A stretch of 64,000 bases of DNA, taken from positions 2,016,001 to 2,080,000 of the forward strand of contig OZ242318.1 of assembly GCA_965208105.1 (NCBI GenBank). The letters are read 5' to 3'. This DNA is from Candidatus Latescibacterota bacterium (GTDB lineage: Bacteria; Latescibacterota; UBA2968; UBA8231). Below, in pieces: positions 1 through 64,000 of this stretch. How positions within the stretch are numbered: position 1 is the first letter of the stretch; each line of letters begins with the position of its first letter. The notes under the pieces were generated by a model that saw nothing but the letters and a program-made list of their open reading frames with translations, was not told where the DNA came from and did not search any database. The position numbers and the translations under genes are program-made.

Positions 1-199
1 GAAAACAACAAGGTCACAAGCACGTTGTAAAAAAAGGAGAAGACTGGTTACGTCACTGTATCCAACGACTGCCTTACGGACATCCCTTATTTCTGGCTTT
101 CCCACATGGAACAGATGTGAGCCGACTTTAATTTCATGCAGCGATGAGAGGTCAGGCATGTCAGCTGTGTTCCGTACGATTTGCTCGACTTGAGCATGT

Positions 200-286
200 C
201 ACATAATGTTTTCACCGGGCCCGAACCGCGAAGCTGTTGCGCGAAGGCGCGTCAGCGCCGAAGCCCGGGCACGGTTGTGTTATATG
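200..286 (-). repeat. attC-like site 1 (core mutated TAAC>TAAT)
   Basis: cacataat...ccgggcccg/cccgggcacgg...gttatatg. Confidence 0.8.
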
Positions 287-309
287 CCCTGCCTCCGTCG
301 CACCGAGGA

Positions 310-912
310 TCAATTGCTCTCCTCCAGTCGATGCAAGTGGTAGGCATTGTTGTATTGGACAAGGGTCCAGATTCCCTCAGACAGAGACCATTCGGTAATG
401 CCTGTATTCAAAGGTTGCAGCCAGACCTTGGTCTCGGTTCCTGAAAAAAGCCTTTTCGTTGAGCCGGCGATGAATCCGCCATGAGTCACTGCTACTACTG
501 TTTGTCCGGCGAATCGTTGCGAGTAGGACAACAAGGCCGAATGTGCTCTGTCAGACAGCTCCTGGAAGGTTTCGGCGCCCGGAGGCGTGGAATCTCCATA
601 CTTTGCCTGGATCTGAGAGGTGGTGAGACCCTCGGCTTGTCCCATTCGCAGCTCACATAGATCTGGATCCTCCATTACGCATTGTGCCGGCAATACATCC
701 AACAGAATCTTGGCGGTCTGACGCGCTCGCGCAATAGTGCTGCTGAGCAGTGTTTGACAATCGGAGAATTCGCCTGACTCTCGCAGATGTGTCGCAAGCG
801 CATGAACTTGCTCCCTGCCCAGGTCTGTGAGGCCTGAGCACGTGCGCTCACCCGAGTTCGTCTCGGTAAGCTGGTCTTTGCCTTGTCCGTGCCGGACGAG
901 TACTATCCGCAT
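310..912 (-). CDS. Histidine phosphatase (phosphoglycerate mutase-like) family protein, cassette
   Basis: N-terminal LVRHGQ, SS-x-x-RA-x-QTA, VTHGGFI motifs. Confidence 0.88.
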   Translation of the reverse strand: MRIVLVRHGQGKDQLTETNSGERTCSGLTDLGREQVHALATHLRESGEFSDCQTLLSSTIARARQTAKILLDVLPAQCVMEDPDLCELRMGQAEGLTTSQIQAKYGDSTPPGAETFQELSDRAHSALLSYSQRFAGQTVVAVTHGGFIAGSTKRLFSGTETKVWLQPLNTGITEWSLSEGIWTLVQYNNAYHLHRLEESN

Positions 913-944
913 TGGATGCTAGCTTCACGAAGATTCTGGCATGA

Positions 945-1016
945 CATATAACGTCTCCACGGTTGCCAACAGGCCAAGCCACCGAAGGCGGCGCGGCGGG
1001 AGCCGGTTGTTTGAGG
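945..1016 (-). repeat. attC-like site 2 (degenerate)
   Basis: catataac...gtttgagg. Confidence 0.7.
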
Positions 1017-1026
1017 AGGTGAAAAC

Positions 1027-1914
1027 CTACCAAACCCCCGTGGCGCGTTCCGGACTTGCGACGCCTTCAGGGAAAAACCTGTAGCCTCGTTCCCAGTTTT
1101 CCCGCTGGCGACTTCGTGCACCCCACTCCAGTTCCCTCATCGCTCGCCCAAACCAGAACCAACGGCCTCTTTGCTTCAAATCATCCGTGTTAAAGCAGTA
1201 GCTGGAGAGAACCCCGTCGATGAACCCCTCTCCAAGCTCCCATAGCCATCCGAAGTCGCATGCGGGGTCCCCAATGACCACATCCCCGAAGTCAATTACC
1301 CCGGCAAAGCGACCACCATCCACCAGAATGTGCGGCGGTTCGATATCGGCATGGATTACACTGCGTAAAATCTCGCTTGAGAGGTCTGCCGCCATGATCT
1401 CCCGGACCACTTTGTCACAGTACGACAATTCGTCAGGGGTCAGAGTGCCTTGTCTCACGATCCGTATGTAGTCGAACAAGAAACCTCTCACCTCGTCATA
1501 CCACGGATCGTCTTGAGGGATGCCTAAGGATTCGGCTTCCCCCAGGGGAAGGCCGTGGAGGGCATTGAGAACCGCTGCGACACCACCCGCGAGGCCGAGG
1601 CGTTGATCCTCTGCCAGGGAGATGAATTCTTCATACGTCAGGGAATGTCCGGGAATCGAAGGATATCCAGCGACGCGGTACTCGCCGTCAACGTGTGTAT
1701 AGTCGGGAACTGGCAATCCCGTCTCTCGAAGACGCCTAAGCAGCTTGACCTCTTGCTCAAGGGGTTCGTGCTCCGGATCTTCACAGGCAAATCGAAATAC
1801 GTACGAGTCGTCAAGGAGCACTACATCGTGATCGTAGTGCAGTAACTCAGCCTCCTCCCAATCGAGATCAGGCCACAGTCGCCGCAATTCACCTAGACGC
1901 TGTTCGAGTTCCAC
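1027..1914 (-). CDS. Aminoglycoside phosphotransferase (APH/choline kinase-like) family protein, cassette
   Basis: IHADIEPPHIL and GVIDFGDVVIGDPACDF motifs. Confidence 0.85.
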   Translation of the reverse strand: MELEQRLGELRRLWPDLDWEEAELLHYDHDVVLLDDSYVFRFACEDPEHEPLEQEVKLLRRLRETGLPVPDYTHVDGEYRVAGYPSIPGHSLTYEEFISLAEDQRLGLAGGVAAVLNALHGLPLGEAESLGIPQDDPWYDEVRGFLFDYIRIVRQGTLTPDELSYCDKVVREIMAADLSSEILRSVIHADIEPPHILVDGGRFAGVIDFGDVVIGDPACDFGWLWELGEGFIDGVLSSYCFNTDDLKQRGRWFWFGRAMRELEWGARSRQRENWERGYRFFPEGVASPERATGVW

Positions 1915-1947
1915 GTGGATTTCTGTCCTTTGTCTACGCTTCCATGT

Positions 1948-2035
1948 CCTCTAACGTTATGCCGATATGCGAACCCGCGTCAGCGGGGTTGAGCGATGAC
2001 CGCCAGGCCAAAGCCGGGCACGGTCGTGTTGACCG
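1948..2035 (-). repeat. attC-like site 3
   Basis: cctctaac...gttgaccg. Confidence 0.75.
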
Positions 2036-2069
2036 ATGGCGGCACCCTCAACATGTCTCCACAACCGTT

Positions 2070-3002
2070 TCATGCTGCTCCTCGGAATAGCGGACCATGC
2101 CTCAATTTCCAAACACACTCATCAACCTCAGACTCATTATCGGTCTGCAAGAAACACATTAACCCCGAAAATTCACGAAGGATCCACAGCTGGCGCACGC
2201 GATGTTCAAGTAAACCGTCCATCCCACCACATTCCTGTGTGTAGGCCGCCAAAACCGCCTCGGCGAACTCTTGACCCAGGTGATGCTGGACCGCCAAATC
2301 CTGGGCGGGATCCCCCAAAGTGGCATCCTCGAAGTCTAGAACAGCCGCAACTTCTGAAACATCCTCGTCGACCAGGACGTTGGCGTAAAACAGATCGCCG
2401 TGAACAAGAACGGGCTCGTAGGTCTGCATTCGCTCGTCGGCTACAAACTTTTCCCACCAGCGACGCACCTCATGGTATTCGCCCAGCGATAGGGCAGTCT
2501 CAAGATGCGGCAATACGTTCTGTTGCATCGGGTTGAGGGCTTCCGGCCTGCTGTGAAAGAGCGGGAGATCGAGATCGACAAATTCCTCTACCGGAGTGCT
2601 GTGGAGCTGCCGGAGAAATCTGCCCAGGTCATCGGCGATCCGGTGCCAATCGAGAATTTCCAGGTGGCCCTTGTGCAAGGGCACGCCAGTGAGTTTTGGA
2701 TAGCCCAAAACTCCATACGGAGCCAGCTTGGAAGGCGAGGCGCACCACTTGGGATTGGGGACTGATAGATCGAGGTAGGGCGCTGCTCTCAGAAGCACCT
2801 GGGCTTCCCTATCGTAGCCTGCGGCAACAGACTCATTCTTGCTCAAGCGAAACACAATGCCGGCGGCGGATTCAACTACCAGGCTGGACACGCCGGCATC
2901 CAGCCGCTTCAGTGGAGCAATGCGTCCTAAATCCGGAAAAAGATCGCCCAGGTCCTGTTGAACTCTGGTGAGGTCGTTGAAATGATCCTGGTCGTCCAAC
3001 AA
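2070..3002 (-). CDS. APH-family phosphotransferase, cassette
   Basis: LVHGDLFYANVL and VLDFEDATLGDPAQDL motifs. Confidence 0.85.
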   Translation of the reverse strand: MLDDQDHFNDLTRVQQDLGDLFPDLGRIAPLKRLDAGVSSLVVESAAGIVFRLSKNESVAAGYDREAQVLLRAAPYLDLSVPNPKWCASPSKLAPYGVLGYPKLTGVPLHKGHLEILDWHRIADDLGRFLRQLHSTPVEEFVDLDLPLFHSRPEALNPMQQNVLPHLETALSLGEYHEVRRWWEKFVADERMQTYEPVLVHGDLFYANVLVDEDVSEVAAVLDFEDATLGDPAQDLAVQHHLGQEFAEAVLAAYTQECGGMDGLLEHRVRQLWILREFSGLMCFLQTDNESEVDECVWKLRHGPLFRGAA

Positions 3003-3038
3003 CTCTGTCTCTCTGACGCGTATGCCGTTAGCCGCTTT

Positions 3039-3115
3039 CGCTTAACTTCTCAGTGCCCCCGAACCGGCGCGGCGGTTGGGCGAAGGGCCTGGAGGCTGGG
3101 GCACGGGATTAGGCG
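3039..3115 (-). repeat. attC-like site 4 (degenerate)
   Basis: cgcttaac...gtgcccc/ggggcac...attaggcg. Confidence 0.7.
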
Positions 3116-4017
3116 AGGTCGGCCCCCCTGGAATTTCCAGGACTCGCTATCCCACTTTTTCGTAAAAAGACCATCAGATCTTCACGCACCCCAACACTTC
3201 TTTGGACAGGGCTGTGTGATTCATCCGGATACATCCGAAATTCGGCTCCGGGAATCCTCATTGCAAGATCCCGGCCCCAATCCACGGGCACTTCTCTGTC
3301 TTTATCCCCGTGAACGACAAGTGTGGGAGCCCCTATCCGACCACATTCGACAATCACATCTCTACGAAGGTATGCGCCAATCGCTTGCAACTGGGTTCCA
3401 TACCATTGCACACGCTCTATCAAGCTGGACCTCTCCACAAGTTTCTGTATTCGTTCTTCGTATTCTCGCAAGGTTCCTCGCTCCTTCATCTCCTCGCGTT
3501 CCCACAGGATGTCTAGAGAAAGCTCAACACCCTTTGGTCGATTCTTCCAAGCTGCCGCCGCATCCTGTTTCTCAAGGATTTCGACCTGTTCTTTGACAAT
3601 TGCGGTAATCGGGTCTTCCTCGGGCCAAAGATTCGCAGCGGTACCAGCCAAAACGAGTGTATTGACTCTCTCCGGATAGATCGTTGCAAACAACACTGCA
3701 ACTGGACCCCCTGCAGAAGAACCAATCAGGTGCGCCCTTTCCACTTCAAGGTAGCCTAGCAGCTCAGACAAATCCCGCACCTGATTCTCAATATCATAGC
3801 CACCCTCCGGACGAGAAGACAGCCAGCAGCCCCGGCGATCGTAGATCACAAATCGGAAATCTGAAGTGAAATCCGTCTCCCATCCCCACATACCACTCGA
3901 TTGCGCACGGAGATGCATGTCAAGAGAGGGGAATCCTCCGTGTATAAACACGACGACCTCGCCCTCGCCTCGTGCATCGTAGAACATCCGGAAGCCGTTT
4001 ACAGACGCATATGGCAT
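3109..4017 (-). CDS. Alpha/beta-fold hydrolase, cassette
   Basis: FIHGG, YDRRGC, GSSAGG nucleophile elbow, HGDKD. Confidence 0.88.
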   Translation of the reverse strand: MPYASVNGFRMFYDARGEGEVVVFIHGGFPSLDMHLRAQSSGMWGWETDFTSDFRFVIYDRRGCWLSSRPEGGYDIENQVRDLSELLGYLEVERAHLIGSSAGGPVAVLFATIYPERVNTLVLAGTAANLWPEEDPITAIVKEQVEILEKQDAAAAWKNRPKGVELSLDILWEREEMKERGTLREYEERIQKLVERSSLIERVQWYGTQLQAIGAYLRRDVIVECGRIGAPTLVVHGDKDREVPVDWGRDLAMRIPGAEFRMYPDESHSPVQRSVGVREDLMVFLRKSGIASPGNSRGADLA

Positions 4018-4053
4018 AGTTCCATCTCAGTAAGCTTTGCGGAGCCGACTTAT

Positions 4054-4135
4054 CGTATAACCTACCAGGGTTGCAGACGCCTGCCGCGGGAAGGTGTGCC
4101 GTCAGCGCCGAAGCCCGGGGGCTCAGTGTTAACTG
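4054..4135 (-). repeat. attC-like site 5 (degenerate)
   Basis: cgtataac...gttaactg. Confidence 0.7.
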
Positions 4136-4180
4136 ATGTTGTGGCCGGTATTGACTTCAAAACGCAGGGGGCGACGTACA

Positions 4181-4697
4181 CTACTTCTCCACGACAAAGT
4201 GAACATGGTCTGTTGCATCCCTGAACTGAGGCAGCTCCGAAGTCTCCGATGCGAATTCCACGACGTTCTCATATGCCGCTTGTTCATTCTTCCTGAGCGA
4301 CTCAAGAAGTGGTGCCATGCCTCCGACGAAGCTTTCTACACCCGCATAGCTGACGATTCGCAGCCCTACATCTTGGATTTCCTTGCCAGCGACCTCAGGG
4401 TTGGACCAGTGACATTCGGTAAAACCGGAAAGCTCACAAGCTTGGAAAGTCTTTTCGTCGAGCATGCTCCTCAGAAAGGTAGAATTCCTGAAGCGCTCTG
4501 GGAAATCGACTACCCCGGTTCTGATCAGCCCCCATGAATTGAGGAAGGCCACAATCGCCCTACTGTCCGGCTTTAGAATGCGAACCAGCTCGCTCAGAGC
4601 CTGAGATCGATCATCACTTTTGATAAAGCCCTGCATCCAACCGATCCCACTCGCTTTCAGGCGCTGAGTCGTAGTGGGTTTTGACGTACTTGCTCAT
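4181..4697 (-). pseudogene. Class I SAM methyltransferase with internal deletion/frameshift
   Basis: ATG at 4697 gives MSKYVKTHYDSAPESEWDRLD, out of frame with the C-terminal ALSELVRILKP segment; SAM-binding motif I is absent. Confidence 0.7.
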
Positions 4698-4710
4698 TCA
4701 AGCACAATTT

Positions 4711-4839
4711 CAGTTAAGGTTTTCCGCTTTGCGAACTAGGCGCGTCCCGAAGGGCTGGTGCGAGCTTTGCGAACCGAGAATCGGTTGCCACAGGCCCAAG
4801 GCGCCAAAGGCGCCGCAGCGCAAAACGTGCTGTTAAGTG
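4711..4839 (-). repeat. attC-like site 6 (long, internal duplication; core TAAC>TAAG)
   Basis: cagttaag...gctttgcgaac twice...gttaagtg. Confidence 0.75.
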
Positions 4840-4889
4840 AGGTAGCATCAACTAACTTAGTCTAAGCTCCTCATAACACGTCACTTAAC
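4832..4889 (-). other. Gene-less mini cassette body (~42 bp between sites)
   Basis: gttaagtga at 4832 matches tcacttaac at 4881-4889; no room for an ORF. Confidence 0.8.
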
Positions 4890-4969
4890 GTTTCAGTGCC
4901 CCCCAACCGGCGCGGCGGTTGGGCGAAGGGCCGAATTGCCCGGAGCAGGGAGCACGGACGTGTTACCTG
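4882..4969 (-). repeat. attC-like site 7
   Basis: cacttaac...gttacctg. Confidence 0.8.
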
Positions 4970-5796
4970 ACCGGGACAGTCTCAATTTGTCGCATTCTCG
5001 CCACAAAAGCCCATGGAATCTCCCTGAACTTTGACTGGCCTAGCTCCCTCTCCTCCCGAGGTTCAAATACGGGCTCGGCAATACCGTCCATGACTAATCC
5101 GGCATCGAAGAGGATTGAGAGCAGTGCAGACAAAGGTCTGTGGTAGTAGTGCTGAATGTCTCTTCCGCAGATGCCTCTTCCCACGCCTGCCACAGGCGTG
5201 ATATAAGAGCTAACCTTTATCGTGTGAATCTGCTGTCTTCCTTGCTCACCGTAACTTTCCTCAACGACCCTGGAAGTACCAGCGACGTTGTTGAAGCATG
5301 GATGCATAACTGAGAAAACAAATCTCCCCTCCGATTTCAGGATTCGAGGTATGGTCTGAGCAAGGGGACGAAGCTGGGCCAAATCCATTAGGGCCATGTT
5401 GCAAACAACGGCGTCGTAAGTTTCTCCATTAAGCGCCGCCAGCTGCTCCTCTGAGGTGACATCCATCACCTTGTATTTGATCTGTTCCTCATTCTCGCGG
5501 GTTCGCCGCCTGGCCATATCGATCATTACCTGGCTCACGTCAATCGCTGTGACCAAAATGCCTAACCGTGCTAGATGGCGAGCATAGATACCATTTCCGC
5601 AGCCGACATCGAGAATAACCTCTCCATTAGTGGGAAATAGCAGTTCATCGACCGAGGGTCTCACAAGCTCCAGATGGAAATCATTCCCTTGGTCTCCCAT
5701 CCGGCTGTCCCAAATGTCGGCCTGCTCATCCCACTCTCTCTTGGCAATATCAGAATTTTCGGGCCACTCGTCCGGGGGCTGATCCATTGATTTCAA
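4963..5796 (-). CDS. Class I SAM-dependent methyltransferase, cassette
   Basis: ILDVGCGNG, YDAVVCNMALMD; stop codon lies in the attC arm. Confidence 0.88.
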   Translation of the reverse strand: MKSMDQPPDEWPENSDIAKREWDEQADIWDSRMGDQGNDFHLELVRPSVDELLFPTNGEVILDVGCGNGIYARHLARLGILVTAIDVSQVMIDMARRRTRENEEQIKYKVMDVTSEEQLAALNGETYDAVVCNMALMDLAQLRPLAQTIPRILKSEGRFVFSVMHPCFNNVAGTSRVVEESYGEQGRQQIHTIKVSSYITPVAGVGRGICGRDIQHYYHRPLSALLSILFDAGLVMDGIAEPVFEPREERELGQSKFREIPWAFVARMRQIETVPVR

Positions 5797-5841
5797 TCCG
5801 CGATTCCTCTCTCAAGGATGATTTGCCTCATTCTTCAACGG

Positions 5842-5934
5842 CAGGTAAGGTTTCGCCGCTTTGCGAACCAGCGAAGCGGGTTGCCGAAGGCCAAGCCGCG
5901 ATCATCGTCCTTGCGCAAAACGCGCTGTTAGCCG
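5842..5934 (-). repeat. attC-like site 8 (core TAAC>TAAG)
   Basis: caggtaag...tttgcg/cgcaaa...gttagccg. Confidence 0.78.
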
Positions 5935-5968
5935 CCGTAGCTAAGCAATGATCCGGGATCAAGTTGCT

Positions 5969-6355
5969 CTACTCAAATAATCGCCGAACCGCAAGGGCAT
6001 TATGAACGAAAGTCTCTTCGAAAGGCGTGCGCCCATTCAAATTCCTGGACTCCCGTTCAGCTCCCCGATCTAATAGCAACTCCGCCACCTGTCGTTGGTT
6101 GCCGTGTGCAGCAGCATGAAGAGGTGTTGTGCCCCAGTGGGAGTTTTGGTTGTGCGCATTGATGCTTGCTCCTTGATCGAGCAAGTACGCCACTACCTCG
6201 GCATGACCCTTCCACGCGGCGCAGTGGAGTGGCATTGAACCATCCTTGTCTGTTGCGGCTAGAAGGGCTGCATCCCTGTTTATCAACAGCTTGACCGTCT
6301 TGATGTCGCCTCGCTTGGCCGCTTTGATTACCTGTTTCTCTTCCTCGGTTCCCAT
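5969..6355 (-). CDS. Ankyrin repeat protein, cassette
   Basis: Repeated PLHCAAWKGH, TPLHAAAHGN, GRTP motifs. Confidence 0.9.
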   Translation of the reverse strand: MGTEEEKQVIKAAKRGDIKTVKLLINRDAALLAATDKDGSMPLHCAAWKGHAEVVAYLLDQGASINAHNQNSHWGTTPLHAAAHGNQRQVAELLLDRGAERESRNLNGRTPFEETFVHNALAVRRLFE

Positions 6356-6435
6356 TTTTATCCTCTAAAAGGTGGAATGGTGATGAACCCCAGCCCGATC
6401 GTCAAAATTCGCTATAGGAGCTGGGTACCCGGAGG

Positions 6436-6466
6436 TCGGCGCAGCGCAAAACCGTGATGTTGTGGG
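6436..6466 (-). repeat. attC-like half site 9 (one arm deleted; cassette fusion)
   Basis: gcgcagcgcaaaaccgtgatgttgtggg only; no upstream TAAC arm. Confidence 0.65.
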
Positions 6467-6500
6467 AAGTGCGCTTTTCCACCGGCGCATCAAAACATTT

Positions 6501-7388
6501 CTATTTGCGCGGAAGGATCCAGGTCTCGTACGCCAGATGCCAATCCTCCAGATGATTGAGAAGGACTCCACTCTTGATCGATCGATCACAACCTGTAAGC
6601 CTGTGGATTTCTGCCTGTCGTGTCTCGGGATGCTCACGATTCAGTAAGTTGCGTTGAAACCAATCGAGTCGCGTGCGGTCTATTTCGCCTATTTGAGTGG
6701 TCACCCAGCTTTCAAACGCCATGTAGGTCGGTTGGTTCTCCGTGACGAAGGAGATCATCGCATCACGGTCGAGGCCAAGAACGTCCAATACGTGCTGATC
6801 CAATCCCCTGCCACATGCCGGGTAATCAGTGCGGAGCAATCCCCTGGACTTCAGGAGAACTTTGTGCCAGGTACGGGCAAGTTGCAGGACATCGAGGGGA
6901 CCTACGTCGATACTGCTGACCAAAGGAGGAATTCCAGCAGGAATCTGACCTTTGACAAAGTCATTGGCGTGAAATAGATGCCAGTCCTGAAGCGTATTCA
7001 GCAACAAAACAGATGTATAAGTATCTGCTTCGGGATCGAATCCAATATCTTCATAGGTCTCCGTAATTTTGTGTGGCCGAATGTGGCGCCGATATTTGAC
7101 GATTTCATTGAATCTCGCGATCTGAGCTGTGGGCAATTGACCGATTTTTCTAGTGATGATCCACCGTTCGAACGAAACATAGTCGGGTAGTTCTGATCGG
7201 AGATAGTCGTATATCTCGTCGACATCCAAATTCATCGCCTGGAGACAAAAGGTGTCCAGGCCACCACTATTGTCCGGGTAACCGGGATCAAGAAGATCAA
7301 CAGCCCGTGTCACCGCCTTCCACCACGTTCGAGGCAGCTGGCAAACGCCAATGCTGCCCCTGCAGATACTACTGATCAGGGGGACCAT
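6501..7388 (-). CDS. Tandem DUF5069-like domain protein, cassette
   Basis: Two internal repeats (PLISS..G.IGVCQLPRTWWK / PLVSS..VGPLDVLQLARTWHK; DYP..G.GLD; P.Y..FE.W). Confidence 0.65.
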   Translation of the reverse strand: MVPLISSICRGSIGVCQLPRTWWKAVTRAVDLLDPGYPDNSGGLDTFCLQAMNLDVDEIYDYLRSELPDYVSFERWIITRKIGQLPTAQIARFNEIVKYRRHIRPHKITETYEDIGFDPEADTYTSVLLLNTLQDWHLFHANDFVKGQIPAGIPPLVSSIDVGPLDVLQLARTWHKVLLKSRGLLRTDYPACGRGLDQHVLDVLGLDRDAMISFVTENQPTYMAFESWVTTQIGEIDRTRLDWFQRNLLNREHPETRQAEIHRLTGCDRSIKSGVLLNHLEDWHLAYETWILPRK

Positions 7389-7443
7389 AGTAGATTCGTC
7401 CGGTCTGAAGCCTTTTGATAATCAACGGGCCTATCACGCATTT

Positions 7444-7527
7444 CCCATAACTTTCTCGCCGTGCCCCTTCCGCGAAGCGGTTGCGCGAAGGGCGATGTCC
7501 CGAAGCCTGGCACGAAGGTGTTACGCG
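7444..7527 (-). repeat. attC-like site 10
   Basis: cccataac...gttacgcg. Confidence 0.8.
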
Positions 7528-7611
7528 ATGGCGTGCCTGATACGTGCTTGCCGGGACGGCAAGTACGCTCGCTCACCTGAGTCACTGTAACTTTCCGCTC
7601 ACTGCACAAGA

Positions 7612-8427
7612 TTACGTCTTGTCGCCGTTCAGAGAGACTGAATGCTCCTTGACGATCATCCTATCTGCAAGAAGGGTGACAAAGTTGAAGCAAGGCGGAT
7701 GCTCTTCGTCAAAGTTCACTTCCTGTTCATGGGGCCAATAGTTGAGTTGGCAAAAGGTGCTGCCTACACTGATATAGGCAATGCCATCCTTGTGGATATG
7801 GGTCCCCCGATGAACATGACCGAAGAAAACGCCTCGGAGACGCTCTCTTGCCGGCAACAGTGCTTCATGTAAATCAGTGCCATTAAGCATGCCCACGTCT
7901 CTTGAATACCACTTGGAATCCAAATCGAGGGGCGAGTGATGAATAAAAACAGTCAATGAGCCGTTCTGCCGGCTAACCTCCGCTCGAACAAAATCAAGCT
8001 GGTCTTCTGTTACTTTACCAAAGTGGCCGACCTCTTCATATGGCTGCTGGGCATCCAGCACCAGAAACCGTTCGCCCTGATACGAGAATCGATAGCAGTT
8101 CAGGTCCGAATTGGATAGAACATCCTCTTTAGGACCCATTGTCAGATGCTTGCGCATATAATCACGCGTGTCATGATTGCCTGTTACAAAGTAGGTCGGG
8201 ATGTTGATTTGAGAAAATGCTTCCGCCGCCAGTTCGTAAGCGACCTCAGTATTATGATTCGCTACGTCCCCTGTATGAATCACAAATTGGGGGCGTGTCG
8301 GCAGGCTATTTATGGCTTCAAGGACCCGCAATAGATTACGGAATGGATTGTTGCCTAGCGCGATCCAATCTCTCAAATGTCCTAAGTGTGTGTCACTGAT
8401 ATGGACGAAATGCAGGGAATCTGCCAT
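7612..8427 (-). CDS. Calcineurin-like metallophosphoesterase (CpdA/Icc-like), cassette
   Basis: HISDTHLG, HTGDV, GNHD, GHVH; start at ATG 8427 after GGAGGAGG. Confidence 0.9.
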   Translation of the reverse strand: MADSLHFVHISDTHLGHLRDWIALGNNPFRNLLRVLEAINSLPTRPQFVIHTGDVANHNTEVAYELAAEAFSQINIPTYFVTGNHDTRDYMRKHLTMGPKEDVLSNSDLNCYRFSYQGERFLVLDAQQPYEEVGHFGKVTEDQLDFVRAEVSRQNGSLTVFIHHSPLDLDSKWYSRDVGMLNGTDLHEALLPARERLRGVFFGHVHRGTHIHKDGIAYISVGSTFCQLNYWPHEQEVNFDEEHPPCFNFVTLLADRMIVKEHSVSLNGDKT

Positions 8428-8521
8428 GTTTTCCTCCTCCACCAGGAGATGGGTCCAATGACTTATACAAGGGGTCCGAGGCCCATGGATGGGCCGCGCC
8501 AGCTGTTCAAGGGCACACTTG

Positions 8522-8617
8522 CGGGTAACGTTCTCGCCACTTGCGAATCCGCGTAGCGGGTTGCCCTCAGGCCGAAGGGAGCGAATGCAACCGAAGCGCA
8601 AGTGGACGTGATATAGG
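8522..8617 (-). repeat. attC-like site 11 (GAT instead of GTT)
   Basis: cgggtaac...ccacttgcg/cgcaagtgg...gatatagg. Confidence 0.82.
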
Positions 8618-8666
8618 AAGTGCCAGCCGGAGTGGTAGGGTGACGCCCTGCCACAGACGACTGGAT

Positions 8667-9083
8667 CTAATGATCCTGGCCTGCGTAGATCCACATCGGT
8701 TCCGTTTTGCCTGCCCTGGCGAACCCGCACTTCTTGTAGAAGTCGATTGCCCTGCCATCTGCAACAAGCATATGTTGATGAAAGCCCTCATAATTTGACA
8801 TCAGCCTCTTCATCAATTCCGATCCTACTCCTTGCCCCTGATATTCGGGATGAACCAGCAAGTGTGGATAGTACACAACGAGATGGCCGTCAGAGATGGC
8901 GTTGCCCAATCCTATCAGACGGTCTCCGTCCCAAGCAGTCAGCAAGGAATGTGAGTTCAGTAACGCATTACGAAGTTCGGTCGGCTTTCTTGCTGAAGAC
9001 CAATCATTAGCCGAATAGAGTCCCAGTATGGCATCAAGTGGAATATCCCGTGTTTCTCTGTATCTAATCGAGGAGCCACTCAT
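8667..9083 (-). CDS. GNAT N-acetyltransferase, cassette
   Basis: LLVHPEYQGQGVGSELM, AIDFYKKCGF. Confidence 0.9.
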   Translation of the reverse strand: MSGSSIRYRETRDIPLDAILGLYSANDWSSARKPTELRNALLNSHSLLTAWDGDRLIGLGNAISDGHLVVYYPHLLVHPEYQGQGVGSELMKRLMSNYEGFHQHMLVADGRAIDFYKKCGFARAGKTEPMWIYAGQDH

Positions 9084-9182
9084 ACTTACCACCTGTTCTG
9101 CGATTACTTTCTAGGGAAAGCCGTTCTGCTCGCCCAAAAGGCGTTTCCACCACCTGCCCATGGGGGCTTTAGGTTGGTATTA

Positions 9183-9266
9183 CCTATATCGCTTTCACCG
9201 TGCCCGAACCGCGTAGTGGTTGCGCGAAGGGCGTTAGCTCGAAGCCGGGCACGGACGTGTTAGACG
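9183..9266 (-). repeat. attC-like site 12 (TATC instead of TAAC)
   Basis: cctatatc...ccgtgcccg/cgggcacgg...gttagacg. Confidence 0.82.
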
Positions 9267-9286
9267 TTCGTGCCGCTTCATTCGCA

Positions 9287-9835
9287 TTATTGGCTGGCGA
9301 TGTAGTCACGTAGCTTCTCGATCGCCGGCGGGTCTACATCTCGAAGTGGTGCGCCAGCTCGGTGCTTGTGAAAATTGACTTTCTCGTCCAGTTGCGCTTC
9401 AGCGCTTAGGATCGGGCAAGTAAGAGCGCCCAATTGGCCATCTGGAGCAGAGAAAGCTCCTTGTGGATATGGCCAATCGGTCCATCGGCCAGAGGTCACA
9501 ACTTCGCCCGATCCGGTCCTTTCGAGAAGCCCAAAACTGACAAACTGATCAAGTTTGTAGAATCCAATGTGTTCTTCCGGATGACGTAGCACTTGGGGAA
9601 CATATCCAAGTGCTGTAAGACAGGTGGTTACTGTGGAGACATCTGCCTTCCAAATCGCCCAATCTATGTCGCTGTGGACGCGCAAGACTTCGCCTAACAA
9701 GAAGTCCACAGCCCAACCCCCACCCAACCAGTGCTGAGCAGAGCAAGCAGTCAATGCCTCGTGGATCTCTCTAATCAAGCCAAGCTGGGTGGGGTTCGGC
9801 TCTTCCATACACCCACGGATTCCAGTCTCAGACAT
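9287..9835 (-). CDS. Nucleotidyltransferase, ANT(2'')/LinA-like family, cassette
   Basis: WLGGGWAVD...R.HSDID signature. Confidence 0.8.
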   Translation of the reverse strand: MSETGIRGCMEEPNPTQLGLIREIHEALTACSAQHWLGGGWAVDFLLGEVLRVHSDIDWAIWKADVSTVTTCLTALGYVPQVLRHPEEHIGFYKLDQFVSFGLLERTGSGEVVTSGRWTDWPYPQGAFSAPDGQLGALTCPILSAEAQLDEKVNFHKHRAGAPLRDVDPPAIEKLRDYIASQ

Positions 9836-9883
9836 AGGTTCAACTCAGGAAAGAACAATTACCAACACTCTGAAGCGGCATGA

Positions 9884-9971
9884 CGGCTAACTGCCTGTAT
9901 TCGAACCCACGAAGTGGGTTGCCGAGGGCCAAGGCGCGTAGCGCCGCAGCGCAACACCGTGCTGTCAGCCG
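9884..9971 (-). repeat. attC-like site 13 with attI-like left arm
   Basis: ctaactgcctgtattcgaacc matches 45046-45066 except one base; ends gtcagccg. Confidence 0.8.
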
Positions 9972-9979
9972 TTGGCGGG

Positions 9980-10750
9980 TCAATCCTGTGCCTTTCGATA
10001 GTAGTCGATCGGACCTCTGAACTCGAACGTTGCCTCTTTTAACGGAAAGTATGCGGGAACTTCACTATCTAACCATGCAGAAACCGATTCGAGGGACTCT
10101 TTTCCTTCCTCCACCGCGGCAATCACGTTCGTTTGGCTCAGGAGGTACTCGATGAGATGTGAGGATGTAAACGTGACATCGTTCTCGTACTTCTCGGAGC
10201 CCAACAAGAGAAATCCCTCCTCTTGGGCTTCTTCTTCCGTGAACTGAGTCATGTTCCGTGGCGGAGATGGATACCTCTTGAGATGAGTACCGTGAATCCA
10301 GTCGTGGAATTTCGGATTTTCCTTCATGTTGCCGGTGAACGTGTTGTTGTAGATGACCATGGGCGACGATTGCCGTAAAACCCGTCGTGCTTCTGCCAAG
10401 AAGGGTGGTCGATCGAACCAATGGAATGCGCAGGCCGCGGTAATGAGATCGACACAGTCTCCGTCGATCGGAATGTCGTCGGCGGACGCCACGTGATAGA
10501 TTATCTTTTCATCCAGTTCTGCGAGAGCTATCATCTCTGGGGATCGATCAATTGCGACGATTTTGGTGGCGACTTCTCGCAGTGCGATGCTCGACTGACC
10601 AGTGCCGCAAGCTACATCCAAGGCTGTGCCGACCGGTCTATCGATGCCCAGGAATGCCTTGATGCGGCTGATTACGACTGGATGGAAATAGGGCCGGGCA
10701 TCCCTGTATCTTTTGGCTGCGCTTTTATGATCGAAGTAACCGGGACTCAA
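9980..10750 (-). CDS. Class I SAM-dependent methyltransferase, cassette
   Basis: YRDARPYF, ALDVACGTG, AFHWFD. Confidence 0.88.
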   Translation of the reverse strand: MSPGYFDHKSAAKRYRDARPYFHPVVISRIKAFLGIDRPVGTALDVACGTGQSSIALREVATKIVAIDRSPEMIALAELDEKIIYHVASADDIPIDGDCVDLITAACAFHWFDRPPFLAEARRVLRQSSPMVIYNNTFTGNMKENPKFHDWIHGTHLKRYPSPPRNMTQFTEEEAQEEGFLLLGSEKYENDVTFTSSHLIEYLLSQTNVIAAVEEGKESLESVSAWLDSEVPAYFPLKEATFEFRGPIDYYRKAQD

Positions 10751-10777
10751 CTGAAACCTCCAATACGAACCCGCTTA

Positions 10778-10865
10778 CGGCTAACGGCTGGCCATTCACG
10801 AAGCCGCGTAGCGGCTTTCAGCGAAGGGGCGTATGCCCCGAAGCCGTGAATGGGCTTGTTAGGTG
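10778..10865 (-). repeat. attC-like site 14
   Basis: cggctaac...ccattcacg/cgtgaatgg...gttaggtg. Confidence 0.85.
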
Positions 10866-11560
10866 TCGTCGCAACGTTCTATCATGGCCCTACAGTGGCC
10901 CTCAAGATGGCGAAGATCGTCCTGATCCAGACTGCAATCGCTGCTGCAGACATACGAATCAAGATCCATTTGAATCAGTTGATGAAAACGGGCATCCAAT
11001 ACTCTCAAGCCCCATTCGCCGGCCTCTATCTTAGTGCAGAGATGACATTCCACCAGGGTAAATGCAACTCGGCAAAACATCAACGCAGGATTCTTGAATT
11101 TGGTTCGTATCTGCGGAACTACGTGCCGAATGCACTGCCGCAGTAAAGGCCACGGAACGCGTTTCAGAATCCTGTTGTGAGGTGTACCGAGAAGATCCCT
11201 CCCTGATTCAAAAATATCTTGCCTGAATAAAAGAAAATCTTTGCTACCATCAGGCTTGAGGATAATTGTATTGTTCATCTTGAGAAGGAAATCAACAGGA
11301 GTGGGGAAAACGTCGGCATTGATATGGTCTATCGTTGCTGCTGTTATGTCGTAAGACAGAGACTGTGATTTTACGAGTTCCAGGAGATGTACCCTTTTCT
11401 CCGACGGAGTGAGACGCTTCGTGGCAAGAAGAAGGTCAACATCACTCGTCTCAGGGTTGCCAAATTCCCGAGCGCGTGAGCCACCCATCCAAACCGATTC
11501 CAGTTCTCCTTCGTAAATCTCACCGAGTCCCTCCACAAAGCCATCTATTGCACTTCTCAT
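10859..11560 (-). CDS. Nucleotidyltransferase, AadA/DUF4111-like, cassette
   Basis: GGSRA...SDVDLL NTase motif; C-terminal TKIEAGEW. Confidence 0.72.
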   Translation of the reverse strand: MRSAIDGFVEGLGEIYEGELESVWMGGSRAREFGNPETSDVDLLLATKRLTPSEKRVHLLELVKSQSLSYDITAATIDHINADVFPTPVDFLLKMNNTIILKPDGSKDFLLFRQDIFESGRDLLGTPHNRILKRVPWPLLRQCIRHVVPQIRTKFKNPALMFCRVAFTLVECHLCTKIEAGEWGLRVLDARFHQLIQMDLDSYVCSSDCSLDQDDLRHLEGHCRAMIERCDDT

Positions 11561-11673
11561 AGCAAGAAATTCCGGGGAGAAATAAATCGGGCTCCTGTCC
11601 GACCTCTATCTAACATCGAGGAAGCATATCCTGGAGTGATGTCAATAAGGCCAGCTTCACTCATATGCGATGA

Positions 11674-11754
11674 CACCAAACGTTCAGTGGCTCACGAACC
11701 CGCGATATCGGGTTTGTGCGGAGCGAAGCGGAGCCGTGAGCCACATGTTATGCG
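11674..11754 (-). repeat. attC-like site 15
   Basis: caccaaac...gtggctcacg/cgtgagccac...gttatgcg. Confidence 0.82.
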
Positions 11755-11798
11755 CATGTGAGGTTATCTGGACCCGCCAAACACGAGGGGGACGAAGC

Positions 11799-12578
11799 TT
11801 AGCATCCGTCTTTTTGAAGCACAATCTGCCGGAAGCCCCATTCTATCTGAGTGGTTCCCCCGCCCTCAGAGACAATTGCTTCCAACTCACGTTCCAGCGC
11901 TCCAATTTCTTGCTCCCCATAGTTCGCTTGAATGAAAGGCTCATTCTTCCACGACTGGATGTTCAAGGTAAACATAGTCGCTGCCTGGAAGTTGGACACG
12001 CCTATACGTGCGACGTTACTTGTGGCCTTGTCCAAGCCGTCGGGAATGTCCATCTTTTCCAGCGTAGGTCCGACACAAAGTTGGGTAGATTGGTCGGCCA
12101 AAAGAGCCTCCACAATACCGACATACTTGGAGAAAACGTGGTGACTGGTTTCAATCCATTCAACTTCTTCCAACAGCAAGAGCCCATTGTGTACCATCTG
12201 GCTGGCCCAATTTCGGATTACTTTTCTCGGCTCTCTAAAATGCGTCAGCAAGAGCCGGCAGAATAGGAAATTGGCAGCCCCGACGGGAAATGGAACCACA
12301 GTTATATCGTGCAGTTGAAACGATACCCTATCGGTCTCTCCCTCTTTGGCGAGGGAGATGAAGCGGTCTGAATTGTCAAGGCCAACGATCTTATCCGCGT
12401 GCGTCGCTTCTGCGAGCATATGTGTCGAGTATCCGGGACCGCATCCCAAATCTAAGGCTAGCTGAGGACGGTTTCTGAGAGATCTCAGGATGAATTCTCG
12501 GGACGAGGCTGCGTATACTTCGGCCAGATACTTAAGGCGCCTAGCAGCCAGATCCGTGTCCGTGAATTGGTATTTCAC
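11799..12578 (-). CDS. Class I SAM-dependent methyltransferase, cassette
   Basis: LDLGCGPG, VGLDNS. Confidence 0.88.
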   Translation of the reverse strand: MKYQFTDTDLAARRLKYLAEVYAASSREFILRSLRNRPQLALDLGCGPGYSTHMLAEATHADKIVGLDNSDRFISLAKEGETDRVSFQLHDITVVPFPVGAANFLFCRLLLTHFREPRKVIRNWASQMVHNGLLLLEEVEWIETSHHVFSKYVGIVEALLADQSTQLCVGPTLEKMDIPDGLDKATSNVARIGVSNFQAATMFTLNIQSWKNEPFIQANYGEQEIGALERELEAIVSEGGGTTQIEWGFRQIVLQKDGC

Positions 12579-12668
12579 TGTGCTTATGGTCTTTCTGAAC
12601 TCAATGTCCCAACTGTAATCCCTTCGTTCCCTCTCTCCTACCGCCCTATTTTCCCGATACCACCATTG

Positions 12669-12753
12669 CGCATAACGTTCTCGCCGTGCCCGAACCGCGA
12701 ATGCGGTTGCGTGAAGGGCGCATTCCCGAAGCCGGGCACGGACGTGTTATGCG
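12669..12753 (-). repeat. attC-like site 16 (prototype)
   Basis: cgcataac gttctcg ccgtgcccg aaccgcgaatgcggtt ... cgggcacgg acgt gttatgcg. Confidence 0.9.
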
Positions 12754-12781
12754 GAGCTGGTGACGTCCAGCCTCGAGCTAC

Positions 12782-13690
12782 CTATGCAGGTGTGTAGTTG
12801 AAATAGCTATAGGTCAAGTCAACGACCTGAAATCCCGTATTGCTGTAAAGCAACTGAGCTCGATAGTTATCAAACCGGGTGTTTAGAATTGCGTTTTCGT
12901 ATCCGCACTTGTGTAGTTCATGCAGTGATCTTCTTAGGAGAAAAGCACCCACTCCTTTTGACCGGTCGGCTTTGGATACGTTTAGACTTGCAATGTAGGC
13001 ACACTTCTGAGCTGCTGGTGCATGAATCTGCATACCCGCCGAGAAGCATTGTATTTCGGCCACCGTCTTGCTATCTCGGCAAAGCTGGATATTCAGACTG
13101 GGCAGGTTGCTTTCTCCATTCGACGTCCTTACAAGTTCTTCCAATCTTGAAACGATTCCAGGGGGCTTCGGAACAGAGTCAGTCTCTACCAGACTGCGAT
13201 TCATGAAATACCACCCAGAGTACTTTTTATATCCGTTTGCACCGAATAGTCCGTGAACATGAGCCAATCGGTCAGACAAACTGGGCACGTCAAAGCGATA
13301 AAAAGAGTAGATCTTCGGAAAAAATGCCTGTATCCGGTCAAAACCCAATTCTCCGAAGTAATTTTCGGCGGCTTCGAGGATCAGCTGACCCAGTTTGCGA
13401 TGGCCGGGCTTGTAAGAAAGAAAACGAATCAATCCCGCGTCCGGGCTACCCTTTCTCTTTTCTTTTAGTCCTGCAAGGTGCGCGAAACCGACGATTCTGC
13501 TGTCTGTAAGCCCAACGATAAGCTTCTCAGAGTAGAGATCGTAGTCCGAAGCTTCTTTTTCCCAACTCCACACGTCACGTCTGAGTTCCTCACCCGTTAC
13601 CGGATAACAAAACGGTATACTAGCAACTTGCTGGTTGTAGGATTCAGCAAGCTGCGCAATGTCGTTGATGTGCCATAGCGATATTTCCAT
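12782..13690 (-). CDS. Tandem-domain GNAT acetyltransferase, cassette
   Basis: HRKLGQLILE and DRSKGVGAFLL motif A; NYRAQLLYSNTGF. Confidence 0.8.
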   Translation of the reverse strand: MEISLWHINDIAQLAESYNQQVASIPFCYPVTGEELRRDVWSWEKEASDYDLYSEKLIVGLTDSRIVGFAHLAGLKEKRKGSPDAGLIRFLSYKPGHRKLGQLILEAAENYFGELGFDRIQAFFPKIYSFYRFDVPSLSDRLAHVHGLFGANGYKKYSGWYFMNRSLVETDSVPKPPGIVSRLEELVRTSNGESNLPSLNIQLCRDSKTVAEIQCFSAGMQIHAPAAQKCAYIASLNVSKADRSKGVGAFLLRRSLHELHKCGYENAILNTRFDNYRAQLLYSNTGFQVVDLTYSYFNYTPA

Positions 13691-13796
13691 TAGGCCTTCA
13701 AATCCTAGCTTCCATCAAAAACCCAATGCCGAGTTTCGAGACCCGCCGAAAGTAGAAGCGATCTCTTGCCCAAACCGATCCTCAGGACGACAGTTT

Positions 13797-13881
13797 CGCA
13801 TAACGATTTCGCCGTGCCCGAACCGCGAAGCGGTTGCGCGAGGCGGCCTGGCGCCGAAGCCGGGCACGGACGTGTTATGGG
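13797..13881 (-). repeat. attC-like site 17
   Basis: cgcataac...gttatggg. Confidence 0.88.
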
Positions 13882-14279
13882 CCTGTGCCTCGCTTGATTG
13901 CCCGCGCACATCGCCGCTCTACAGAAAAGCGAATTCCGTCGTATTCGCTCTTTGGCCGATAGCCTCCAAGGGAATCTGCCTCCTCGAGGCAACGCAAAGC
14001 CTTCTTCGGTTCGCCCGTTTTGGAAAGTGGACTCGCAAGCCAAGTCCATGCCCGTGCTGCCTTTGCAGTTGGCAAACCAAGCTCAAGTGCTTTCCTGTAA
14101 GCCGGTATCGCATCGACCTCCTATCCCCGATTGTCCCTCGTTACAGCGAGCCAATACCAGGCATCCGACGAATCCGGTTCGGCAGCGACTGCGGATTCGA
14201 ATTGATCAATCGCAGCTTTCCACCGACGAGCATCTCGAAGCCTAAGTCCCTCTTTCAGAGGGAGTGCCGCCGACCCCAT
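13875..14279 (-). pseudogene. TPR-repeat protein with in-frame TAG (14121-14123)
   Basis: MGSAALPLKEGLRLRDARRWKAAIDQFESAVAAEPDSSDAWYWLA...RG*EVDAIPAYRKALEL. Confidence 0.75.
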
Positions 14280-14336
14280 TGAAGGCCCCTTTCTTTACCA
14301 AGTCCCCGATAGCTCGCCAACTCAATAGAAGCATGG

Positions 14337-14408
14337 CCTATAACGCTTTCCGGTTGCCGAAGGCCAAGGCGCCCGAGGGCGCCGCAGCGGCAACCGCGCT
14401 GTTATCGG
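14337..14408 (-). repeat. attC-like site 18 (short, single inner hairpin)
   Basis: cctataac...cggttgccg/cggcaaccg...gttatcgg. Confidence 0.85.
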
Positions 14409-14436
14409 CTGTCGCGTCTGGGCTCCTTTTGGATAT

Positions 14437-15438
14437 TCAATGTGCGATACGATCGATCCAATCACCTACATGCTCGAGAGCAATCAATGATATACGCTCT
14501 CCAAGCTCTGCATACTCCGCTGGTGATCCCGTTTTCGCAAGTTGCAAGCGATGGTTTAGACCGGGCAAATCGGCGATCTGACAATTGACCCTCGTCTCTC
14601 GCAATATTCTGAGAAGGGCTTTCTTGTTCTGAGGTGGCAGGACTTGCCAGTCCTTTTCAGCGTACAAGGCGAGCAGCGGGCACCGAATCTTCTTGAGATC
14701 ACTGGATGGTGCATAGTCCGGAAGAAATCTGAACCAGGGAGACCGAAGCTCCGCAACGAACTCCTCATCTAAGGAACGTTCCACCTCGGAACGCAAGCCT
14801 GAAACTGCGTCGAGGATCTCAGCGTTGGTTTTGTTTTGCCGAACGCCGTTGACAACAAGAGCCAGGTAGCGTCGCTCATTTTCGAGCTGCCGGTCACTTG
14901 CCCCTTCATGCTTGAGATGCAACTCCTTTTGCAATTGCAGCGTCTCCTCGATTCCGACTACTGGATACGCCAGTAGGACTGCGAAGGAAACATCTTGCCT
15001 CCGTGCTGCAACCATAACCGCAACCAACGACCCCTCACTGTGACCAATTAACCCGACGCGATTTGGTCTAACGCGCTCGTCTTGACGAAGCAAATCAAAT
15101 CCTGCCGCCACATCGTTTGCAAGATCCCGTGTTGTTGCCTCTTCCAAATTACCTGACGACTTCCCAGTACCTCGCTTGTCGGCTCTCAGGACAGCCCAAC
15201 CACGACCTGCGAGATACTGGGATGTGGCAACGAGCATGGGTTCGTCTCGTGTTTGCGGACCGTCTCCGCCAATTAAGATGACTGCGGGATGGGGTCCATT
15301 TGATTTGGGAAGCTGAAGACTTGCGGACAGTTCAATACCGTCCGCAGGATTCATGAAGGACACTTCAAGGACGTTCGCGACAGCTTGGTCTCCCATGCTG
15401 CCCACTGCGAACGCTACCAAGATTCCCATCACACTCAA
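14437..15438 (-). CDS. Alpha/beta hydrolase (peptidase S9/S15-like), possibly secreted, cassette
   Basis: GPHPAVILIGG.GP, DKRGTGKS, GHSEGS, LNH. Confidence 0.85.
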   Translation of the reverse strand: MSVMGILVAFAVGSMGDQAVANVLEVSFMNPADGIELSASLQLPKSNGPHPAVILIGGDGPQTRDEPMLVATSQYLAGRGWAVLRADKRGTGKSSGNLEEATTRDLANDVAAGFDLLRQDERVRPNRVGLIGHSEGSLVAVMVAARRQDVSFAVLLAYPVVGIEETLQLQKELHLKHEGASDRQLENERRYLALVVNGVRQNKTNAEILDAVSGLRSEVERSLDEEFVAELRSPWFRFLPDYAPSSDLKKIRCPLLALYAEKDWQVLPPQNKKALLRILRETRVNCQIADLPGLNHRLQLAKTGSPAEYAELGERISLIALEHVGDWIDRIAH

Positions 15439-15465
15439 AATACGGAACTCCGCATTACGCGATTG

Positions 15466-15549
15466 CCGATAACGTTTTCGTGCCCCCGAAACGCAAAGCG
15501 GTTGGGCGAAGGGCCGAACGGCCCGAAGCCGGAGACCCGGTGTTACCTG
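15466..15549 (-). repeat. attC-like site 19
   Basis: ccgataac...gttacctg. Confidence 0.82.
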
Positions 15550-15584
15550 GAGTTGTGGCCTGGGGGCGAGCGGTTGAAGGAGCC

Positions 15585-15899
15585 CTATACTTTAAGCCCT
15601 ATGTCACGTGGCTCAATCGCCTCTAGTTCTTCGGCCTCAGATCGGGTGGCATGATACAGATCCCAGCGAAGTTGGAGATTCAGCCAAAACGCGGGCGACA
15701 CATCGAAATATCTCGCTAGACGCAGGGCTGTGCTCGGAGTAATACCACGTCTACCGTTTACCAGTTCGTTGACCCTTTGATAGGGAACATGAATGGCGGC
15801 AGCCAATTCGCGCTGCGTTAAATTTAGAGGATTCAGAAATTCCTCCAATAGCATCTCACCCGGATGAGTCGGAACACGATCTGTTGGAATACGCACCAT
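15585..15899 (-). CDS. higA: HigA-family antitoxin (XRE HTH)
   Basis: PTHPGEMLLEEFL...ITPSTALRLARYF..SPAFWLNLQ. Confidence 0.92.
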   Translation of the reverse strand: MVRIPTDRVPTHPGEMLLEEFLNPLNLTQRELAAAIHVPYQRVNELVNGRRGITPSTALRLARYFDVSPAFWLNLQLRWDLYHATRSEAEELEAIEPRDIGLKV

Positions 15900-16215
15900 G
15901 ATCGACACCTCTCGTTAGTCGTTCGTGATAGTCGACAATCTCGACATCCTTAGGACCAGCATCCGACCATACAAAGCAAATTCGGTATTGGTCATTGATC
16001 CGGAAACTGTGTTGTCCAGACCGCCTGCCCCGCAAGACCTCGAGATGATTACCAGGTGGACTGTGTAGATCGCGCAGCTCATCAGCCGAGTCCAGTTGTT
16101 CGAGCTTTCGTGCAGCTACAGTCCACAATTGCGATGGACAAGTGCCACGTGCGGCGCGTGTGTCCCGTCCATTGAAGATATCCTCTGCGCCGGCACGCCG
16201 AAACGATTGAATCAT
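15856..16215 (-). CDS. higB: HigB (RelE/ParE-like) toxin, C-terminally extended
   Basis: MIQSF...PPGNHLE.L.G.R.GQHSFRINDQYRICFVW....DVEIVDYH; toxin upstream of antitoxin. Confidence 0.9.
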   Translation of the reverse strand: MIQSFRRAGAEDIFNGRDTRAARGTCPSQLWTVAARKLEQLDSADELRDLHSPPGNHLEVLRGRRSGQHSFRINDQYRICFVWSDAGPKDVEIVDYHERLTRGVDHGAYSNRSCSDSSG

Positions 16216-16221
16216 GATAGC

Positions 16222-16250
16222 ATAATAACACGGAATCCATGCTAGGTCAA
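16222..16250 (-). promoter_or_regulatory. sigma70-type promoter of higBA (leaderless), flanked by TAGCAT/ATGCTA inverted repeat
   Basis: TTGACC-17 bp-TATTAT, ATG 6 nt downstream. Confidence 0.7.
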
Positions 16251-16310
16251 TGTATCAGACTACATTCGCGGTTGGTGTTTTCAGATGACCATGCAGCCCG
16301 GCCACAATTT

Positions 16311-16400
16311 CAGGTAACGTTCCGCCGGTTTGCGAACCGCGAAGCGGTTGCTGATGGCCAAGGCGGCAAGGCCGCCACAGCGGAAACCGGATGTTACCTG
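16311..16400 (-). repeat. attC-like site 20
   Basis: caggtaac...ccggttt/aaaccgg...gttacctg. Confidence 0.87.
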
Positions 16401-16444
16401 CCGTCACAGCCGGGGATTCCGAAAATCGAAGGTCAATGGCCCGA

Positions 16445-17458
16445 CTAATCCAGTTTCATCGACATCCCGCCAAACCCCAAATACCAGTATCGGTATCCTA
16501 CAGAATGAAGAATCGACCGAACAGGGCTATGGACACTTGACACTTCGTAACCGCACTCGGCGCCTTGCCGAACCATTTCTGCTACAGCATGATGGTAGAG
16601 GACTTTCCCAATACCGCGTCTACGGAAACCCGGCACGACATAGAGACCGCATACCCTTGCCATCACTTCACGTTGCTGCCGGTCAGGCTCAACGTGTCCG
16701 AGCCACCCTACCAGATCTTCATCTACCAACGCAGCAAAGGTCGTCTGTGTAGTTGGCACCAGATCAGCCGGTGGACCTCCCGTATCCATGCGCCTTAGAC
16801 TACCAAGTTCGTCCACCGTGCAAGATCTGACAGTGATACCCTCGGCGCCGAGAAACTCGATCATCTGCCGGATCTCGGACGACAGCCCGAAACCTTCCAG
16901 AGATCCACCCATGAAGACCTCATATCCCGCGTCCGTGTAAATCCATGACCTTCCTTCCTCGACCAGAGTTTGCTCCCAATTCTCTTCCCACGAGAACCCC
17001 GCTTCGAGAACAGCCATGTGGATTGGAGATTCGACCTCCACCGCTCCGCTGGGGCCTACCAGGGCCTTCTTGAGCCCGAATCCACGGAAAGATTTAAGAG
17101 CTTCGCCCAGGAGAGCATCCGCGATTTGCTGCCCTGTGTGATCTTTGTGCATAAACGCAGATAGGATATACCCAACAAGCTCTTCCCTGTTTACCGAACA
17201 GATAAGGATGCCAACAGGCACATCCCCCCTTCGGGCTACAATTACTGTTTCTGGAAATACCTCGCCTCTCCACTGTGAAACGGCCCGACCCTCAAGTGCT
17301 TCTTCCATATAAGACGTAAACGTATGGAGACCAACCGAGGCCACATTTGGATGCTCGTACCCATCGGGACGGATCACGTATGGCCTTTTTCCATAGAGTT
17401 GCCACCAGAATTCAGCACATTCGTCAGATATGCTTTCGCGATATTTAACCAAAGTCAT
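16445..17458 (-). CDS. Tandem-domain GNAT acetyltransferase, cassette
   Basis: GLYVVPGFRRRGIGKVL. Confidence 0.78.
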   Translation of the reverse strand: MTLVKYRESISDECAEFWWQLYGKRPYVIRPDGYEHPNVASVGLHTFTSYMEEALEGRAVSQWRGEVFPETVIVARRGDVPVGILICSVNREELVGYILSAFMHKDHTGQQIADALLGEALKSFRGFGLKKALVGPSGAVEVESPIHMAVLEAGFSWEENWEQTLVEEGRSWIYTDAGYEVFMGGSLEGFGLSSEIRQMIEFLGAEGITVRSCTVDELGSLRRMDTGGPPADLVPTTQTTFAALVDEDLVGWLGHVEPDRQQREVMARVCGLYVVPGFRRRGIGKVLYHHAVAEMVRQGAECGYEVSSVHSPVRSILHSVGYRYWYLGFGGMSMKLD

Positions 17459-17528
17459 TGAAAGACCTCCACGATTGAACAGGTCCTGACTTCACAAGAT
17501 GTCCCTCCCCCCGGACGGGGCTTAATGG

Positions 17529-17613
17529 CAGGTAACGTCTTCGCCGTGCCCGAACCGCGAATGCAGTTGCGCGAAGGGCGAATGCCCGAACCCGGGCACG
17601 GACGTGTTAGGCG
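17529..17613 (-). repeat. attC-like site 21
   Basis: caggtaac...gttaggcg. Confidence 0.88.
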
Positions 17614-17624
17614 TAGTGCACCCT

Positions 17625-18034
17625 CTAGCGATAATGCCTGACTTTTGGATCTCGAAATCTCATCGCCGAGGTATGCCATAGATTGAAACCGATTCCTCCA
17701 CTGTTGTATGAGTCATCAGTAAGCCGGTTTACCAGATGCCCATCAATGTAGCTTGTCAGCGATTGGCCCCGAGCAGCGATCACGATTTCGTATTCGCGGC
17801 CAATTTCAGTGGGAAAATCAATCACATCAAGCCAGATAACCCCGCCTGTATCCGGACCCCGCTTGCTGATAGCGACCGATAGCGGTGTCCAGAAGTCCAG
17901 CATATAGAAAGACTTGCCTCGCGCAGCAGGGACTCCCATTCGAAGGGCTGCTCCGATTCGTGGTGGACGGCAGCTGCTGGTATGGCAAAAGCCAGCAGAC
18001 CCACGGCCAACAGTGTTCCCCATTCGAATGTCAT
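17625..18034 (-). pseudogene. Secreted ConA-like/DUF1080-type protein remnant, frameshifted or internally deleted
   Basis: Signal peptide MTFEWGTLLAVGLLAFAIPAAA in one frame; C-terminal G.EYEIVI.ARG..LTSYIDG.LV...D.SY.SGGIG in another. Confidence 0.6.
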
Positions 18035-18056
18035 GATGCCCTCCATCTGTGCATTA

Positions 18057-18138
18057 CGCCTTGTTCTCGCCGTGCCCGAACCGCGAATGCGGTTGCGCGA
18101 AGGGCATAGCCCGAAGCCGGGCACGGACGTGTTATAGG
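18057..18138 (-). repeat. attC-like site 22 (AAC core deleted)
   Basis: cgccttgttctcgccgtgcccg...gttatagg. Confidence 0.82.
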
Positions 18139-18181
18139 AAATGCCAGCTGGTGCGCCGAAGTAATTCTCAGAGGATTAAGC

Positions 18182-18754
18182 CTAACTCCTAATCTGGATT
18201 TCCCAGTTCGATCTGGCCATAACATAGATCGCGCCCTCCCACCACTTATCAGACCGGAGTAGGCACTTCTCCCTGATTTCGGCCAGCCTGAATCCAAGAC
18301 GTTCAGGTATTGCCCGACTTGCCTGGTTGACAGTCGCAGCGCAGACCGTCACTGTGCCCAAACGTAGCTCCGTAAATGCGATATCAAGTAGTGACTTGCA
18401 GCACTTGGTTATGATCCCCTTTCCTCTGTAGGATTTAAAGAGCCAGTAGCCAAGGTCCCCAGTATCTCCGACTTTGATTCCAGAAATCCGACATGTTCCA
18501 GCGACTTTCCCTCCTAGTTCGACCGCCCCTCCGAGCCGGGTGGAGGTCTTCAGGGCTTCGTTCACACGATAAATCTCCGCATGGAGGTCCGCAATGTTTT
18601 CCATCGTGTTGATCGAATGAATCCAAAATAAGTCATCTTTCTCATTTTCGATCAGGTGATATAACTTGGCAACATCAGTCTTGGAATAGGGCCTGATGCA
18701 CAGCCCATCCTCGACTTGAATGGTTTGCGTGCAATCGTATGTAGTCGCGGCCAT
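18182..18754 (-). CDS. RimJ/RimL-family GNAT acetyltransferase, cassette
   Basis: LGYWLFKSYRGKGIIT, NQASRAIPERLGF. Confidence 0.9.
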   Translation of the reverse strand: MAATTYDCTQTIQVEDGLCIRPYSKTDVAKLYHLIENEKDDLFWIHSINTMENIADLHAEIYRVNEALKTSTRLGGAVELGGKVAGTCRISGIKVGDTGDLGYWLFKSYRGKGIITKCCKSLLDIAFTELRLGTVTVCAATVNQASRAIPERLGFRLAEIREKCLLRSDKWWEGAIYVMARSNWEIQIRS

Positions 18755-18810
18755 GAGATCCCCTCAGTCAGGAGGTTTTAAAAGATCGCATATGTCCAAA
18801 ATTTGGCTTT

Positions 18811-18894
18811 CCTATAACGTTTTTTGGCTACCCGACCTGCTCAGCAGGTCCCGAAGGGCCGGGCGAAGCCCGAGCGGGTAGACGATGTTAGGCG
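18811..18894 (-). repeat. attC-like site 23
   Basis: cctataac...ctacccg/cgggtag...gttaggcg. Confidence 0.83.
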
Positions 18895-18944
18895 ACGTGA
18901 GATTTTACTTTCATAAACCACAGTGATCAAAGACCTCTCAAAAT

Positions 18945-19676
18945 CTATTCATAAAACTGAAGAAATACAGATAGCGGCGCTTCCAAGGCCAGAATGGGGC
19001 AGGGGAAGGCACGTTGCAGGTCCGAAAAGGCCTCTACCTCAGGTGCGTTTATCGAATGCAGAAATTGATCGACTAGGTCGCGCTTTACTTCGCCTTCATG
19101 ATTAAGGAATTGCCCCCAGTTACCATAATACTTCAGTTCCTTCAAGGGCGCCGATGTCGCCGTGTCCAAGTAGGACGGTGGGAAAAGCCGGCGGTAGGCC
19201 TCAATGCTGTAGAGCCAGGAACATCCAACCACTGTACGAGCATTCGGCACTTGCTTGCTGATGTGATCAATGAGGGCGTCCAACTCCGACTTGCGGACCG
19301 AGGATCGGACTATCGACAGCGGCCCATGTCCTGACGTGTCGCTGTTGCGAAAGTGCAGGCGTATTCTGCCACCGTCCCGCACCTCATAGCGGAAACAGCC
19401 AAATGTGGGCTCGTCCGAGGAGGTATTGGACGAATCTCTCTCCCGATTTTTGAGATATATCTCATAGATGCACGCAAGCGGGTCGGCCGCCGTCTCGATG
19501 GTTTTGCAATAATCGGTCCAGCGTCCCTCATCTTTCGAGTCTTATTCGGCAATCCCCAGACGCAGCGGAATGTTGGTCCACTCCTTTAGGACCGTGGCTA
19601 TAGGCCCGTGTATAATCCGGGCGACTACTAGACCGAAAGCGTAGTTCACCTCAAAGTATTCGATTGGTAGTGCCAT
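18945..19676 (-). pseudogene. Hypothetical protein with in-frame TAA (19542-19544)
   Basis: ATG 19676 (MALPIEYFEVNYAFG...) is in frame with track ORF 18945..19382, with one stop between. Confidence 0.7.
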
Positions 19677-19794
19677 CTGCTATTTCTGTTTTTCAGGAAG
19701 TCAGAAAAAATGGCGATTCGGTGTCTCACTTCAATTCACACCTTACCTTCATTTCACCAGATCCCCTCAAAGAAATCCACCGCTTTTTTCATGT

Positions 19795-19886
19795 TGCCAA
19801 ACGTTATGCCGGTTGCCGAACTCGCGAAGCGAGTTGCCGTAGGCCAGGGAGCACCTGCGCCGAAGCGGCAAACATGCTGTTAGCCG
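19795..19886 (-). repeat. attC-like site 24
   Basis: tgccaaac...ttgccg/cggcaa...gttagccg. Confidence 0.8.
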
Positions 19887-19915
19887 ACGTTGGTCGACTC
19901 TTCCTTGAAATGGCC

Positions 19916-20596
19916 TCAAGAAGACATACCCTCGAGGTGATCAAATAGATCGTCGATGCAGTCGACCGAAGCCAGCTTAGGGGCAGTCTCCCATGCAATG
20001 TCCCGAGATGCATACCATTTGGCTTGCACCGGCCGCATGCCCACAGCCGCAGCACCTTGCAATTCATCAAACCCACCGTCGCCCACAAAAACGCCCTCTT
20101 TTGGTCTGAATTGGAGGCGCTCGCACGCTAGATGATATATCTCGGCTTCGGGCTTCATGGTATTCACTTGGCACGAGAAAACATGATCATCGACAACATC
20201 CCGCAGGGGGCACTCTGGCCAACAGACGATCTCGTCAGGTGTCGCATTACTCAGGATTCCGACCCGCCAACCGCTAGCCCGAAGCCGTGACAGCAAGCGT
20301 ATCGTCTTGGGCTCGACCTCAAGCAAATAGTCTCGCTTACGTGACTCCCTATCCTTGCTGAGTTCATCTAAGGTTGCGGCATCCACTGAAGTGCATAGTG
20401 CCTCGCACAACGCTGATAAGGTTTCCCTATACGATGCAAACTTGCCGGTCATTCGGTCTCTGCTGCTAGTTCGCCACCATGCCCTGACGTCTTCCAACTC
20501 CAAACCGAGCCGATCAGCAAACGACTGCTGCGTCGGACGATCCGGATACTGCTGTGTTACGAGCGTTTCGAAGAGATCGAATAGAGCCGCTTTCAC
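19916..20596 (-). CDS. HAD-superfamily hydrolase, cassette
   Basis: FDLFETL, LSN, KPEAEIY, FVGD motifs. Confidence 0.9.
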   Translation of the reverse strand: MKAALFDLFETLVTQQYPDRPTQQSFADRLGLELEDVRAWWRTSSRDRMTGKFASYRETLSALCEALCTSVDAATLDELSKDRESRKRDYLLEVEPKTIRLLSRLRASGWRVGILSNATPDEIVCWPECPLRDVVDDHVFSCQVNTMKPEAEIYHLACERLQFRPKEGVFVGDGGFDELQGAAAVGMRPVQAKWYASRDIAWETAPKLASVDCIDDLFDHLEGMSS

Positions 20597-20653
20597 AAGG
20601 TCTCTAATTCACATGGCTGGAGCCATCAAATCGAGGGTCTCCCAACCCAATGT

Positions 20654-20752
20654 CGGCTAACGTTCCGCCGGTTTGCGAAGCCCGAGCTTGTCGAGGGGTT
20701 GCCGAAGGCCGGGCGCCAAAGGCGCCGCAGCGCAACACCGCGCTGTTACCTG
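20654..20752 (-). repeat. attC-like site 25
   Basis: cggctaac...gttacctg. Confidence 0.87.
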
Positions 20753-20773
20753 AAAGTGGAACACGAATCCGAA

Positions 20774-21307
20774 CTATCCATCTGCAGTGTCTTTTGTCAA
20801 GTAAACGTAAAGTTCCTCGTCGCGTTGAGGCTGGCCATCTGCATCATAGTACGTGTAACCTGAAAGAAATTCTCCGTATCCAGCATCTTGGTAACCAAGT
20901 CTCCTATATAGTTCACGTGCCACATCCTGGCTTGGATTGTGTGCTGTGACCTCAAGACCGACGAGTTTCACGCCCCTGTTTCGAACAAGGTTTTCAGCCG
21001 ACTCCATTAGCAATCTGCCAAACCCCTTTCCGCGAGCGTCTTCCGAAACCGTGAGGTCGCCAATCTCCGCACAGCCAAGTTCACCTGCCTGATATGTCCG
21101 GTCGCAGCGCCCACCCGGCCATCGTACAAGGACGTATCCAATTGGAATGCAATCATCCCACGCAACAAGGAAGGATAGCTCACCGGACCTCTGCCATCCG
21201 AAATACTTGATATGACGATTGCCAGGTGTACCAGGTTTCTCAGGAAAAGCCGCGACTAAGTGAGGTATGTCGGCTTCTTCTGCAACTCGAACCATTGACG
21301 TTTTCAT
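20774..21307 (-). CDS. GNAT acetyltransferase, cassette
   Basis: DLTVSEDARGKGFGRLLM, ARELYRRLGY. Confidence 0.9.
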   Translation of the reverse strand: MKTSMVRVAEEADIPHLVAAFPEKPGTPGNRHIKYFGWQRSGELSFLVAWDDCIPIGYVLVRWPGGRCDRTYQAGELGCAEIGDLTVSEDARGKGFGRLLMESAENLVRNRGVKLVGLEVTAHNPSQDVARELYRRLGYQDAGYGEFLSGYTYYDADGQPQRDEELYVYLTKDTADG

Positions 21308-21313
21308 CCATTT

Positions 21314-21398
21314 CAGGTAACGATATCGCCGTGCCCGAACCGCGAATGCGGTTGCGTAAAGGGCGTAACCCCGAAGCCGGGCACGGACGTGTTAGCCG
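21314..21398 (-). repeat. attC-like site 26
   Basis: caggtaac...gttagccg; interior identical to site 38. Confidence 0.9.
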
Positions 21399-22084
21399 TT
21401 GGGCCCCGCTTTAGAGGACAACCATTGAGCCAGAATCTCGGCGACACTGCTCATTGCCATCTGAAGATTTGTCTTGAAATCATCAGGTGCGGATTCGTCG
21501 GCATCGTCCGTGACTCCTCTCATCTCAAGGTACGGGACTTCGCTGAACCTGCACGCGCGCGCCCCGCCGGCGCCCTCCCAGGCGACAACCAGAGCTTGAG
21601 TCCGCTCACGAACCTGCACTCTCCGACTGGGTTCGACGATGTCCTCATCACCGCTTGCGATTACACCGAAGTGGACTTCGTGGCCCTCCACAGCCGCCGG
21701 CATCCCACGCAAACTCTGGAGCGCTGTCGGATCACCCTCGAATGAGGGCACCGGACTGTCGTTGAACCTGTTGATGTAATCGTGCTCAACCGTTCGGGTG
21801 CCGACCACCACATCCCCGACGCGCAGTCCATCCGCCAGCCCCCCAGCGGCACCTGTGCAAATCACGAGGTCCCAACCTGATCCCGCATCCAGAAGATGCT
21901 GCAGCTGAACTCCGAACTGAGCCTTGCCTGTGCCACCCACCGCAAGAGTGAGTCCGAGGTCGGGGAACTGGGTGACAGGCAGCCGCCCTATGGTCTTAGC
22001 TCGTTGATCATGCCCGGCCGCCACGAGATCGTCGCGAATGGCTTCCAGCTCTTCTAGCATTGGTGCTACAGCGGCCACTTGCAT
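21392..22084 (-). CDS. MTA/SAH nucleosidase (PNP_UDP_1) family protein, cassette copy 1
   Basis: PMLEEL, GGTGKA, TGAAGG, GDVVVG, IASGD, RGVTD. Confidence 0.88.
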   Translation of the reverse strand: MQVAAVAPMLEELEAIRDDLVAAGHDQRAKTIGRLPVTQFPDLGLTLAVGGTGKAQFGVQLQHLLDAGSGWDLVICTGAAGGLADGLRVGDVVVGTRTVEHDYINRFNDSPVPSFEGDPTALQSLRGMPAAVEGHEVHFGVIASGDEDIVEPSRRVQVRERTQALVVAWEGAGGARACRFSEVPYLEMRGVTDDADESAPDDFKTNLQMAMSSVAEILAQWLSSKAGPNG

Positions 22085-22132
22085 CTAATTCACATCCCAA
22101 GTGTCCCTTTGTGCTTCCCTTAGGGGGCCTTA

Positions 22133-22216
22133 CGGCTAAAGTTTTCGTGCCCCCGAGCCGCGCTGGGGTTGGGCGAAAGGCCGAATGGCCTGAAGCCGGG
22201 GGCAGGGTGTTATAGG
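22133..22216 (-). repeat. attC-like site 27 (core TAAC>TAAA)
   Basis: cggctaaa...gttatagg; paralogous to site 34. Confidence 0.83.
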
Positions 22217-22250
22217 CCGTGACAGCCTGCAAACAATCAATTAGGAGCGG

Positions 22251-23051
22251 CTATAGCACCTGTATTTTCGATGCAAATCTCTGAAATCGATCAAGTGTTA
22301 TATTCGCCCAACCGACAACAGTCTCAGAGGGTTGCTCAGTTTGCAATTCATTTAGCGCAGAGACTTCGAAATATGAACCATAGATAGCGCCGCAGATATA
22401 ATAATCGCGCACGGGATCTGTAGACTCAACCGAAAGCCTACCCATGTAGGATTCGATCAGCGATTCTATGTTCAAAAGTTTTGGATACGGCGTAACTTGC
22501 GCTCCGGTCCGGAGGACCAGATCGGCAAACGGAGAACTCAACCAGGATAGGCCCAAGTCGAACGCGACGATCTTCTTGCCTAACATGCCTAGATTGGAAT
22601 TGGCCGGATCACCATGCGAGACGCAGGTGCACCGGCTTGCAACCATTTTCTGAAACTCACGGAATATGTACGAGGCAGAGGGTAAGGCACCGAAGTCACT
22701 GCGATAAAGCCGCGAATTAGGGTCCCCCGCTTCGGCAACGAGCTGCGACATGACCGTCCAGTATGATGAAAAGTAGCCAAGATTGCACGGCGGATACTCT
22801 ACCACGCTAACAGAATTGAACTCCACGACCCAATGGAGAACGCGTTCGAAACCAGCTATTTCGGACGTGTCAAACGGCAAGGGCGCGGCCTTTTCCAGGA
22901 CTATCTTCCGCCTACAGCCGTCTTCAATCACGTCAAGCAACTGCACAACGGGCGCACCCGCATCGTTGAGGGCTTTATACTTCTCGACCTCTGAAAACCC
23001 GGGTCTCTCTGGCTTGATCACGTAGGTGCCACAGTCTTGAACCTGAGACAT
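22251..23051 (-). CDS. APH-like phosphotransferase, cassette copy 1
   Basis: VSHGDPANSN, IVAFDLG...PFADL. Confidence 0.7.
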   Translation of the reverse strand: MSQVQDCGTYVIKPERPGFSEVEKYKALNDAGAPVVQLLDVIEDGCRRKIVLEKAAPLPFDTSEIAGFERVLHWVVEFNSVSVVEYPPCNLGYFSSYWTVMSQLVAEAGDPNSRLYRSDFGALPSASYIFREFQKMVASRCTCVSHGDPANSNLGMLGKKIVAFDLGLSWLSSPFADLVLRTGAQVTPYPKLLNIESLIESYMGRLSVESTDPVRDYYICGAIYGSYFEVSALNELQTEQPSETVVGWANITLDRFQRFASKIQVL

Positions 23052-23086
23052 TTGATCGGCTTAGTACACAGCGTCATCTGGTATGG

Positions 23087-23170
23087 CCTATAACGTTTCC
23101 GTGCCCCCGAACCGCGCAGCGGTTGGGCGAAGGGTCGAACGGCCCGGAGCCGGGGGCACGGTGTTATAGG
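23087..23170 (-). repeat. attC-like site 28
   Basis: cctataac...gtgcccccg/cgggggcac...gttatagg. Confidence 0.9.
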
Positions 23171-23215
23171 ATGTGCCAGCCGAGCTTGGAGTACACACGG
23201 CTCTGAGTTCCACCA

Positions 23216-24181
23216 TCACGCTTCAACCGCTTCCGCGATAAAATGGGTGTATGCGTCGCGGTAATCAGGCTGCCATTCTGTCAGATCTGATCCCCATTGA
23301 CGAGCAGCCATCCAACCAAGAGCAATCTTCCCTGCAGTAACCAAGTCGGGCCCTTCAAGGCTTCTAAGTCCTGCCTCGCTGCGCTTGACGGCCATTCTGT
23401 GAATGAGATCTCGATGCCCCGGCCGACCGCTCTCGCCCGAATTGAGAACCTGAAGATAAGCTGGATCCAGAATCCAGGACTGACGCTTTGGGTGAATATC
23501 AATTAGAACCACACGCTCTCCATCCGGAGGCGGATCTCTCACCAAGCCGTTGCAGAGGTGGAAGTCATCGAAGCAAATGTCAGATCCGCACTTCTCTAGG
23601 AGAAAGCGCCAATGGAGGTCGACTTTTTGTAGAAGTTTATCAACGGATCCCGGAGGGTTCCGGTCAATCGATCCCTGAAGCCAACGGGAAACTTCCATCG
23701 GAGTTGTCTCATTCAAACTGGGGTCTTGTATTTTTTCTGCCTGTTGGTAGAAGCGAATTCCCGCGTCAAGCAGCAATTCGAACTCCCTGCCGTTCCAGGC
23801 ACTCCCCAAAGGTCCAAATGGAATGGCTTCCAAAGCGAGCCAATGCACATCAATTCTTCCCAGCCGAGATCCTGAAGCGTAGACCTTGGGCACTAGGTCA
23901 GGTGCAAAGCGATTGAGTTCATTACACCAGAAATTTTCTCGTGTACTGGTACCAACTTTGATAATCACTACGAGGCCTGTCTTTCGATGTAGACCTCGGA
24001 GATGAACAGCGACCATTCCATACTCTTGAAGGAAAGGCTGGATATCGCTAGCGATCGCAGTGATTGCTTCTGTTTGGTTGGCGGCTTTGAGAATCTCACC
24101 CAAGACCGCGCCTGATCGGGATACCCGGCCGTCGCCTTCAAAGATTTTCACGTCTGCACTCCTCTTGGATCTGGCTGGCAT
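23216..24181 (-). CDS. Hypothetical kinase-like (APH-fold?) protein, cassette
   Basis: VIIKVG, VPKVYASG, WLALE, FDDFHLCN, VLID; start uncertain. Confidence 0.55.
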   Translation of the reverse strand: MPARSKRSADVKIFEGDGRVSRSGAVLGEILKAANQTEAITAIASDIQPFLQEYGMVAVHLRGLHRKTGLVVIIKVGTSTRENFWCNELNRFAPDLVPKVYASGSRLGRIDVHWLALEAIPFGPLGSAWNGREFELLLDAGIRFYQQAEKIQDPSLNETTPMEVSRWLQGSIDRNPPGSVDKLLQKVDLHWRFLLEKCGSDICFDDFHLCNGLVRDPPPDGERVVLIDIHPKRQSWILDPAYLQVLNSGESGRPGHRDLIHRMAVKRSEAGLRSLEGPDLVTAGKIALGWMAARQWGSDLTEWQPDYRDAYTHFIAEAVEA

Positions 24182-24183
24182 TT

Positions 24184-24276
24184 CCTATAACGTTACGCCG
24201 ATTGCCGAACCTGCGAAGCAGGTTGCCAGATGCCAAGGCGCGACGAGCGCCGCAGGGGAAAACGAGTTGTTATGCG
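24184..24276 (-). repeat. attC-like site 29
   Basis: cctataac...gttatgcg. Confidence 0.82.
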
Positions 24277-24287
24277 ATCGGCACTCG

Positions 24288-25373
24288 TCAAGAAGATCGA
24301 AATGGTCCTCCATATCTGACCAAAACGTGCCACAAGTATTTCAGGAGTCCGCGCACTTTCCGAGGATCACCCCAGTTGCTCCACTCAGAAGGATTTCTCC
24401 CCAGGTCCATTGCCGCAGATCCAATCACTCTTGGATCCACGCGGCCATCAATGGCCACGTGTGTGGCAAATGGCGGCATCACGGGACCCCTGAAATCGCT
24501 TGGCACCTCATCAGCTGGCAACGTGAAACCCATGTGCCAGAAACAATCGATGGAATACTCGGAACACACTTCCTCGAGAACTTCGCCGATATGTGTATTC
24601 TTGAAAGAAGGATCAACAACCATTATGTCGGCATCGGTGCGCAGACAAACGTCACCGTGAACCTGTGCCTCGATGTAGTGATTCAAATTGCGGTTGGCCT
24701 CTCGTCCAGATGGATCCTTGAAAGGTTGCTCAAGTTCAGTGAATAGATGCTCGACAAGCCTCCCAGTAGTCAGGTTCCGTTCACCTATCGCAAAATCGCT
24801 GAAGAACGCGTCTTTCATCATGGCGGCAAGTATGCCGTCGAAAGCCTTGTACGTACCATTGGAGCCCGAGTGCGATGAATCCAAGTACGTAAACGTCGTC
24901 CGAGTTGAGACCTCCGGTTTTAAGAGCAGAAAGCAGCATCCAAACCGAGGTGAAGGTCCGTCAGGATGCAACATTAGATCGAGCGCCCCGTACTTGGGCC
25001 GTTCCTCGTCGGAGGTTTCGTTATTGTGATACGCACCACCGAAGAGCCTATCTTCCCACCTGTCGCGCTCACCACCGGAATAAGCAGTTTCGCCACCGCT
25101 CGACATTTTGGTCACGAACTGGTTTCGATAGATTCCCTGTTCTAGCAACGCCTGGGCTACTGGTTTCAGGTCTGGATCTGGTCTGTCCGGATGGAAGTGC
25201 AACCCGACTCGGGCGTGAGACTTGAGCTTGGCGACAGTCTGGTCGAATCGTTCCGGGGCAATATCCGATTGGTAAAGGATGTCGGACAGCCATTTCAGCG
25301 CCCAGTCTCTTTGCTCTCGCCCACAGTGGGTGAAATGATCTAGAGCGGCTAATTGCGATTTTGTCAGATTCAT
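24288..25373 (-). CDS. DUF3626-family protein, cassette
   Basis: LHFHPDR, YRNQF.T..S.G, ERPKYGALD, SPRFG, YIEAQVHG. Confidence 0.8.
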   Translation of the reverse strand: MNLTKSQLAALDHFTHCGREQRDWALKWLSDILYQSDIAPERFDQTVAKLKSHARVGLHFHPDRPDPDLKPVAQALLEQGIYRNQFVTKMSSGGETAYSGGERDRWEDRLFGGAYHNNETSDEERPKYGALDLMLHPDGPSPRFGCCFLLLKPEVSTRTTFTYLDSSHSGSNGTYKAFDGILAAMMKDAFFSDFAIGERNLTTGRLVEHLFTELEQPFKDPSGREANRNLNHYIEAQVHGDVCLRTDADIMVVDPSFKNTHIGEVLEEVCSEYSIDCFWHMGFTLPADEVPSDFRGPVMPPFATHVAIDGRVDPRVIGSAAMDLGRNPSEWSNWGDPRKVRGLLKYLWHVLVRYGGPFRSS

Positions 25374-25413
25374 AGAACAATCGGTGCGGGCACTATTCAG
25401 ACTTGAACTTACC

Positions 25414-26573
25414 TAGTGCTCTGTTAAGGATTCAGGCTTGTACTTTTTCGTACATGTTGGTATCATGGGGACATATGTCCATTTTTCTGGGAGGGTCCTG
25501 CCATGTGCCTCCATGCTCGAACACCGGATGCTGCCGAATCGAAAGAACTGGGCCGATGGCTGAAGCGGCCACGCAATGCCGTACAGATGCGACGAGGGCA
25601 ATTGATCTCCCTCAGTGCCCAGGGTATGCGGGTCCAGGAGCTGTCGGCGACGCTGCATCTGCACGAGGAATACATCCGCTCCCTGGTCCGACGATACAAC
25701 GAGGAAGGGCTGGCGTCGCTTCGCACGCGAGCCCACCCGGGGCGCACCCCAGCGCTGACGCCCGAAGACGAGTCCGTGGTGGTGGAGATCGCCAAGATGC
25801 CCCCTCGGGCTTTCGGCCAACCCTTCAACCAGTGGTCGCTGCGCAAGCTGACCGACTGTCTGGTCGGGCGCAAGATGATCCCCAAGGTCTCGCACGTGAC
25901 CATCGCCAAGGTCTTGGACCGGCATAAGGTCACCTACCAACGTACCCGCACCTGGAAGGAGTCGAAGGATCCGGATTTCTCCTCGAAAAAAAACGCATCG
26001 ACCGCCTCTACCGGCGTGCGCCGAAGGACTCGGTCGTAGTCTGCTTCGACGAAATGGGGCCCGTGCAGATCAAGCCCCATGCCGGCTCCTCCTGGGCGCC
26101 GCAGAAGCACCCGGTGCGGCACCGAGCCACCTACACCCGGCACGCCGGGGTCAGCTATTTCTTCGGCGCCTACAACGTCCACGAGGACGTCCTGTGGATG
26201 CATCACAAGCGAAAGAAGCACGCCTCGGAGGTGCTCACTTTCCTCAAGGCCATCCGGCACCGCTACCGCAAGGCCCAACGCATCTACCTCGTTCTGGACA
26301 ATTTGTCGACGCACGCGACCCCAAAGATTCGGCAATGGTGTCGGCAGCATCGAGTCTCCCTCGTCTTCACCGCTACCAACGCCTCCTGGATGAACCGTCT
26401 CGAATGCCATCTGACCGCCGCCCACTACTTCGTCATCAAGAACAGCGACCCAAGGGACCATCGAGACATCGGCCAGCGCATGCAGGAATACCTCGTATGG
26501 AGAAATCGAAACCAGGACGATGCCAAGCTCGCCAAAATACAAAATTCAATGCCCACTCTTTAACAGCGCACTA
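25414..26573 (+). mobile_element. IS630-family insertion sequence inside the 5' region of the DUF3626 cassette
   Basis: TIRs (TA)GTGCTCTGTTAA / TTAACAGCGCAC(TA); CTAG target with TA duplication. Confidence 0.9.
25503..26563 (+). CDS. IS630 transposase with probable programmed -1 frameshift at A8 (25986-25993)
   Basis: HTH ORF 25503.. joins the -1 frame ...VCFDEMG...VLDNLSTH...WMNRLE (DDE triad). Confidence 0.88.
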
Positions 26574-26582
26574 GTGCCCGTT

Positions 26583-26666
26583 CGCATAACGTTTCCGCCG
26601 TGCCCGAACCGCGCAAGCGGTTGCGCGAAGGGCGTAGCCCGAAGCCGGGCACGGACGTGTTATCTG
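26583..26666 (-). repeat. attC-like site 30
   Basis: cgcataac...gttatctg. Confidence 0.9.
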
Positions 26667-26711
26667 ACGTGCGATTCACTGCGTAGTCCACCAGGAACTT
26701 CGAGCGTGCGT

Positions 26712-27542
26712 CTATTTGGTGACCACCCAGTAGGTGTCGGTCTCGTTTTGAGATCCTATGTACGGTCCACAGTCGTGGCTCCCGTAGAGCTCCCAACGCT
26801 CAAATCCAGCTAGGCGCAGCGGCAACTGGAACTCTGCCGGATAGATCCATCGTGCCTGCATCGGTACTTTCGACGTTTCCCCACTGTGCCTGAAGGTCCA
26901 CGTATAGCTTTCTCTTTGAGATGCAAGATCGCAGCTCTTGGCGTAGCTAACCTCGATCTCTTTACCTGTCTCGGGATGAATGAATACACCGAATTCCTCC
27001 TCAGGAGGAGTGGAATCCAGGTGGAGGAGCAAGTCGCCGGTGTAAGAAGGAACGTAGAAATTCAACAACAAGCGTCCTCCAGGATGCAGACAATTGTAGA
27101 CTCTGCTCAGGCACGCGATTTGGATCGCCCGCGTCGATAGCATCATGATGGAACTGGCAGGGATCAGCACTGTTCTAAACCGGTTATCGTAGGTGAAGTC
27201 CCCGAGGTCCTGATGGGAAATTCGCGTGGCGATGTCCGCGATGCCCAGATCGATTCCTTTACCTATGAGCACGTCCAACATGGGCAAAGAAGAATCAAAC
27301 CCGAAAACATCAAATCCGTCCGCGAGCAGAGGCAGCATGATCGAGCCCGTTCCGCAAGCCGCCTCCAAAGTAGCACCTTGCGTGTCATGCAGCTGACCTC
27401 GGTAAAACGCCAATTCGTGTTGACGCTGTGCCGATCTTCCACCGCTCTCACTCCACTGGTCGTAGATCAGCGACCACCACAGGCTGTTATAGCCAATTTC
27501 GTTCTCCTGCAAGGCGGTTCCGATATTCGGTCGATCTAGCAT
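26712..27542 (-). CDS. Class I SAM-dependent methyltransferase, cassette
   Basis: LEAACGTG, GFDSS..ML, LHPGGRLLL. Confidence 0.88.
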   Translation of the reverse strand: MLDRPNIGTALQENEIGYNSLWWSLIYDQWSESGGRSAQRQHELAFYRGQLHDTQGATLEAACGTGSIMLPLLADGFDVFGFDSSLPMLDVLIGKGIDLGIADIATRISHQDLGDFTYDNRFRTVLIPASSIMMLSTRAIQIACLSRVYNCLHPGGRLLLNFYVPSYTGDLLLHLDSTPPEEEFGVFIHPETGKEIEVSYAKSCDLASQRESYTWTFRHSGETSKVPMQARWIYPAEFQLPLRLAGFERWELYGSHDCGPYIGSQNETDTYWVVTK

Positions 27543-27549
27543 CGCATGT

Positions 27550-27637
27550 CAGATAACGTTCTCGCCGTTGCCCGAACCGCGAATGCGGTTGCGCGAAGGC
27601 GCCTCAGCGCCGAAGCCGGGCACGGACGTGTTACCTG
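27550..27637 (-). repeat. attC-like site 31
   Basis: cagataac...gttacctg. Confidence 0.9.
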
Positions 27638-27681
27638 CCGTGGCCATCCTGCGCGGATGAAAATTCCTCGTAGCACCCGAT

Positions 27682-28479
27682 TCACACCTCTGGCTTAAAG
27701 CCTACGGCGCGACACCACGCAAAGGCCGCATAGGCATCGGGAGATACCGACCACTCCTCCCAGGCTTCGGTTATTGCTTTCAACTCGTCATCTGTTGCAA
27801 GTGCGTGTTCTTGCGCGTTCTGAACAAAGGCTCCGTCCTGGAAGTAGTGCACTTGTCTGGTCCCAAACGTCTTCACTTTGTCCTCAGTTCCATAGCAGAG
27901 ATACTTGGAAGTGACAGTCACATCTTTAAAACTCGCGCCATTCAATAGACCGCGAAGTTCGCGGCCGCAATATGGACCGCCTGTGCCTTTGAGAGTCCAG
28001 AGCTGCTCTCGAATTGAATAGCTGCGTCGAAGTAAGGACGAACGTGGTCCGCCGACGATGAAACCACCGTATTCCACGTCCGCGATTCCTAATACCCCAC
28101 CGGGTTTGAGGACGCGCTTCACCTCCAGGAGTGCGTCTTGTGGGCGATCCAGGGTCTCGACCACCGAGTGGCAGAGGCAGGCATCGAAGCTATTGTCTGC
28201 GAAATCGAGTCCGTAGACATCACCGACGCAAAAGTCAACGTTTCCAATCGCGTGGACGCGAGCATACGTTTCAGCATCTCCGAAACCATCATCACTATGA
28301 TCAACACCGACTACGCTACGCACCTTCTCGGCCACACCCAAAGCAATGCTTCCGCCACCGCATCCTACGTCCAGGACTTTGAACTCTGGTGCCAAGTGTG
28401 GAAACAGGAACTCGGCATAATCGTCCGCGTTCCGGCCGGCCATGTAGTCTTCAAAGCTCATGCCAGAGGTGTCTTCCAA
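27682..28479 (-). CDS. UbiE-like SAM methyltransferase, cassette copy 1
   Basis: VLDVGCGGG, FADNSFDA, RVLKPGG. Confidence 0.9.
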   Translation of the reverse strand: MEDTSGMSFEDYMAGRNADDYAEFLFPHLAPEFKVLDVGCGGGSIALGVAEKVRSVVGVDHSDDGFGDAETYARVHAIGNVDFCVGDVYGLDFADNSFDACLCHSVVETLDRPQDALLEVKRVLKPGGVLGIADVEYGGFIVGGPRSSLLRRSYSIREQLWTLKGTGGPYCGRELRGLLNGASFKDVTVTSKYLCYGTEDKVKTFGTRQVHYFQDGAFVQNAQEHALATDDELKAITEAWEEWSVSPDAYAAFAWCRAVGFKPEV

Positions 28480-28494
28480 TGCGGAAAGCCATGG

Positions 28495-28588
28495 CAGGTA
28501 ACGCTTTCCGGTTGCCGAACTCGCGAAGCGAGTTGCCGGAGGCCCAGACGCCCAGAGGGCGGCGCAGCGGCAAACGTGTTGTTACATG
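28495..28588 (-). repeat. attC-like site 32
   Basis: caggtaac...gttacatg. Confidence 0.87.
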
Positions 28589-28661
28589 AAGTGCAATCGT
28601 GGAGTGTGGCCAGGACGGCCACCTCCATTCCCCTGAGTTGCGAGGCCTGTGGCTGCAACAC

Positions 28662-28922
28662 TCAGGCCGCAGCAGTCTGCCTCACTTCCCATCCTGGAAA
28701 CACCAGAACTGCCGGATGGCACTGCAGTGCTTGAGCCAAAACTTTCGCACGTTCTACTCCCAGCTGCACCCGATCGTTCTCAATGGCAGAAATAGTGGAT
28801 TGAGGAATCCCAGTTCGGCGTGACAGCTCGTTCTGGCTCAATTCCTGCAGCTCTCTGACTATCCGTACTGACTCACCCACGGACACTTCAATCCGCTTCC
28901 TGGCTGGACGGTAGTTCTTCAT
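28662..28922 (-). CDS. XRE-family HTH antitoxin
   Basis: VRELQELSQNELSRRTGIPQSTISAIEN. Confidence 0.87.
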   Translation of the reverse strand: MKNYRPARKRIEVSVGESVRIVRELQELSQNELSRRTGIPQSTISAIENDRVQLGVERAKVLAQALQCHPAVLVFPGWEVRQTAAA

Positions 28923-28923
28923 T

Positions 28924-29205
28924 TCACTTTCTCCGATAATCGTGGACTGTAATATCCACTACCTTCACAAGGATCTCGCTTGCAACAACCTCATAAATGA
29001 CTCGAAAATGAAGACCAAGCCTCGATGATCTGTGGCCCTTCCATTCGCCCCGCAGGGCTTCGTCGTGAAACCCCTTGATGAGCCTCAGGCCAGCGGGGCC
29101 GGACACCGCAACGATGTCCTTCCACTTCTCGTAGCGTTTGAGAACCTCGTCAGGCATGGTTCGGAGTCTTTTCTCGACTCTCCGATGCTCAAGGAGGGTC
29201 CACAT
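28924..29205 (-). CDS. RelE/YafQ-like mRNA interferase toxin
   Basis: GFHDEALRGEWKGHRSSRL...RVIY...HDY; directly upstream of the HTH gene. Confidence 0.87.
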   Translation of the reverse strand: MWTLLEHRRVEKRLRTMPDEVLKRYEKWKDIVAVSGPAGLRLIKGFHDEALRGEWKGHRSSRLGLHFRVIYEVVASEILVKVVDITVHDYRRK

Positions 29206-29212
29206 ACCAGGT

Positions 29213-29240
29213 AAGATATATACTCATTTAGATATGTCAA
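29213..29240 (-). promoter_or_regulatory. sigma70-type promoter of the TA cassette (leaderless)
   Basis: TTGACA-16 bp-TATCTT, ATG 7 nt downstream. Confidence 0.65.
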
Positions 29241-29285
29241 CATGGGATCGGTTCATGGGCGGCCATGGATGGCCGACCTACATTT

Positions 29286-29384
29286 CATGTAACGTTCCGC
29301 CGGTTTGCGAAGCCCGAGCTTGTCGAGGGGTTGCCGAAGGCCGGGCGCCAAAGGCGGCGCAGCGCAACACCGCGCTGTTATACG
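29286..29384 (-). repeat. attC-like site 33
   Basis: catgtaac...gttatacg; near-identical to site 25. Confidence 0.88.
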
Positions 29385-29968
29385 ACGGCGTGATCATCCC
29401 CGCCCTCGACGCTCCAGCATGTCTCGACCACACCGAAGTCAGGCCGAGACAGGACGATCCAAGATGGCAGCCCCAACTGTTTCCACAAAGCAAACGGTTC
29501 CAGCGCTGAAATGCGGCTCACGAAAAGGCTCAGCACCGTCCCGTGAGTTATGAGAGCCAAATTCGCCTGTGGAAATCGGTCTGATAGTTCATACACGGCC
29601 TTCGAAAATCTGTTGTACGCTGTATCCGCCGTCTCCTCGCCGAAAATAAATTCAGTTGGTCGAGAGAAAAAACGACCGATCGACTCCTCAAAGCGCTCCT
29701 TTTCCAGGAAGCCAACGTTGCATCGTTCATGTTCTTGCAACCCATCAACGACTTCTACCGGCGTTTTCAGAAAGCGCGCTGAGATTTCAGCTGTTTCTAC
29801 GGCTTTAGGTTCGGTGCTACTGACAATCACATCGAGATCATATTGGACCAATTTCTCAGCGAGTATCTGAGAACGGACGCGGCCTTCCCGCGACAGATGC
29901 CATTCATTGGCTGGGACCGTAGAATCGATCTCCGGTAGCGAATGCTTCACCAAAACGATCATCTGCAT
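29378..29968 (-). CDS. Histidine phosphatase family protein, cassette
   Basis: LVKHS, SSTEPKAVETA, ITHGT. Confidence 0.82.
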   Translation of the reverse strand: MQMIVLVKHSLPEIDSTVPANEWHLSREGRVRSQILAEKLVQYDLDVIVSSTEPKAVETAEISARFLKTPVEVVDGLQEHERCNVGFLEKERFEESIGRFFSRPTEFIFGEETADTAYNRFSKAVYELSDRFPQANLALITHGTVLSLFVSRISALEPFALWKQLGLPSWIVLSRPDFGVVETCWSVEGGDDHAVV

Positions 29969-30001
29969 CTTCTCGGTTCTTCTTCTCGTCTAATCTGCTG
30001 T

Positions 30002-30085
30002 CGTATAACGTTTTCGTGCCTCCGAGCCGCGCTGCGGTTGGGCGAAAGACCGAATGGCCTGAAGCCGGGGGCACGGTGTTATAGG
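30002..30085 (-). repeat. attC-like site 34
   Basis: cgtataac...gttatagg. Confidence 0.88.
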
Positions 30086-30119
30086 CCGTGACAGCCTGCA
30101 AGCAATCAATTAGGAGCGG

Positions 30120-30920
30120 CTATACCACCTGTATTTTCGATGCAAATCTCTGAAATCGATCAAGTGTTATATTCGCCCAACCGACAACAGTCTCAGAGGG
30201 TTGCTCAGTTTGCAATTCATTTAGCGCAGAGACTTCGAAATATGAACCATAGATAGCGCCACAGATATAATAATCGCGCACGGGATCTGTAGACTCAACC
30301 GAAAGCCTACCCATGTAGGATTCGATCAGCGATTCTATGTTCAAAAGTTTTGGATACGGCGTAACTTGCGCTCCGGTCCGGAGGACCAGATCGGCAAACG
30401 GAGAACTCAACCAGGATAGGCCCAAGTCGAACGCGACGATCTTCTTGCCTAACATGCCTAGATTGGAATTGGCCGGATCACCATGCGAGACGCAGGTGCA
30501 CCGGCTTGCAACCATTTTCTGAAACTCGCGGAATATGTACGAGGCAGAGGGTAAGGCACCGAAGTCACTGCGATAAAGCCGCGAATTAGGGTCCCCCGCT
30601 TCGGCAACGAGCTGCGACATGACCGTCCAGTATGATGAAAAGTAGCCAAGATTGCACGGCGGATACTCTACCACGCTAACAGAATTGAACTCCACGACCC
30701 AATGGAGAACGCGTTCGAAACCAGCTATTTCGGACGTGTCAAACGGCAAGGGCGCGGCCTTTTCCAGGACTATCTTCCGCCTACAGCCGTCTTCAATCAC
30801 GTCAAGCAACTGCACAACAGGCGCACCCGCATCGTTGAGGGCTTTATACTTCTCGACCTCTGAAAACCCGGGTCTCTCTGGCTTGATCACGTAGGTGCCG
30901 CAGTCTTCAACTTGAGACAT
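30120..30920 (-). CDS. APH-like phosphotransferase, cassette copy 2
   Basis: Near-identical to 22251..23051. Confidence 0.7.
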   Translation of the reverse strand: MSQVEDCGTYVIKPERPGFSEVEKYKALNDAGAPVVQLLDVIEDGCRRKIVLEKAAPLPFDTSEIAGFERVLHWVVEFNSVSVVEYPPCNLGYFSSYWTVMSQLVAEAGDPNSRLYRSDFGALPSASYIFREFQKMVASRCTCVSHGDPANSNLGMLGKKIVAFDLGLSWLSSPFADLVLRTGAQVTPYPKLLNIESLIESYMGRLSVESTDPVRDYYICGAIYGSYFEVSALNELQTEQPSETVVGWANITLDRFQRFASKIQVV

Positions 30921-30955
30921 TTGATCGGCTTAGTACACAGCGTCATCTGGCATGG

Positions 30956-31040
30956 CCTATAACGTTTCAGTGCCCCCGAACCGCGAAGCGGTTGGGCGAA
31001 GGGCCGAATGGCCCGTAGCCGGGCACGGACGTGTTATAGG
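30956..31040 (-). repeat. attC-like site 35
   Basis: cctataac...gttatagg. Confidence 0.88.
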
Positions 31041-31073
31041 AAGTGCCAAACCTCTTGCCTTGGCACAGCAATC

Positions 31074-31739
31074 TCAATTCCTCGCACATCCTCGCCAGAC
31101 GGCTTTGAAAGGCTCGCCTGTGATTCTATCGGGTACGAATAGGTGCTCGATCTGAAGATGCGTCCACTCTTGAAAGTGACCTTCAAGCTCGGATTGGGAG
31201 AAGAAGTGAACTGTTTGGCCACCCGCTTCAAGCACCCGGTTTGGCCCTAGCTTCTTGGATACGCGCCTTCGGCGTGCTCGAAGCTCAAGGTCATCAACTG
31301 AGTTCACGTGAAAGATGAAAATCCCTGAGGGGCGCAGAATGCGCCTTACCTCCTGAATGACGGTCATCGTCGTCATGTCGTCGAACATGTGAAGCGCCAC
31401 GTTGGAAAAAACGGCATCGAAGCACTGTTTGGGAAAGGGAAGCCCTCTGGCCATATCAGCCCTCACAAAATCGGCCCCGGGGATCCGCTTTGAACGGGCG
31501 ATGTCTAGGGCCTTTTCAGAAAAATCCAGGCCCACGGCTTGGAGGCCTAACGTTGCAAGACGACGTACGTCGTTCCCAGTCCCACATCCCAGATCCAGAA
31601 CCTTTCTGCATCTACACGCGGCCAGAGTGCCCAAAAAAGGATCTATCCAGAGCCCGCCCCAATTCAGATCACCTTCGCGTTCGAAGCGGTCATTCCAAAC
31701 CGCGGAATCCCCGTAGAAAGTATCATCGCTTGGGGTCAA
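31074..31739 (-). CDS. Class I SAM-dependent methyltransferase, cassette
   Basis: VLDLGCGTG, GLDFS, FDAVFSNVALH. Confidence 0.88.
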   Translation of the reverse strand: MTPSDDTFYGDSAVWNDRFEREGDLNWGGLWIDPFLGTLAACRCRKVLDLGCGTGNDVRRLATLGLQAVGLDFSEKALDIARSKRIPGADFVRADMARGLPFPKQCFDAVFSNVALHMFDDMTTMTVIQEVRRILRPSGIFIFHVNSVDDLELRARRRRVSKKLGPNRVLEAGGQTVHFFSQSELEGHFQEWTHLQIEHLFVPDRITGEPFKAVWRGCARN

Positions 31740-31748
31740 TTGGCATTT

Positions 31749-31813
31749 CCTATAACGTTATGCCGGTTGCCGAAGGCGCGAATGCGCCGCAGCGGTAACC
31801 GTGCTGTTAGCCG
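31749..31813 (-). repeat. attC-like site 36 (shortest, 65 bp)
   Basis: cctataac...cggttgccg/cggtaaccg...gttagccg. Confidence 0.87.
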
Positions 31814-31889
31814 CTGGCCAGTCCTCACTTTTACCCTCGTGGCATCCTAAGATCAAGTGGCTTCGCTAGTCTGAGAAAGAAGTAACCTA

Positions 31890-33176
31890 TCACGACTTTC
31901 CGCCGACCCAGCTCACTAGGGCGGGCAGGAGCTTCCTCTCCACTTCACCTACGGGCGTCTTGAGCCCGTGGTGGAAGCCTGTCACCGCAACTCGTCCCTT
32001 GCCGACCTTGCCCGCAACCCCAACCGCCTCGCCCGCACTGTTTCGCAGCAGCACGGTTCCCGCCTTGCCGGGTTCGAACGCCAAACCGACCTCCGCCCGT
32101 GTCGAGAACCGCTTCCCTTTCGGCAGACTCGTCGCAGGATGCTTGTCGCCGGACACAAGGTCCTGCTCGACATCTTTGGTCCTCCCCGAGGTGTGGAATG
32201 TCCGAAGCGAGACCTCCGGAAAGGGGTGGCTGTTTATGAGCCAGCTTCGCTTGCTCTTCTGTCGGGCGTCGCCGATCCACAGGCCGCCTCCCTTTTCGAC
32301 GAAACCGCGCAGCTTGCCTAGAAAGGGGTGTCCAGGCGCCATCGCCCGCGAATGATTCAAAAAGAAGGCCACGTTCGCGGTTTCCAGGTAGCCCTCGATG
32401 GTTTCGATCTTGCAAGTGCCGTACGCCGGCACCTCGTCGATATCGAACTGCTCTCCTTCGGATAGCACCTTGAGAACGGGATGGAACCCCGTAACCACCC
32501 TCAGGCGAGCCGACTGGTCGGGCTTCCACTGAAGCTGCGAACACAGAACTCTCTGGAGGGCCGTCTTCTCCTGGTCGCTCAACCTGTGGACGGTATCTGC
32601 TCCGTCCACCGAGTTCTGGCGCGCCAAGTAGTCGACCCTCGCGTTTGCGAACTCTGTGAAACGTTGCTTCTGTTTCGGCGCGATGTGCGGAGCGAAGCTG
32701 ACGCCCCATTCCCCGTCCTTAAGTCCGATGACGTGGCTTGGGAACAAGAAGTGTTTCCCCCGGTAATTCCAACGGAAGACGCTCATGCCGGGCGTGTGGC
32801 CCGGAAAGTAGAACGCTTCGAGGTCAGAACCAAGCTTCAGCCCCTCGTCGCCGAACTCCTTCGCGGGACACTTCGTCTTCGTGCGAATGCCGGGGCGCTC
32901 GGCTTCGTGGTAGCAAAGCTCGCTGCCGAACCGGTCGTAGAGCTGCTGGTGCAGATCGCCGCGCTTGGCGTCGTGGAAGTGGGGGACAAGCTGTAGGCTG
33001 ATACCTCCGAGCTTGTCGATCTCGTCGTAGTAATCCACAACGGACGAACCATTCTTGCAGTGACACACCAGGATGTTCCCCTGTTTTCGGACGAGCAGGT
33101 ATGTGTGACTAATGCCCCTGTCCTTGCGCCTGTGGGGGAAGTCGAACCGGTAGATGTTGGACAAGACGCGTTCCAT
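31890..33176 (-). CDS. MBL-fold domain fused to a GATase/ThuA-like domain, cassette
   Basis: HFHDA, FPGHTPG; C-terminal LRGFVEKGGGL...HP...GKVGKGRVAVTG. Confidence 0.6.
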   Translation of the reverse strand: MERVLSNIYRFDFPHRRKDRGISHTYLLVRKQGNILVCHCKNGSSVVDYYDEIDKLGGISLQLVPHFHDAKRGDLHQQLYDRFGSELCYHEAERPGIRTKTKCPAKEFGDEGLKLGSDLEAFYFPGHTPGMSVFRWNYRGKHFLFPSHVIGLKDGEWGVSFAPHIAPKQKQRFTEFANARVDYLARQNSVDGADTVHRLSDQEKTALQRVLCSQLQWKPDQSARLRVVTGFHPVLKVLSEGEQFDIDEVPAYGTCKIETIEGYLETANVAFFLNHSRAMAPGHPFLGKLRGFVEKGGGLWIGDARQKSKRSWLINSHPFPEVSLRTFHTSGRTKDVEQDLVSGDKHPATSLPKGKRFSTRAEVGLAFEPGKAGTVLLRNSAGEAVGVAGKVGKGRVAVTGFHHGLKTPVGEVERKLLPALVSWVGGKS

Positions 33177-33269
33177 GGGTCCTCCATTATAGGGCGAAAC
33201 CGCCGAGTGAAGGATGCGGCCCGAGGTGCCGGCAGCTCCGCAGCTGCGGCTTGGACGCTCTCCTGCTGG

Positions 33270-33354
33270 CGGCTAACGTTTTCGCCGTGCCCGAACCGCG
33301 AATGCGGTTGCGCGAAGGGCGCATGCCCGAAGCCGGACACGGACGTGTTAGCGG
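33270..33354 (-). repeat. attC-like site 37
   Basis: cggctaac...gttagcgg. Confidence 0.88.
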
Positions 33355-33487
33355 CTGTGGGCAACCCGGCACATCGGGTTTCTGCACCAGATGGATAGTC
33401 CCAGAGAATCCACGATGAAAGACAACGGAACACTGCAATTGAGTGTTGCCGTTGCCACATGTGATCTTGTTCGATCCACTACTGTGG

Positions 33488-34021
33488 TTACTCGGGTATC
33501 TCGAACACTTTGGCCAAGAAGTCATCTTTGTACCCGTTATTAGCGTCAGCCGTAGGAATTCCCTTGTTTACTGCACTCATTTTCAACGCGGCGTATTCAT
33601 CAAATAAATCAGGATCACTTAGCATTCTGTCTCTGAAAATCATAGCATCTCGGTATCGCTCCGAGTCTCTCGAGGTAATGTGAGCATGTATATTGAATTG
33701 GTTGCCGTCTGTTACGATCCCGGCGAACATGACGGGGGAGCTGTCATTACCCGAAGGCTCTCGCCAATCAGCATCGTGAAAGCCAAGTGATTTCAAAGTA
33801 GAGATGACCGCTGGTATCCTGTGTTCGTCAATGAGGACGAAGATGTCAATGATCGGCTTGCTAACCATGCCGGCAATCGATGTGCTCCCGAAGTGTGCAA
33901 CTTTACATGAAGTGACTTCCGATTCAACCAATTTTTTTATTCTGGAGAATACTCTCCCATAGATTGGATTGTGTGGAAGCATTTTCACGGGTTCGTATCG
34001 GTACCTTACAAGTTGTGTCAC
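33488..34021 (-). CDS. GrpB (UPF0157) family protein, cassette
   Basis: HFGSTSIAGMVSKPIIDI, FRD, Y..LK. Confidence 0.87.
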   Translation of the reverse strand: MTQLVRYRYEPVKMLPHNPIYGRVFSRIKKLVESEVTSCKVAHFGSTSIAGMVSKPIIDIFVLIDEHRIPAVISTLKSLGFHDADWREPSGNDSSPVMFAGIVTDGNQFNIHAHITSRDSERYRDAMIFRDRMLSDPDLFDEYAALKMSAVNKGIPTADANNGYKDDFLAKVFEIPE

Positions 34022-34058
34022 CTCTCACCCTTTCTAACGTCCATTTCTATGCCCATTC

Positions 34059-34143
34059 CCGCTAACGATATCGCCGTGCCCGAACCGCGAATGCGGTTGC
34101 GTAAAGGGCGTAACCCCGAAGCCGGGCACGGACGTGTTAGCCG
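34059..34143 (-). repeat. attC-like site 38
   Basis: ccgctaac...gttagccg. Confidence 0.9.
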
Positions 34144-34829
34144 TTGGGCCCCGCTTTAGAGGACAACCATTGAGCCAGAATCTCGGCGACACTGCTCATT
34201 GCCATCTGAAGATTTGTCTTGAAATCATCAGGTGCGGATTCGTCGGCATCGTCCGTGACTCCTCTCATCTCAAGGTACGGGACTTCGCTGAACCTGCACG
34301 CGCGCGCCCCGCCGGCGCCCTCCCAGGCGACAACCAGAGCTTGAGTCCGCTCACGAACCTGCACTCTCCGACTGGGTTCGACGATGTCCTCATCACCGCT
34401 TGCGATTACACCGAAGTGGACTTCGTGGCCCTCCACAGCCGCCGGCATCCCACGCAAACTCTGGAGCGCTGTCGGATCACCCTCGAATGAGGGCACCGGA
34501 CTGTCGTTGAACCTGTTGATGTAATCGTGCTCAACCGTTCGGGTGCCGACCACCACATCCCCGACGCGCAGTCCATCCGCCAGCCCCCCAGCGGCACCTG
34601 TGCAAATCACGAGGTCCCAACCTGATCCCGCATCCAGAAGATGCTGCAGCTGAACTCCGAACTGAGCCTTGCCTGTGCCACCCACCGCAAGAGTGAGTCC
34701 GAGGTCGGGGAACTGGGTGACAGGCAGCCGCCCTATGGTCTTAGCTCGTTGATCATGCCCGGCCGCCACGAGATCGTCGCGAATGGCTTCCAGCTCTTCT
34801 AGCATTGGTGCTACAGCGGCCACTTGCAT
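34137..34829 (-). CDS. MTA/SAH nucleosidase family protein, cassette copy 2
   Basis: Protein identical to 21392..22084. Confidence 0.88.
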   Translation of the reverse strand: MQVAAVAPMLEELEAIRDDLVAAGHDQRAKTIGRLPVTQFPDLGLTLAVGGTGKAQFGVQLQHLLDAGSGWDLVICTGAAGGLADGLRVGDVVVGTRTVEHDYINRFNDSPVPSFEGDPTALQSLRGMPAAVEGHEVHFGVIASGDEDIVEPSRRVQVRERTQALVVAWEGAGGARACRFSEVPYLEMRGVTDDADESAPDDFKTNLQMAMSSVAEILAQWLSSKAGPNG

Positions 34830-34877
34830 CTAATTCACATCCCAAGTGTCCCTTTGTGCTTCCCTTAGGGGGCCTTT

Positions 34878-34953
34878 CGGCTAACGTCCCCGCCGTGCCC
34901 GAACCGCGAAGCGGTTGCGCGGAGGGCGTAGCCGGGCACGGTCGTGTTAGCTG
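34878..34953 (-). repeat. attC-like site 39
   Basis: cggctaac...gttagctg. Confidence 0.87.
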
Positions 34954-35435
34954 CTGGCTCTGTTCTCTCTCAGCCAATTTCTCAAGAAATCTGCTCTATC
35001 TGACCTGCCAAGTGCTTCGTACGCCGAACACTCGTAAGCCAAGTTTAGCACAGGAACCTGAATGCCTTCCGTTTCGACTGACAGTCTGTGCTCTGCAGGA
35101 TCAATTGGGTCCTCCCATGATCCATCTGAAAGAAGTTTTTGCACATCTCCCATGATCTCTACTCGTACTCCTCCGATTTCAAGCACACCAAAGTGAGATC
35201 GGATATTGCCAGAAGTCGAAAAACCTACCTTCTCGGTGGAGTACTCGCACAAGAGGTCTTCGATTTTGTAGGCCCCCGCGCCATCTGTTTGGAGATCAAT
35301 ATCGTGGACATCCACCGGCACTCCTTGCAATCGAAAACCCAAACTGCCGGTGATTGCCCAATTCACGTCGGCCCCATCGAGGCGCTCAACGACCTTGGCT
35401 AATGCTTGTCCGATCGTAGTAGGAACTGTAACCAT
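34947..35435 (-). CDS. Nucleotidyltransferase-domain protein, cassette
   Basis: WAITGSLG..LQGV.V.VHDIDLQTD. Confidence 0.78.
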   Translation of the reverse strand: MVTVPTTIGQALAKVVERLDGADVNWAITGSLGFRLQGVPVDVHDIDLQTDGAGAYKIEDLLCEYSTEKVGFSTSGNIRSHFGVLEIGGVRVEIMGDVQKLLSDGSWEDPIDPAEHRLSVETEGIQVPVLNLAYECSAYEALGRSDRADFLRNWLRENRASS

Positions 35436-35450
35436 GTGCTTCGGAGCTTG

Positions 35451-35553
35451 CAGCTAACGTATTGCCAGTTTGCGAACGCCGAGCTTGTCGAGGCGTTTCC
35501 CGAAGGGACAAGGCGCCAAAAGGCGCCGAAGCGCAACACCGTGCTGTTATGCG
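35451..35553 (-). repeat. attC-like site 40
   Basis: cagctaac...gttatgcg. Confidence 0.85.
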
Positions 35554-35568
35554 AAGATCGCCCTGACC

Positions 35569-36219
35569 CTAGTTCCGAGAACGTTCCAAAGCCAATCTTG
35601 CTCCCAATCCAACAAATATCACCCCTGCAAGACGCTGAATGGCCATCATGGCCCGAGTCGATGGCCGGAGCGCCCTTGACATCCTTGCAGCAAAGGTCGC
35701 CACAACTAGGCACCAAACAGTACCAGTGAATACGAACGTGCTACCCAAGACAAAGAATGCGAATGGTCTATAAGAGCTACTAGCGTCGATAAACTGGGGC
35801 AGAAATGCCAGAAAGAACATTGCAACCTTCGGGTTTAGGAGATTCGTGACTATGCCTCGCCGATATGTTGTCGTGACCCCTCTGAGATGCATTCCTTCGT
35901 TCGAACAAATGTCTGTCGACTGTCGGCGAAGCAGCATATCAACTCCCAAGTATACGAGGTACGCAGCGCCGAGTAGCTTCACTGCTGCGAAGGCAGCTGG
36001 CGACGTGGTTATTATGGCCGAGAGTCCCAGTGTTGCTAGCGCAAGATGAATAACGCCACCCGTGCTGACGCCGAGTGCTGATGCAAGCCCTGATATCCGA
36101 CCCTCCGCGACGCTGCGCGTGACGATGTAGATGGTATCCTGACCTGGTGTGATATTCAGAATAATGCCCGCCGTTACGAACACCCAGAAATTTACAATGC
36201 CGAGTGATTGGATATCCAT
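35569..36219 (-). CDS. LysE/RhtB family translocator, cassette
   Basis: LNITPGQD, GAAYLVYLG, NLLNPKVAMFFLAFLPQF. Confidence 0.92.
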   Translation of the reverse strand: MDIQSLGIVNFWVFVTAGIILNITPGQDTIYIVTRSVAEGRISGLASALGVSTGGVIHLALATLGLSAIITTSPAAFAAVKLLGAAYLVYLGVDMLLRRQSTDICSNEGMHLRGVTTTYRRGIVTNLLNPKVAMFFLAFLPQFIDASSSYRPFAFFVLGSTFVFTGTVWCLVVATFAARMSRALRPSTRAMMAIQRLAGVIFVGLGARLALERSRN

Positions 36220-36269
36220 GTCCACCTCACAAATATGTTCCAAAATTTGACGAATCTACGGAGCGAATT

Positions 36270-36362
36270 CACATAACGTTATGCCGGTTTGCGAACCCAC
36301 GAAGTGAATTGCCAAAGGCTAAGGCGCGAACAGCGCCGAAGCGCAAACCGTGCTGTTACCCG
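36270..36362 (-). repeat. attC-like site 41
   Basis: cacataac...cggtttgcg/cgcaaaccg...gttacccg. Confidence 0.87.
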
Positions 36363-36390
36363 ATGTGTCAAACCACCCGACGCGCCGGCG

Positions 36391-36771
36391 CTACTTCACT
36401 GGCTCTCGAGGAACGGCACGAATTGCATCATCTAGCTGGCGCGACAATGGCGAAAATTCGGCACCAGATTTCGGATCAATCACTGCAATCGTGTAGTCAA
36501 CTGTGGTATCAGCGTAAACCTGAACAACCTTGTAGTCGATGGACGGGTTCGGATCCACAACGCGGATTGAATACTTAGCGCCCAACTCAGGAACATGCAC
36601 ATGGCGCATTTGTTTCAAAGCGTGCTCGACCCTTCGAACCGAAGACGAGTCACCTTGAACGACCAGCGATAATGGCTCTTCAGCGGGCTCGTCGCAGCTA
36701 GTCACCAGGAGTGCCCCTACTGCTGAACAGATAATCCAGAGTCGTGGTCGCATCATGTTCTGATCTCGCAT
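36391..36771 (-). CDS. Hypothetical lipoprotein, cassette
   Basis: Hydrophobic N-terminus ending LLVTSC. Confidence 0.55.
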   Translation of the reverse strand: MRDQNMMRPRLWIICSAVGALLVTSCDEPAEEPLSLVVQGDSSSVRRVEHALKQMRHVHVPELGAKYSIRVVDPNPSIDYKVVQVYADTTVDYTIAVIDPKSGAEFSPLSRQLDDAIRAVPREPVK

Positions 36772-36773
36772 TT

Positions 36774-36866
36774 CCTATAACGGGTTGCCGATGTGCGAAC
36801 TCGCGGAGCGAGTTGGCGAAGCCCCAAGGCCCGAATGGGCCGCAGCGCACAACGCGCTGTTATACG
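36774..36866 (-). repeat. attC-like site 42
   Basis: cctataac...gtgcg/cgcac...gttatacg. Confidence 0.85.
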
Positions 36867-36906
36867 GCGTGAATCTCTGCTTCAGATTGAGCGCTATTTT
36901 CCTTAC

Positions 36907-37215
36907 TCAAATAGAGCAGTGTTGAGCCACGGGCACGACATCCGCCTGGCTCCGATCGTCCGAACCGGCCAGTCGAATCATCGTCGACTCATGGAGGAAG
37001 TCGTCGATGTCAAACCGTCTTGTAGGCCCGGGCAAGCCAAAGGACTGCTGCTCGAGCCCCTTCGCGAGTGAGGACTTGCCAGCGCAGTTCATCCCAGGGA
37101 TGCCAACGAGGTAATGCCGGGCGACTCCCTCAGCTCCTTCCGCGATCCGCTGGGCCACATGGTTCAGCAGGCCCGACTGTCGGACGCGAACGGTCGTGGT
37201 GTCTTGATCCGTCAT
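36907..37215 (-). pseudogene. Truncated uridine-kinase-like P-loop protein fragment
   Basis: VGIPGMNCAGKSSLA Walker A and IDDFL, then ends prematurely. Confidence 0.55.
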
Positions 37216-37269
37216 CTCGCTTCCGATCTCACGACTCGGCATGGGCCGCCATGCCTGATGGTTGCAAAT

Positions 37270-37328
37270 GGATAACGTCGCGGATCAGGCGCGGCTACTC
37301 GCCGTCGCCTGCATCCGGCTGGTTCGGC
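37270..37328 (-). repeat. Classical 59-bp attC (59-base element), unrelated to the array's own site family
   Basis: Minus strand: GCCGAAC cagcc GGATGCAGGCG ... CGCGCCTGATCC gcgac GTTATCC; extra base in L''. Confidence 0.8.
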
Positions 37329-38764
37329 GACCCTTCGTTCACATTTCGGAACCTGAAACTGTAAAGATCGGTATCCTTCATCTCGAATCGCAGACGAATA
37401 GTCTGTCCAGCCAACCGCTTCACATCGCTGCCGCTCTTCCAGGCAACGACGCAATCGATTTCGTCGCCTTTTAGGAGGCGGCATGCAACCAGTCCAAAGC
37501 CGTCGAGCGGCGTGCCTCTTTCGTCCTGGACTTCCACTCGCAGACTGCCGCCTTCCCGTGTAACGAAGTTCAGGACAAGTTGCCCGCCATCGAACGTGAT
37601 GGGCTTGGTCACCAATTCGCCCCCTTGGGTCCCGGCCCGGACTGATGCAAATCCGTCAACCCGGTACGTGAACCGGCGCAGCCTGGACTGTCCGGCGTCC
37701 TCGTACCCTTCGGAAGCATAGACGGAGACCTCCTTGTCTCCGGTCCGCACTATCCCCCACTGCATGTAATTGCCGCGATTGCCCTGGCGATCTTTCGGAG
37801 CGGTACGCGGGATCACCGGTTCCTTGCCCCAGAAATAGAACCGACGCCCGTTGCGACTGGCCATCAAGTAGGGCTCCGTCGATTCATCTTTCATCAGCCG
37901 CGTCGGAAAGCCGATATAGATTTGCGGTGCCCGCTCGTACGGCAGCACGGCGTTCGTGTACAGTTGAAACCCATCGCCGTAGACATCGGTGTTGGCGTAC
38001 GACAAACGTTCTGACCGGTCGTATTGCCATCTCTCGAAATCGTCTGAGGTAACAGTACGAATCATGCGCTGCTGGCCGTCCCACTCACGAAAAAACATGA
38101 CGTATGTCTTACGCAATGCATCCCAGAAAACCAGGTTCTGGGAATCGAAGAAGTGGCGTTGCCCCACGTGGATCTTTCCATCCGGAACAAGAGTCGGGTC
38201 ACCCTTATTGACCGGATGCCAATGAATGGCGTCCGACGACACGTAACCGTAAAGGGCGGCACTCCCCCGCTCCGCGATTGCCTTGTACCGGGCATGGGAC
38301 GGGCAGTCTGGATTGGTGTCTTTGAAGGGCGTGAAAGCGCTCGTGCCCAGCCTGGGATCGGAACCCAGAATCAGGTTGTTGGTTTTCGAGCCGGCGAACT
38401 CCACTAGTCCAAGACTTGGCTTATGCCAATGGATACCATCAGTACTTTGCGCATAACCCACACGGGGATTCTTCCAGTCGTCCCGGCGGCGGCCGGAAGC
38501 GCGATAGTACATCCGGTACGTCTCTGCATCTTTGAATATGGTAGCAGACATCGATGTGCAACCCTCCCACTGCGCGTCATACACCGCCGCCACCTCCCGC
38601 GGCACGGGTCTATGCAAATGCAGACGGACATCGTCCCCAATCCTGTCGATCAGCGCGTCATCTACAAACAACTGCCTGCGGTCCGCGATACTCTTCGGTT
38701 GTGTCATTTCTCCTCCTTGTGCCATGGCGGTCTGGCCGCCCAACAAGGCCAAAGCGACTTTCAA
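37295..38764 (-). CDS. Five-bladed beta-propeller glycoside hydrolase-like protein, cassette (start uncertain)
   Basis: RRQLFVDD, YRMYY, YAQSTDGIHWHKP, FDSQN, R.DGFASV. Confidence 0.7.
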   Translation of the reverse strand: MKVALALLGGQTAMAQGGEMTQPKSIADRRQLFVDDALIDRIGDDVRLHLHRPVPREVAAVYDAQWEGCTSMSATIFKDAETYRMYYRASGRRRDDWKNPRVGYAQSTDGIHWHKPSLGLVEFAGSKTNNLILGSDPRLGTSAFTPFKDTNPDCPSHARYKAIAERGSAALYGYVSSDAIHWHPVNKGDPTLVPDGKIHVGQRHFFDSQNLVFWDALRKTYVMFFREWDGQQRMIRTVTSDDFERWQYDRSERLSYANTDVYGDGFQLYTNAVLPYERAPQIYIGFPTRLMKDESTEPYLMASRNGRRFYFWGKEPVIPRTAPKDRQGNRGNYMQWGIVRTGDKEVSVYASEGYEDAGQSRLRRFTYRVDGFASVRAGTQGGELVTKPITFDGGQLVLNFVTREGGSLRVEVQDERGTPLDGFGLVACRLLKGDEIDCVVAWKSGSDVKRLAGQTIRLRFEMKDTDLYSFRFRNVNEGSPNQPDAGDGE

Positions 38765-38802
38765 AATGCATTATAATAACACCAATTCGTTTTTTCTCAT
38801 GC

Positions 38803-38901
38803 CGTATAACGTTGTGCCGGTTTGCGAACGCCGAGCTTGTTGAGGCGTTGCCGAAGGCCAAGCCGCCGTAGGCGGCGAAGCGGAAACAGGTGTGTTAGAT
38901 G
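38803..38901 (-). repeat. attC-like site 43
   Basis: cgtataac...gttagatg. Confidence 0.85.
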
Positions 38902-38949
38902 AAGTGGGATTCAAACCAATGCCAAATCTGCATAGAAAACATCTTGAGA

Positions 38950-39594
38950 TCAGTCGCCGGTGCCTTGTCCGGTCAGTTGCGTCGTTTGGTTCAACGGCTT
39001 TCTCGCCACGGCCTTGTTGATTGGGTGCGTGTGCCGAATACTACCCGGATGCTCATCCTCAATGGTGTAGCTCTCTTCTAATTCGATGTCCCAATCCTCA
39101 TAGAGTGAGAACAATTTGCCTTCTTGGAACAGTCCGAGGCAGTGCGCTTCCAGATCCGCTGGCGGAGGAATCCTGTCAGTGAAAACGACAACGACGTTCG
39201 TGCCGCCCGGAATTGTATGAGACTTGAATTCCGAGACTAACTTCATCCATTGTTTTCGAGCGATCAGATGCAGACACCCGTGCGAGACAATGAGGTCGAA
39301 CTTGCCAGAGAATGAATACTGACGCATATCAGCGACATCGGCGCGTATGCTGATTCCATCACGGTCCGCCAGCATTTGCAACTTCCGGATGCCTGACTCC
39401 GAAATATCGACTGCCGTAACATCAAACCCCTGCTTCGCAAGGAAGAGTGCATTCCGTCCTTCTCCGCAACCTAAGTCCAAAACTTTTGCTCCCTGCACCA
39501 TCTGATTTGCAAGTTCTAGGATCTCAGCACTCGGATCGCCAAATGTCTTAGCCTCAAGATCCGCGTACCCTTTGGTCCATGGAAAATCAATCAT
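38950..39594 (-). CDS. TehB-like SAM methyltransferase, cassette
   Basis: VLDLGCGEGRNALFLAKQGFDVTAVDIS; start taken as ATG 39594. Confidence 0.87.
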   Translation of the reverse strand: MIDFPWTKGYADLEAKTFGDPSAEILELANQMVQGAKVLDLGCGEGRNALFLAKQGFDVTAVDISESGIRKLQMLADRDGISIRADVADMRQYSFSGKFDLIVSHGCLHLIARKQWMKLVSEFKSHTIPGGTNVVVVFTDRIPPPADLEAHCLGLFQEGKLFSLYEDWDIELEESYTIEDEHPGSIRHTHPINKAVARKPLNQTTQLTGQGTGD

Positions 39595-39702
39595 CGAATT
39601 CACTGGCTGTCGAACTTGCGCTTGAGTGGCGACTATGAAAGTATATCTCCAGAAAAATATTGGGAGATACACTGCAAGGCCCCGACTATACTTTTCCCAT
39701 TT

Positions 39703-39786
39703 CATCTAACGTTCTCGCCGTGCCCGAACCGCGAAGCGGTTGCGCGAAGGGCGAAAGCACGAAGCCGGGCACGGACGTGTTACCTG
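39703..39786 (-). repeat. attC-like site 44
   Basis: catctaac...gttacctg. Confidence 0.9.
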
Positions 39787-39831
39787 CCGTGGCCATCCTG
39801 CACGAATGAAAAATTCCTCGTAGCAGCCGAT

Positions 39832-40629
39832 TCACACCTCTGGCTTAAAGCCTACGGCGCGACACCACGCAAAGGCCGCATAGGCATCGGGAGATACCGA
39901 CCACTCCTCCCAGGCTTCGGTTATTGCTTTCAACTCGTCATCTGTAGCAAGTCCGTGTTCTTGCGCGTTCTGAACAAAGGCTCCGTCCTGGAAGTAGTGC
40001 ACTTGTCTGCTCCCAAACGTCTTCACTTTGTCCTCAGTTCCATAGCAGAGATATTTGGAAGTGGCAGTCACATCATTAAAACTCGCGCCATTCAATAGAC
40101 CGCGAAGTTCGCGGCCGCAATATGGACCGCCGGTGCCTTTCAGAGTCCAGAGCTGCTCTCGAATTGAATAGCTGCGTCGAAGTAAGGACGAACGTGGTCC
40201 GCTGACGATGAAACCACCGTATTCCACGTCTGCGATTCCTAATACCCCACCGGGTTTGAGGACGCGCTTCACCTCCAGGAGTGCGTCTTGTGGGCGATCC
40301 AGGGTCTCGGCCACCGAGTGGCAGAGGCAGGCATCGAAGCTATTGTCTGCGAAATCGAGTTTGTAAACATCACCGACGCAAAAATCAATGTTTCCAATCG
40401 CGTGGACGCGAGCATACGTTTCAGCATCTCCGAAACCATCATCGCTAAGATCAACACCGACTACGCTACGCACCTTCTCGGCCACACCCAAAGCAATGCT
40501 TCCGCCACCGCATCCTACGTCCAGGACTTTGAACTCTGGTGCCAAGTGTGGAAACAGGAACTCGGCATAATCGTCCGCGTTCCGGCCGGCCATGTAGTCT
40601 TCAAAGCTCATGCCAAAGGTGTCTTCCAA
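39832..40629 (-). CDS. UbiE-like SAM methyltransferase, cassette copy 2 (diverged)
   Basis: Paralogue of 27682..28479 with several substitutions. Confidence 0.9.
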   Translation of the reverse strand: MEDTFGMSFEDYMAGRNADDYAEFLFPHLAPEFKVLDVGCGGGSIALGVAEKVRSVVGVDLSDDGFGDAETYARVHAIGNIDFCVGDVYKLDFADNSFDACLCHSVAETLDRPQDALLEVKRVLKPGGVLGIADVEYGGFIVSGPRSSLLRRSYSIREQLWTLKGTGGPYCGRELRGLLNGASFNDVTATSKYLCYGTEDKVKTFGSRQVHYFQDGAFVQNAQEHGLATDDELKAITEAWEEWSVSPDAYAAFAWCRAVGFKPEV

Positions 40630-40644
40630 TGCGGAAAGCCATGG

Positions 40645-40804
40645 CAGGTAACGTTCTTAAGTGGCCGAACTGGCAAAGCCACAACTCATCCTAACCGCTG
40701 TGCCGCTCGGGCAGCCACTACTCCTTCCCAACGTCCGCACGTTAGGGCCAGTTGGGACGGAGGCCGCCGCAGGGCGGCCGCAGCCGGCCACTGTGTGTTA
40801 TGCG
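40645..40804 (-). repeat. attC-like site 45 (160 bp, expanded inner arm)
   Basis: caggtaac...agtggccg/cggccact...gttatgcg; aactggc/gccagtt encloses cctaac...gttagg. Confidence 0.8.
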
Positions 40805-40856
40805 AAGGTGCCCCCCGAGGCTACCCGCACCGCGTTCCACTACCCTCACAATGCTG

Positions 40857-41450
40857 TCATGTCGAGGTCCTCAATAGATGACGAACGGGCTCGTCAGACC
40901 ACAGCTGCACCTCAATGAACCGCTCCACAGGTGTCCCCCAGTAGTTGTCGTATTCAACTCGAGGCATTCCGTACTCCCCGATCACGGCCTCAAGTTCATC
41001 GATGAGGTACACGCGATCGTGATACGGTCTCGCCTCCTGGCGCGGGATTCCGAAATCCGCCCCGAAACCCATGGCCTCGAAACTGTCAGAATAGGTGAAG
41101 CTAGTGACGGGTGACGGGAGGTCGTTCAGAGCGACCACGACTTCCTTGGTGTCGGGAGCGAGCTGCTTGAACCACTCGGATCTACCCAGGACAAAGTAGT
41201 GTGGAGCGCTCCGCTCGGGCCGTCCGCCCCGGGCGACGAAGAGGCCTCGGAGCCGTTCCTCCGTCAGCCGTCGCATTTCAATATACTTGCGGCCGAACGG
41301 CCGCTTGTGATCACGGACTCGTCGGAGTTCCTGAAGCCCCTGCCGCACACCCTCAAGGTCTGTCTCAGCGAGGTCTGACAGGTTCAGAAACGGATGTCTG
41401 TCGGACAGGTGATAGTGCGTTACGAATTCTGGAATCTTCAATCGCGCCAT
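40857..41450 (-). CDS. Hypothetical protein, cassette
   Basis: 197-aa ORF filling the cassette (PFLNLSDL, PHYFVLG, IEVQLWSD). Confidence 0.75.
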   Translation of the reverse strand: MARLKIPEFVTHYHLSDRHPFLNLSDLAETDLEGVRQGLQELRRVRDHKRPFGRKYIEMRRLTEERLRGLFVARGGRPERSAPHYFVLGRSEWFKQLAPDTKEVVVALNDLPSPVTSFTYSDSFEAMGFGADFGIPRQEARPYHDRVYLIDELEAVIGEYGMPRVEYDNYWGTPVERFIEVQLWSDEPVRHLLRTST

Positions 41451-41500
41451 CTCCGACTACCGCTAGGACCCCTCCCTTCCAAATACGTTCCTGGCACTTT

Positions 41501-41592
41501 TGCATAACGTTCTGCCGGTTTGCGAACCCGCGCAGCGGGTTGCCGAAGGCCAAGGCGCGTCTGCGCCGCAGCGAAAACCGATGTGTTATCTG
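41501..41592 (-). repeat. attC-like site 46
   Basis: tgcataac...gttatctg. Confidence 0.87.
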
Positions 41593-41634
41593 ACATGCAA
41601 TTCGGTGAGCTCCAAGTCGAATAGATGCATTCCT

Positions 41635-42084
41635 CTATACGAACTCCTGAGCACGTACAGTGAATGGTGAAGTTGTATATGACTGAAACAAAACCCGCCC
41701 ATCAAATGACAGAAGCTGCCGAAGCCTTCGGCTGTAGCCAGGGTGATCTATCATCTTATCGGCATCTGTCTTCTGAACCCACGAAACATCAAGAGTCTCC
41801 TCTCCAATCCGGGCGTCGCCAGACAACCAAGATCCAAGGAAATCGAAAATAACTCGACGCTCACTAAGGTTGGTATACACCCCAACAAGTCGATTAGCCG
41901 AGGCCAGGATGTTGGCCTCTTCTCTGACTTCACGGATGACCCCATCGAGGATGGACTCACCTTCCTCTATTTGGCCACCTGGAAACTCCCACCCCCTTCG
42001 TGGGGTTTTAACCAGAAGGACATCGTCTCCTCGTTCCACGAGAATTCCAGCAGCGACGATATGTTTCGGTGGGTTCGGATGCAT
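41635..42084 (-). CDS. NUDIX hydrolase, cassette
   Basis: WEFPGGQIEEGESILDGVIREVREEA Nudix box. Confidence 0.92.
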   Translation of the reverse strand: MHPNPPKHIVAAGILVERGDDVLLVKTPRRGWEFPGGQIEEGESILDGVIREVREEANILASANRLVGVYTNLSERRVIFDFLGSWLSGDARIGEETLDVSWVQKTDADKMIDHPGYSRRLRQLLSFDGRVLFQSYTTSPFTVRAQEFV

Positions 42085-42174
42085 TTGTTGCCTTCAGGAT
42101 GACCTTAAATTCCGGTCGATTCGGAATATCCAACCGGACGGGGATGGTAAGATAGTAGCCAAAAAAATGCATGT

Positions 42175-42259
42175 CAGATAACGTTCTCGCCGTGCCCGAA
42201 CCGCGAATGCGGTTGCGCGAAGGGCGAATGCCCGAAGCCGGGCACGGACGTGTTATAGG
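42175..42259 (-). repeat. attC-like site 47
   Basis: cagataac...gttatagg. Confidence 0.9.
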
Positions 42260-42302
42260 ATGTGCCAGATTGGGTGGAGGGGAAAGACATTCCACCAGCA
42301 CA

Positions 42303-42799
42303 TTATGTCCAATATTTTCGGCAGATAAAGGCCAATTCATAGAGAGCCGCGAAATCCTGGTCGTCAGCGGAAAACAGATCTGTTGCCTTATCGTACTCGA
42401 TAGTCCGCACTTCAGTGATCGAACCTCCCGCACATGAATGGGGTGGGGGAAATGAGGTAGCCTGGGCTGGGCCTCTTGTGAAACGCAATGGTACATCCCG
42501 ATCGGTTTGACGTGGCTCAAAGCTGCGCCCGTTTCCTCCATCATTTCCCGATGTGCAGCCTGCAACTAGCTCTCCCCAGGTTCCAGCGTCCCGCCAGGCA
42601 ACACCCACCTGCCATTCTCGCGACGGGTCACGAGGCACTCAGTCGCCGAGACAAATGGAATTACATAGGACGAGCCGCAACACGAATCTACGACTTCGCG
42701 ATCGAAATTGACGAAATCAATGCCCTGCCTCCCGCGATCCCGCAATGCTGGAAGATCTCGGACAAATCTGTCGAAATCTGAGTCATCCAGAGATTTCAC
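42303..42799 (-). pseudogene. NUDIX hydrolase pseudogene (TAG in the Nudix box plus downstream frameshift)
   Basis: LPGGTLEPGES*LQAAHREMMEETG; C-terminus in another frame. Confidence 0.8.
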
Positions 42800-42821
42800 A
42801 GCACTTCCCTATCTGGCATTT

Positions 42822-42911
42822 CCTATAACGTTCCCGCGGGCTGCGAACCCGTGCAGCGGGTTTTCTGCGAAGGCGCGAATGCGCCGAAGCCGTAGCCCGT
42901 CGTGTTAGCCG
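42822..42911 (-). repeat. attC-like site 48
   Basis: cctataac...cgggctgcg/cgtagcccg...gttagccg. Confidence 0.88.
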
Positions 42912-42962
42912 TGTGTGCAGCCCGCACTGGCCTTGCCAGGACGGCAAGGCCTCTTGATTTGC

Positions 42963-43514
42963 TTAGGCATCCGTGGGACCAGGCGACCAGCCGATCGATT
43001 GGGCCCAACCGTCCGCACGGGACATGATTTCCCAGATTATTGGATTTTTTGAATCGGTGTACCTCTTCCTGTCCTCTCGGTACTTCATAGCCAACTCCCG
43101 TTTAACCTTCTCGTAACGTTTCTGCTCTTCCAAGTGTTCTCGGAGATAGTCACGAAACAACAAGGCGAACTGCTCAGACCAGCTGCCAGCCTTGCGGACG
43201 TGGATATGTGTTCGTCTCTTCCCTGGCAGTTCTCGAAAATACCGCTTTGTCCTTTCAGGGTTGTCCTTCCGCCAGATGTAGCCAATTTGCTCCAGCGGAA
43301 CTCGAAACGGATCAACGGGGTCGAGTTCCTTCACTGAAATCTGCACATCAATGATGGGCTTGGCTGCCAGACCTGCGATTGAGGTAGATCCAATATGGTC
43401 AATCCGGATCGCCACGTTCCCAAGAGCTTCCTTCATCCTGATCCCGAGCTCGCGGAAGAGCATTGGCCACTCATCCGAGTAGTCCTTGATCTCAATCACG
43501 TAAGGTGTCGTCAT
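42963..43514 (-). CDS. GrpB (UPF0157) family protein, cassette
   Basis: IDHIGSTSIAGLAAKPIIDVQ, RTHIHVR, LFRDYLR. Confidence 0.9.
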   Translation of the reverse strand: MTTPYVIEIKDYSDEWPMLFRELGIRMKEALGNVAIRIDHIGSTSIAGLAAKPIIDVQISVKELDPVDPFRVPLEQIGYIWRKDNPERTKRYFRELPGKRRTHIHVRKAGSWSEQFALLFRDYLREHLEEQKRYEKVKRELAMKYREDRKRYTDSKNPIIWEIMSRADGWAQSIGWSPGPTDA

Positions 43515-43583
43515 TGATCGACTGCTCAGTTCATGGATTTGGCGGCGCAGGAGGCGCCGCCGCATTCTTTGCGGGCTGCATTA

Positions 43584-43688
43584 CGGCTAACGTTCTCGCG
43601 GGCTGCGAACCTGCCGCAGGCAGGTTTCCTGCGAAGGCCGAATGGCCGGAGCCGCAGCCCGCCGCAGCGTAAACCGCTGTGTTATCGG
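43584..43688 (-). repeat. attC-like site 49
   Basis: cggctaac...gttatcgg. Confidence 0.83.
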
Positions 43689-43712
43689 AAGGTCAATACA
43701 TCCCTCGCGTGC

Positions 43713-44489
43713 CTACTTGACCGCCAAAAGGTTGATCCTGCGGAAGGTTTCGAAACACGTGCCATCCGTTTGACGCGTCTCCTCAACCATTCGTTTTGTT
43801 ACAACCTCGTGAAATCGACTCCCTGTTTCAGAATCGAGGTACTGCTTGAATGGTATCACTGCCGGATGGTCAACCCAACCTAACATTGTCTGCGTATCGG
43901 GGAAGAATCGATCAGCGTTCTCTCCCCATACCCGCAGACTCGAAAAGGATGAGTTTCCTACGAGCTTCTCGTATGCTTCCACTGAAGGCATGTACCAAGG
44001 CCATTCGAAATCTGAAAAAGCTCCGGAAAATTCCTCGCTGGCCATTACCTCCAAGGCTACACGATTGAACGTGCCGCAGTTCCCCTCACCTGCAAAATTA
44101 ACCCTAACTACGCCAGAGCGTTTGAGAGCACGACAAAAGATCTCGAGGAGCATCTGGTGGTCCTTGATCCAGTGCAAAGTGGCATTGGAGAATATCACAT
44201 CGAACTCGTCCTGAAATTCTGCGTCGAGAATATCGATCAGTCGGAACGAAAGATTGGCTCGGTGGATATTCTGTGCCGCCTCGATCATTCCTTCAGAGGT
44301 GTCGATTCCAACAACTGAACCGGCGGAAACTGCGTCAGCGAGATTCGCGGTGAGGGTGCCGTCGCCGCAACCTACATCCAGAATGCACTCGTTGCCGGCG
44401 AGATCAAGTTCGTCGATCAATCGCGCTCCCCATTCTTTCTGGTGAGCGGACGTCTCCTGGTAGCGCTTTCCGTCGAAATCTACTCTCAA
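43713..44489 (-). CDS. Trans-aconitate methyltransferase-like SAM methyltransferase, cassette
   Basis: ILDVGCGDG, FDVIFSNATLHWI; start taken as TTG 44489 (the track ORF runs into the attC). Confidence 0.87.
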   Translation of the reverse strand: MRVDFDGKRYQETSAHQKEWGARLIDELDLAGNECILDVGCGDGTLTANLADAVSAGSVVGIDTSEGMIEAAQNIHRANLSFRLIDILDAEFQDEFDVIFSNATLHWIKDHQMLLEIFCRALKRSGVVRVNFAGEGNCGTFNRVALEVMASEEFSGAFSDFEWPWYMPSVEAYEKLVGNSSFSSLRVWGENADRFFPDTQTMLGWVDHPAVIPFKQYLDSETGSRFHEVVTKRMVEETRQTDGTCFETFRRINLLAVK

Positions 44490-44503
44490 CTCACTTTGAC
44501 TTT

Positions 44504-44601
44504 CCGATAACGTTCCGCCGGTTTGCGAACGCCGAGCTTGACGAAGGGTTGCCGAAGGCCAAGGCGCGACAGCGCCGCAGCGCAAACCGTGCTGTTAGAT
44601 G
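44504..44601 (-). repeat. attC-like site 50 (first cassette)
   Basis: ccgataac...cggtttgcg/cgcaaaccg...gttagatg. Confidence 0.9.
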
Positions 44602-44624
44602 AAGCTCTCTCAGAAGTCAGATCT

Positions 44625-44990
44625 TTACGCGTCAATGGCTTCACGTGTAACGGATGGTTCGAAAAAACGCTCCTGGAACTCCGTCAAAGCCAGGATCTGC
44701 TCGTCTGAGTAGTCTCTACCGGCAGGTACGACAATGAGCTTATCATCATCGTCGTCCGATCGTTGAATGACGGCGATACATCTGCCTGTAAAAGCCTCTA
44801 TCGGTTTGAAGACACCCAGGATATAGGCGTCCATATTTTCTCCGTCAGGCGCCGGAACGTCCGGAAGAAATCCGTAGTTGACAGGATAGATGAAGCCCGC
44901 TTCAGGATGCCTGGAGCCAAGGGGTCGATCAATCGTAAGATCGACCATTTCTCCGATGAACTTCCTCGCATCCACGAAATTCCCCGCCAT
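44625..44990 (-). CDS. Short inorganic pyrophosphatase-family protein, first cassette
   Basis: IDRPLGSRHP, YPVNYGF, DGENMDAY, DDDDKLIV. Confidence 0.87.
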   Translation of the reverse strand: MAGNFVDARKFIGEMVDLTIDRPLGSRHPEAGFIYPVNYGFLPDVPAPDGENMDAYILGVFKPIEAFTGRCIAVIQRSDDDDDKLIVVPAGRDYSDEQILALTEFQERFFEPSVTREAIDA

Positions 44991-45038
44991 GGTCGTTTAA
45001 TCTCCCAGCCATGTTGAAGTGAGGCAACGCTGCTCCGA

Positions 45039-45080
45039 GTTTCATCTAACTGCCTGTATGCGAACCATTGGTTCGTATAA
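45039..45080 (-). other. attI-like primary recombination site
   Basis: tttcatctaac complements the far end of the first cassette (gttagatgaa 44594) and has no partner attC arm; arm-6 bp-arm GTTTCATCTAA-CTGCCT-GTATGCGAACC plus an extra arm GGTTCGTATAA. Confidence 0.75.
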
Positions 45081-45251
45081 TGGCCGCCAAGTGCTACCTA
45101 TCTGAAACGAAGGTACCTATTGTTGTGAACAGTCGCAACCAGTATCCTCGAGGTCGTATATTCTCGTAACTCTTTGCGACTGTTCGAGATATATCGATTC
45201 TTCTGAGGTCCGGCGCATCTGGCATGCATTTCTCTGGCAAAGGTTTGGAGT

Positions 45252-46190
45252 ATGCACGCAATGCGGAAATATCGCGGACACCCGGGCCTGACCGATGAAG
45301 AGGTAGCTGTCCTCAGCCGGGTCGAGTTGGAGCTGAAGCTGAGGGGATACGCCAGGAAGACGCGGAAGTCGTACATGGGCCACTGCCGGCGATTCCTTCA
45401 ATGGAAACGGGGCTACCGCGGCTAAGGGCAGGAGGAAGTGCGGTCGCATCTGGGTTGGCTCCTCGCCCGGGGGGTGAGCCGCTCCGCCTTCAACACCACC
45501 TACAGTGCCTTGAGCTTTCTCTATAGGGAAGTTCTGATGCAGCCCGCCTCCCTGGAGAGGCTGCGAAGACCGAGGGGCGGACGGCAGCTTCCCGAAATCC
45601 TCAGCCAGCGGGAAGTGCTGCGTATCCTCGATTCTCTCCGCAATCCGAAGCACCGGCTCATCCTTGCCCTGCTGTATGCCGGGGGCCTGCGTGTGGGAGA
45701 GGTCGTGCGTCTCAAGGTGAGCGATATCGACAGCGATCGCATGCTGATCCGCGTTCGCCAAGGCAAGGGACGAAAAGACCGATATACCTTGCTGCCCCGG
45801 TCGATTCTCGAGGATCTCCGGTCTTACTGGAAGGCGTACCGGCCGTCGACATGGCTGTACCCCGGAGCCCGGGAAGGACGGCATCTCACCGAACGGTCGG
45901 TGCAGAAGATGTTCTCCCGTGCGGTCGTCGCCGCGGGAATCCGCAAACGGGTGACCGTGCACACCCTGAGACACAGCTTTGCGACGCACCTGCTCGAAGG
46001 GGGAACCGATCTGCGCTACATCCAGGAGCTCCTCGGGCACAGAAACTCGAAAACGACGGAAATCTACACCCACGTGCAGCGCAAGGACCTGGTGCGCATC
46101 GAGAGTCCGCTCGACGCGCTGTTGGGTCACGGCGGTAGCCCTGAGCAGGTTAGAGGACGCACCTTTCCGCGCCACGGCGATGAGAGGTGA
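45252..46190 (+). pseudogene. Tyrosine recombinase (integron-integrase-like, lacking the IntI I2 insertion) with in-frame TAA at 45423-45425
   Basis: N-terminal ELKLRGYARKTRKSY (SAM-like domain) in frame with LLYAGGLRVGE, GKGRKDR, HTLRHSFATHLLE, IQELLGH, TTEIYTHV, SPLD. Confidence 0.85.
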
Positions 46191-46406
46191 TGGGTTAAAC
46201 GATCGCTGGTCCTCGTTGTCCTGTAGCTGTCCATCTGGTGATAGATGATTCCGGTAGGCTAGACGACGGATATGCAGACCTCGTCGAGGTCGATAGCGGG
46301 TTCTTCAGCACCCACTGACCTGATGCCCTTGAGACCAGGAGCGAATTGGGTTTAATTTCCCATCTTCCATGCAGGTTACGATCTTCCATGTTAGGAGGAT
46401 GACGCC

Positions 46407-47267
46407 ATGTCGGTCCAATTCGATCCCGCATTCAAGGCCCGGCCGACTCAGGACGAACTGAGCCGAATGGAGCGCGACCTGCGCTTCTTCCCGAGCACCG
46501 TCGATGACCCGTCCACCCTCACAGCCGGCCAGGTCGCCGCTTTCAACCGGGACGGTTATCTCAAGGGCTTTCGCATTTTCGACGCCGCCGGGATCGCCGG
46601 GCACCGGGCATTCTTCGACGGCCAGCTGCGCAAGGTCCAGGCCGCCGGCTACGGCAGCTTCTCCATCAGCTCGGCGCACCTCAAGTTCGCCAAGGTCTAC
46701 GACCTGATGCTTCATCCCGGTATCCTCGCTCACGTCCACGATCTCCTCGGCCCCGAGCTCGTCGGCCTGGCCTCGCACTACTTCTGCAAGCTGCCCAGGG
46801 ACGGCACCACCGTCTCCTGGCACCAGGACGCCAGCTACTGGCCGCTGACCCCGTCGAAGACGGCCACCGTCTGGCTGGCCATCGACGACGCCGATACCGG
46901 CAATGGCTGCATGCGCTTCGTCGCGGGCTCGCACCTCCACGGCCAGCTCGAATTCCGCCCCAGCGACGCCGCCGAAAACAACGTCCTCGATCAGACGGTG
47001 GACGAGGTGGAGCGCTATGGCGAGATCGTCGACGTCGAGCTCGAGGCCGGCGAAATCTCAATCCACTCCGACCTGCTGTTGCACAGCTCGCACTACAACG
47101 AGTCGGACCGCCGCCGTTGCGGCCTGACCCTTCGCTACTGCACTCCCGACGTGCGCGCCATCCCCGGCTACGCCTGGGAGAAGGAGGGGGTGCTGATCAA
47201 CGCCTCCGACCCGTCCGGCCACTGGGGCAATCCGCCAAGGCCCGCGAGGGACTACGAGGCGGCCTGA
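46407..47267 (+). CDS. Phytanoyl-CoA dioxygenase (PhyH) family protein
   Basis: WHQDASYW, VWLAIDD...NGCM, LLHSS..N.S..RR. Confidence 0.9.
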   Translation: MSVQFDPAFKARPTQDELSRMERDLRFFPSTVDDPSTLTAGQVAAFNRDGYLKGFRIFDAAGIAGHRAFFDGQLRKVQAAGYGSFSISSAHLKFAKVYDLMLHPGILAHVHDLLGPELVGLASHYFCKLPRDGTTVSWHQDASYWPLTPSKTATVWLAIDDADTGNGCMRFVAGSHLHGQLEFRPSDAAENNVLDQTVDEVERYGEIVDVELEAGEISIHSDLLLHSSHYNESDRRRCGLTLRYCTPDVRAIPGYAWEKEGVLINASDPSGHWGNPPRPARDYEAA

Positions 47268-47334
47268 GCCGCCTGGCGCAAACCGCAGGGACTTCACCTC
47301 CCCGGGTCTGCACAGACCAAGCCGTCGGAGCGCC

Positions 47335-48780
47335 GTGAAACCAGGCAATTTCCTCTTCATCCTGTCCGACCAGCACCAGCGGCTCGCCAGCGGCTGCTAC
47401 GGCCATCCGCTGGTGCAGACCCCGCACCTGGACGCCCTGGCCGCGCGCGGCACCCGCTTCGGGAACGCCTACACCAACTGCCCGATCTGCGTCCCCGCCC
47501 GCGCCTCGCTGGCCACCGGCCGCTACGTACACCGGATCGGCTACTGGGACAACGGGCATCCCTATGACGGCACCCCCGTCTCCTGGCACCGGCGCCTGCG
47601 CCAACAGGGCTTCCGCTGCGACTCGATCGGCAAGCTGCACTTCAAGGGGCAGGGCGCGGACCACGGATTCGGCGAGGAGATCGAGCCCTTGCACGTGGTG
47701 GACGGCGTCGGCGATGTCCTCGGCTGCATCCGCGATCGCCCTCCCCTCCGCGACAAGCACGGCGAGCTTGGACGGGCGGGCCCGGGCGATTCGACCTATC
47801 TGCGCTACGACGCCCGCTGCGCCGAACACGCCCTGCGCTGGCTCGCCGCGCACCGCGGCGATTCCAGACCCTGGGTGGTCTTCCTCAATTTCGTCTGCCC
47901 CCATCCACCCTACATCGCGCCGCCGGAGATCTACGCCCGATACCCGCCCGCTGACCTTCCCCTGCCGCCGCAGTGGACGCCCGACACCTGGCCCGGCCAT
48001 CTGGCGATGGACTACTTCCGCCGCTTTTTCCGCTTCGACCAGGGGCACAGCGAGGAGACGGTGCGGCGAGTTACAGCCGCCTACTATGGGACCACGACCT
48101 ATCTCGACCGTCAGATCGGCCGCGTGCTCGCCGCGCTCGACGACTATGGCCTGATGGACTCCACCCGCGTGCTCTATACTTCCGACCACGGCGAGTGCCT
48201 GGGCGCCAGGGGCATCTTCGGCAAGTTCACGCTATACGACGAAGCCGCTGCCGTTCCCATGATCATGGCGGGGCCTGAGGTTCCGGAGGGCAAGGTGGTG
48301 CAGACTCCAGTCTCTTTGGTGGATTGCTTCCCCACGGCCCTGGAGTGCGTCGGGGCTGAACTGGCCGGCGAAGACCTGCCCGGCCGCTCGCTGTGGCAGA
48401 TCGCGCTGGAGGACGATCACGAGCGCACGGTCTTCAGCGAGTATCACGCCCTGGGCACCGAGCACGGCAGCTACATGCTGCGCCGCATGCGCTACAAGTA
48501 CAACCACTACGTCGGCGCGCCGCCGCAGCTTTTCGACATGGCGGAGGATCCCGAGGAGCTCAACGACTTGTCAGGCAGGCCGGATCACCAGGACCTGCTG
48601 CGGGACTGCGAAAGGGAATTGCGCGCCATGCTCGACCCGGAAGCGGTGGACGGGCGCGCCCATGCCAGCCAGCGGGCCACCATCGAGGCGGCGGGAGGGA
48701 CTGCAGCGGTAATCCGGCGCGGCGCCTTCGACCACTCGCCGACCCCTGGGGAAAAGGCCGCGTTCAGGGCGCACGGATGA
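47335..48780 (+). CDS. Sulfatase (choline-sulfatase-like)
   Basis: NFLFILSDQH, CVPARASL (CxPxR), GKLH, YTSDHG. Confidence 0.92.
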   Translation: MKPGNFLFILSDQHQRLASGCYGHPLVQTPHLDALAARGTRFGNAYTNCPICVPARASLATGRYVHRIGYWDNGHPYDGTPVSWHRRLRQQGFRCDSIGKLHFKGQGADHGFGEEIEPLHVVDGVGDVLGCIRDRPPLRDKHGELGRAGPGDSTYLRYDARCAEHALRWLAAHRGDSRPWVVFLNFVCPHPPYIAPPEIYARYPPADLPLPPQWTPDTWPGHLAMDYFRRFFRFDQGHSEETVRRVTAAYYGTTTYLDRQIGRVLAALDDYGLMDSTRVLYTSDHGECLGARGIFGKFTLYDEAAAVPMIMAGPEVPEGKVVQTPVSLVDCFPTALECVGAELAGEDLPGRSLWQIALEDDHERTVFSEYHALGTEHGSYMLRRMRYKYNHYVGAPPQLFDMAEDPEELNDLSGRPDHQDLLRDCERELRAMLDPEAVDGRAHASQRATIEAAGGTAAVIRRGAFDHSPTPGEKAAFRAHG

Positions 48781-48864
48781 CGATGGGCAGCAACCGTTGA
48801 TCGAGCTGATGCGCGAGCGTTGGGCGGAACCGCAGGCCGATTCGCCCGGACCTATTGCTCCGCC

Positions 48865-50118
48865 TTATTCCGCCGTCATCACCGGCGACTCGGCGGCGCG
48901 GGCGTGGAGGTCGGCGAATTCGGCGCTGCCGTCGTCGTCGAGCAATTCGGTGCTCGATCCCCATTCGTCGACGGGGTGGTTGCCGCCCTCGAAGAAGGTC
49001 CACTTCTGTGCGGAGTTGGCAAAGTAGAGGTTGATACCGCCGGCGCGGGTGACCTTGACCAGCCGTTTGGGCAGGCTGTGGTCGGCTTTTTCCACGCGGT
49101 ACTTCGCCAGCGCCCCTTCGTCGATCTCAACGCCCAGACCCGGCGCTTCGGGCACCCGGGCGTGGCCGCCGATGACCTCGATCCGCTTTTTGAGCAGGCT
49201 GTGCTCGTAGAGCTCGTGGCAGGTGATTGTCGGCCACTGGGCCTGGACCAGCACTGCGCTCAGGTGCAGCGAAAGTGCGGTGGTCGGCCCGGCACCGACC
49301 ATCTGCAGGAAGAAGGGCATGCGCAGCGCCTCGCAGGTGCAGCCCTGGCTGGTGATCCCGTTGACGCCGCCGACCAGGATCCAGCCGTCGCAGACGCCGC
49401 CCAGCTCCATGGCCTCGCGGGGGTGGATCACGCCGTAGTGATGGGCGATGGCGGTGCTGATCTGGGTGCGCAGGAAGCGGTTGCCGGATGCGTCGTGGCG
49501 CGGTATCGGGTCTTCGAAAATTTTTATCTTGGGGAAGGTTCCCTCCAACTCGCGCAGCAGGGGGATGGCGTTGGAGGCGTTGTTCAAAAAGGCGTTCCAG
49601 TCGGCGTCGATGCGGAAGTGGTCGGGAGTGACGGCGCTGATCTGGCGGATGGTCTCGCGTACGTCGAACCACGGCCGGGTCTTGATCTTTATGCAGGTGT
49701 AGCCGAGTTCGACGGCGGTTTGCGCCTCGATGGCGTACCGTTCCGGCGACATATCGTGGTCCCAGAACGAGATGGCGCACCAGTCGCGGCACTTGCTCCC
49801 CAACAGCCTGTAGAGCGGCACGCCGGCCAGTTTCCCCGCGGCGTCGAAGAGGGCCATCTGCAAGCCGGCGCCCAGGGAGTCGTCCCACATGACGGCAAAG
49901 GGCGACTGGCCGAGAACGCGCTCGTGGGTTTGGACGCGGCCCCAGGTGTAGTTCTGAATGGTCTCGCCCCAGCCGACGACGCCGGCGTCGGTTTCGACCC
50001 GGGTGATCTCAATCTCGGACCAGGTGTGGATGCCGGCGCGTTCCATCTCGCGCCGGACGCGCTCGACAAACGGCACCTGCAGGGTGAAGCGTTCGACGTG
50101 GGTGACAGTGGCAGTCAT
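48865..50118 (-). CDS. Mandelate racemase/muconate lactonizing enzyme family (enolase superfamily)
   Basis: VETDAGVVGWGE, MALFDAAGK, IKIK, FEDP; start ATG 50118 after AGGAAGG. Confidence 0.87.
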   Translation of the reverse strand: MTATVTHVERFTLQVPFVERVRREMERAGIHTWSEIEITRVETDAGVVGWGETIQNYTWGRVQTHERVLGQSPFAVMWDDSLGAGLQMALFDAAGKLAGVPLYRLLGSKCRDWCAISFWDHDMSPERYAIEAQTAVELGYTCIKIKTRPWFDVRETIRQISAVTPDHFRIDADWNAFLNNASNAIPLLRELEGTFPKIKIFEDPIPRHDASGNRFLRTQISTAIAHHYGVIHPREAMELGGVCDGWILVGGVNGITSQGCTCEALRMPFFLQMVGAGPTTALSLHLSAVLVQAQWPTITCHELYEHSLLKKRIEVIGGHARVPEAPGLGVEIDEGALAKYRVEKADHSLPKRLVKVTRAGGINLYFANSAQKWTFFEGGNHPVDEWGSSTELLDDDGSAEFADLHARAAESPVMTAE

Positions 50119-50351
50119 GGGCGGGCCTTCCTTGGTGTCGGGTGATATGGAGAAGGTAGTGTCGAACGGGGTAGCGGGGGTGTCAAGGCCGGAGGCCCCG
50201 GATCGGGCGCGGAATCGATCTAATGGACCTAGAGGACATGAGGTCGGCCAACCGCGAACCGCGCTGACCGGGGGAGGGGCAGGCTTTATCCGCCCGGGCC
50301 GCGGGCCATCCGCGGCCGCAAGGTTCCACAATCCCAGGAGCTGAGGCCGCC

Positions 50352-51080
50352 ATGCATACATCTGAAGAAATGGAATTCTTTCTCGAGCACGGCTACCTGC
50401 ACGTGCCCGGCGTCCTGGACGCAGATCAACTCGCCCGCTACCGCTCGGCATTCGACCGGGTCTGGGAGCGGGAACAGCCGAGGGTCAATCAGCACAAGCT
50501 TCTGAAGTACCGGGACTTCATCGACCTTATCGAACATCCTGGCATTCTGTCGCGCCAGCAGGCCGTATTCGGCAACCAGACCCAACTGCTGCAGTACGAT
50601 CTGCTGCGCCAGGGCCCCCGCAGCGATGCCCCCGCCCGCCGCTGGCACCGGGATTTCGCCTTCCCGGGCGACAGGCCCCTGAGCGTCAACTCCATCGTCT
50701 ACATGGATGACATGACTCTTGAACGCGGTCCTACCTGCGTGGTGCCCGGCACCCATCGCGGCGAGGCGCACCCTCCCCCGGACCGGACCCACGAACACCT
50801 GCCCGGAGAAGTGGAAGTAACCGCTGCCGCCGGCGACGTGGTCTTCATCAACGGCGCCGTCTGGCATTCCGGAAGCGCCAACCGTTCCGGCGGACTCCGG
50901 CGGGGCATCTTCCTCTATTTCGGCCACTGGTGGATGAAGCGCTATGAAGCCGAAACCGAGTTGCCCTGGCAGATTTTCGAGAACGCCAGCTCCCTGCGCC
51001 TCCAGCTCCTGGGCATCAGGATGCCTGACCGCGACCTCCATATGTACGATCCCCAAGCCCCCATCGAGGGGTCCTCATGA
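50352..51080 (+). CDS. PhyH-family dioxygenase
   Basis: FFLEHGYL, WHRD, GPTCVVPGTH, WHSGSANRS. Confidence 0.88.
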   Translation: MHTSEEMEFFLEHGYLHVPGVLDADQLARYRSAFDRVWEREQPRVNQHKLLKYRDFIDLIEHPGILSRQQAVFGNQTQLLQYDLLRQGPRSDAPARRWHRDFAFPGDRPLSVNSIVYMDDMTLERGPTCVVPGTHRGEAHPPPDRTHEHLPGEVEVTAAAGDVVFINGAVWHSGSANRSGGLRRGIFLYFGHWWMKRYEAETELPWQIFENASSLRLQLLGIRMPDRDLHMYDPQAPIEGSS

Positions 51081-51199
51081 CGAGCCCGCCTGCCATGTCG
51101 CCACCCTCGTGGGTCTGTCGGCCCGGGGCCTGGACCATGGCGTTGAAGTTGCCCCGGGGAGGCGAATTGTATTTCCAGTAATCCGATTTACCTGTTGCG

Positions 51200-51616
51200 C
51201 TACGGGTTCGGCGGGGATGTGCAGATCAAAACCTCCATGGACTCGTCGCCGGTATTCTCTATTCCATGCTCACACCACGGAGGCAGATGGATGAATGTTC
51301 CTGCCTCCACGGGCACCTTCTCACCGGCGAGGGTCATCGTTCCACTTCCCTTCAGGATCACGTAGCATTCCTCGGTGTGGTGGCTCCCGGGCTCGAGAAC
51401 CACGTGGGGCGGCACGAAAAACACCACCATGCCCAGGTTCTGCGCGGGAGCATTCGGATTGGCGGGATGCACTACGCGGACGCCGATACCCTCACAGCCG
51501 GGGTACTTTACAGGCACCCCGTCCTGGACCGTGACTACATTCGCCAGCACCTGGTGCGCGGGTTTCGGAACAGGCGGTTCCCCTTGATACCCTTTGAACA
51601 TGGTGATCTTTGCCAT
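51200..51616 (-). CDS. Cupin domain protein
   Basis: HHTEECYVILKGSG...HLPPWCEHGIEN. Confidence 0.85.
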   Translation of the reverse strand: MAKITMFKGYQGEPPVPKPAHQVLANVVTVQDGVPVKYPGCEGIGVRVVHPANPNAPAQNLGMVVFFVPPHVVLEPGSHHTEECYVILKGSGTMTLAGEKVPVEAGTFIHLPPWCEHGIENTGDESMEVLICTSPPNP

Positions 51617-51678
51617 TTCCTCTCCTTTGCAAAAATAAATTCCCGGCACTCGCCGCGTGCGGTCACGCCGGGGCTGAT

Positions 51679-52497
51679 CTACCAGTCTCGCGCATAGCCC
51701 GCGGTCCAGCCCCCGTCTACGGTGATGATGGAACCATTGATGTAGCTTGCATCCGGCGATACGAGAAAGAGCACCGCCGCCGCGATCTCGGCCGTTTGTC
51801 CCGGTCTCCCCAGGGGGATATGCGACAGCAGACTCGCCGCGTTTTCGGTGTATGCGCCGTCCTCACCGTAAAAAAGCGCCTCCGTGCCAAGCGTCAAGGT
51901 AGATCCCGGAGCGACGGCGTTCACCAGGATCCCTTCCGGTCCAAGCTCCAATGCCATTGAACGCGTCAGGTTGGCGACCCCTGCCTTCGCCGCTACGTAG
52001 GCGCTCTGCAGGCGCAGGGGCACCAGTCCTGCGACGGAACTGATGTTCACGATGCGTCCGGTGGCATGCCCGGCGCCGGACTCGCGGTGGGAATCGAGGA
52101 TGTGGGGAATAACCGCACGGCTGGCCGCAAACACGCCGGTGAGGTCTGTTTCCAGGATCCGCTGCCAGTCGTCCAAGGAGTACTGATGAATGGGAACCCT
52201 GTCACTCCGGGTGTTGATTCCGGCATTGTTCACCAGGATGTCGATTCCGCCGAAATGCCCTGCAATCCGAGCGGCCACGTCCTTCATCTCCTCGGCGTCC
52301 GCTACGTTGCCTTCCACGAACTGGCAGGTCCCACCCGCGGCCTCGATTTCTTCGGCGCTTCTCCTTCCCGCCTGTTCGTCGATGTCGACGATGGCCGCCT
52401 GTGCTCCACTGTCGACCAGCGCGTCCACAGTGGAGCGGCCGATGCCATTCGCGCCGCCCGTAACCACGGCCACCTTGCCCTCGAGTTCGACTTTCAC
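51679..52497 (-). CDS. Short-chain dehydrogenase/reductase
   Basis: TGGANGIG, NNAG, YVAAK, VNAVAPG. Confidence 0.93.
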   Translation of the reverse strand: MKVELEGKVAVVTGGANGIGRSTVDALVDSGAQAAIVDIDEQAGRRSAEEIEAAGGTCQFVEGNVADAEEMKDVAARIAGHFGGIDILVNNAGINTRSDRVPIHQYSLDDWQRILETDLTGVFAASRAVIPHILDSHRESGAGHATGRIVNISSVAGLVPLRLQSAYVAAKAGVANLTRSMALELGPEGILVNAVAPGSTLTLGTEALFYGEDGAYTENAASLLSHIPLGRPGQTAEIAAAVLFLVSPDASYINGSIITVDGGWTAGYARDW

Positions 52498-52673
52498 GTG
52501 AGTTCTCCTTTTCCTCCCCCGTTCTCCGCAATGGCGGGAGGTGGTGAAGCGCGCCCTTTCTACGGGCAGTGGAACCGGGAACTGATCTCTCTGAAGGTAG
52601 GGTCTACCGCGAATCGGTTCAGGAAGCTATGACCGCCGGTGGCTGCGCGGCGGACTGTGGGGCAGGCTTCCCC

Positions 52674-54143
52674 TCACACGGCATCAGGCGTCCAGATGCG
52701 GCTCTCCCGGGCTTCCAGAAAACCCTGGTTTGCGGGCCGCAGCTTCCAGATCTCGACCCTGCGGATCCTGATGGGAGGGGTGTCCTGCCTGCGGCCGAAG
52801 AGGTATGTCCTCATCTCGCTGCCCCCGTCCCGGTAGGCCATATGGGCGCACAATGCCGCCTGGCGGCCGTTGGCGAACACCTCCACCAGGTACTTGTCGA
52901 TGAAGACGCGCAGCTCCACGTCCTCCCCCGGCGGGAGGTCCGCCACCGCGAACGGCGCCTCGGTTTCGCCCACGCAGAGAGTGCCGGTTTCGGGCCTGAG
53001 CATGATCTGCAGCCCCTCGTCGGTGTCATCGGCGAAGAGTTGGATGCCGAAGCGCTTGCGCTCGGCCTCGGCCCGGTCTACCACTATCCGCGCCTCGAAG
53101 GCGTCGCCCTCCAGGTCGGCGATTCTTGCCGAGGTGTGGTAACCTTCGGCGGGAGGCGACAGCACCACGTCGTTGAAGGTCCGGGGGTCGTAGCGGAGCG
53201 TCTCGAGCTCGCGCAGCGGCTCGATCCTCAGGCGGCCGTCGGCGCCGAGGCTCAACTCGCGCGGCAGCGACTGGACCGTCCTCATGGTGATTTCCGCATC
53301 GAGAGTTCGGAGCCAGGCCCACATCACGCGGCGGCCGTCGCTGGTGAGCACGCTCTCGGGCGCGAAGAAGTCCCGGTAGTAAGGCTGGGTCAGCGATTGG
53401 CCGGGGCGCCGCCAGTTCATGCGTCCATGCTTCTGTGGCACGAACTGCTCCGCGGTCGCGTCCCAGTCGCCGATGTAGTAGCGGCAGCCGACGAAATGAC
53501 TGATGCACAGAAGCACCCACTTGCCGTCGAGCTGAAAGAAATTGGCGCAGGAAATGTCTTCCCCTATGGCCACGTCGGGCATGTCGTGCCTGAGGAAGGG
53601 CCCTACGTAGCTCCACTCGACGAGATCGGCGGACTTGCACAGGGGAACGTTTTCCGCCGCGGAATAGGCGTAGTAGCTGTCGCCGACGCGGAAGCAGTCC
53701 GGGTCGGCGAGCAGGCCCACGTCCCGGCCGTCGGGGCCGCCCTTGGGCAGCACGGGATAGGGCTTCTCCCAGCTGCCGAGGTCGTTGTCCCTGGCGATGG
53801 CGATGTAGGAATGCCCGGGCTCGGACAGGCCGGCGTAGATCGCCGCGGGCCGTCCTTCTTTGGTGAGGAAGCCAGTGCCGCTGAAGGTTCCGTGGCCGGT
53901 GAAGGAGGGCTGCAGCCTGGTGGGCTGCCATGACCAGTGCAGCATGTCCGGGCTGGTCACGTGGACGAAGGAGTAGGAAAACTCTCCCCGCCAGGGGTGC
54001 CGCAGGATGTAGTGGAGATGGTAGGTGCCGTTTAGACAGAAGGCGAGGTTGGGGTCTCCGGGCGCGCTGTCGCCGCCCGGATGCATCAGGTGGTAGTTGA
54101 GTGCCAGTTCGTCGGAGACCACGGTTTCGTCGGTTTGTAGCAT
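52674..54143 (-). CDS. Glycoside hydrolase family 32-like protein
   Basis: PGDPN, FSGTG, DPD, QSLPREL, VEVFANG. Confidence 0.82.
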   Translation of the reverse strand: MLQTDETVVSDELALNYHLMHPGGDSAPGDPNLAFCLNGTYHLHYILRHPWRGEFSYSFVHVTSPDMLHWSWQPTRLQPSFTGHGTFSGTGFLTKEGRPAAIYAGLSEPGHSYIAIARDNDLGSWEKPYPVLPKGGPDGRDVGLLADPDCFRVGDSYYAYSAAENVPLCKSADLVEWSYVGPFLRHDMPDVAIGEDISCANFFQLDGKWVLLCISHFVGCRYYIGDWDATAEQFVPQKHGRMNWRRPGQSLTQPYYRDFFAPESVLTSDGRRVMWAWLRTLDAEITMRTVQSLPRELSLGADGRLRIEPLRELETLRYDPRTFNDVVLSPPAEGYHTSARIADLEGDAFEARIVVDRAEAERKRFGIQLFADDTDEGLQIMLRPETGTLCVGETEAPFAVADLPPGEDVELRVFIDKYLVEVFANGRQAALCAHMAYRDGGSEMRTYLFGRRQDTPPIRIRRVEIWKLRPANQGFLEARESRIWTPDAV

Positions 54144-54162
54144 CAAGGCTGCCCTCCCGGAC

Positions 54163-54954
54163 TCAGGCGGTTCTTTCCCGGAGCGCCGCCTCGACGGCGC
54201 GAGCCAGGGCGGGCAGCAGCTGCGTCACTTCGCCCTCGAGTCGCATGTCGGCGAGCCGGTCGTGGGCGGTCTGCCCGCGGTTGATGATCGCATAGCGGGC
54301 GCCGGCCGCCGCGGCGGCCAGAGGCACGCCGGCAGCGGGATGCACTTCCAGGGTGGAGCCGATCGCCAGCACGAGATCGGCGCGGCGCGCGGCGTCCAAC
54401 GCCCGCTGCAGCTCCGCCTGCGGCATCGGCTGACCGAAAGACACTGTCGCGGTCTTCAGGACACCCCCGCAGGCCCGGCAGCGCGGACAGTCGCCCGTGG
54501 CCTCGAACTCCTCCAGGGCCGGCTCCGGCGCGCTGCGCTCTCCGCAGGAAAGGCATTCGGCGGCCCGGTTGGTGCCGTGCAGTTCGACCACCCGCGCGGG
54601 GTCGTGACCTGCATCCTGATGCAGGCCGTCCACGTTCTGAGTCACCAGGGTATCCAGCTTGCCGAGCCGCTCCAGCGCGACCAGCGCCAAGTGCCCGGCG
54701 TTGGGACGCGCCCGGGCGAAATCCCGGTGCCCGTCGGCCTTGTAGCGCCAATGCTCGCGGCGCGCGTGTTCCGAGGCGAGGAAGTCCTGGAACAACACCG
54801 GGCGGCGCTGCTTCCAGGTCCCCTGCGGGCCGCGGAAATCGGGGATCCCCGAGGCGGTGGACATTCCCGCCCCGGTGAACGCCAGCACTCGCTCGGCCTG
54901 AGTTACCGCCGCCGCCAGATGGTGCATCGTTCCAGCTTCCGCCGCCATCATCAA
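54163..54954 (-). CDS. cobB: Sir2-family NAD-dependent protein deacylase
   Basis: TGAGMSTASGIPDFRG, TQNVDGLH, LHG, CxxC...CxxC, GSTL.V.PA. Confidence 0.88.
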   Translation of the reverse strand: MMMAAEAGTMHHLAAAVTQAERVLAFTGAGMSTASGIPDFRGPQGTWKQRRPVLFQDFLASEHARREHWRYKADGHRDFARARPNAGHLALVALERLGKLDTLVTQNVDGLHQDAGHDPARVVELHGTNRAAECLSCGERSAPEPALEEFEATGDCPRCRACGGVLKTATVSFGQPMPQAELQRALDAARRADLVLAIGSTLEVHPAAGVPLAAAAAGARYAIINRGQTAHDRLADMRLEGEVTQLLPALARAVEAALRERTA

Positions 54955-55145
54955 CGCCTCGTCTTCCTGGCCCCGTCCATGATCGTCTCCATCGAGGCTG
55001 TAACAATCCCCTTTTCTCCATAGACGGTTCGGGAGGGTGACCCTGCAAAGCGAAAAAACAACCTCGCGCAGGGGAGGTCAAGGCGGCCATTGTTGGCCCG
55101 CAGCGGAAATTCTATATTTCGCCGCAGACAAAGGACGGAATTCCA

Positions 55146-56141
55146 ATGATCATCAGGACCAGGGCCTACGCGCGGGCGGGTCTGGTGGGCAATCCATCGG
55201 ATGGATACTTCGGCAAAACCATCAGCATAATTGTGAAGAACTACTGCGCCGAGGTGACCCTCTACGAAACCCCGCACCTGGAGATTCTGCCGGCGCAGCA
55301 GGACTCCCTGCGGCACGAATCGATGAAGCAACTGGCCTCGGAGGTCGAACTCTACGGTTACTACGGCGGCGTGCGCCTGCTGAAGGCGGCCATAAAGCGG
55401 TTCTACGACTATTGCCGGGAGAACTCGATCGACCTGCCGGAGCGCAACTTCTCCGTCGAATACCGCACCGACGTGCCGCAGCGGGTCGGGCTGGCTGGCT
55501 CGAGCGCGATCATCACCGCCACCCTGCGCGCCATGATGCGGTTTTTCCAGGTCTCAATCGAACTGCAGCAACTGGCCAACCTCACCCTGTCGGTGGAGAC
55601 CCGCGAGCTCGGGCTGCCTGCCGGGTTGCAGGACCGCGTAATCCAAGCCTACGAGGGCTGCGTTTACATGGACTTCTCGCGCGAGCTGATGGAGAGCCGC
55701 GGCTACGGCGACTACGAGGCCGTAGACCCCGAGCTGCTGCCGCCGCTGTACGTCGCCTGGCTCGGCCGCCTCTCCGAGGGAACCGAGGTGTTCCATTCGA
55801 ACATCAAGGGGCGCTGGGAAGCCGGCGAGCCCGAGGTTGTGAATGCCATGGACGACTTCGCCGCATATACCGAGGAAGTCCGCGGCCTTCTGCTGGATGG
55901 AAGGGGGGAGGAGATCGGACCGGTCCTCGACCGCAACTTCGACCGCCGCGCCTCCATATATCAGATCAGCGCGCAAAATCTCGAAATGATCCGCCGCGCG
56001 CGGGAAACCGGCGCCAGCGCCAAGTTTGCCGGCTCCGGAGGCGCCATCATCGGCACCTATCCGGACGAGGATGCCTACCGCGCCCTGCAGCGCACCCTTG
56101 CCGCCATCGGCGCCACCGTCATAAAGCCGGAGATCGCCTGA
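55146..56141 (+). CDS. GHMP kinase (glucuronokinase-like)
   Basis: RAGLVGNPSDGY, PQRVGLAGSSA, AGLQDR, KFAGSGGA. Confidence 0.85.
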   Translation: MIIRTRAYARAGLVGNPSDGYFGKTISIIVKNYCAEVTLYETPHLEILPAQQDSLRHESMKQLASEVELYGYYGGVRLLKAAIKRFYDYCRENSIDLPERNFSVEYRTDVPQRVGLAGSSAIITATLRAMMRFFQVSIELQQLANLTLSVETRELGLPAGLQDRVIQAYEGCVYMDFSRELMESRGYGDYEAVDPELLPPLYVAWLGRLSEGTEVFHSNIKGRWEAGEPEVVNAMDDFAAYTEEVRGLLLDGRGEEIGPVLDRNFDRRASIYQISAQNLEMIRRARETGASAKFAGSGGAIIGTYPDEDAYRALQRTLAAIGATVIKPEIA

Positions 56142-56345
56142 CAACCAGCTAGACCTGGTTGTCCTCGTCGCCATCCGATCCCTGCCGTGGCTCTCCGGGG
56201 ATCGTATTGCCCAGCGGCCATTCCCCACGCGCTCCCTCCCTCCGCAACTCGTCCGCCTCCCGACGCGGGCATCCGCTTGGCCCTCCGCCTCGAATGGATT
56301 CCGAGAGCGGCCTGTTCGGGAGTTCGATCGTCGCTTCAGAAGCCC

Positions 56346-57407
56346 TCAACCATGGCGCTCGCGCAGGATCTCCGCCGCCCGGCACATGGCTTTGAACTTC
56401 CGGCAGGCTTCGTCCAGGGTAACCGGGTTGTCGGGGTCCGAAGGCACAAAGCCGCAATCGGGATGCAGAACGATGCGCTCCTTGCCGACATAGCGCATGG
56501 CTTCCTCCACCCTCGCGGCCACCTCTTCCGGGCGCTCGACCCTGCGCTCGTAGCGGTCGATACATCCGAAACCCAGCCGCGGTCCTTCGGGGAAACGGGT
56601 CAGGGCCTCCAGCGGGCCGGCGACCGCTGTGGCGTACTCCATGGAAATGATGCCGGCGCGGAGCCTGGCAAGGGCCGGCATGATCAGCTCCGGATGGCCT
56701 ACCTGCACCCGGCCCCTGTGGGCGTGGCACAGATGGACCCCGGTGTCCATCCCCTCGATCCCTTCCAGCGTCTGGTTTATCAGGCCGGCGCAGCGGTCCA
56801 GCTCTGACTGCACGTCGCCAATCCCCTCCCTCTCCTGGTAGCGGCGCTGGACGAGCCGGCTGAGCCAGGGTTCGTCCAGCTGTATCGTGTCAGCCCCGGC
56901 CTCGCGAATCAGCTCGATCTCCCGGCGCAGCAGGGGCACGCATGCCTCCATGAACCCCTCGCGGGTAGGGTACGCCGCCCTGGAGCGCTCATGGTCCCAC
57001 AAGCGCCTGCCCACGAGGTAGGGCCCGGGCAAGGTGGCCTTCACCCGCCGCCGCGTGCGCCGGCGCACGAAGCGGATCTCCTCGGCGACGATGGGGCGGT
57101 GGTACTCCATCGGAGCCACCACCACCGGGGTTTGTGATCCTTCCTCGAAACCGCGCACGCGCTCGGCGAACACCGCGACGTAACTCAGGCGGCGCCACTC
57201 CCCATCGGTGATCTCGTCCAACCCTGCCCGCTCCTGCAGCGCCAGGGAGGTCTCGACCGCCCCGTCGAGGAGGCGGCCGGCATCCTCCTCTGAAATGCGG
57301 CCGCACCTGCGGTCGTCGATGACTTCCCGCACCCGGGCGGGCTGCGGCAGGCTGCCGATTACGGTGGTAGGAAAAAGCGAGTCCACGACGATGAGTCCCT
57401 CCTTCAA
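56346..57407 (-). CDS. Cobalamin-independent methionine synthase II (MetE-like) family protein
   Basis: TTVIGSLP, TDGEWRR, IQLDEP, HLC, PDCGF. Confidence 0.85.
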   Translation of the reverse strand: MKEGLIVVDSLFPTTVIGSLPQPARVREVIDDRRCGRISEEDAGRLLDGAVETSLALQERAGLDEITDGEWRRLSYVAVFAERVRGFEEGSQTPVVVAPMEYHRPIVAEEIRFVRRRTRRRVKATLPGPYLVGRRLWDHERSRAAYPTREGFMEACVPLLRREIELIREAGADTIQLDEPWLSRLVQRRYQEREGIGDVQSELDRCAGLINQTLEGIEGMDTGVHLCHAHRGRVQVGHPELIMPALARLRAGIISMEYATAVAGPLEALTRFPEGPRLGFGCIDRYERRVERPEEVAARVEEAMRYVGKERIVLHPDCGFVPSDPDNPVTLDEACRKFKAMCRAAEILRERHG

Positions 57408-57461
57408 AGCTCGGCAAAACCGGTGTGCCGCGGCAGGAAGGCAATATTGGTCTTTCCCCCG

Positions 57462-59336
57462 TCAAAGATCGGCGGCAGAGCGCCGCGGGGTCTGACCGTT
57501 CGTGCCCCAGTCGAGCCCGGGACGCAAATCCGCCACCGCTTCGGCCACCTGGCCCATATGGGTGCCGTCCACGGTTGCATCCAGGGTGAAAGCCTGGCGG
57601 CGGTAGGTTGCAGGTTGGCCGGCGGGCACCCGCAAAACGAAGTCGACCACCTGCTTATCACCGGGAGCCGCCGTGATCCTGCCGCGGTCCGGGCTGGCGG
57701 ACCAGCCCGCGGGCAAAACGAGGTGGTACTCAAGTGTCGATTCCCTGTCGAAGATGTTTTCGTACCAAACCTGCATCCGCACCTGCCCGCCGGGTGCCAC
57801 CGGCGGCTGGTAGGGATAGAGGAAGATGTAGTCGGGATAGATGGCCTGCTCGAGCACTGCGGGCGCGGCCAGATCGCGCCAGTGCTCCTGCTCCTTGAAA
57901 CACCAGTCGTGAAAGCCGCGCCAGTCCTCCGGGCCCATCTCGTGGGGACCGCCGTGGCCGGGGCAGGCGATCTCTGGCTGGTGCTCCAGATAGAGCCTGC
58001 CGGTTATTTCGTGGGAATTCGCGTGCACATGGTTGCGCCAGACATTGTTGGAAACATACCGTCCTTCGCCGCGCAAACCCACCTCATCGCCCGAAAACGC
58101 CACCCTCCTGCCGTCGATCTCGCCAAACATCGCCATGTGGTAGTCGGCGTGTCCCGGCGAATGAAATACCTGAAACTCGTACTCCTCCCATTTGAACCTC
58201 TCGCCCTGGGCCAGGCCCCGTTCGATCGCCACCGGTTCCGGGTAGGTGCAGCCCAGCTTGTAGCCGTGGGGGTGGCGCATGATGTCCACCATGTTCTCGA
58301 AACACCAGACGCGGGTGCCGTGGTGCCGCTGCAGGTAGGGCAGGCCGTTCACGTGGTCGTCGTGGTAGTGGCTGGGCAGGGCCAGGTCGATCTGCCGGAC
58401 GCCGAAATTGGCGCGCAGCAGGTCGAGGTTGTGCTCCTGCATGCGCAGCCGGTTGCCGGCCTCGAAAAAGACCGAGAACGAGTACATGAAGGTGAGGCTC
58501 TGGGAGCCGTAATCGACGAAAAGGGCCTTGCCCGAGTCGCTGACCACGATCCAGGTATTGGAGCAGCCGGAGATTTGCAGTAAATGGGGCAAGATGGCCC
58601 TGGGCCCAATGTCGTGGGTAGGCGTGTCGATGCTCCAGCGATGCTGCATGTAGGCGCGGAACTTCTCTTCCAGCGCCTGCAGCGCCGGTCCGGTGTCGCG
58701 CAGGGGGTCGCCGTGGGAGGGACAGAGCAGGCCGCAGCTCTGCTCGCGCATCTTGGCCAGTGAATAGACCATGTAGTCGCAGCCGTCGGCGGACCCATAG
58801 GCGAATTGCAGGTCGTAGAGGGTCTGCACCTTGCCCGGCGCCGCGATCAGATCGCCGCTGAAGCCGACGCGGACACCGTCGATCTGGGCAACCAGGGCAA
58901 TCTGGCCCAATGTGTGGCCCGGAGCAGGCTGGATGAAGAAGCTGTAGGAACCCCATGTAAAGGTCTCGTAATCCTCCAGAACCCGCGCGGTGCGCACGCT
59001 CTGCGCCAGGGTGAAGAAGGTCTGGCGCACATCGTAGATACCGTAGATCTGGCGCGAGCCCCAGAATACCTCCACCTCTTCGAAATAGGGAAGTTCGTGG
59101 GCCGGCACAGCAATGGGGATGTTGCGCTCGTTGGCCAGATGGTCTCCCTGGCACTGGTCGCGGTGGTGGTGGGTGTGCAGAATCCAGTCGACCTGCGCGA
59201 TCCCCAGCGTGGCGAGCTCGTCGAGCACGGCGCCGCTGCCGAAGTCGATGAGCACGGCCCTGGAGCCCTCGCGGACCACGTAGACATTGCAGACATCGCG
59301 GAAGAGAAAGAGATTGTCGGATAGTTTTTCCAGCAT
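57462..59336 (-). CDS. Tandem MBL-fold metallo-hydrolase
   Basis: THHHRDQ...PGHT and SHYHDDH...PGH. Confidence 0.85.
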   Translation of the reverse strand: MLEKLSDNLFLFRDVCNVYVVREGSRAVLIDFGSGAVLDELATLGIAQVDWILHTHHHRDQCQGDHLANERNIPIAVPAHELPYFEEVEVFWGSRQIYGIYDVRQTFFTLAQSVRTARVLEDYETFTWGSYSFFIQPAPGHTLGQIALVAQIDGVRVGFSGDLIAAPGKVQTLYDLQFAYGSADGCDYMVYSLAKMREQSCGLLCPSHGDPLRDTGPALQALEEKFRAYMQHRWSIDTPTHDIGPRAILPHLLQISGCSNTWIVVSDSGKALFVDYGSQSLTFMYSFSVFFEAGNRLRMQEHNLDLLRANFGVRQIDLALPSHYHDDHVNGLPYLQRHHGTRVWCFENMVDIMRHPHGYKLGCTYPEPVAIERGLAQGERFKWEEYEFQVFHSPGHADYHMAMFGEIDGRRVAFSGDEVGLRGEGRYVSNNVWRNHVHANSHEITGRLYLEHQPEIACPGHGGPHEMGPEDWRGFHDWCFKEQEHWRDLAAPAVLEQAIYPDYIFLYPYQPPVAPGGQVRMQVWYENIFDRESTLEYHLVLPAGWSASPDRGRITAAPGDKQVVDFVLRVPAGQPATYRRQAFTLDATVDGTHMGQVAEAVADLRPGLDWGTNGQTPRRSAADL

Positions 59337-59583
59337 AGGTCCGGCTCCTCAGGCCTGGGGCCGTAGATTGGGTTAAAGCTGCAGGCAACCTTAGTTTCTT
59401 CTCGACACGATGGCTCCGATTCCATTCCCCGGACAGCGCCACGGCGTCTTGCCCGGCGGCAACCTATTGTATACACTCGAAACCGCACCTCGTCAACCTG
59501 CCTGAGAACTCCCCCGCCGGTAAGCCCGGGATGGCCTGATTCGGGGCCTCGAACCCCCTGTTTTCTGCGAAAGGAAGGCGAAA

Positions 59584-60675
59584 ATGAACGCTAGATTCCG
59601 CGTCGGCGTCATCGCCAGCGGCCGCATCGCCAGGTCCCACGGACGCGGCTGGAGCCAGTGCGAGCACACCGAGATTGCCGCGATCGCCGATACCCACCCC
59701 GAAGCGCTGGCCAGCTATGCCGAGGACTTCGGGGTCGAGTCCCGCTACCACGATTACCGCGAAATGCTGGACAATGAAGACCTGGACATCGTCAGCGTCT
59801 GTTCATGGGATCCCCACCACGCCGAAATGACCATTGCCGCCTGTTCCCGCAAGCCCAGGGCGGTCCTCTGCGAAAAGCCCATGGCCGTCTCCCTGGGCGA
59901 GGCGGAGGCCATGATCGTTGCCGCCGAACGCAACGGCGTCAAGCTGGCCATCGGCCACCAGCGCCGGTTCTACCCGCGCTGGCGCGAGGCGCGGCGGCTG
60001 ATCGCCGACGGGGCCATCGGCAGGCCGCAGCGCCTGTGGTCGTCGGTCAGGTCCGGACTGATGAACACCGGCACCCACTGCCTGGATTGCCAGCTCTTCG
60101 TCCTTGGAGACCCCCGGGCCGAATGGGTCATGGGAGCGGTCGAACGCCACAGCGACCATCACATCTTCGGGCATAGAGTGGAGGACCGTTGCGCCGGTAT
60201 TATCGGATATCCCGGTGGGGTGGAAGGGGTGATCGAGAACGAGATGAACGATGCCAACCTGGTCGGCGCCGCCATCTACGGCGAAGAGGGAATGATGGTG
60301 GTGGACGACGACAGCCTGCGACTGATGACCGCAGCCACCGGGGGTTGGAGGGAAACCGGACCCGGCGGGCAGGCAGGAGCCGGCAACAGCGACGCCTTTG
60401 CCGAACAGGCCAACGGCATCTGCAGATGGATAGATGGTGAGTTCGACGACTACCCCGGCAAGGCCGAATACGGCAAGTCGGCCACCGAGATCATGATGGC
60501 GCTGTACGAGTCTGCCCGCCTGCACGAGCGCGTTATCCTGCCATTGCAGACCCGGGCAAACCCCCTGGACGTGGCCGTGGAGGAGGGCGTCATCCCGGTA
60601 ACCCGCCCGGGAGTTTGGGACGAGCGCTCTTTCCTGGTTCGAGGCGAAAGCATGAGCTGGATCGGGGACAAATGA
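59584..60675 (+). CDS. Gfo/Idh/MocA oxidoreductase
   Basis: VGVIASGRIA, LCEKPMA, GHQRRF. Confidence 0.9.
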   Translation: MNARFRVGVIASGRIARSHGRGWSQCEHTEIAAIADTHPEALASYAEDFGVESRYHDYREMLDNEDLDIVSVCSWDPHHAEMTIAACSRKPRAVLCEKPMAVSLGEAEAMIVAAERNGVKLAIGHQRRFYPRWREARRLIADGAIGRPQRLWSSVRSGLMNTGTHCLDCQLFVLGDPRAEWVMGAVERHSDHHIFGHRVEDRCAGIIGYPGGVEGVIENEMNDANLVGAAIYGEEGMMVVDDDSLRLMTAATGGWRETGPGGQAGAGNSDAFAEQANGICRWIDGEFDDYPGKAEYGKSATEIMMALYESARLHERVILPLQTRANPLDVAVEEGVIPVTRPGVWDERSFLVRGESMSWIGDK

Positions 60676-61143
60676 CGCGGAGAGCCAGGTGTTGAGCGAC
60701 CTGATCAATGGTGAGCAGGACCCTGGAGACCCTCGCCGCCGCCGAAGCAACCGCCGGATTCGGGCTCGGGAACACAGTGCAGGCGAACTCGGTAGCCGAC
60801 GCCCTCCGTTCATCCTTGTCCGGTTGCCCCGCATGGCTGCCCCTGTAGATGAAATCCAAATGACGCACCTATCAATGCCACCGAGCCTGTACCCAGCCAG
60901 GTTCCAAGGCCTACGGGCTCAGAGGCAGCCGGAATAGAAACCAAGGAACTCCTCCTCGATTTGTAGGCCAGCCTCTCAACTTCGAGCGTCCAGCCGCCCC
61001 GCTCCTGTTCGGTCAGCGCCCAATAGCACCAACTCCGTGTGGCTCATGCCTGAGCCCCGTTCATCTCCTCCGCGCTCCATCTTGAGTAGCGTTCCTCTTC
61101 GGAAAATCGTATATTCAGATGATAATATCTGAGTGAGGTCAAA

Positions 61144-61164
61144 GATGGATGGTTCAGGTCCATC
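61144..61164. promoter_or_regulatory. Inverted repeat upstream of rrf2, candidate Rrf2 operator
   Basis: GATGGA-N9-TCCATC, ending 26 bp before the ATG. Confidence 0.45.
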
Positions 61165-61190
61165 AGATGGTTCCCAATAGATAGTAGCGC

Positions 61191-61604
61191 ATGCTCCTCT
61201 CCCAATCCGCACGGTACGCCCTGCGCGCCGCCATCTATCTCGCCAAGCGCGACGGCGAGTGGCATCTGAGTCACGAAATTGCTGCTTCCCTTGGCGTGCC
61301 AGCCCAGTATCTTGCAAAGATCCTGAAGGACTTGACCCGTCATGGGGTGCTGACTTCCACCCGAGGACGGGGTGGCGGGTTCCGTCTGGCCCATCCCGCG
61401 GGGCAAATCGACTTGCTGCGTGTTGTCCAGGCCATCGATGTCCAGCGTTTCGACAAGCATTGCGTCCTCGGACTCCCCGACTGCTCCGATGAGAGGCCCT
61501 GCGTCCTGCACGAGTCGTGGAGCCACCTCCGCGATGAGATCTTGCGGATGCTGAAGGACACCTATCTTTCTGACCTATCCCGAGGACATCCACTCCGCGC
61601 CTGA
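61191..61604 (+). CDS. Rrf2-family transcriptional regulator with three C-terminal Cys
   Basis: YALRAAIYLA, YLAKILKDL, STRGRGGGFRL, C-x6-C-x5-C. Confidence 0.92.
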   Translation: MLLSQSARYALRAAIYLAKRDGEWHLSHEIAASLGVPAQYLAKILKDLTRHGVLTSTRGRGGGFRLAHPAGQIDLLRVVQAIDVQRFDKHCVLGLPDCSDERPCVLHESWSHLRDEILRMLKDTYLSDLSRGHPLRA

Positions 61605-61793
61605 AGCCAGCCTCGCCAACCGCTTCTCCCAATTCGGTCTCTGAGGGTCCGGCAGCTCAAGAACCAGATCCTACCACTTGAGTTCCATGACAGGCCCACT
61701 CGAACCTGATTAGAGACCACTGGGTAAATAGACAAACATATCCGAATATATTATATTAATCTTAATCTCTCAACTCATTTGAAGGGGACAACC

Positions 61794-62093
61794 GTGCCTG
61801 TCTGCAGCTATCTCGTCTTCCCTCGGCCCGGCGCCTCGGGCTTGGCTGGGCGGCTAGCGACCTTGCCGGGGTGTTTGGTGACGCCGGCCGAGAACGCCGA
61901 GGTGCTCATCCTGGTGACCGAGACCGCCGACGAGACCGCCGATGAAGAGCTGCGCGACACGTTGCGATTGGAGGATGACATCCAGTGCCTGGTGCTGACC
62001 TTCGGTGAGGTGGACCAGGATCCGGGGCCACGGGCTAGATGGAACCGGAACTGCCAAAAGGGACACGCAACGGCTCACAGGAGAGGCCGATGA
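61794..62093 (+). CDS. napD: NapD-like chaperone
   Basis: MPVCSYLV...LILVTET; ATGA overlap with napA. Confidence 0.65.
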   Translation: MPVCSYLVFPRPGASGLAGRLATLPGCLVTPAENAEVLILVTETADETADEELRDTLRLEDDIQCLVLTFGEVDQDPGPRARWNRNCQKGHATAHRRGR

Positions 62094-64000
62094 CCGAACC
62101 ACTGACTCGCAGAGACTTCATGCTCCGCATGGCACACTCTGCCGCGGCCGCGGCGGCGATGAGCCTGATCCCCGGGGTTTCCTTCGCCGCCTGGGAAGAG
62201 CTGGACGCCGACACCAGCGACATCGATTGGCGCAAGACGCCGTGCCGCTTTTGCGGTGTCGGCTGCGGCCTTCTGGTCGGTGTCGCCGCTGGCCGAGCCG
62301 TGGCGGTAAAGGGGGATCCGGCCTCGCCAGTAAACCGGGGGCTCGCCTGTGTCAAAGGCTACCACTCAGTGCAGGCCCTGTATGGCAGCGACCGGCTGAA
62401 GACCGCCTTTGTGCGGCACCAGAGGCGGCTCGTGGAAGTACCCGTGCAGGAGGCCCTCGACCTGGTGGCGGCGAAGATGCGGGAGACGATCGAGGATCAC
62501 GGAAAGGACGCTGTCGCAATCTACGGTTCGGGGCAGTGGACGATCCCCGACGGTTACGTCGCCAGCAAGCTGTTCAAAGGCGCCATCGGCACCAACAACG
62601 TCGAGGCCAACGCCCGCCTGTGCATGGCTTCGGCGGTGACTGGGTTTCTGACGAGTTTCGGCCTCGACGAGCCGATGGGCTGTTATGAAGACATAGACCA
62701 CGCCGATACCTTCGTCATCTGGGGCAACAACATGGCCGAGATGCACCCGGTGCTGTTCTCGCGCATCCTCGACCGAAGGTTGAAACACCCCGACACCGTG
62801 GTCGTCGATTTCGCCACGCGTACCACACGGACGAGTCACGCCGCGGACAAAGCGATCCTGTTCCACCCGCAAACCGATCTGGCCGTGGCCAACGCTATCT
62901 GCCATGAGATCATCGTCCACGGATGGGTGAACCGCGACTTCGTCCGACGCCACGTTGCCTTCAAGGCGGGAAAGACAAAGATCGGCTACGGCCTGGAGGA
63001 CCACTTCTCGTTCAGCGACCAAGCACGCGATATCTCCTTTGAGGACTACCGGCAGTTTCTCGCACAGTACACACCCGAGAAGGTAGAACAGATGTCCGGT
63101 GTCCCGGCCGATGACATCCGCTACCTGGCTGCCCTGTACGGCGATCCGGCACGCAAGGTGGTCTCCTTCTGGTGCATGGGCATGAACCAGCACACCCGCG
63201 GCACGTGGATCAACAACCTGGTCTATAACATCCACTTGCTCACTGGGAAGATCTCCCAGCCGGGCAACGGGCCGTTCTCATTGACCGGCCAGCCGAGCGC
63301 CTGCGGCACGGTGCGCGAGGTCGGCACCATGACCCACAAGTTGCCGCACGGCGTGGTGACCAAGGCGGAGCACCGGGCCCTGGCGGCCAAGATCTGGGGC
63401 GTACCCGTAGACAACATCCCGGCCAAGCCCACTTACCACACGGTGGAGATGTTCCGCGCCCTCGACCGCGGCGATGTGCGCTTCCTGTGGGTCCAGGTCA
63501 CCAACCCGATGGTTACGATGCCGAAGCTGAACCGCTACCGCGACGGAGCGCGCAAGGAAGGGCGCTTCGTCGTCGTGTCGGACGTGTACCCGACGCCCAC
63601 GACCCAGATCGCCGATGTCATTCTGCCGTCGGCCATGTGGATCGAGCGCGAGGGCCTGTACGGTAACTCGGAGCGACGCACCCAGCACTTCGACCAGCTG
63701 GTGGCGCCGCCGGGAGAGGCCATGTCGGATACCTGGCAGCTGATCGAAGTAGCGCGGCGTCTGGGATTCGAGAAGCAGTTCCCCTGGTCCTACGAGACCC
63801 ACATCGGCGCCATCTGGGAGGAATACCGCCAGTTCCACGACACCCCGAAACACGCGATGGCCTCCTACGACGAGCTGCGCCGGCGACCGGGCGTAATGTG
63901 GCCGTTCGTCGATGGCAAGGAGACCCAATGGCGCTACAACAGCGCCCTCGACCCGGCGGCCGACCCGTCCCGCGGCGCCTTCGACTTCTACGGCAAGCCC
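62090..64000 (+). CDS. napA: Periplasmic nitrate reductase catalytic subunit (partial, runs off window)
   Basis: Tat signal TRRDF, CRFCGVGC...CVKG, GSGQW, NARLCMASA, NMAEMHP, SLTGQPSACG. Confidence 0.92.
   Translation, partial: MTEPLTRRDFMLRMAHSAAAAAAMSLIPGVSFAAWEELDADTSDIDWRKTPCRFCGVGCGLLVGVAAGRAVAVKGDPASPVNRGLACVKGYHSVQALYGSDRLKTAFVRHQRRLVEVPVQEALDLVAAKMRETIEDHGKDAVAIYGSGQWTIPDGYVASKLFKGAIGTNNVEANARLCMASAVTGFLTSFGLDEPMGCYEDIDHADTFVIWGNNMAEMHPVLFSRILDRRLKHPDTVVVDFATRTTRTSHAADKAILFHPQTDLAVANAICHEIIVHGWVNRDFVRRHVAFKAGKTKIGYGLEDHFSFSDQARDISFEDYRQFLAQYTPEKVEQMSGVPADDIRYLAALYGDPARKVVSFWCMGMNQHTRGTWINNLVYNIHLLTGKISQPGNGPFSLTGQPSACGTVREVGTMTHKLPHGVVTKAEHRALAAKIWGVPVDNIPAKPTYHTVEMFRALDRGDVRFLWVQVTNPMVTMPKLNRYRDGARKEGRFVVVSDVYPTPTTQIADVILPSAMWIEREGLYGNSERRTQHFDQLVAPPGEAMSDTWQLIEVARRLGFEKQFPWSYETHIGAIWEEYRQFHDTPKHAMASYDELRRRPGVMWPFVDGKETQWRYNSALDPAADPSRGAFDFYGKP

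Follow-up and report, generated by a model that had tools for sequence, protein, structure and literature searches.

By the definition in general use, an integron is built around an integrase bearing an IntI-specific domain. In canonical attC sites the bottom strand has extrahelical bases on its 3' arm, and the I2 helix reads them. The co-evolution of the I2 domain and the extrahelical bases has been termed a chicken-and-egg paradox (Escudero et al. 2016, PMC4792948), and the same article describes XerCD acting on CTX-phi attP(+), an insertion-less enzyme of Xer type on a folded, duplex-mimicking strand with an unpaired centre. In the survey of Cury et al. (2016, PMC4889954), arrays without IntI, as IntegronFinder defines it (PF00589 plus intI_Cterm), are termed CALIN; recombinases found close to attC but lacking the IntI domain were explicitly left out as 'not IntI', and those in an intermediate IntI/Xer position are reported there only with fewer than three attC sites. 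A further group, the 'Integron-like' recombinases associated with IS91 and IS3, is described by Smyshlyaev et al. (10.1101/542381).

With these systems we compared a locus from a Gemmatimonadota genome, contained in a window of 64,000 nucleotides (the whole stretch of DNA that was analysed). With a probability of roughly 0.72, the locus is a chromosomal integron-type cassette platform, presumably run by an insertion-less sister of IntI. The original prediction had proposed a non-canonical integron-like system, and this is supported by the integron layout, a recombinase outside IntI, the comparative link between enzyme and sites, and the turnover of cassettes at attI in 6/6 orthologue loci. As in canonical integrons, the recombinase gene is divergent from the cassettes, an attI junction precedes co-oriented cassettes in which an ORF is followed by its site, crossover apparently takes place at an AAC/GTT core and carries the flanking bases along with the cassette, and structure is conserved over sequence. 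Cassette duplicates, toxin-antitoxin cassettes, typical cassette functions and frequent decay of the integrase are also shared with canonical integrons, the sedentary chromosomal ones included. In contrast to them, the recombinase lacks both the I2 segment of ~31 aa and a second segment of ~12 aa and falls outside the IntI clade, and attI has a hairpin of cassette-site geometry. By the IntegronFinder definition the array would be without IntI, as a CALIN is (PMC4889954), but a dedicated, conserved recombinase gene and attI stand at its head, and ~49 sites follow this recombinase, unlike the intermediate recombinases of the same survey with their fewer than three attC. The enzyme belongs to the same insertion-less family as the IS91/IS3-associated recombinases (10.1101/542381); unlike the IS91-linked ones, it is accompanied by a cassette array and attI. 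The likeness to XerCD on CTX-phi (PMC4792948) is one of analogy: here we see an own recombinase gene, a many-site array and attI, and not a phage borrowing host dimer resolution.

The array comprises 49 co-oriented folded repeats of ~60–160 nt, located within 201–44600 of the window (plus strand taken as the model strand) and recognised by a covariance model, a TAAC...GTTA scan, folding and covariation. The covariance model, R1, was trained on 16 sites of the array; it gave 47 matches at E ≤ 1 on the plus strand of 201–44600 (45 with E ≤ 0.001), only 2 weak matches on the minus strand, and no site in 44601–64000. The sites at 4055–4134 and 40646–40803 were added by the TAAC...GTTA scan, bringing the total to 49, and an Rfam search of the window returned no match. 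Between the sites lie ~49 gene cassettes on the minus strand (286–45043; ORF scan and Pfam), usually with one ORF each and their own site after it; the minus strand carries the longest ORF in 47 of the 49 intervals between sites. The G+C content is 52–57% in the array region and 61–67% in the flank. Three cassettes are duplicated at 96–98% identity, with the copies bounded by sites. Two of them are neighbours (21308–23178, minus strand) and recur elsewhere in the array, 21308–22181 being 97.8% identical to 34053–34927 and 22137–23178 being 97.6% identical to 30006–31048; the third (27542–28529, minus strand) has its second copy at 39695–40679 (95.7%). A HigB-like toxin is encoded at 15856–16215 on the minus strand (PF05015, E 1.3e-15), in the cassette interval 15549–16311. 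The tandem array of about 50 co-oriented cassettes, the duplicates and the toxin-antitoxin cassettes foreseen in the original prediction were thus all recovered.

The typical site reads triplet-TAAC, N7, 9-bp stem, two small hairpins, 9-bp stem, N4, GTTA-triplet. Its branched top, predicted earlier, stands: the two small hairpins surmount the 9-bp stem and show covariation. In an alignment fitted to the model, pairing holds in 92.3% of cells, versus 35–51% when the partners are slid; in the same fitted alignment both sides have changed in 26/28 pairs, and the observed values were reached by 0/500 shuffles. The sites are under structural selection. The flanking triplets of adjacent sites are fully complementary in 34/48 pairs, with a chance expectation of ~0.75 by our estimate. 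The 5' arm exceeds the 3' arm by 3 nt in 31 of the 49 sites, and N7/N4 is the commonest class (17/49). On the cassette-antisense strand the three extra bases are on the 5' arm, whereas the three canonical arrays used for comparison (11 sites in total) have their extrahelical bases on the 3' arm, as two bulges. The earlier statement that an extrahelical base is missing holds only in part, as another drawing of the N7/N4 internal loop leaves one A or T bulged out on the 3' arm; the GTTA consensus is seen as described, but its departure from GTTRRRY fails as a diagnostic, because canonical sites in a Planctomycetota integron read GTTCGTC and similar.

The recombinase gene occupies 45252–46190 on the plus strand, and its assignment rests on the reading frame, profiles, alignment and tree. 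The frame is interrupted by a single in-frame TAA at 45423–45425 (codon 58), and the array is therefore probably frozen in this strain, unless an enzyme is supplied in trans. The catalytic residues R147, K172, H237, R240, H263 and Y272 are all present (PF00589, E 8.3e-41). Of the NCBIfam families TIGR02249 scores best; at 234.9 bits the protein stays under the cut-off of 265 for this IntI profile, and the match is split in two stretches around the insertion (model positions 2–179 and 235–315 in the genome-wide search). In the alignment with VchIntIA (2a3v), the best PDB sequence match, 60 IntI residues face 18 residues of the query, and in the multiple alignment both IntI-specific segments are missing, the I2 region being absent throughout groups A and B; the lack of the insertion had been claimed for this protein. 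Intact close homologues with 91–98% identity lack the insertion too. For the AlphaFold model, VchIntIA 2a3v is also the best PDB fold match, with XerA structures next. Archaeal XerA is likewise the second-best family (NF040815, 'site-specific tyrosine recombinase/integron integrase', 211.9 bits, under the cut-off of 220), but the context here is a cassette array and not a dif-type site. The scores for XerD (181.9, cut-off 329.6) and XerC (180, cut-off 335.15) are both under the threshold, and separate Xer-like genes, apart from the recombinase in the tree, are found elsewhere in the genome.

Phylogenetic analysis with IntI and Xer, the latter represented by proteins of the same phylum only, placed the window recombinase outside IntI, which is monophyletic (35 rows; support 100, starred), and within a group of 59 insertion-less rows that is the sister of IntI (SH-aLRT 91); the two are jointly split from Xer (99, starred). 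The insertion-less family is large, with 4104 cluster representatives at E ≤ 1e-30. In a FastTree tree the IS91-linked clade (99, starred) is sister, with support 81, to a 26-row clade holding the window recombinase, and the array-linked recombinases do not form one clade, 6 label changes being needed. The recombinase is not a canonical IntI; it is probably a member of the 'Integron-like' subgroup of tyrosine recombinases that includes the IS91-associated ones. A tblastn search for the Y2 (HUH) transposase found none in the window's own genome or at the A-clade loci, and matches in 27/80 diverse loci of the wider family. Among these 80 loci, sites of the present type occur only at L105, L069, L081 and L080 and 27 loci are IS91-linked; members that serve an array are therefore a minority in this family.

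The attI-like site (45044–45086, plus strand) is conserved across the orthologue loci. It consists of a cassette-derived triplet, TAAC (45047–45050), a 7-nt spacer (45051–45057), a 9-bp hairpin or palindrome, in which 45058–45066 pairs with 45070–45078 and compensatory changes keep the stem, and a 4-nt spacer; after the hairpin there is no partner GTTA. All six orthologue loci have an invariant TAAC, with conserved sequence on its right and unrelated sequence on its left; in each, a different first cassette adjoins the same TAAC, and the junction lies ~200 nt from the recombinase start. Cassettes thus turn over at attI. The region from attI to the recombinase start (45087–45251) is also conserved, with blocks seen by eye in G000, G001, G016, G014 and G010, and presumably holds promoters or regulatory sites. 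Assembled metagenome contigs show that cassettes are reshuffled in natural populations. In contigs of two other studies (runs X4 and X11) a distal minus-strand cassette, 28588–29293, is placed directly at attI, the joint 29293->45053 falling at TAAC and its shorter side spanning 90 letters; more contig joints at sites are 30958->41504, 34881->30006 and 38839->44546.

Arrays of this site type, arranged in the same geometry and headed by orthologues of the recombinase, many of which are decayed, occur in at least seven Gemmatimonadota genomes. In the co-occurrence search with the covariance model, R1 sites were found on the strand of the orthologue and immediately upstream of it in five of them (G001, G016, G014, G010, G118) and likewise upstream of two decayed copies in G119; in G077 the attI junction is conserved, and the side where an array is expected holds at least 18 sites. 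The contents of the arrays differ, no cassette ≥ 150 nt long being common to the window and to G001, G016, G014 or G010. Gene damage recurs among the species-representative genomes, as TAA in the window, TGA in G016, TAG in G014, a truncated match in G010, a stop or frameshift in G118 and fragments in G119, and recombinase activity may be rare or past. Within the family, R1 sites are present in 6/7 genomes with an A-type recombinase versus 2/9 with a canonical IntI, and both of the latter also carry an insertion-less relative. Recombinase and array co-occur across genomes, and from this co-occurrence we infer that the enzyme is probably specific for these sites.

Could such an array be an ordinary CALIN, made by a canonical IntI now lost or acting in trans, with the insertion-less recombinase as an unrelated passenger? 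Canonical IntI is indeed present in the same phylum (17/168 genomes) and family (9 genomes); recombinase-free arrays are common, 13 of the 21 family genomes with at least three R1 sites having no recombinase relative at E ≤ 1e-60 (full-length) and G150 having no recombinase remnant near its arrays; and in the survey of Cury et al. (2016, PMC4889954) attC-near recombinases without the IntI domain were judged not to be IntI. The true IntI elsewhere in the genome that would have pointed this way was searched for, but none over cut-off was detected in the closed, single-contig genome of the window or in any of the five orthologue-carrying relatives, and five of these six platform genomes are assembled in 1–2 contigs. 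Moreover, R1 sites are missing from 7/9 family genomes with canonical IntI. At ten canonical IntI loci (L057–L061, L065, L066, L131, L132, L144) neither the geometry scan nor the site model R2 gave a match, and R1 gave none on L057–L061 bar a marginal one in L058 (E 0.64). The recombinase gene and its attI are jointly conserved while cassettes turn over at the same TAAC, and in G119 'orphan' arrays have decayed recombinase remnants at their ends. We therefore regard a passenger recombinase as quite unlikely. Only slightly less doubtful is that another enzyme, host XerC/D or some further factor, moves the sites, the recombinase being co-inherited or having another role, e.g. array stabilisation. 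Hairpins without clear extrahelical bases resemble the XerCD substrate CTX-phi attP(+) (Escudero et al. 2016, PMC4792948), the genome has its separate Xer-like genes, and arrays persist and appear reshuffled despite many broken platform genes. Co-inheritance alone, however, fits poorly with the same geometry beside divergent recombinases of one family in four phyla. The distance of ~200 nt between the attI junction and the recombinase start in 6/6 loci also counts against another enzyme.

Secondary loss of the insertion from a canonical IntI, by now degenerate and part of a decaying ordinary integron, would account for IntI being the best family and the best structure match and for the window recombinase being a pseudogene. 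Such an origin is very unlikely: the protein is nested among thousands of insertion-less proteins, starred branches split it from monophyletic IntI, and the intact homologues are without the insertion as well. As the Xer outgroups also lack it, the insertion is more simply explained as gained once, on the stem of IntI. Least probable, to the point of being nearly discounted, is that the repeats, which are after all GC-rich hairpins downstream of ORFs, are REP- or terminator-like intergenic elements among ordinary chromosomal genes with no mobility; the triplet chain complete in 34/48 neighbouring pairs, the whole-cassette duplicates, the entirely different array contents of the relatives, the joints at sites and attI in other samples, and the G+C difference between array and flank all oppose it.

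In this platform a cassette consists of a minus-strand ORF and then a structured site, itself made of a conserved R box (TAAC:GTTA pairing), an asymmetric internal loop (typically 7 versus 4 nt), a 9-bp stem whose sequence is free, and a small top that branches. New cassettes probably enter at the conserved attI by crossover within or beside TAAC, the 3 bases outside TAAC/GTTA moving with the cassette. For the action of the insertion-less recombinase, a working scheme may be proposed by analogy with integrons and with XerCD on CTX-phi. The enzyme would bind the R box and the stem of the site, folded as a single strand; polarity would be set by the 3-nt arm asymmetry and not, as in IntI, by an I2 helix reading extrahelical bases; one strand would be exchanged, and replication would resolve the junction. 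A conserved platform of this kind, with an insertion-less sister of IntI heading up to ~50 cassettes, would widen the definition of the integron along with the search tools built on it, some CALINs would have to be reclassified as complete elements, and a natural system for testing folded-DNA recombination without the I2 helix, as well as new structure-specific recombination sites for engineering, would become available.

Distant insertion-less relatives share the geometry TAAC-N(k+3)-stem...stem-N(k)-GTTA. A scan for it, allowing 1 mismatch or fewer (0.33 hits in the shuffled window), matched the window on the plus strand only and L052, L053, L055 and L062–L064, all beside insertion-less recombinases, and outside those L105 (Firmicutes) and L069 and L081 (Bacteroidales), again beside such recombinases; further searches added a site at L080 (Spirochaetota), also next to an insertion-less relative. 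At L105 the whole layout is repeated, the triplet chain included. These matches raise the possibility, tentative and slightly short of an even chance, of a second, widespread lineage in which insertion-less sisters of IntI would run platforms in Gemmatimonadota, Firmicutes, Bacteroidales and Spirochaetota, with polarity set by the 3-nt asymmetry and a hairpin attI, as a living pre-I2 stage. Were this so, many published CALINs would be complete elements, and the chicken-and-egg question on attC and I2 would have an answer.

As to the cassettes themselves, 19 of the 24 ORFs scanned had a Pfam match. GNAT (4), methyltransferase (4), APH (2) and alpha/beta-hydrolase (2) were found more than once, and ANT(2'')-like, AadA_C/NTP-transferase, metallophosphoesterase, HAD, HigB toxin, GrpB and pyrophosphatase-like ORFs once each. 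Sponge- and marine-associated Gemmatimonadota are shown to be large cassette reservoirs, homologues of aminoglycoside-modifying enzymes included.

The cassette array and the insertion-less recombinase (a tyrosine recombinase without the IntI-specific segments, among them that of the I2 helix) described in the original prediction are real and far beyond chance, with 49 sites, the longest ORF on the minus strand in 47 of the 49 intervals, and no IntI segments in the enzyme. Covariance model R1, built from 16 hand-structured sites of the array, matched the plus strand of the window 47 times at E ≤ 1, every time within 201-44600 and 45 times at E ≤ 0.001, with only two weak matches on the minus strand and none in 44601-64000; a scan for TAAC...GTTA supplied the two extra sites. 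Rfam at gathering thresholds gave no match anywhere in the window. The G+C content is 51-57% at 1-46000 versus 61-67% further to the right. The minus-strand ORFs mostly span the whole interval, and Pfam matches were obtained for 19 of the 24 cassette ORFs scanned: GNAT (four), methyltransferase (four), APH (two) and alpha/beta-hydrolase (two), together with single ANT(2'')-like, AadA_C/NTP-transferase, metallophosphoesterase, HAD, HigB toxin, GrpB and pyrophosphatase-like matches. Three cassettes are present as duplicates of 96-98% identity, each copy comprising a site plus an ORF.

Site 40646-40803 is extra long (158 nt), with normal ends and a different interior, and may represent two fused sites or a site with an insertion. 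Sites 4756-4825 and 4883-4968 are separated by 57 nt, leaving an empty 'cassette'; 4756-4825 is a weak match (E 0.016). The low-G+C island (here 53-61%) with minus-strand ORFs runs on for about 8 kb past the left edge of the window (G000:C1:2008000-2016000, where G000 is the window's own genome, a single contig of 4.85 Mb). R1 found no sites in this stretch, which is probably a decayed distal part of the array; the island would then measure about 54 kb. Clusters of sites of the same type lie elsewhere on the contig, near 1.041-1.046, 1.076-1.080, 2.738-2.751, 3.335-3.338 and 4.486-4.490 Mb, the one at 2.74 Mb having at least 12 sites; with no recombinase of the insertion-less family nearby, they are satellites resembling CALINs (clusters of attC sites lacking an integron integrase). 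The high-G+C right flank (46407-48780) opens with a PhyH-family dioxygenase gene and a putatively sulfatase-like ORF, and no homologues of either were found within about 1.5 kb beside the recombinase gene at eight homologue loci.

RNAalifold gave no base pairs for 35 sites in a plain MAFFT alignment, and the site structure was therefore drawn by hand from single-sequence folds. On the plus strand, a typical site opens with a triplet (the three bases outside TAAC or GTTA), TAAC and a 7-nt (occasionally 6-nt) spacer. A 9-bp stem of freely varying sequence then encloses two small hairpins, and the site closes with a 4-nt (occasionally 3-nt) spacer, GTTA and a second triplet. Of the 49 sites, 39 have an exact TAAC, 43 an exact GTTA and 31 a 5' arm longer by 3 nt. 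In a model-fitted alignment, which is biased towards structure, 92.3% of the cells were paired versus 35-51% with the partners slid; in this same biased alignment, changes on both sides were seen in 26 of 28 pairs, and the observed values were reached by none of 500 shuffles. The triplet after GTTA is fully complementary to that before TAAC of the next site in 34 of 48 neighbouring pairs (about 0.75 expected by chance, on our own estimate), the failures falling mainly in the distal 10 kb. Such a triplet chain is the hallmark of core exchange in which the adjoining bases are carried along with the cassette. In attI, TAAC is followed by a hairpin of 9 bp between spacers of 7 and 4 nt, with no GTTA partner, and the hairpin is maintained through compensatory changes in four variants. 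In the window (45058-45078) and in the orthologue loci, this hairpin also reads as a near-perfect palindrome centred on CGAAC-N5-GTTCG and could be an operator for a dimeric protein, instead of or besides a folded DNA element.

The recombinase frame (45252-46190, plus strand) is open but for one TAA at 45423-45425; it has all the catalytic residues and the domains PF13495 and PF00589. Its best NCBIfam family was the integron integrase TIGR02249, with 234.9 bits in two separate stretches against a cut-off of 265, and the second was the XerA-type NF040815 (211.9 against a cut-off of 220). An AlphaFold model (pLDDT 82) had the integron integrase VchIntIA (PDB 2a3v) as its top match and XerA as the next. 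Residues 28-190 and 209-288 align with VchIntIA 13-178 and 239-318, leaving 18 residues opposite 60 of IntI. In a 112-row alignment, both IntI-specific segments are missing from the window's recombinase and from every one of its relatives, close or distant, and present in every row of canonical IntI (integron integrases having these segments), which bears out the claim that the enzyme lacks the IntI insertion. In a 100-row phylogeny computed with IQ-TREE, for which Xer proteins from the same phylum served as the outgroup, canonical IntI (35 rows, IntI1 and a cyanobacterial IntI among them) is monophyletic on a starred branch with support of 100; the 59 insertion-less rows form its sister group (SH-aLRT 91), and the window's clade (11 rows; 99, starred) is deeply nested within that group.

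The platform is conserved across genomes. In G001, G016, G014, G010 and G118, the orthologue is immediately preceded by R1 sites on its own strand; in G119 two arrays terminate, in the same orientation, in decayed pieces of the recombinase gene, and in G077, which belongs to a different family, the orthologue is intact and at least 18 sites lie to the side of it where they would be expected. In 6 of 6 orthologue loci, conservation extends from the gene through about 200 nt of upstream sequence to an invariant TAAC, the sequence to the left of TAAC is unrelated, and the window's array has no cassette of 150 nt or more in common with 20 kb of the G001, G016, G014 and G010 arrays; cassettes are therefore turned over at one fixed point beside the gene. 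The platform genes in the reference genomes are mostly damaged, 13 of the 21 family genomes with at least three sites have no full-length recombinase relative, and no recombinase remnant was found near the arrays of the closed genome G150.

Part of the window sequence was also found in runs of seven studies, some of them labelled sponge or marine metagenome, and assembled contigs (not reads) from four runs were compared with 26301-46300. A contig joint 29293->45053, whose shorter side is 90 letters, occurs in runs of two studies other than the best-matching one and fuses a distal site, at its TAAC, to attI. Because nothing but the core is common to both sides, repeat-induced misassembly is unlikely. 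Further joints at site starts in the contigs are 30958->41504 and 34881->30006 (two runs each) and 38839->44546 (one run).

An alternative is that a true IntI elsewhere in the genome serves the array. Canonical IntI is present in 17 of 168 genomes of the phylum, including nine of the same family; the single contig of G000, however, has no TIGR02249 match over the cut-off, and neither has any of the five genomes G001, G016, G014, G010 and G011. R1 sites are absent from seven of the nine family genomes with canonical IntI, whereas they occur in six of the seven family genomes whose orthologue is at least 72% identical; G008 and G021, which have both canonical IntI and R1 sites, also carry an insertion-less relative adjoining such sites. 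At the canonical IntI loci L057-L061, R1 gave a single marginal match (E 0.64, in L058). R2, a broader version of the model, and a geometry scan (a search for TAAC-N(k+3)-stem...stem-N(k)-GTTA) found nothing in ten canonical IntI loci (L057-L061, L065, L066, L131, L132 and L144). Several independent comparative lines support the main inference of a cassette-capture system other than IntI, and we put the probability that these arrays and the recombinase family belong to a single system at roughly 0.7-0.8. The platform works like an integron, yet two tests that define membership of IntI came out negative. By analogy, the exchange would proceed on folded single strands without I2, a mechanism to which we give even odds.

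The sites were compared with those of three canonical arrays (a class 1 dfrA14 cassette, a Gemmatimonadota integron and a Planctomycetota integron with nine sites; 11 sites in total), all oriented alike, with a plus-strand integrase on the right and minus-strand cassettes. Canonical attC sites of these arrays have bulged bases on the plus-strand 3' arm, whereas the window's sites have three extra bases on the 5' arm, which, with 11 canonical sites, is an observed difference and no rule. Redrawing the N7/N4 loop also gives the window's sites a single A or T bulge on the 3' arm; the N7/N4 class comprises 17 of the 49 sites. Passages of Cury et al. 2016 (PMC4889954) describe 50 PF00589-only recombinases near attC, only four of them intermediate between IntI and Xer, these four always with fewer than three attC, and conclude that such recombinases are not IntI; an IntI domain is likewise required in the relevant part of Ghaly et al. 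(10.1101/2022.02.06.479319). The I2/extrahelical-base paradox is stated in a passage of Escudero et al. (PMC4792948). In full-text searches of the literature, no account of cassette arrays headed by an insertion-less integrase came up, which is no proof of absence.

Beyond the window's clade, recombinases of 50-56% identity in G040, G008, G122 and G123 have the same sites past the 3' end of the gene, and the gene is therefore co-directional with the cassettes; the sites of these arrays keep their strand relation to the ORFs, and G040 has at least 17 sites across 45 kb. A Firmicutes contig (L105) with a recombinase of about 40% identity has the layout of the window, in five roughly 1-kb units with ORFs on the minus strand, sites of the form TAAC-N7-9 bp...9 bp-N4-GTTA and a triplet chain intact at 4 of 4 junctions. 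A palindrome just ahead of the start of its recombinase (L105 5069-5086) resembles a Gram-positive LexA (Cheo) box, which hints at SOS control, as in integrons. On two Bacteroidales contigs and one Spirochaetota contig, sites with the same arm excess of 2-3 nt lie just beyond the gene. The Spirochaetota site, in L080, was the only one outside Gemmatimonadota that R2 added across 89 loci. Most of 80 diverse loci had no such sites. Among L067-L146, many contigs with a family recombinase end within 1-2 kb of the gene, which limits the meaning of site absence; assembly breaks at repeats or multi-copy elements would fit such ends. The geometry scan with two mismatches gave 27 matches in 1.06 Mb versus about 23 by chance (our own estimate), and these are regarded as noise unless otherwise supported. 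Dispersed-repeat loci found by self-BLAST proved to be IS91-linked or of a different repeat kind (L070, L120) or canonical integrons (L131, L132, L144). A generic search for AAC...GTT hairpins, scored by energy per nt, picked up a single site in a canonical array with repeated site ends and was too insensitive.

The family is large, with 4104 cluster representatives at E ≤ 1e-30. An IS91-type Y2 transposase gene lies directly downstream of the recombinase in 27 of 80 sampled loci from many phyla; none was found in G000. A FastTree phylogeny of 117 rows unites the IS91-linked recombinases in one clade (99, starred), sister (support 81) to a 26-row clade (96, starred) that holds the window's clade and two more array-linked Gemmatimonadota lineages; the array-linked recombinases do not group as a single clade. 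This placement is consistent with the 'Integron-like' subgroup in which, according to a section of Smyshlyaev et al. (10.1101/542381), insertion-free IS91/IS3 recombinases stand together with IntI. At L058 (G079:C1:2484000-2503999), an IS91-family unit comprising an insertion-less recombinase and a Y2 transposase (9492-12787) lies immediately downstream of a canonical intI, and the recombinase part of this unit matches three places in G079 with equal scores.

Follow-up and report, generated by a model that had tools for sequence, protein, structure and literature searches.

An array of covarying attC-type sites beside an integrase that lacks the I2 region in a Latescibacterota chromosome

The 64-kb window examined here (the whole stretch of Candidatus Latescibacterota DNA that was analyzed) carries approximately 46 attC-type sites between positions 201 and 44600, all on the + strand, with the ORFs of the associated cassettes on the - strand. 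The stems of these sites covary, and the sites are specific to one strand. Each cassette is composed of one ORF followed by one site, and the array terminates at a conserved attI-like site (position 45047 onward) that is adjoined by the gene for an integrase lacking the I2 region. Taken as a whole, and including the roles considered below for the integrase and for strand choice, these repeats are probably the attC-type recombination sites of a non-canonical sedentary chromosomal integron. An extra helix in the integrase is thought to be essential for using such sites, yet here an enzyme without it resides beside a large attC array. We regard this pairing of site and integrase as a more interesting result than the mechanism of strand choice by GNA loops that had been proposed for the same sequence.

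A covariance model (R1) built from 12 sites of the array gives 68 matches in the 64-kb window at E<=10. The 44 matches with E<=1e-4 span positions 201-44600 and are without exception on the + strand, and the remaining 24 (11 on +, 13 on -) score about 18 bits or less. The 20 kb that precede the window (locus L139) yielded no sites. The R1 matches, the covariation, the strand specificity and the cassette layout support the original prediction of integron (attC)-type recombination sites, and the range it assigned to them (10778-44601) does hold such sites, but the array is wider and starts at 201. The orientation of the cassettes and the position of the crossover likewise agree with its assignment of the + strand as the bottom strand of the cassettes.

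The sites, all given here by + strand coordinates and R1 score, fall into several sequence types. Those of type A (CCGTGCCCG) are located at 12670-12752 (96.5 bits), 13798-13880 (91.4 bits), 17530-17612 (84.9 bits), 21315-21397 (88.5 bits), 26584-26665 (91.5 bits), 27551-27636 (91.3 bits), 33271-33353 (95.9 bits), 34060-34142 (90.7 bits), 39704-39785 (94.4 bits) and 42176-42258 (97.6 bits, the top match), with a short representative at 34879-34952 (80.0 bits). Type B (CGGTTTGCG) is represented at 16312-16399 (42.9 bits, three inner hairpins), 36271-36361 (35.6 bits), 41502-41591 (37.2 bits) and 44505-44600 (33.6 bits), the last of these being the final site ahead of the first cassette, and a site of the GTGCCCCCG type lies at 3040-3114 (24.8 bits). 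A TAAT variant of the 5' box opens the array at 201-285 (72.9 bits), and TAAG, TATC, AAAC and TAAA variants are found at 5843-5933 (23.3 bits), 9184-9265 (78.3 bits), 19796-19885 (27.8 bits) and 22134-22217 (44.8 bits), respectively; the 5' box at 18051-18137 (73.3 bits) is degenerate. Further attC-type sites reside at 4883-4968 (40.8 bits), 7445-7526 (57.8 bits), 8523-8616 (38.6 bits), 10779-10864 (66.7 bits), 11675-11753 (26.8 bits), 15467-15548 (50.0 bits), 18812-18893 (28.9 bits), 24185-24275 (27.6 bits), 28496-28587 (31.6 bits), 30003-30084 (59.8 bits), 30957-31039 (73.7 bits), 35452-35552 (23.6 bits), 36775-36865 (36.1 bits), 38804-38900 (23.1 bits), 42823-42910 (66.0 bits) and 43585-43687 (44.1 bits, with the model match stopping at 43675).

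Other members of the array depart from the common form. The L arms of the site at 1949-2034 (34.0 bits) are mismatched, with L pairing of 4.5/9, suggesting a hybrid or degenerate site. A single inner hairpin is found, among others, in a short site at 14338-14407 (25.4 bits) and in the shortest, of 63 nt, at 31750-31812 (32.9 bits). The site at 20655-20751 (24.6 bits) has an 11-nt loop in hairpin 1 and, by our reading, an extra C in the 3' L arm, and its 99% likeness at 29287-29383 (25.5 bits) belongs with it to family D16. An 11-bp stem without a 3' bulge characterizes 23088-23169, which scores 73.2 bits on the + strand versus 18.2 on the - strand. A weak candidate at 9885-9970 (14.8 bits, E 0.062) appears by eye to carry an attI-like 5' half (CTAACTGCCTGTAT.CGAACC) when compared with the sequence from 45047 onward. 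Finally, a long site of 159 nt at 40645-40803 is not matched by the model and was recognized from its DNA fold, in which AGTGGCCG pairs with CGGCCACT. The six stem pairs quoted in the original prediction are all present in the sequence (6/6): cggtttgcg/cgcaaaccg at 36271 and 44505, ccattcacg at 10779, gtggctcacg at 11675, ctacccg at 18812, agtggccg/cggccact within 40645-40803, and the type A stem at, for example, 12670.

In the predicted fold of the + (bottom) strand, the TAAC of the outer R box would pair with GTTA and be extended by a conserved G-T pair. Next would come four unpaired nucleotides confined to the 5' arm, two covarying base pairs, and a bulge of 0-1 nt on the 3' arm, followed by a 9-bp L stem whose sequence varies while its pairing is kept. 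The terminal structure would comprise one to three hairpins, their loops rich in purines (GAA, GNA, GAAT). The asymmetric loop of about 7 versus 4 nt described earlier is more fittingly parsed as the G-T wobble, the 4-nt 5' loop, the two pairs and the 0-1-nt 3' bulge; the two pairs inside the former loop covary (CG 25/GC 9 and GC 18/CG 14, of 44). Similarly, the three-way junctions proposed for the sites hold only for the 22 of 45 that have two inner hairpins; the others have three inner hairpins (19 sites) or one (4 sites). The pairing of hairpin 1 (AAC...GTT) is predicted to follow straight on from the final base pair position of the L stem, and thus the two helices may stack. Among the 24 cleanly parsed window sites (21 of the 45 lack a clean parse), 22 have a 5' arm that exceeds the 3' arm by 3 nt, and 20 have a bulge of 1-2 nt on the 3' arm. 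By our reading, a few window sites carry an extra C within the 3' L arm that resembles a canonical extrahelical base.

Evidence for this fold comes from strong covariation, which bears out the earlier claim that pairing rather than sequence is conserved. In alignments of 44 sequences, which were fitted to the covariance model's own structure, 22 of 29 pairs vary on both sides, a number reached by none of 500 shuffles, and 88.3% of paired cells are occupied by pairs versus 72.1% in the shuffles. Indeed, none of five covariation measures was reached by any of the 500 shuffles, and when partners were shifted by 1-3 columns as a control only 28-47% were paired. In a wider set of 99 sites, whose L arms lie 40-60 nt apart, 533 cells vary on both sides with pairing kept (0/500 shuffles), and the inner hairpins also covary. 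The G-T pair next to AAC/GTT is kept in 93 of these 99 aligned sites, and the stems contain 58 G-T pairs versus 30 A-C pairs. Among 49 distant sites, 46 have an arm asymmetry of 3-4 nt and 30 have no 3' bulge whatever.

The position of the crossover can be read from a duplicated cassette (21318-22134 and 34063-34879, 99% identity), which begins with TAAC and ends with ...GGCTAA; the type A site at 21315 forms the left edge of this cassette and that at 34060 belongs to copy 2. In addition, comparison of five genomes reveals that the attI-like site (45047-45135, + strand) is conserved rightward from TAAC up to the integrase gene, and that the sequences left of TAAC are unrelated. Because the duplicated cassette has these edges and attI conservation starts exactly at TAAC, sequence comparison places the crossover within the 5' TAAC box. 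The attI contains a covarying inverted repeat, CGAAC-N3-4-GTTCG. The ORF of the first cassette (44625-44990, - strand) is pyrophosphatase-like (PF00719, E 2.9e-08).

The gene divergent from the cassettes (45252-46190, + strand) encodes an IntI-like tyrosine recombinase (PF00589, E 4.9e-41) without the I2 insertion. Its top NCBIfam match is the IntI family TIGR02249, aligned in two stretches with 216 bits, which is below the family cut-off of 265. In the alignment to the V. cholerae enzyme VchIntIA (PDB 2a3v), chain residues 179-238 are skipped, with 18 residues of the query in their place, and the 31+10 extra residues that 10 same-class canonical IntIs carry are absent from all 27 I2-less proteins aligned, such that about 41 residues of IntI-specific insertion, including the I2 region, are missing. 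For the intact homolog P0001, AF2 predicts no helix in the stretch 194-210, and the top Foldseek match of this model is again 2a3v (E 1.3e-16). These two alignments and the homolog model uphold the earlier claim that the adjacent integrase lacks I2. An in-frame TAA occupies codon 58 (45423-45425, + strand), where P0001, 98% identical, has Glu, and so the gene is broken in this genome. In a quick tree with three outgroup proteins, which leaves open the order of the canonical and I2-less groups, the family falls with canonical IntIs, apart from the Xer-like proteins of the same genome (support 92).

This site type and the I2-less integrase type are linked in their genomic placement, and the pairing recurs in distant bacteria. 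I2-less integrases adjoin such sites in 4 close relatives. Of 80 distant loci, 22 also have an I2-less integrase next to such sites; among them are loci of Paenibacillus and Desulfitobacterium, where ORF-site-ORF-site arrays are evident (L039 and L019, respectively). In the relatives (G001, G016, G014 and G010; integrases 80-93% identical), all 24 R1 matches within 20 kb on each side share the integrase's strand and are found beyond its 5' end, with zero on the other side. With a second model, R2, the 45 matches in 21 distant loci all fall downstream of the integrase and on the strand opposite to it. Set against this, only 15 of the 34 distant loci whose downstream flank spans 3 kb or more contain an R2 match. 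R2 also gives weak matches to the bottom strand of class 1 attC sites.

The original prediction further proposed that the folding stability of the GNA-capped bottom strand may set strand choice in place of extrahelical bases, in a system without I2. The loops are indeed strand-specific: C-GNA-G hairpins with a stem of at least 3 bp number 35 on the + strand and 1 on the - strand of 45 sites, 27 of which have at least one. Their density is 9.1 per kb inside sites versus 0.3-0.7 per kb in the rest of the window, and C-GAAT-G is found 15 times. The oligonucleotide d(GCGAAGC) is unusually stable, and a 3' bulge is absent from many distant sites, as this proposal would have it. A DNA energy model also favors the + strand as proposed, with a lower MFE in 38 of 45 sites, but by only 1.5 kcal/mol on average; since the model scores GAA and TTC triloops alike, this difference does not come from the loops, and the calculation is blind to any GNA effect. 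Furthermore, when class 1 attC sites from a plasmid locus (L142) are folded, a C-GAA-G or C-GTA-G hairpin caps 4 of 5, and because those sites are served by the I2-bearing IntI1, the cap is a general attC trait. In the portions of Bouvier 2009 used here (PMC2727003), an earlier change of GAA to TTC in attCaadA1 is quoted as lowering IntI1 binding in vitro, but swapping the VCR terminal structure for GAA or TTC had small effects (1.6-fold up, 2.4-fold down) and left strand choice unaltered in vivo; without extrahelical bases, the central spacer can dictate strand choice. The G-T pair and the arm asymmetry described above offer such an alternative structural selector. Loop stability as the strand selector is therefore unsupported, and we consider it unlikely. 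Strand choice would instead stem from the asymmetric spacer (the 4-nt loop, G-T versus A-C, and the bulge), and neither contacts of I2 with extrahelical bases nor the stability of GNA loops would be its source; the loops would be an inherited trait that may assist folding or binding.

Two other accounts bear on the integrase and its substrate. The array could be an ordinary attC cluster whose canonical integrase was lost, with the I2-less recombinase an unrelated neighbor, perhaps of a mobile element that landed beside integrons. G042 and G043 have several copies of the I2-less gene with identical scores, and at two places in G043 a copy follows about 400 bp downstream of a canonical intI, so the gene could travel on a mobile element; its broken state here fits as well. 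Against this, all four close relatives share its position and orientation, attI is conserved from TAAC on, and matches are consistently placed in the 21 distant loci. Moreover, no canonical IntI scored above the cut-off in this genome (G000) or in the five distant genomes tested (6/6), four canonical intI loci (L135-L138) have no R1 or R2 matches alongside, and the family clusters with IntI over Xer-like proteins, all of which make a chance neighbor quite unlikely. It is very unlikely that the sites instead act as double-stranded DNA in an Xer-like two-strand exchange, with palindromic pairing as a by-product. The palindromic element within attI would suit such a mechanism, as would the absence of I2, which the excerpts consulted of PMC4792948 and PMC7790495 tie to single-strand recombination. 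However, distant L arms remain complementary as they change, the inner hairpins covary too, the one-arm loop and conserved G-T pair are meaningful only in a fold, and XerCD, which has no I2, integrates folded single-stranded CTX phage DNA (PMC7790495, in part). We consequently favor the integron reading, in which the folded + strand would be the recombination substrate and the I2-less integrase family the cognate enzyme.

Like canonical attC sites (class 1; Vibrio VCR), those of the array have terminal AAC/GTT boxes with a G following AAC, one site per ORF, and a crossover in the box adjoining the next cassette. They also share a GAA triloop cap (a CCGC-GAA-GCGG hairpin is common to the aadA1-type sites in L142) and, going by the sections of PMC2727003 used, pairing that is kept while the sequence is not, a spacer that stays unpaired, and a terminal structure that varies and is branched in some cases. 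Unlike them, they lack a conserved G bulged in the 3' L arm, and their terminal structure includes a conserved AAC...GTT hairpin, which in the fold sits immediately on the L stem. Their 5' (R'-L') arm is 3-4 nt longer, whereas VCR has the opposite arm as the longer one (34 versus 31, from the same sections) and the aadA1-type site folded here has, by our count, equal arms of 15 nt with 3'-arm bulges. Class 1 sites score 14-20 bits versus 23-98 bits in the array. The integrase resembles IntI in its top sequence and fold match, conserved catalytic region, grouping in the tree, and divergent position beside attI and cassettes; it differs in its missing insertion and sub-threshold score and, in many distant loci, the I2-less gene is oriented the same way as the cassettes. 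By the part of the IntegronFinder definition considered, the array would probably be classed as a CALIN, but it comes together with a particular recombinase family and with an attI that is conserved. XerCD acting on CTX phage is likewise a tyrosine recombinase without I2 working on a folded single strand (PMC7790495, in part), as would be the case here, but its substrate is a phage attachment site at dif without cassette array, attI or dedicated integrase. Two further clusters of sites are present elsewhere in this genome, with 7 (L140) and 12 (L141) sites.

The gene-cassette array occupies positions 201-44600 of the window, where the - strand carries ORFs 80-490 codons long, each followed, reading leftward, by an imperfect palindrome of 63-159 nt that starts with TAAC and ends with GTTA when read on the + strand. 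As is typical of attC sites, a single site in the same orientation lies 3' of each cassette ORF, with its crossover at the G/TT of R'. RNAalifold returned 0 pairs from a MAFFT alignment of 33 sites, the middle of which was misaligned, and so the covariance model R1 was based on 12 sites of similar size, whose structure was supplied by hand. Searches with filters off gave 68 matches in the window at E<=10, and the 44 with E<=1e-4 are all on the + strand and within the array. The remaining 24 matches (11 on the + strand, 13 on the - strand) score 18 bits or less, and the best reverse-strand score (18.2 bits) occurs at a site scoring 73.2 forward. Good sites total about 46 if we count a weak R1 match at 9885-9970 (+) and a 159-nt site at 40645-40803 (+) that R1 overlooked, and 4-5 degenerate remnants are also present. 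A geometric scan demanding five of seven outer box pairs recovered only 16 sites, but this criterion is unsuitable because 20-24 of 44 sites lack pairing at the three outermost positions of the box.

R1 finds no sites in the 20 kb upstream of the window, and an Rfam search of the window returned 0 matches. Two further clusters of the same site type reside on the + strand of this genome (G000), at G000:C1 ~1,040,600-1,046,050 (seven R1 matches) and 2,738,400-2,750,700 (12 R1 matches). The cassettes of the window carry the usual mixed bag of contents, with Pfam assignments that include GrpB, NUDIX, methyltransferases, LysE, a 2''-aminoglycoside-nucleotidyltransferase-like protein and a phosphorylase; Pfam matches are absent for 3 of the 10 products checked. 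The ORF at 34947-35435 (-) matches Pfam Aminoglyc_resit (aminoglycoside-2''-adenylyltransferase; E 2.7e-25). The host itself appears to be environmental, since sponge and marine metagenome runs contain the stretch.

Folding with DNA parameters and an anchored parse gave the same architecture, and 24 of 45 sites parse cleanly. The end boxes, TAAC and GTTA on the + strand, pair with each other (T-A in 41, A-T in 42, A-T in 41 and C-G in 40 of 44 window sites) and recur in distant sites (TAAC in 50 and GTTA in 52 of 53), thereby exhibiting the inverted arrangement with conserved AAC and GTT that is characteristic of attC. The G after TAAC opposes the T before GTTA, and the two form a G-T pair in 41 of 44 window sites, or 93 of 99 with relatives included. 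Four unpaired nucleotides (TTCT, TTCC, TTTT or similar) occur on the 5' arm only, where the unpaired run, comprising the conserved G and this loop, is 5 nt long in 20 of the 24 clean sites and 4 nt long in the other four. The unpaired central spacer that separates the R and L boxes of attC sites is therefore present, but it is one-sided. The next two base pairs covary (CG 25 and GC 9, then GC 18 and CG 14, of 44), and the 3' arm usually carries a 1-2-nt bulge outside the L stem (A in 10, T in 6, C in 2, G in 1, AT in 1 and none in 4 of the clean sites).

The L stem comprises 9 bp and is uninterrupted in all 24 cleanly parsed sites, with the terminal structure lying beyond it. Thus, the extrahelical bases that mark the R''-L'' arm of attC sites, a conserved G in L'' and a T located 6-8 nt further on (PMC2727003), are not found in these sites. 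The 5' arm exceeds the 3' arm by 3 nt in 22 of 24 clean sites and by 3-4 nt in 46 of 49 distant sites; the 3' bulge is missing from 30 of the 49. The other 21 window sites parse worse and exhibit mismatches, with hybrid arms at 1949 and 9885; as we read them, the sites at 20655, 29287 and 35452 also have an additional C within the 3' L arm (L''). The terminal structure opens with a conserved AAC...GTT hairpin that, in the predicted fold, pairs directly from the last L-stem base, and the two helices may stack. Two inner hairpins are present in 22 sites, three in 19 and one in 4, such that the three-way junctions of the original prediction describe only about half of the 45 sites.

The proposal that these sites covary is borne out by the alignments. 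Among 44 sites fitted to the model, an alignment that consequently leans towards the model's own structure, pairing holds in 88.3% of cells compared to 72.1% in shuffles, and 22 of 29 pairs exhibit changes on both sides (193 cells). None of 500 shuffles reached any of five covariation measures, and sliding the partners by 1-3 columns lowers pairing to 28-47%. In the L stem, seven of nine pairs change on both sides while 92.6% of cells are paired, and 12 different L' sequences exist among 24 sites; as in attC, L'/L'' pairing is preserved in structure rather than in sequence. Adding 55 sites from relatives and distant phyla raises the number of pairs with changes on both sides to 24 of 29 (533 cells). 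Given the slid controls and the 12 L sequences, we conclude that the covariation is real despite alignments that lean towards the model.

On the - strand each ORF comes before its site, and integron convention therefore makes + the bottom strand, as originally proposed. The cumulative GC skew of the genome, with a minimum at ~2.96 Mb and a maximum at ~0.38 Mb, suggests that the - strand is leading, and therefore that the site-bearing + strand is the leading-strand template for all three site clusters. This is the orientation reported for sedentary chromosomal integrons.

We also evaluated the C-GNA-G hairpins that had been noted as strand-specific caps. Counting stems of at least 3 bp, 35 such hairpins are found on the + strand of the 45 sites and only one on the - strand, and 27 sites carry at least one. 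Their density is 9.1 per kb in sites compared to 0.3-0.7 in cassette interiors and outside the array, and C-GAAT-G occurs a further 15 times in sites. These are triloops closed by G+C stems of the d(GCGAAGC) type, and their strand specificity agrees with the original observation. The accompanying idea, that the folding stability of these loops selects the recombining strand, fared less well. The + strand does have the lower minimum free energy in 38 of 45 sites (equal in 3, higher in 4), by a mean of 1.5 kcal/mol (Wilcoxon p = 1.8e-7), but the DNA parameter set assigns GAA and TTC triloops identical energies. The difference must then derive from G-T versus A-C pairs (58 and 30, respectively, among stem pairs with the conserved G-T left out), and is uninformative on the stability of GNA loops.

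A comparison with canonical sites bears further on this question. We folded five attC sites from a class 1 plasmid integron (locus L142) whose layout is like that of the window. Their 3' arms contain bulges, among them a G within the L stem, and their terminal hairpin is capped by C-GAA-G or C-GTA-G in four of five cases, and the hairpin CCGC-GAA-GCGG is found both in aadA1-type sites and in window sites. According to Bouvier 2009 (PMC2727003), the extrahelical bases reside on the R''-L'' arm, and the terminal structure of Vibrio attC sites (VCR) is branched; its replacement by GAA or TTC has minor effects and leaves strand choice unaffected. The same paper reports that the spacer can set strand choice once the extrahelical bases are removed. 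GNA loops therefore do not appear to act as the strand selector. Purine-rich loops may aid folding or binding, although this would be general to attC sites rather than peculiar to the present system; covariation, a branched top and GNA caps are all ordinary for attC. The model R2, built from 99 sites, scores the class 1 sites at 14-20 bits on their bottom strand, which together with the common GNA caps indicates that the two site families are related. What sets the window-type sites apart from canonical attC is the lack of an extrahelical G in the L stem and the one-sided 5' loop.

The window contains two copies each of three cassettes, at 97-99% identity, which shows that the array was active recently. 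The copies at 21318-22134 and 34063-34879 (99% identity) start exactly at TAAC and end with the ...GGCTAA of the next site, and they have different bases at the three positions preceding the left TAAC. The other pairs are 27668-28499 with 39818-40649, and 22146-23146 with 30015-31015 (each 97-99%). Upstream of the integrase gene, a stretch conserved in five genomes begins exactly at TAAC (45047 in the window), and the sequences to the left of it are unrelated, which is the picture expected for a putative attI with differing first cassettes. Conservation that begins at TAAC puts the crossover within the 5' TAAC box, in agreement with the G/TT point of canonical sites.

This attI carries an inverted repeat, CGAAC-N3-4-GTTCG, at 45062-45090 (TATGCGAACC...GGTTCGTATA) and at the homologous positions of four relatives (L089-L092). 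Across the five genomes, the bases that flank it covary (GCGAAC/GTTCGC, CCGAAC/GTTCGG and CCCGAAC/GTTCGGG), and the repeat may represent a hairpin or, alternatively, a palindromic site for binding. CGAAC is also the sequence that comes after the L stem in cassette sites. The weak site at 9885-9970 has a 5' half (CTAACTGCCTGTAT.CGAACC) that resembles attI at 45047 and not the other cassette sites, and its two L arms do not pair with each other; it could have been left behind by an attI x attC event or by a former array start.

Metagenome contigs from four studies (runs X1, X4, X6 and X9), when compared with 34000-46400, break at sites. Some are joined in other orders (in X6, 34887 to 41504 and 38839 to 44546), and X9 has a cassette site, rather than attI, after the first cassette. 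These contigs are short, share 90% likeness and may stem from other strains; we regard them as a hint of cassette reshuffling, and of a cassette order that differs between populations, rather than as evidence.

The IntI-like tyrosine recombinase gene (45252-46190, + strand) adjoins attI and the array, as expected for an integron integrase, and is divergent from the cassettes. Its product exhibits the catalytic domain PF00589 (E 4.9e-41) with R, K, HxxR, H and Y motifs visible. Codon 58 is an in-frame TAA (45423-45425), where an intact homolog (P0001; 98% identical, 309 aa) has Glu, and other homologs of 293-314 aa are likewise intact. No other stop codon interrupts the frame, and so the gene seems to have been inactivated recently, unless the TAA is an assembly error. 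A nonsense codon at this position would inactivate the enzyme in this genome, and the array is therefore probably immobile now.

The best NCBIfam family for this protein is the integron integrase TIGR02249, which matches in two stretches with 216 bits, below its cut-off of 265. The XerA, XerC and XerD models score lower still, and the XerC and XerD equivalogs fall far from their thresholds (173.7 vs 335 and 172.2 vs 329.6). As originally proposed, the I2 domain near patch III is absent. When the protein is aligned to VchIntIA (2a3v), the chain jumps from residue 178 to 239 while the query moves 18 residues. Ten canonical IntIs from the same taxonomic class score 350-469 bits across the full model, one of them being 53.5% identical to IntI1, and carry 31+10 extra residues (LP.AL.RKYP...EW.WQ) that are absent in all 27 I2-less proteins aligned. 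In an AlphaFold model of P0001 (mean pLDDT 79), nothing but short strands is seen at residues 194-210, and Foldseek matches the model best to 2a3v (E 1.3e-16) and then to XerA. In a tree made by a quick method, with three Xer-like or other recombinases of G000 as outgroup, canonical IntIs form one clade (support 99) and group with the I2-less proteins against the outgroup (support 92), with the order of the two groups inside the joint clade not settled. The I2-less family may be a 'missing intermediate' or a sister of integron integrases.

Enzyme and site type are associated well beyond the window. The host genome, a single 4.85-Mb contig that is 93.9% complete, has no match above the IntI cut-off. 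Near the integrases of four relatives (80-93% identical), all 24 R1 matches within 20 kb lie on the integrase 5'-end side and on its strand, the arrangement also found in the window, and the 20 kb on the other side contain none. Four canonical intI loci from the same class have no R1 or R2 match, and a direct-repeat search of two of them (L135 and L138) found no adjoining cassette array.

The I2-less family is widespread, with 80 loci in many phyla and proteins that are 47-64% identical. R2 matches occur in 22 of these 80 distant loci; among the 34 loci with a downstream flank of 3 kb or more, 15 have a match. For 21 of the 22 matched loci, the 45 R2 matches are without exception downstream of the integrase and on the strand opposite to it. 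The loci of Paenibacillus (L039) and Desulfitobacterium (L019) are simple arrays in which the integrase is followed by ORF, site, ORF and site, all co-directional. A canonical IntI was found in none of the five distant genomes searched. Family and site type have now been seen together in the window lineage, Paenibacillus, Desulfitobacterium, Dehalococcoidia, Nitrospirae, Atribacteria and a contig labelled Methanoperedens.

From the observed sites, their fold-consistent covariation and strand specificity, the crossover box, attI and the linkage of enzyme to site, we can envision how such a system would operate. The + strand would fold when single-stranded, integrase monomers would bind the R box and the L stem, and cleavage within TAAC would permit a single strand to be exchanged with attI or with another site. 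Strand discrimination could be achieved by the one-sided 4-nt loop beside the cleavage point, by the G-T pair (A-C on the opposite strand), and by the bulge where present. The I2 helix might be dispensable because there is no extrahelical base in the L stem to accommodate.

Taken together, these observations raise the possibility, which we hold tentatively and regard as nearly as probable as its converse, that I2-less IntI-like recombinases and this site type constitute an unrecognised integron class present across phyla. If true, cassette capture via folded sites requires neither the I2 helix nor canonical extrahelical bases. In two papers (PMC4792948, PMC7790495), the I2 insertion is held to be necessary for cassette capture and to confer single-strand recombination, and a 'lack of intermediates' is noted in the field. 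Integrons are reported to be nearly absent in Gram-positives, and recombinases without the IntI domain near attC sites have been stated not to be integron integrases, a view to which I2-less integrases with attC-type arrays run contrary. Smyshlyaev 2021 describes the insertion as 'not fully conserved' in its integron-like subgroup, and the 21 integrases lacking the domain in Cury 2016 (Supplementary Figure S1) may include members of this family.

Our search of the open-access literature revealed no paper on integron-like arrays served by I2-less integrases, nor the combination of such an integrase with a conserved attI, arrays of own geometry (up to ~46 sites) and recurrence in distant phyla. 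The family resides beside large attC-type arrays of their own geometry in several phyla, Gram-positives included. If these enzymes act on the sites, it becomes possible to test directly how one strand is chosen and exchanged without I2, the known range of integron-like gene capture widens, and many 'CALIN' arrays gain a candidate enzyme.

Some unusual gene arrangements were also encountered. In one genome (G043), an I2-less gene lies ~400 bp downstream of a canonical intI, twice (G043:C1 2493564-2495712 and 2158606-2160397). Several identical-scoring copies exist in this genome and in G042 (six or more loci), and in the two G042 loci examined the arrays are co-directional with the integrase. 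Separately, a Thiodictyon plasmid integron (L143 8407-10405) carries an IS91-family transposase and a 'site-specific integrase' gene inside its cassette array.

What the first reader, a model, noticed from the sequence alone, without database searches (positions are those of the whole stretch)
18131..45050. Cassettes have 12-20 bp terminal inverted repeats with a recurring G/A asymmetry at position 11
Seen (left end vs reverse complement of right end): gttatctgacGtgcgat/gttatctgacAtgcgat (26659/27557); gttagccgacGttgg/..Attgg (19879/20661); gttagatgaaGtggga/..Atggga (38894/39710); gttatcggaaGgtcaa/..Agtcaa (43681/44511); gttacctgccGtggc/..Atggc (27630/28502); gttacatgaaGtg/..Atg (28581/29293); gttagatgaaGctc/..Actc (44594/45050). 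Classical attC complementarity is about the 7-bp R box. Inference: in an excised circle the stem would extend well into the cassette, with a G.T wobble on the bottom strand and an A.C mismatch on the top strand. This could be a second strand or orientation signal, or a footprint of how cassettes are made.
Basis: partly seen in the sequence, partly recalled or inferred. Interest (0 to 1): 0.8.

Follow-up and report, generated by a model that had tools for sequence, protein, structure and literature searches.

The report
Integron cassette ends with wobble pair
The gene cassettes of this large chromosomal integron carry matching inverted ends of about 16 bases, longer than usual, with one fixed G-versus-A difference that lets only one DNA strand pair fully, which may tell the recombinase which strand to cut.

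Summary
The window holds a chromosomal integron array of about 49 attC sites (199-44602). Cassettes are coded on the minus strand, and a broken integrase gene lies at 45252-46190.

In 65 non-redundant cassettes of this genome, the two ends of the same cassette match far beyond the R box. At positions 9-10 and 12-17 they match at 326 of 520 places, against 175 for shuffled pairings (0 of 10,000 shuffles reach it). The match fades at about position 17.

Position 11 is G on the R'' side and A on the R' side in 46 of 65, and never the reverse. Seven related genomes show the same.

The premise is partly wrong. Pairing to 9-11 nt is already in print (Bouvier 2009), and 106 cassettes beside canonical IntI genes match to about 12 nt. 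They show no pairing beyond that and no position-11 bias.

The new points are the 16-17 nt arm and the fixed G·T (bottom strand) / A·C (top strand) pair. Both go with an integrase that lacks the IntI-specific domain.

The A is not a start-codon effect: it starts the long ORF in 2 of 45 cassettes.

My best reading is an extended recombinase-binding arm with a strand-asymmetric wobble. That function is inferred, not shown.

The parts
199..44602 (+). Array of about 49 attC sites. The plus strand reads as the bottom strand: ..TAAC-core-GTTA... The array runs off the left end of the window.
   Evidence: Sequence model R1 search, printed sites, whole-genome nhmmer.
18131..45050 (-). Stretch named in the finding: 27 consecutive cassettes, coded on the minus strand. 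Each is bounded by GTTA... on the left and ...TAAC on the right.
   Evidence: Cassette table; ORF orientation.
26659..26675 (+). R'' arm of one cassette (GTTATCTGAC-G-TGCGAT), with G at position 11 (26669).
27541..27557 (+). R' arm of the same cassette. It is the reverse complement of the R'' arm except for T at position 11 (27547), which pairs with G as a wobble.
   Evidence: modelled circle junction folds as an 18-bp outer stem.
26590..26659 (+). attC core belonging to cassette 26659-27557, from the C of AAC to the G of GTT.
   Evidence: Duplicated cassettes show that the core to the window-left travels with the cassette.
38894..39710 (-). Cassette with a 16-nt terminal inverted repeat and G/A at position 11.
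43681..44511 (-). Cassette with a 16-nt terminal inverted repeat and G/A at position 11.
44594..45050 (-). First cassette of the array, next to the presumed attI junction at 45050. It has a 14-nt inverted repeat with G/A at position 11.
45051..45251 (.). Presumed attI and promoter region between the first cassette and the integrase gene. It holds a palindrome around 45060-45085.
   Evidence: Read from the sequence; function not tested.
45252..46190 (+). Tyrosine recombinase related to integron integrases. It has an in-frame TAA at 45423-45425 and lacks the roughly 41-residue IntI-specific insertion.
   Evidence: Intact relatives of 293-314 aa are listed.
25503..26563 (+). IS630-like transposase in two ORFs (HTH plus DDE_3), inserted in cassette 24269-26590.

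Best explanation
The inverted ends are the outer part of the attC recombination site. In the linear array the crossover at G|TT splits the site, so its R' arm sits at the start of the cassette and its R'' arm plus core sit at the end. In the excised circle the two arms of the same cassette come together again. There they form a stem of about 16-17 bp on the folded bottom strand.

Positions 2-12 are the recombinase-binding arm, about as long as the 11-bp arms of Xer sites. In canonical integrons the pairing stops there.

In this lineage the stem goes on for another 4-5 bp. It encloses a fixed imperfection at position 11: T on the cleaved 5' arm opposite G on the 3' arm. A G·T wobble is the one pair that holds on one strand while its complement, A·C, does not. 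So the bottom strand keeps an intact arm with T at position 11, and the top strand gets a mismatched arm with C there. I propose that this biases binding or cleavage towards the bottom strand and so fixes cassette orientation.

Shown: the anatomy, the cognate specificity, the covariation, the conservation across genera, the contrast with canonical arrays, and the link with an integrase that lacks the IntI-specific domain.
Inferred: that the arm is bound over 11-12 bp, and that the wobble acts in strand choice.
For: 1. Cognate-only pairing at positions 9-10 and 12-17: 326 of 520 against 174.6 for shuffled pairings, 0 of 10,000 shuffles. The arms flanking one attC in the array match only at background (12-17: 86 of 258), while the cognate arms match at 161 of 258.

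2. True covariation. Among 126 non-redundant cassettes from 8 genomes there are 110 different hexamers at positions 12-17, and all four bases occur at matched positions.

3. Position 11 is fixed while its neighbours vary. The R'' side has G in 110 of 126 and the R' side has A in 115 of 126. G/A occurs in 32 of 41 cassettes here and 38 of 42 in relatives, with 0 A/G.

4. The same pattern is seen in arrays of G001, G008, G010, G014, G016, G021 and G040, which span several genera and a second family.

5. Among 106 cassettes beside canonical IntI genes, pairing ends at about 12. It ends at exactly 12 in 8 of 11 cassettes of locus L031 and 3 of 4 of L040. There is no bias at position 11.

6. The modelled bottom-strand circle site folds better than the array site in 39 of 43 cases (mean -7.2 kcal/mol). 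It folds better than the top-strand circle site in 40 of 43 (mean -3.1).

7. Duplicated cassettes share sequence from the AAC of the attC on the window-left through to the TAA on the right. So the units moved with the standard crossover.

8. The neighbouring integrase lacks the insertion that canonical IntI has. Escudero et al. 2020 (PMC7790495, abstract only) tie that region (the I2 helix) to single-strand recombination. From recall, it is the part that recognises the extrahelical bases.
Against: No experiment shows that this recombinase acts on these sites, and here its gene carries a stop codon.

The attC cores have other strand-asymmetric features: a longer spacer on the 5' arm, and a single-base bulge on the 3' arm in some predicted folds. 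The wobble may therefore be redundant or irrelevant for strand choice.

Apart from position 11 there is no excess of bottom-strand wobbles over top-strand ones at positions 9-17. By my tally of the table the counts are 29 and 31.

The energy difference attributable to the arms alone is small (mean -1.1 kcal/mol) and depends on the model.

The G/A could be a frozen trait of the founder site.

Pairs of similar arms occur on six cassettes with unrelated interiors. So some of the pairing is inherited as a pair rather than restored by selection.

The 11-bp arm comparison with Xer sites is from recall and was not tested here.
Confidence: 0.5

Rival explanations
1. Historical footprint without function. 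The arms are complementary because of how cassettes are born, for example a gene caught between two copies of the same attC, or a fold-back copying step. The G/A at position 11 is then a frozen feature of the founder attC of this lineage.
For: The asymmetry is a consensus trait, not a pair-specific one. Six cassettes with unrelated interiors share nearly the same pair of arms, GTTATAGG..TGCCAG (blastn and tblastx found no similarity between interiors). The outer arms are nearly random in sequence (110 hexamers in 126 cassettes), as expected if they are made anew for each cassette.
Against: A single G-to-A or A-to-G transition would perfect the pair. Yet only 5 of 65 cassettes are A/A and none is A/G, while the flanking positions have diverged completely across at least 8 genomes. 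A birth process that copies one arm from the other should give a perfect pair at position 11 as well. Match rates fall off smoothly from position 12 to 17, which looks like a selection gradient or decay rather than a fixed copy length.
Confidence: 0.25
2. Ordinary R-box extension only. The finding is the known 9-11 nt self-pairing of cassette ends, with nothing specific to this array.
For: Bouvier et al. 2009 state that pairing extends to 9-11 nt for most cassettes (PMC2727003, Introduction passage). Ghaly et al. [quoted passage not shown] Canonical arrays here pair to 9-13 nt.
Against: At positions 13-16, cassettes of this genome match at 0.78, 0.80, 0.66 and 0.59, and relatives at 0.93, 0.79, 0.64 and 0.45. 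The canonical set matches at 0.29, 0.22, 0.19 and 0.29. The G/A count at position 11 is 32 of 41 and 38 of 42, against 5 of 106.
Confidence: 0.12
3. Translation signal. The A at position 11 is the A of a start codon placed at a fixed distance from the crossover. The G on the other arm avoids an antisense ATG.
For: ATG is the commonest triplet at positions 11-13 of the cassette start (53 of 126), and GTG is commonest on the other arm (49 of 126). Two cassettes (23163-24191 and 36355-36781) start their long ORF exactly there.
Against: In the window 21 of 45 cassettes have ATG at position 11, but only 2 of 45 read from it into the long ORF. The others hit a stop after 1-54 codons. A is present in 115 of 126 cassettes and ATG in only 53. 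GTG is itself a start codon, so the G does not remove an antisense start.
Confidence: 0.08
4. RNA-level structure. The two ends pair in the cassette transcript, or in an antisense transcript.
For: Only that complementarity exists. On an antisense RNA position 11 would be a G·U pair.
Against: On the sense RNA position 11 is an A·C mismatch. The arms lie 450-2300 nt apart in the linear array, and the arms that are adjacent there are non-cognate. Expression was not examined.
Confidence: 0.05

Closest known systems
Classical attC (59-base element) sites of integron cassettes, whose R''/R' boxes self-pair over 9-11 nt
   Same: AAC/GTT boxes and a crossover consistent with G|TT. The R' arm is carried at the cassette start and is cognate to the R'' arm of the same cassette. 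The site is an imperfect hairpin with an inner stem and a variable tip. Cassettes hold a single ORF, all in one orientation.
   Different: The arms pair to about 16-17 nt rather than 9-12. G at position 8 is invariant. There is a fixed G·T / A·C pair at position 11. The spacer between the R box and the inner stem is asymmetric, typically 7 nt against 4 nt, and the predicted folds show no clear pair of extrahelical bases.
Strand selection in canonical integrons by extrahelical bases, the unpaired central spacer and the variable terminal structure (Bouvier 2009; Nivina 2016)
   Same: The idea that the bottom strand is chosen through features that differ between the two folded strands.
   Different: Here the candidate feature is a wobble pair inside the outer R arm. 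It is not a bulged base near the L box, and the integrase lacks the domain that is said to read those bases (recalled). Searches of the paper library for attC with wobble, and for attC with mismatch and R box, gave no paper describing it.
[quoted passage not shown] 2016, PMC4889954)
   Same: By the IntI-specific-domain criterion this array would probably be filed as a CALIN. The genome also holds further attC clusters away from any integrase.
   Different: A related recombinase sits at the array end in the integron position here and in G001, G010 and G016. Homologues lie near arrays in G040, G014 and G008. So the array is probably not orphaned.
Xer recombinase sites (dif) with 11-bp binding arms
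   Same: Recalled, not tested: arms of 11 bp counted from the cleavage point, with the inner TTA(T)/(A)TAA bases conserved and the outer bases variable. Pairing in canonical arrays stops at position 12, which is 11 bp from the crossover.
   Different: dif is double-stranded and has no hairpin. No Xer site was analysed here.

Membership tests
Integron cassette array with attC sites | Sites bounded by conserved AAC and GTT triplets, with the crossover at G|TT defining the cassette unit | tested here: met
   59 of the sites in this genome have intact AAC and GTT. Duplicated cassettes share sequence from the AAC of the attC on the window-left through to the TAA on the right.
Integron cassette array with attC sites | Imperfect palindrome: inner L''/L' stem, spacer and variable tip, folding as a hairpin | tested here: met
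   Stems of 8-11 bp found by pattern search. DNA folds of 8 sites have z-scores from -0.5 to -4.5.
Integron cassette array with attC sites | Two extrahelical bases on the bottom-strand L'' arm, about 6 bp apart | tested here: inconclusive
   Predicted folds show a single-base bulge on the 3' arm in some sites and a 4-nt bulge on the 5' arm. No canonical pair of bulges is seen. These are predicted folds only.
Integron cassette array with attC sites | Promoterless cassettes with one ORF each, all in one orientation, next to an attI and a divergent integrase gene | tested here: met
   The longest ORF is on the minus strand in 44 of 45 cassettes. The recombinase gene lies on the plus strand, 200 bp from the first cassette. 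attI itself was not tested.
Integron cassette array with attC sites | The ends of one cassette are complementary over the R box (7 nt, commonly 9-11 nt) | tested here: met
   Match of 0.88-0.93 at positions 5-7, continuing to about position 17.
Integron integrase IntI (NCBIfam TIGR02249) | Score above the curated cut-off of 265 bits | tested here: not met
   210.8 bits for the 250-aa ORF. No match over the cut-off anywhere in the genome.
Integron integrase IntI (NCBIfam TIGR02249) | IntI-specific additional domain between the conserved patches | tested here: not met
   Profile positions 180-234 are unmatched. Residues 179-238 of the solved Vibrio integrase correspond to only 18 residues here. 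The alignment with IntI1 shows gaps of 31 and 10 residues. The same holds for relatives in G001, G010, G016 and G040.
Integron integrase IntI (NCBIfam TIGR02249) | Tyrosine-recombinase catalytic core and closest kinship to IntI | tested here: met
   The best solved relative is the Vibrio integron integrase (E 3.9e-47). The HTLRHSFAT and LGH..TTEIYTHV motifs are present. In a quick tree the short forms are sister to 26 canonical IntI, not nested among them (quick search, three long-branched outgroups).

The most novel reading that the evidence does not exclude
These arrays belong to a separate integron lineage. It is run by a short tyrosine recombinase, sister to IntI, that never had (or has lost) the domain reading extrahelical bases. 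In this lineage strand and orientation choice is written into a 16-17 bp R arm by a fixed G·T wobble. That pair holds on the bottom strand and is an A·C mismatch on the top strand. It would be a second, simpler solution to single-strand site recognition, and a possible view of how integron recombination arose from Xer-like enzymes.
Probability: 0.25. Interest if true: 0.85.

Novelty: new variant of a known kind. Interest (0 to 1): 0.6.

Why it matters
How an integron integrase picks the bottom strand, and how cassettes are born, are open questions. This lineage offers a natural variant with three linked traits:
- the recombinase lacks the domain held to be needed for single-strand recombination;
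- the site has a longer outer stem;
- a single fixed wobble makes that stem strand-specific.

That makes strand choice testable with point mutants at one base pair.

The cognate 16-17 nt ends also have practical uses. They give a check on cassette boundaries and integrity. They suggest that attC finders which stop at the 7-nt boxes discard usable signal. And they show that some arrays called orphan (CALIN) may have a non-canonical integrase next door.

If the arms prove to be a birth mark, they constrain models of cassette genesis, because the unit attached to a gene would include sequence on both of its sides.

Tried and rejected
- Finding attC sites by unconstrained folding of every AAC..GTT span gave 4 hits, only 2 of them (4875-4964, 19800-19891) overlapping attC sites of the later map, because the R boxes are not paired in the minimum-energy fold.
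- A simple stem pattern found about 60% of the sites, with false hits.
- The RNAalifold consensus of 26 sites had no base pair, so model R1 is sequence-only. It was still adequate for mapping.
- A constrained-fold scan alone placed exact boundaries for only about 19 of 44 sites. I replaced it with a detector that also requires a perfect match at positions 1-7. That detector recovers 27 of 33 such cassettes in the window, with 5-6 false long-range pairs, which I then removed with a nearest-partner rule. Because it demands a perfect 1-7 match and may still admit false pairs, the canonical match rates at positions 8-12 are probably underestimates.
- A CpG-deamination origin of the T at position 11 is rejected. 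The G/A occurs with C, A or T at position 10 (38, 29 and 24 of 126).
- A general bias towards bottom-strand wobbles is rejected (my tally of the table: 29 against 31 at positions 9-17, position 11 excluded).
- In class 1 cassettes of one plasmid (pHH128), the dfrA1 ends match over 7 nt, the catB2 ends over 8 nt, and an unnamed cassette over about 18 nt with one bulge. Three cassettes are too few to count.
- The careful tree search did not finish, so only the quick tree is reported.
- Supplementary files of the papers were not seen. Tables of attC alignments there might already show outer-arm pairing.
- Expression and excision were not examined; no sequencing-run search was made.

Full report
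**What is there.** The window holds a large chromosomal integron array. A sequence model built from 26 hand-picked sites finds about 49 attC sites on the plus strand between 199 and 44602. On the plus strand each site reads ..TAAC-core-GTTA... The longest ORF is on the minus strand in 44 of 45 cassettes, so the minus strand is the top strand and the plus strand is the bottom strand. The first cassette ends at 45050, and a recombinase gene follows at 45252-46190 on the plus strand. The window is G000:C1:2016001-2080000. The genome carries further attC clusters near 1.04, 1.08, 2.74 and 4.61 Mb (82 nhmmer hits in all). Cassette genes are typical cargo: GNAT acetyltransferases, a phosphorylase, DUF3626 and a methyltransferase. 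One cassette holds an IS630-like insertion.

**Check of the observation.** All seven quoted pairs are present as written. I use these terms: L is the 30 nt from the G of GTT at a cassette's left end, and R' is the reverse complement of the 30 nt ending at the C of AAC at its right end. In 41 non-redundant cassettes (45, less 3 duplicates and one 58-nt unit), own-end match rates exceed other-end rates at positions 5-7, 9, 10 and 12-16. They fall to background by position 20.

Genome-wide there are 70 cassettes, 65 after removing 5 duplicates. Positions 9-10 plus 12-17 match at 326 of 520 places, against a shuffled mean of 174.6 (sd 10.5), and 0 of 10,000 shuffles reach the observed value. Shuffling only within groups that share the R-box triplet gives 264 against 186.9, again 0 of 10,000. 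Positions 18-23 and 24-30 are at background.

Position 11 is G in L and A in R' in 46 of 65 cassettes, and never the reverse. R' has A in 60 of 65 and L has G in 49 of 65. Position 10 shows a second bias: L has T opposite an A in R' in 19 of 65. The position-11 asymmetry belongs to the two consensus sequences, so non-cognate pairs show it as well.

**The pattern is not peculiar to this genome.** Model R1 finds the same attC family in 21 of 41 related genomes. I fetched arrays from seven of them. They give 95 cassette intervals with the same long inverted ends and the same G/A. Some of the longer intervals lack R-box complementarity and probably span a missed site.

I then pooled 160 intervals and kept those with at least 6 of 7 matches in the R box, removing near-copies. 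That leaves 126 cassettes. G is at L11 in 110 and A at R'11 in 115, and G at position 8 is nearly invariant. Own-end match is 0.84, 0.79, 0.74, 0.62, 0.54 and 0.42 at positions 12-17. The outer arms are very diverse: 110 different hexamers at positions 12-17, with all four bases used at matched positions. Cassettes that share an inner arm have different outer arms, each matched to its own partner. This is covariation, not a shared motif.

**Is it routine?** Partly.
- Bouvier et al. 2009 write that for most cassettes self-pairing extends beyond the 7-nt boxes to 9-11 consecutive nt (PMC2727003, Introduction passage seen).
- Ghaly et al. [quoted passage not shown]
- Nivina et al. 2016 and 2020 define the R box as 7 nt. 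The passages I saw mention no outer pairing or wobble.
- Library searches for attC with wobble, and for attC with mismatch and R box, gave no paper describing such a pair.

For a direct comparison I fetched 80 loci encoding full-length relatives of IntI1 from many phyla. I searched them with a detector that needs an attC-like constrained fold on both sides and a perfect match at positions 1-7. In the window this detector recovers 27 of 33 such cassettes. It found 113 cassettes in 30 loci, of which 106 are non-redundant. Their match rates at positions 8-13 are 0.73, 0.71, 0.51, 0.44, 0.43 and 0.29, then background. Position 11 shows 5 G/A and 5 A/G.

Some canonical arrays stop sharply at 12, for example 8 of 11 cassettes in an Aquabacterium locus and 3 of 4 in an Acidobacteriota locus. 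Under the same condition, this genome (41 of 65 cassettes) matches at 0.85, 0.78, 0.80, 0.66 and 0.59 at positions 12-16, and relatives (42 of 95) at 0.88, 0.93, 0.79, 0.64 and 0.45. G/A at position 11 is seen in 32 of 41 and 38 of 42.

So pairing to about 12 is ordinary. Pairing to 16-17 and the fixed G/A are specific to this attC family among those examined.

**What the ends are.** Duplicated cassettes map the mobile unit. Two copies of the same cassette share sequence from the AAC of the attC on their window-left side, through the cassette, to the TAA of the box on their right, and they diverge outside. One cassette is present both here and in the 2.74-Mb cluster. The unit is therefore R' arm, gene, R'' arm, core, as in classical integrons, and it has moved.

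In the array, the two arms that flank one core come from different cassettes and match only at background (positions 12-17: 86 of 258). The arms of one cassette match at 161 of 258. Modelling the circle junction gives a predicted bottom-strand fold of -32.4 kcal/mol, against -25.2 for the same core in the array (better in 39 of 43 sites). The top-strand circle gives -29.2, so the bottom strand is better in 40 of 43. The arms alone differ by -1.1 kcal/mol between the strands. The long stem therefore exists only in the excised cassette and is somewhat stronger on the bottom strand.

**Start codons.** ATG is the commonest triplet at positions 11-13 of the cassette start (53 of 126), and GTG is commonest on the other arm (49 of 126). 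In the window 21 of 45 cassettes have ATG there, but only 2 of 45 read from it into the long ORF. The others stop after 1-54 codons. The conserved A is therefore not explained by gene starts. A short leader ORF is not excluded.

**The recombinase.** The gene at 45252-46190 has an in-frame TAA at 45423-45425. It scores 210.8 bits against the integron-integrase family, below the cut-off of 265. Profile positions 180-234 are unmatched. Against the solved Vibrio integrase, 60 residues correspond to 18 here. Against IntI1 there are gaps of 31 and 10 residues. On plasmids the IntI1 match spans 810 nt for 228 query residues.

Close relatives of 293-314 aa are intact and equally short. The same short gene lies at the same end of the array in G010 and G016 and in G001. 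A homologue lies 2 kb beyond the array in G040, there on the opposite strand. Homologues also lie within a few kb of attC hits in G014 and G008. Two genomes without attC hits have only matches of about 40% identity. G021 also has a canonical IntI elsewhere.

In a quick tree the short forms, together with a wider family of similar recombinases, are sister to 26 canonical IntI (supports 95 and 99). This tree comes from a quick search with three long-branched outgroups and midpoint rooting, so it is a lead and not a result. By the domain criterion the array would probably be called a CALIN (Cury et al. 2016, passages).

**How it most likely works.** Counting from the crossover, positions 2-12 make an 11-bp arm. 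That is the length at which canonical arrays stop pairing, and, from recall, the length of a Xer binding arm. I take this to be the recombinase-binding arm.

In this lineage the stem continues for 4-5 bp. The imperfection at positions 10-11 is thus held inside a helix and not left at a frayed end. On the bottom strand the cleaved 5' arm has T at position 11 and the 3' arm has G. On the top strand the arm that could be cleaved has C, opposite A. This T-versus-C difference is the only consistent difference between the proper and the improper arm. Established knowledge, recalled here, is that G·T is the least disruptive DNA mismatch and A·C among the most disruptive. A wobble is therefore the minimal way to keep one strand paired while spoiling the other.

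I propose that it contributes to bottom-strand choice, and hence to cassette orientation, in a system whose integrase lacks the domain tied to single-strand recombination (Escudero et al. 2020, abstract only). That step is inference.

Several observations count against it:
- The cores have other asymmetries.
- There is no general excess of bottom-strand wobbles (my tally of the table).
- The arm-only energy gap is small.
- The integrase gene here is broken.

**The birth-mark reading stays open.** Six cassettes with unrelated interiors carry nearly the same pair of arms, so arms can be inherited as a pair with the site. Against a purely historical reading, position 11 has stayed G/A while its neighbours diverged completely, although one transition would perfect the pair. 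Only 5 of 65 cassettes are A/A.

**Verdict.** The basic extension of pairing is already known. The 16-17 nt arm with a fixed strand-asymmetric pair, tied to a short integrase, is a new variant of a known kind, and it deserves a mutational test.

Noticed in passing
45252-46190 (+); stop at 45423-45425: The integrase-like gene beside the array lacks the roughly 41-residue IntI-specific insertion and carries an in-frame TAA. Equally short homologues sit beside attC arrays in G001, G010, G016, G040, G014 and G008. The copy in G014 has a stop codon, the copy in G030 a stop codon and a probable frameshift, and the copy in G010 a probable frameshift. In a quick tree they are sister to canonical IntI.
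   Followed up: partly
every attC site, e.g. 26591 and 26658: A second bottom-strand G/T juxtaposition lies just inside the R box: G after AAC and T before GTT. It is seen in 56 of 59 sites here, in 85 of 91 in relatives, and also in 25 of 59 sites of canonical arrays.
   Followed up: partly
position 10 of cassette ends, e.g. 23172 and 24182: At position 10 the cassette-start arm never has T or G on the top strand (A 71, C 54 of 126). The other arm often has T, which gives T·T on the bottom strand and A·A on the top strand in 24 of 126 cassettes.
   Followed up: partly
8610, 18131, 22209, 23163, 31033, 42252 and their right ends: Six cassettes with no detectable similarity in their interiors share nearly the same pair of arms, GTTATAGG..TG(C/A)CAG. 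This hints that both arms travel with the attC site when new cassettes form.
   Followed up: partly
24269-26590; ORFs 25503-26039 and 26054-26563 (+): An IS630-like transposase (HTH domains plus DDE_3), split into two ORFs, is inserted in the cassette that carries a DUF3626 gene.
   Followed up: partly
4832-4889: Two attC sites lie only 58 nt apart, which looks like an empty or collapsed cassette. Several sites at the left of the window (945-1003, 3038-3092, 4091-4136) are partial.
   Followed up: no
40652-40797: One attC is 146 nt long, with about 70 extra bases in its middle compared with its neighbours.
   Followed up: no
G000:C1 near 1.037-1.046, 1.076-1.080, 2.738-2.751 and 4.606-4.612 Mb: There are further clusters of the same attC family away from the integrase gene. 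One cassette (window 18131-18818) is duplicated in the 2.74-Mb cluster at 98.5% identity.
   Followed up: partly
28581-29293: This cassette has two small tandem ORFs on the minus strand. The layout suggests a toxin-antitoxin pair, which would be common in chromosomal integrons, but the one ORF tested had no Pfam match.
   Followed up: no
45051-45100: A palindrome (CGAACCATTGGTTCG) lies in the presumed attI region just beyond the first cassette.
   Followed up: no
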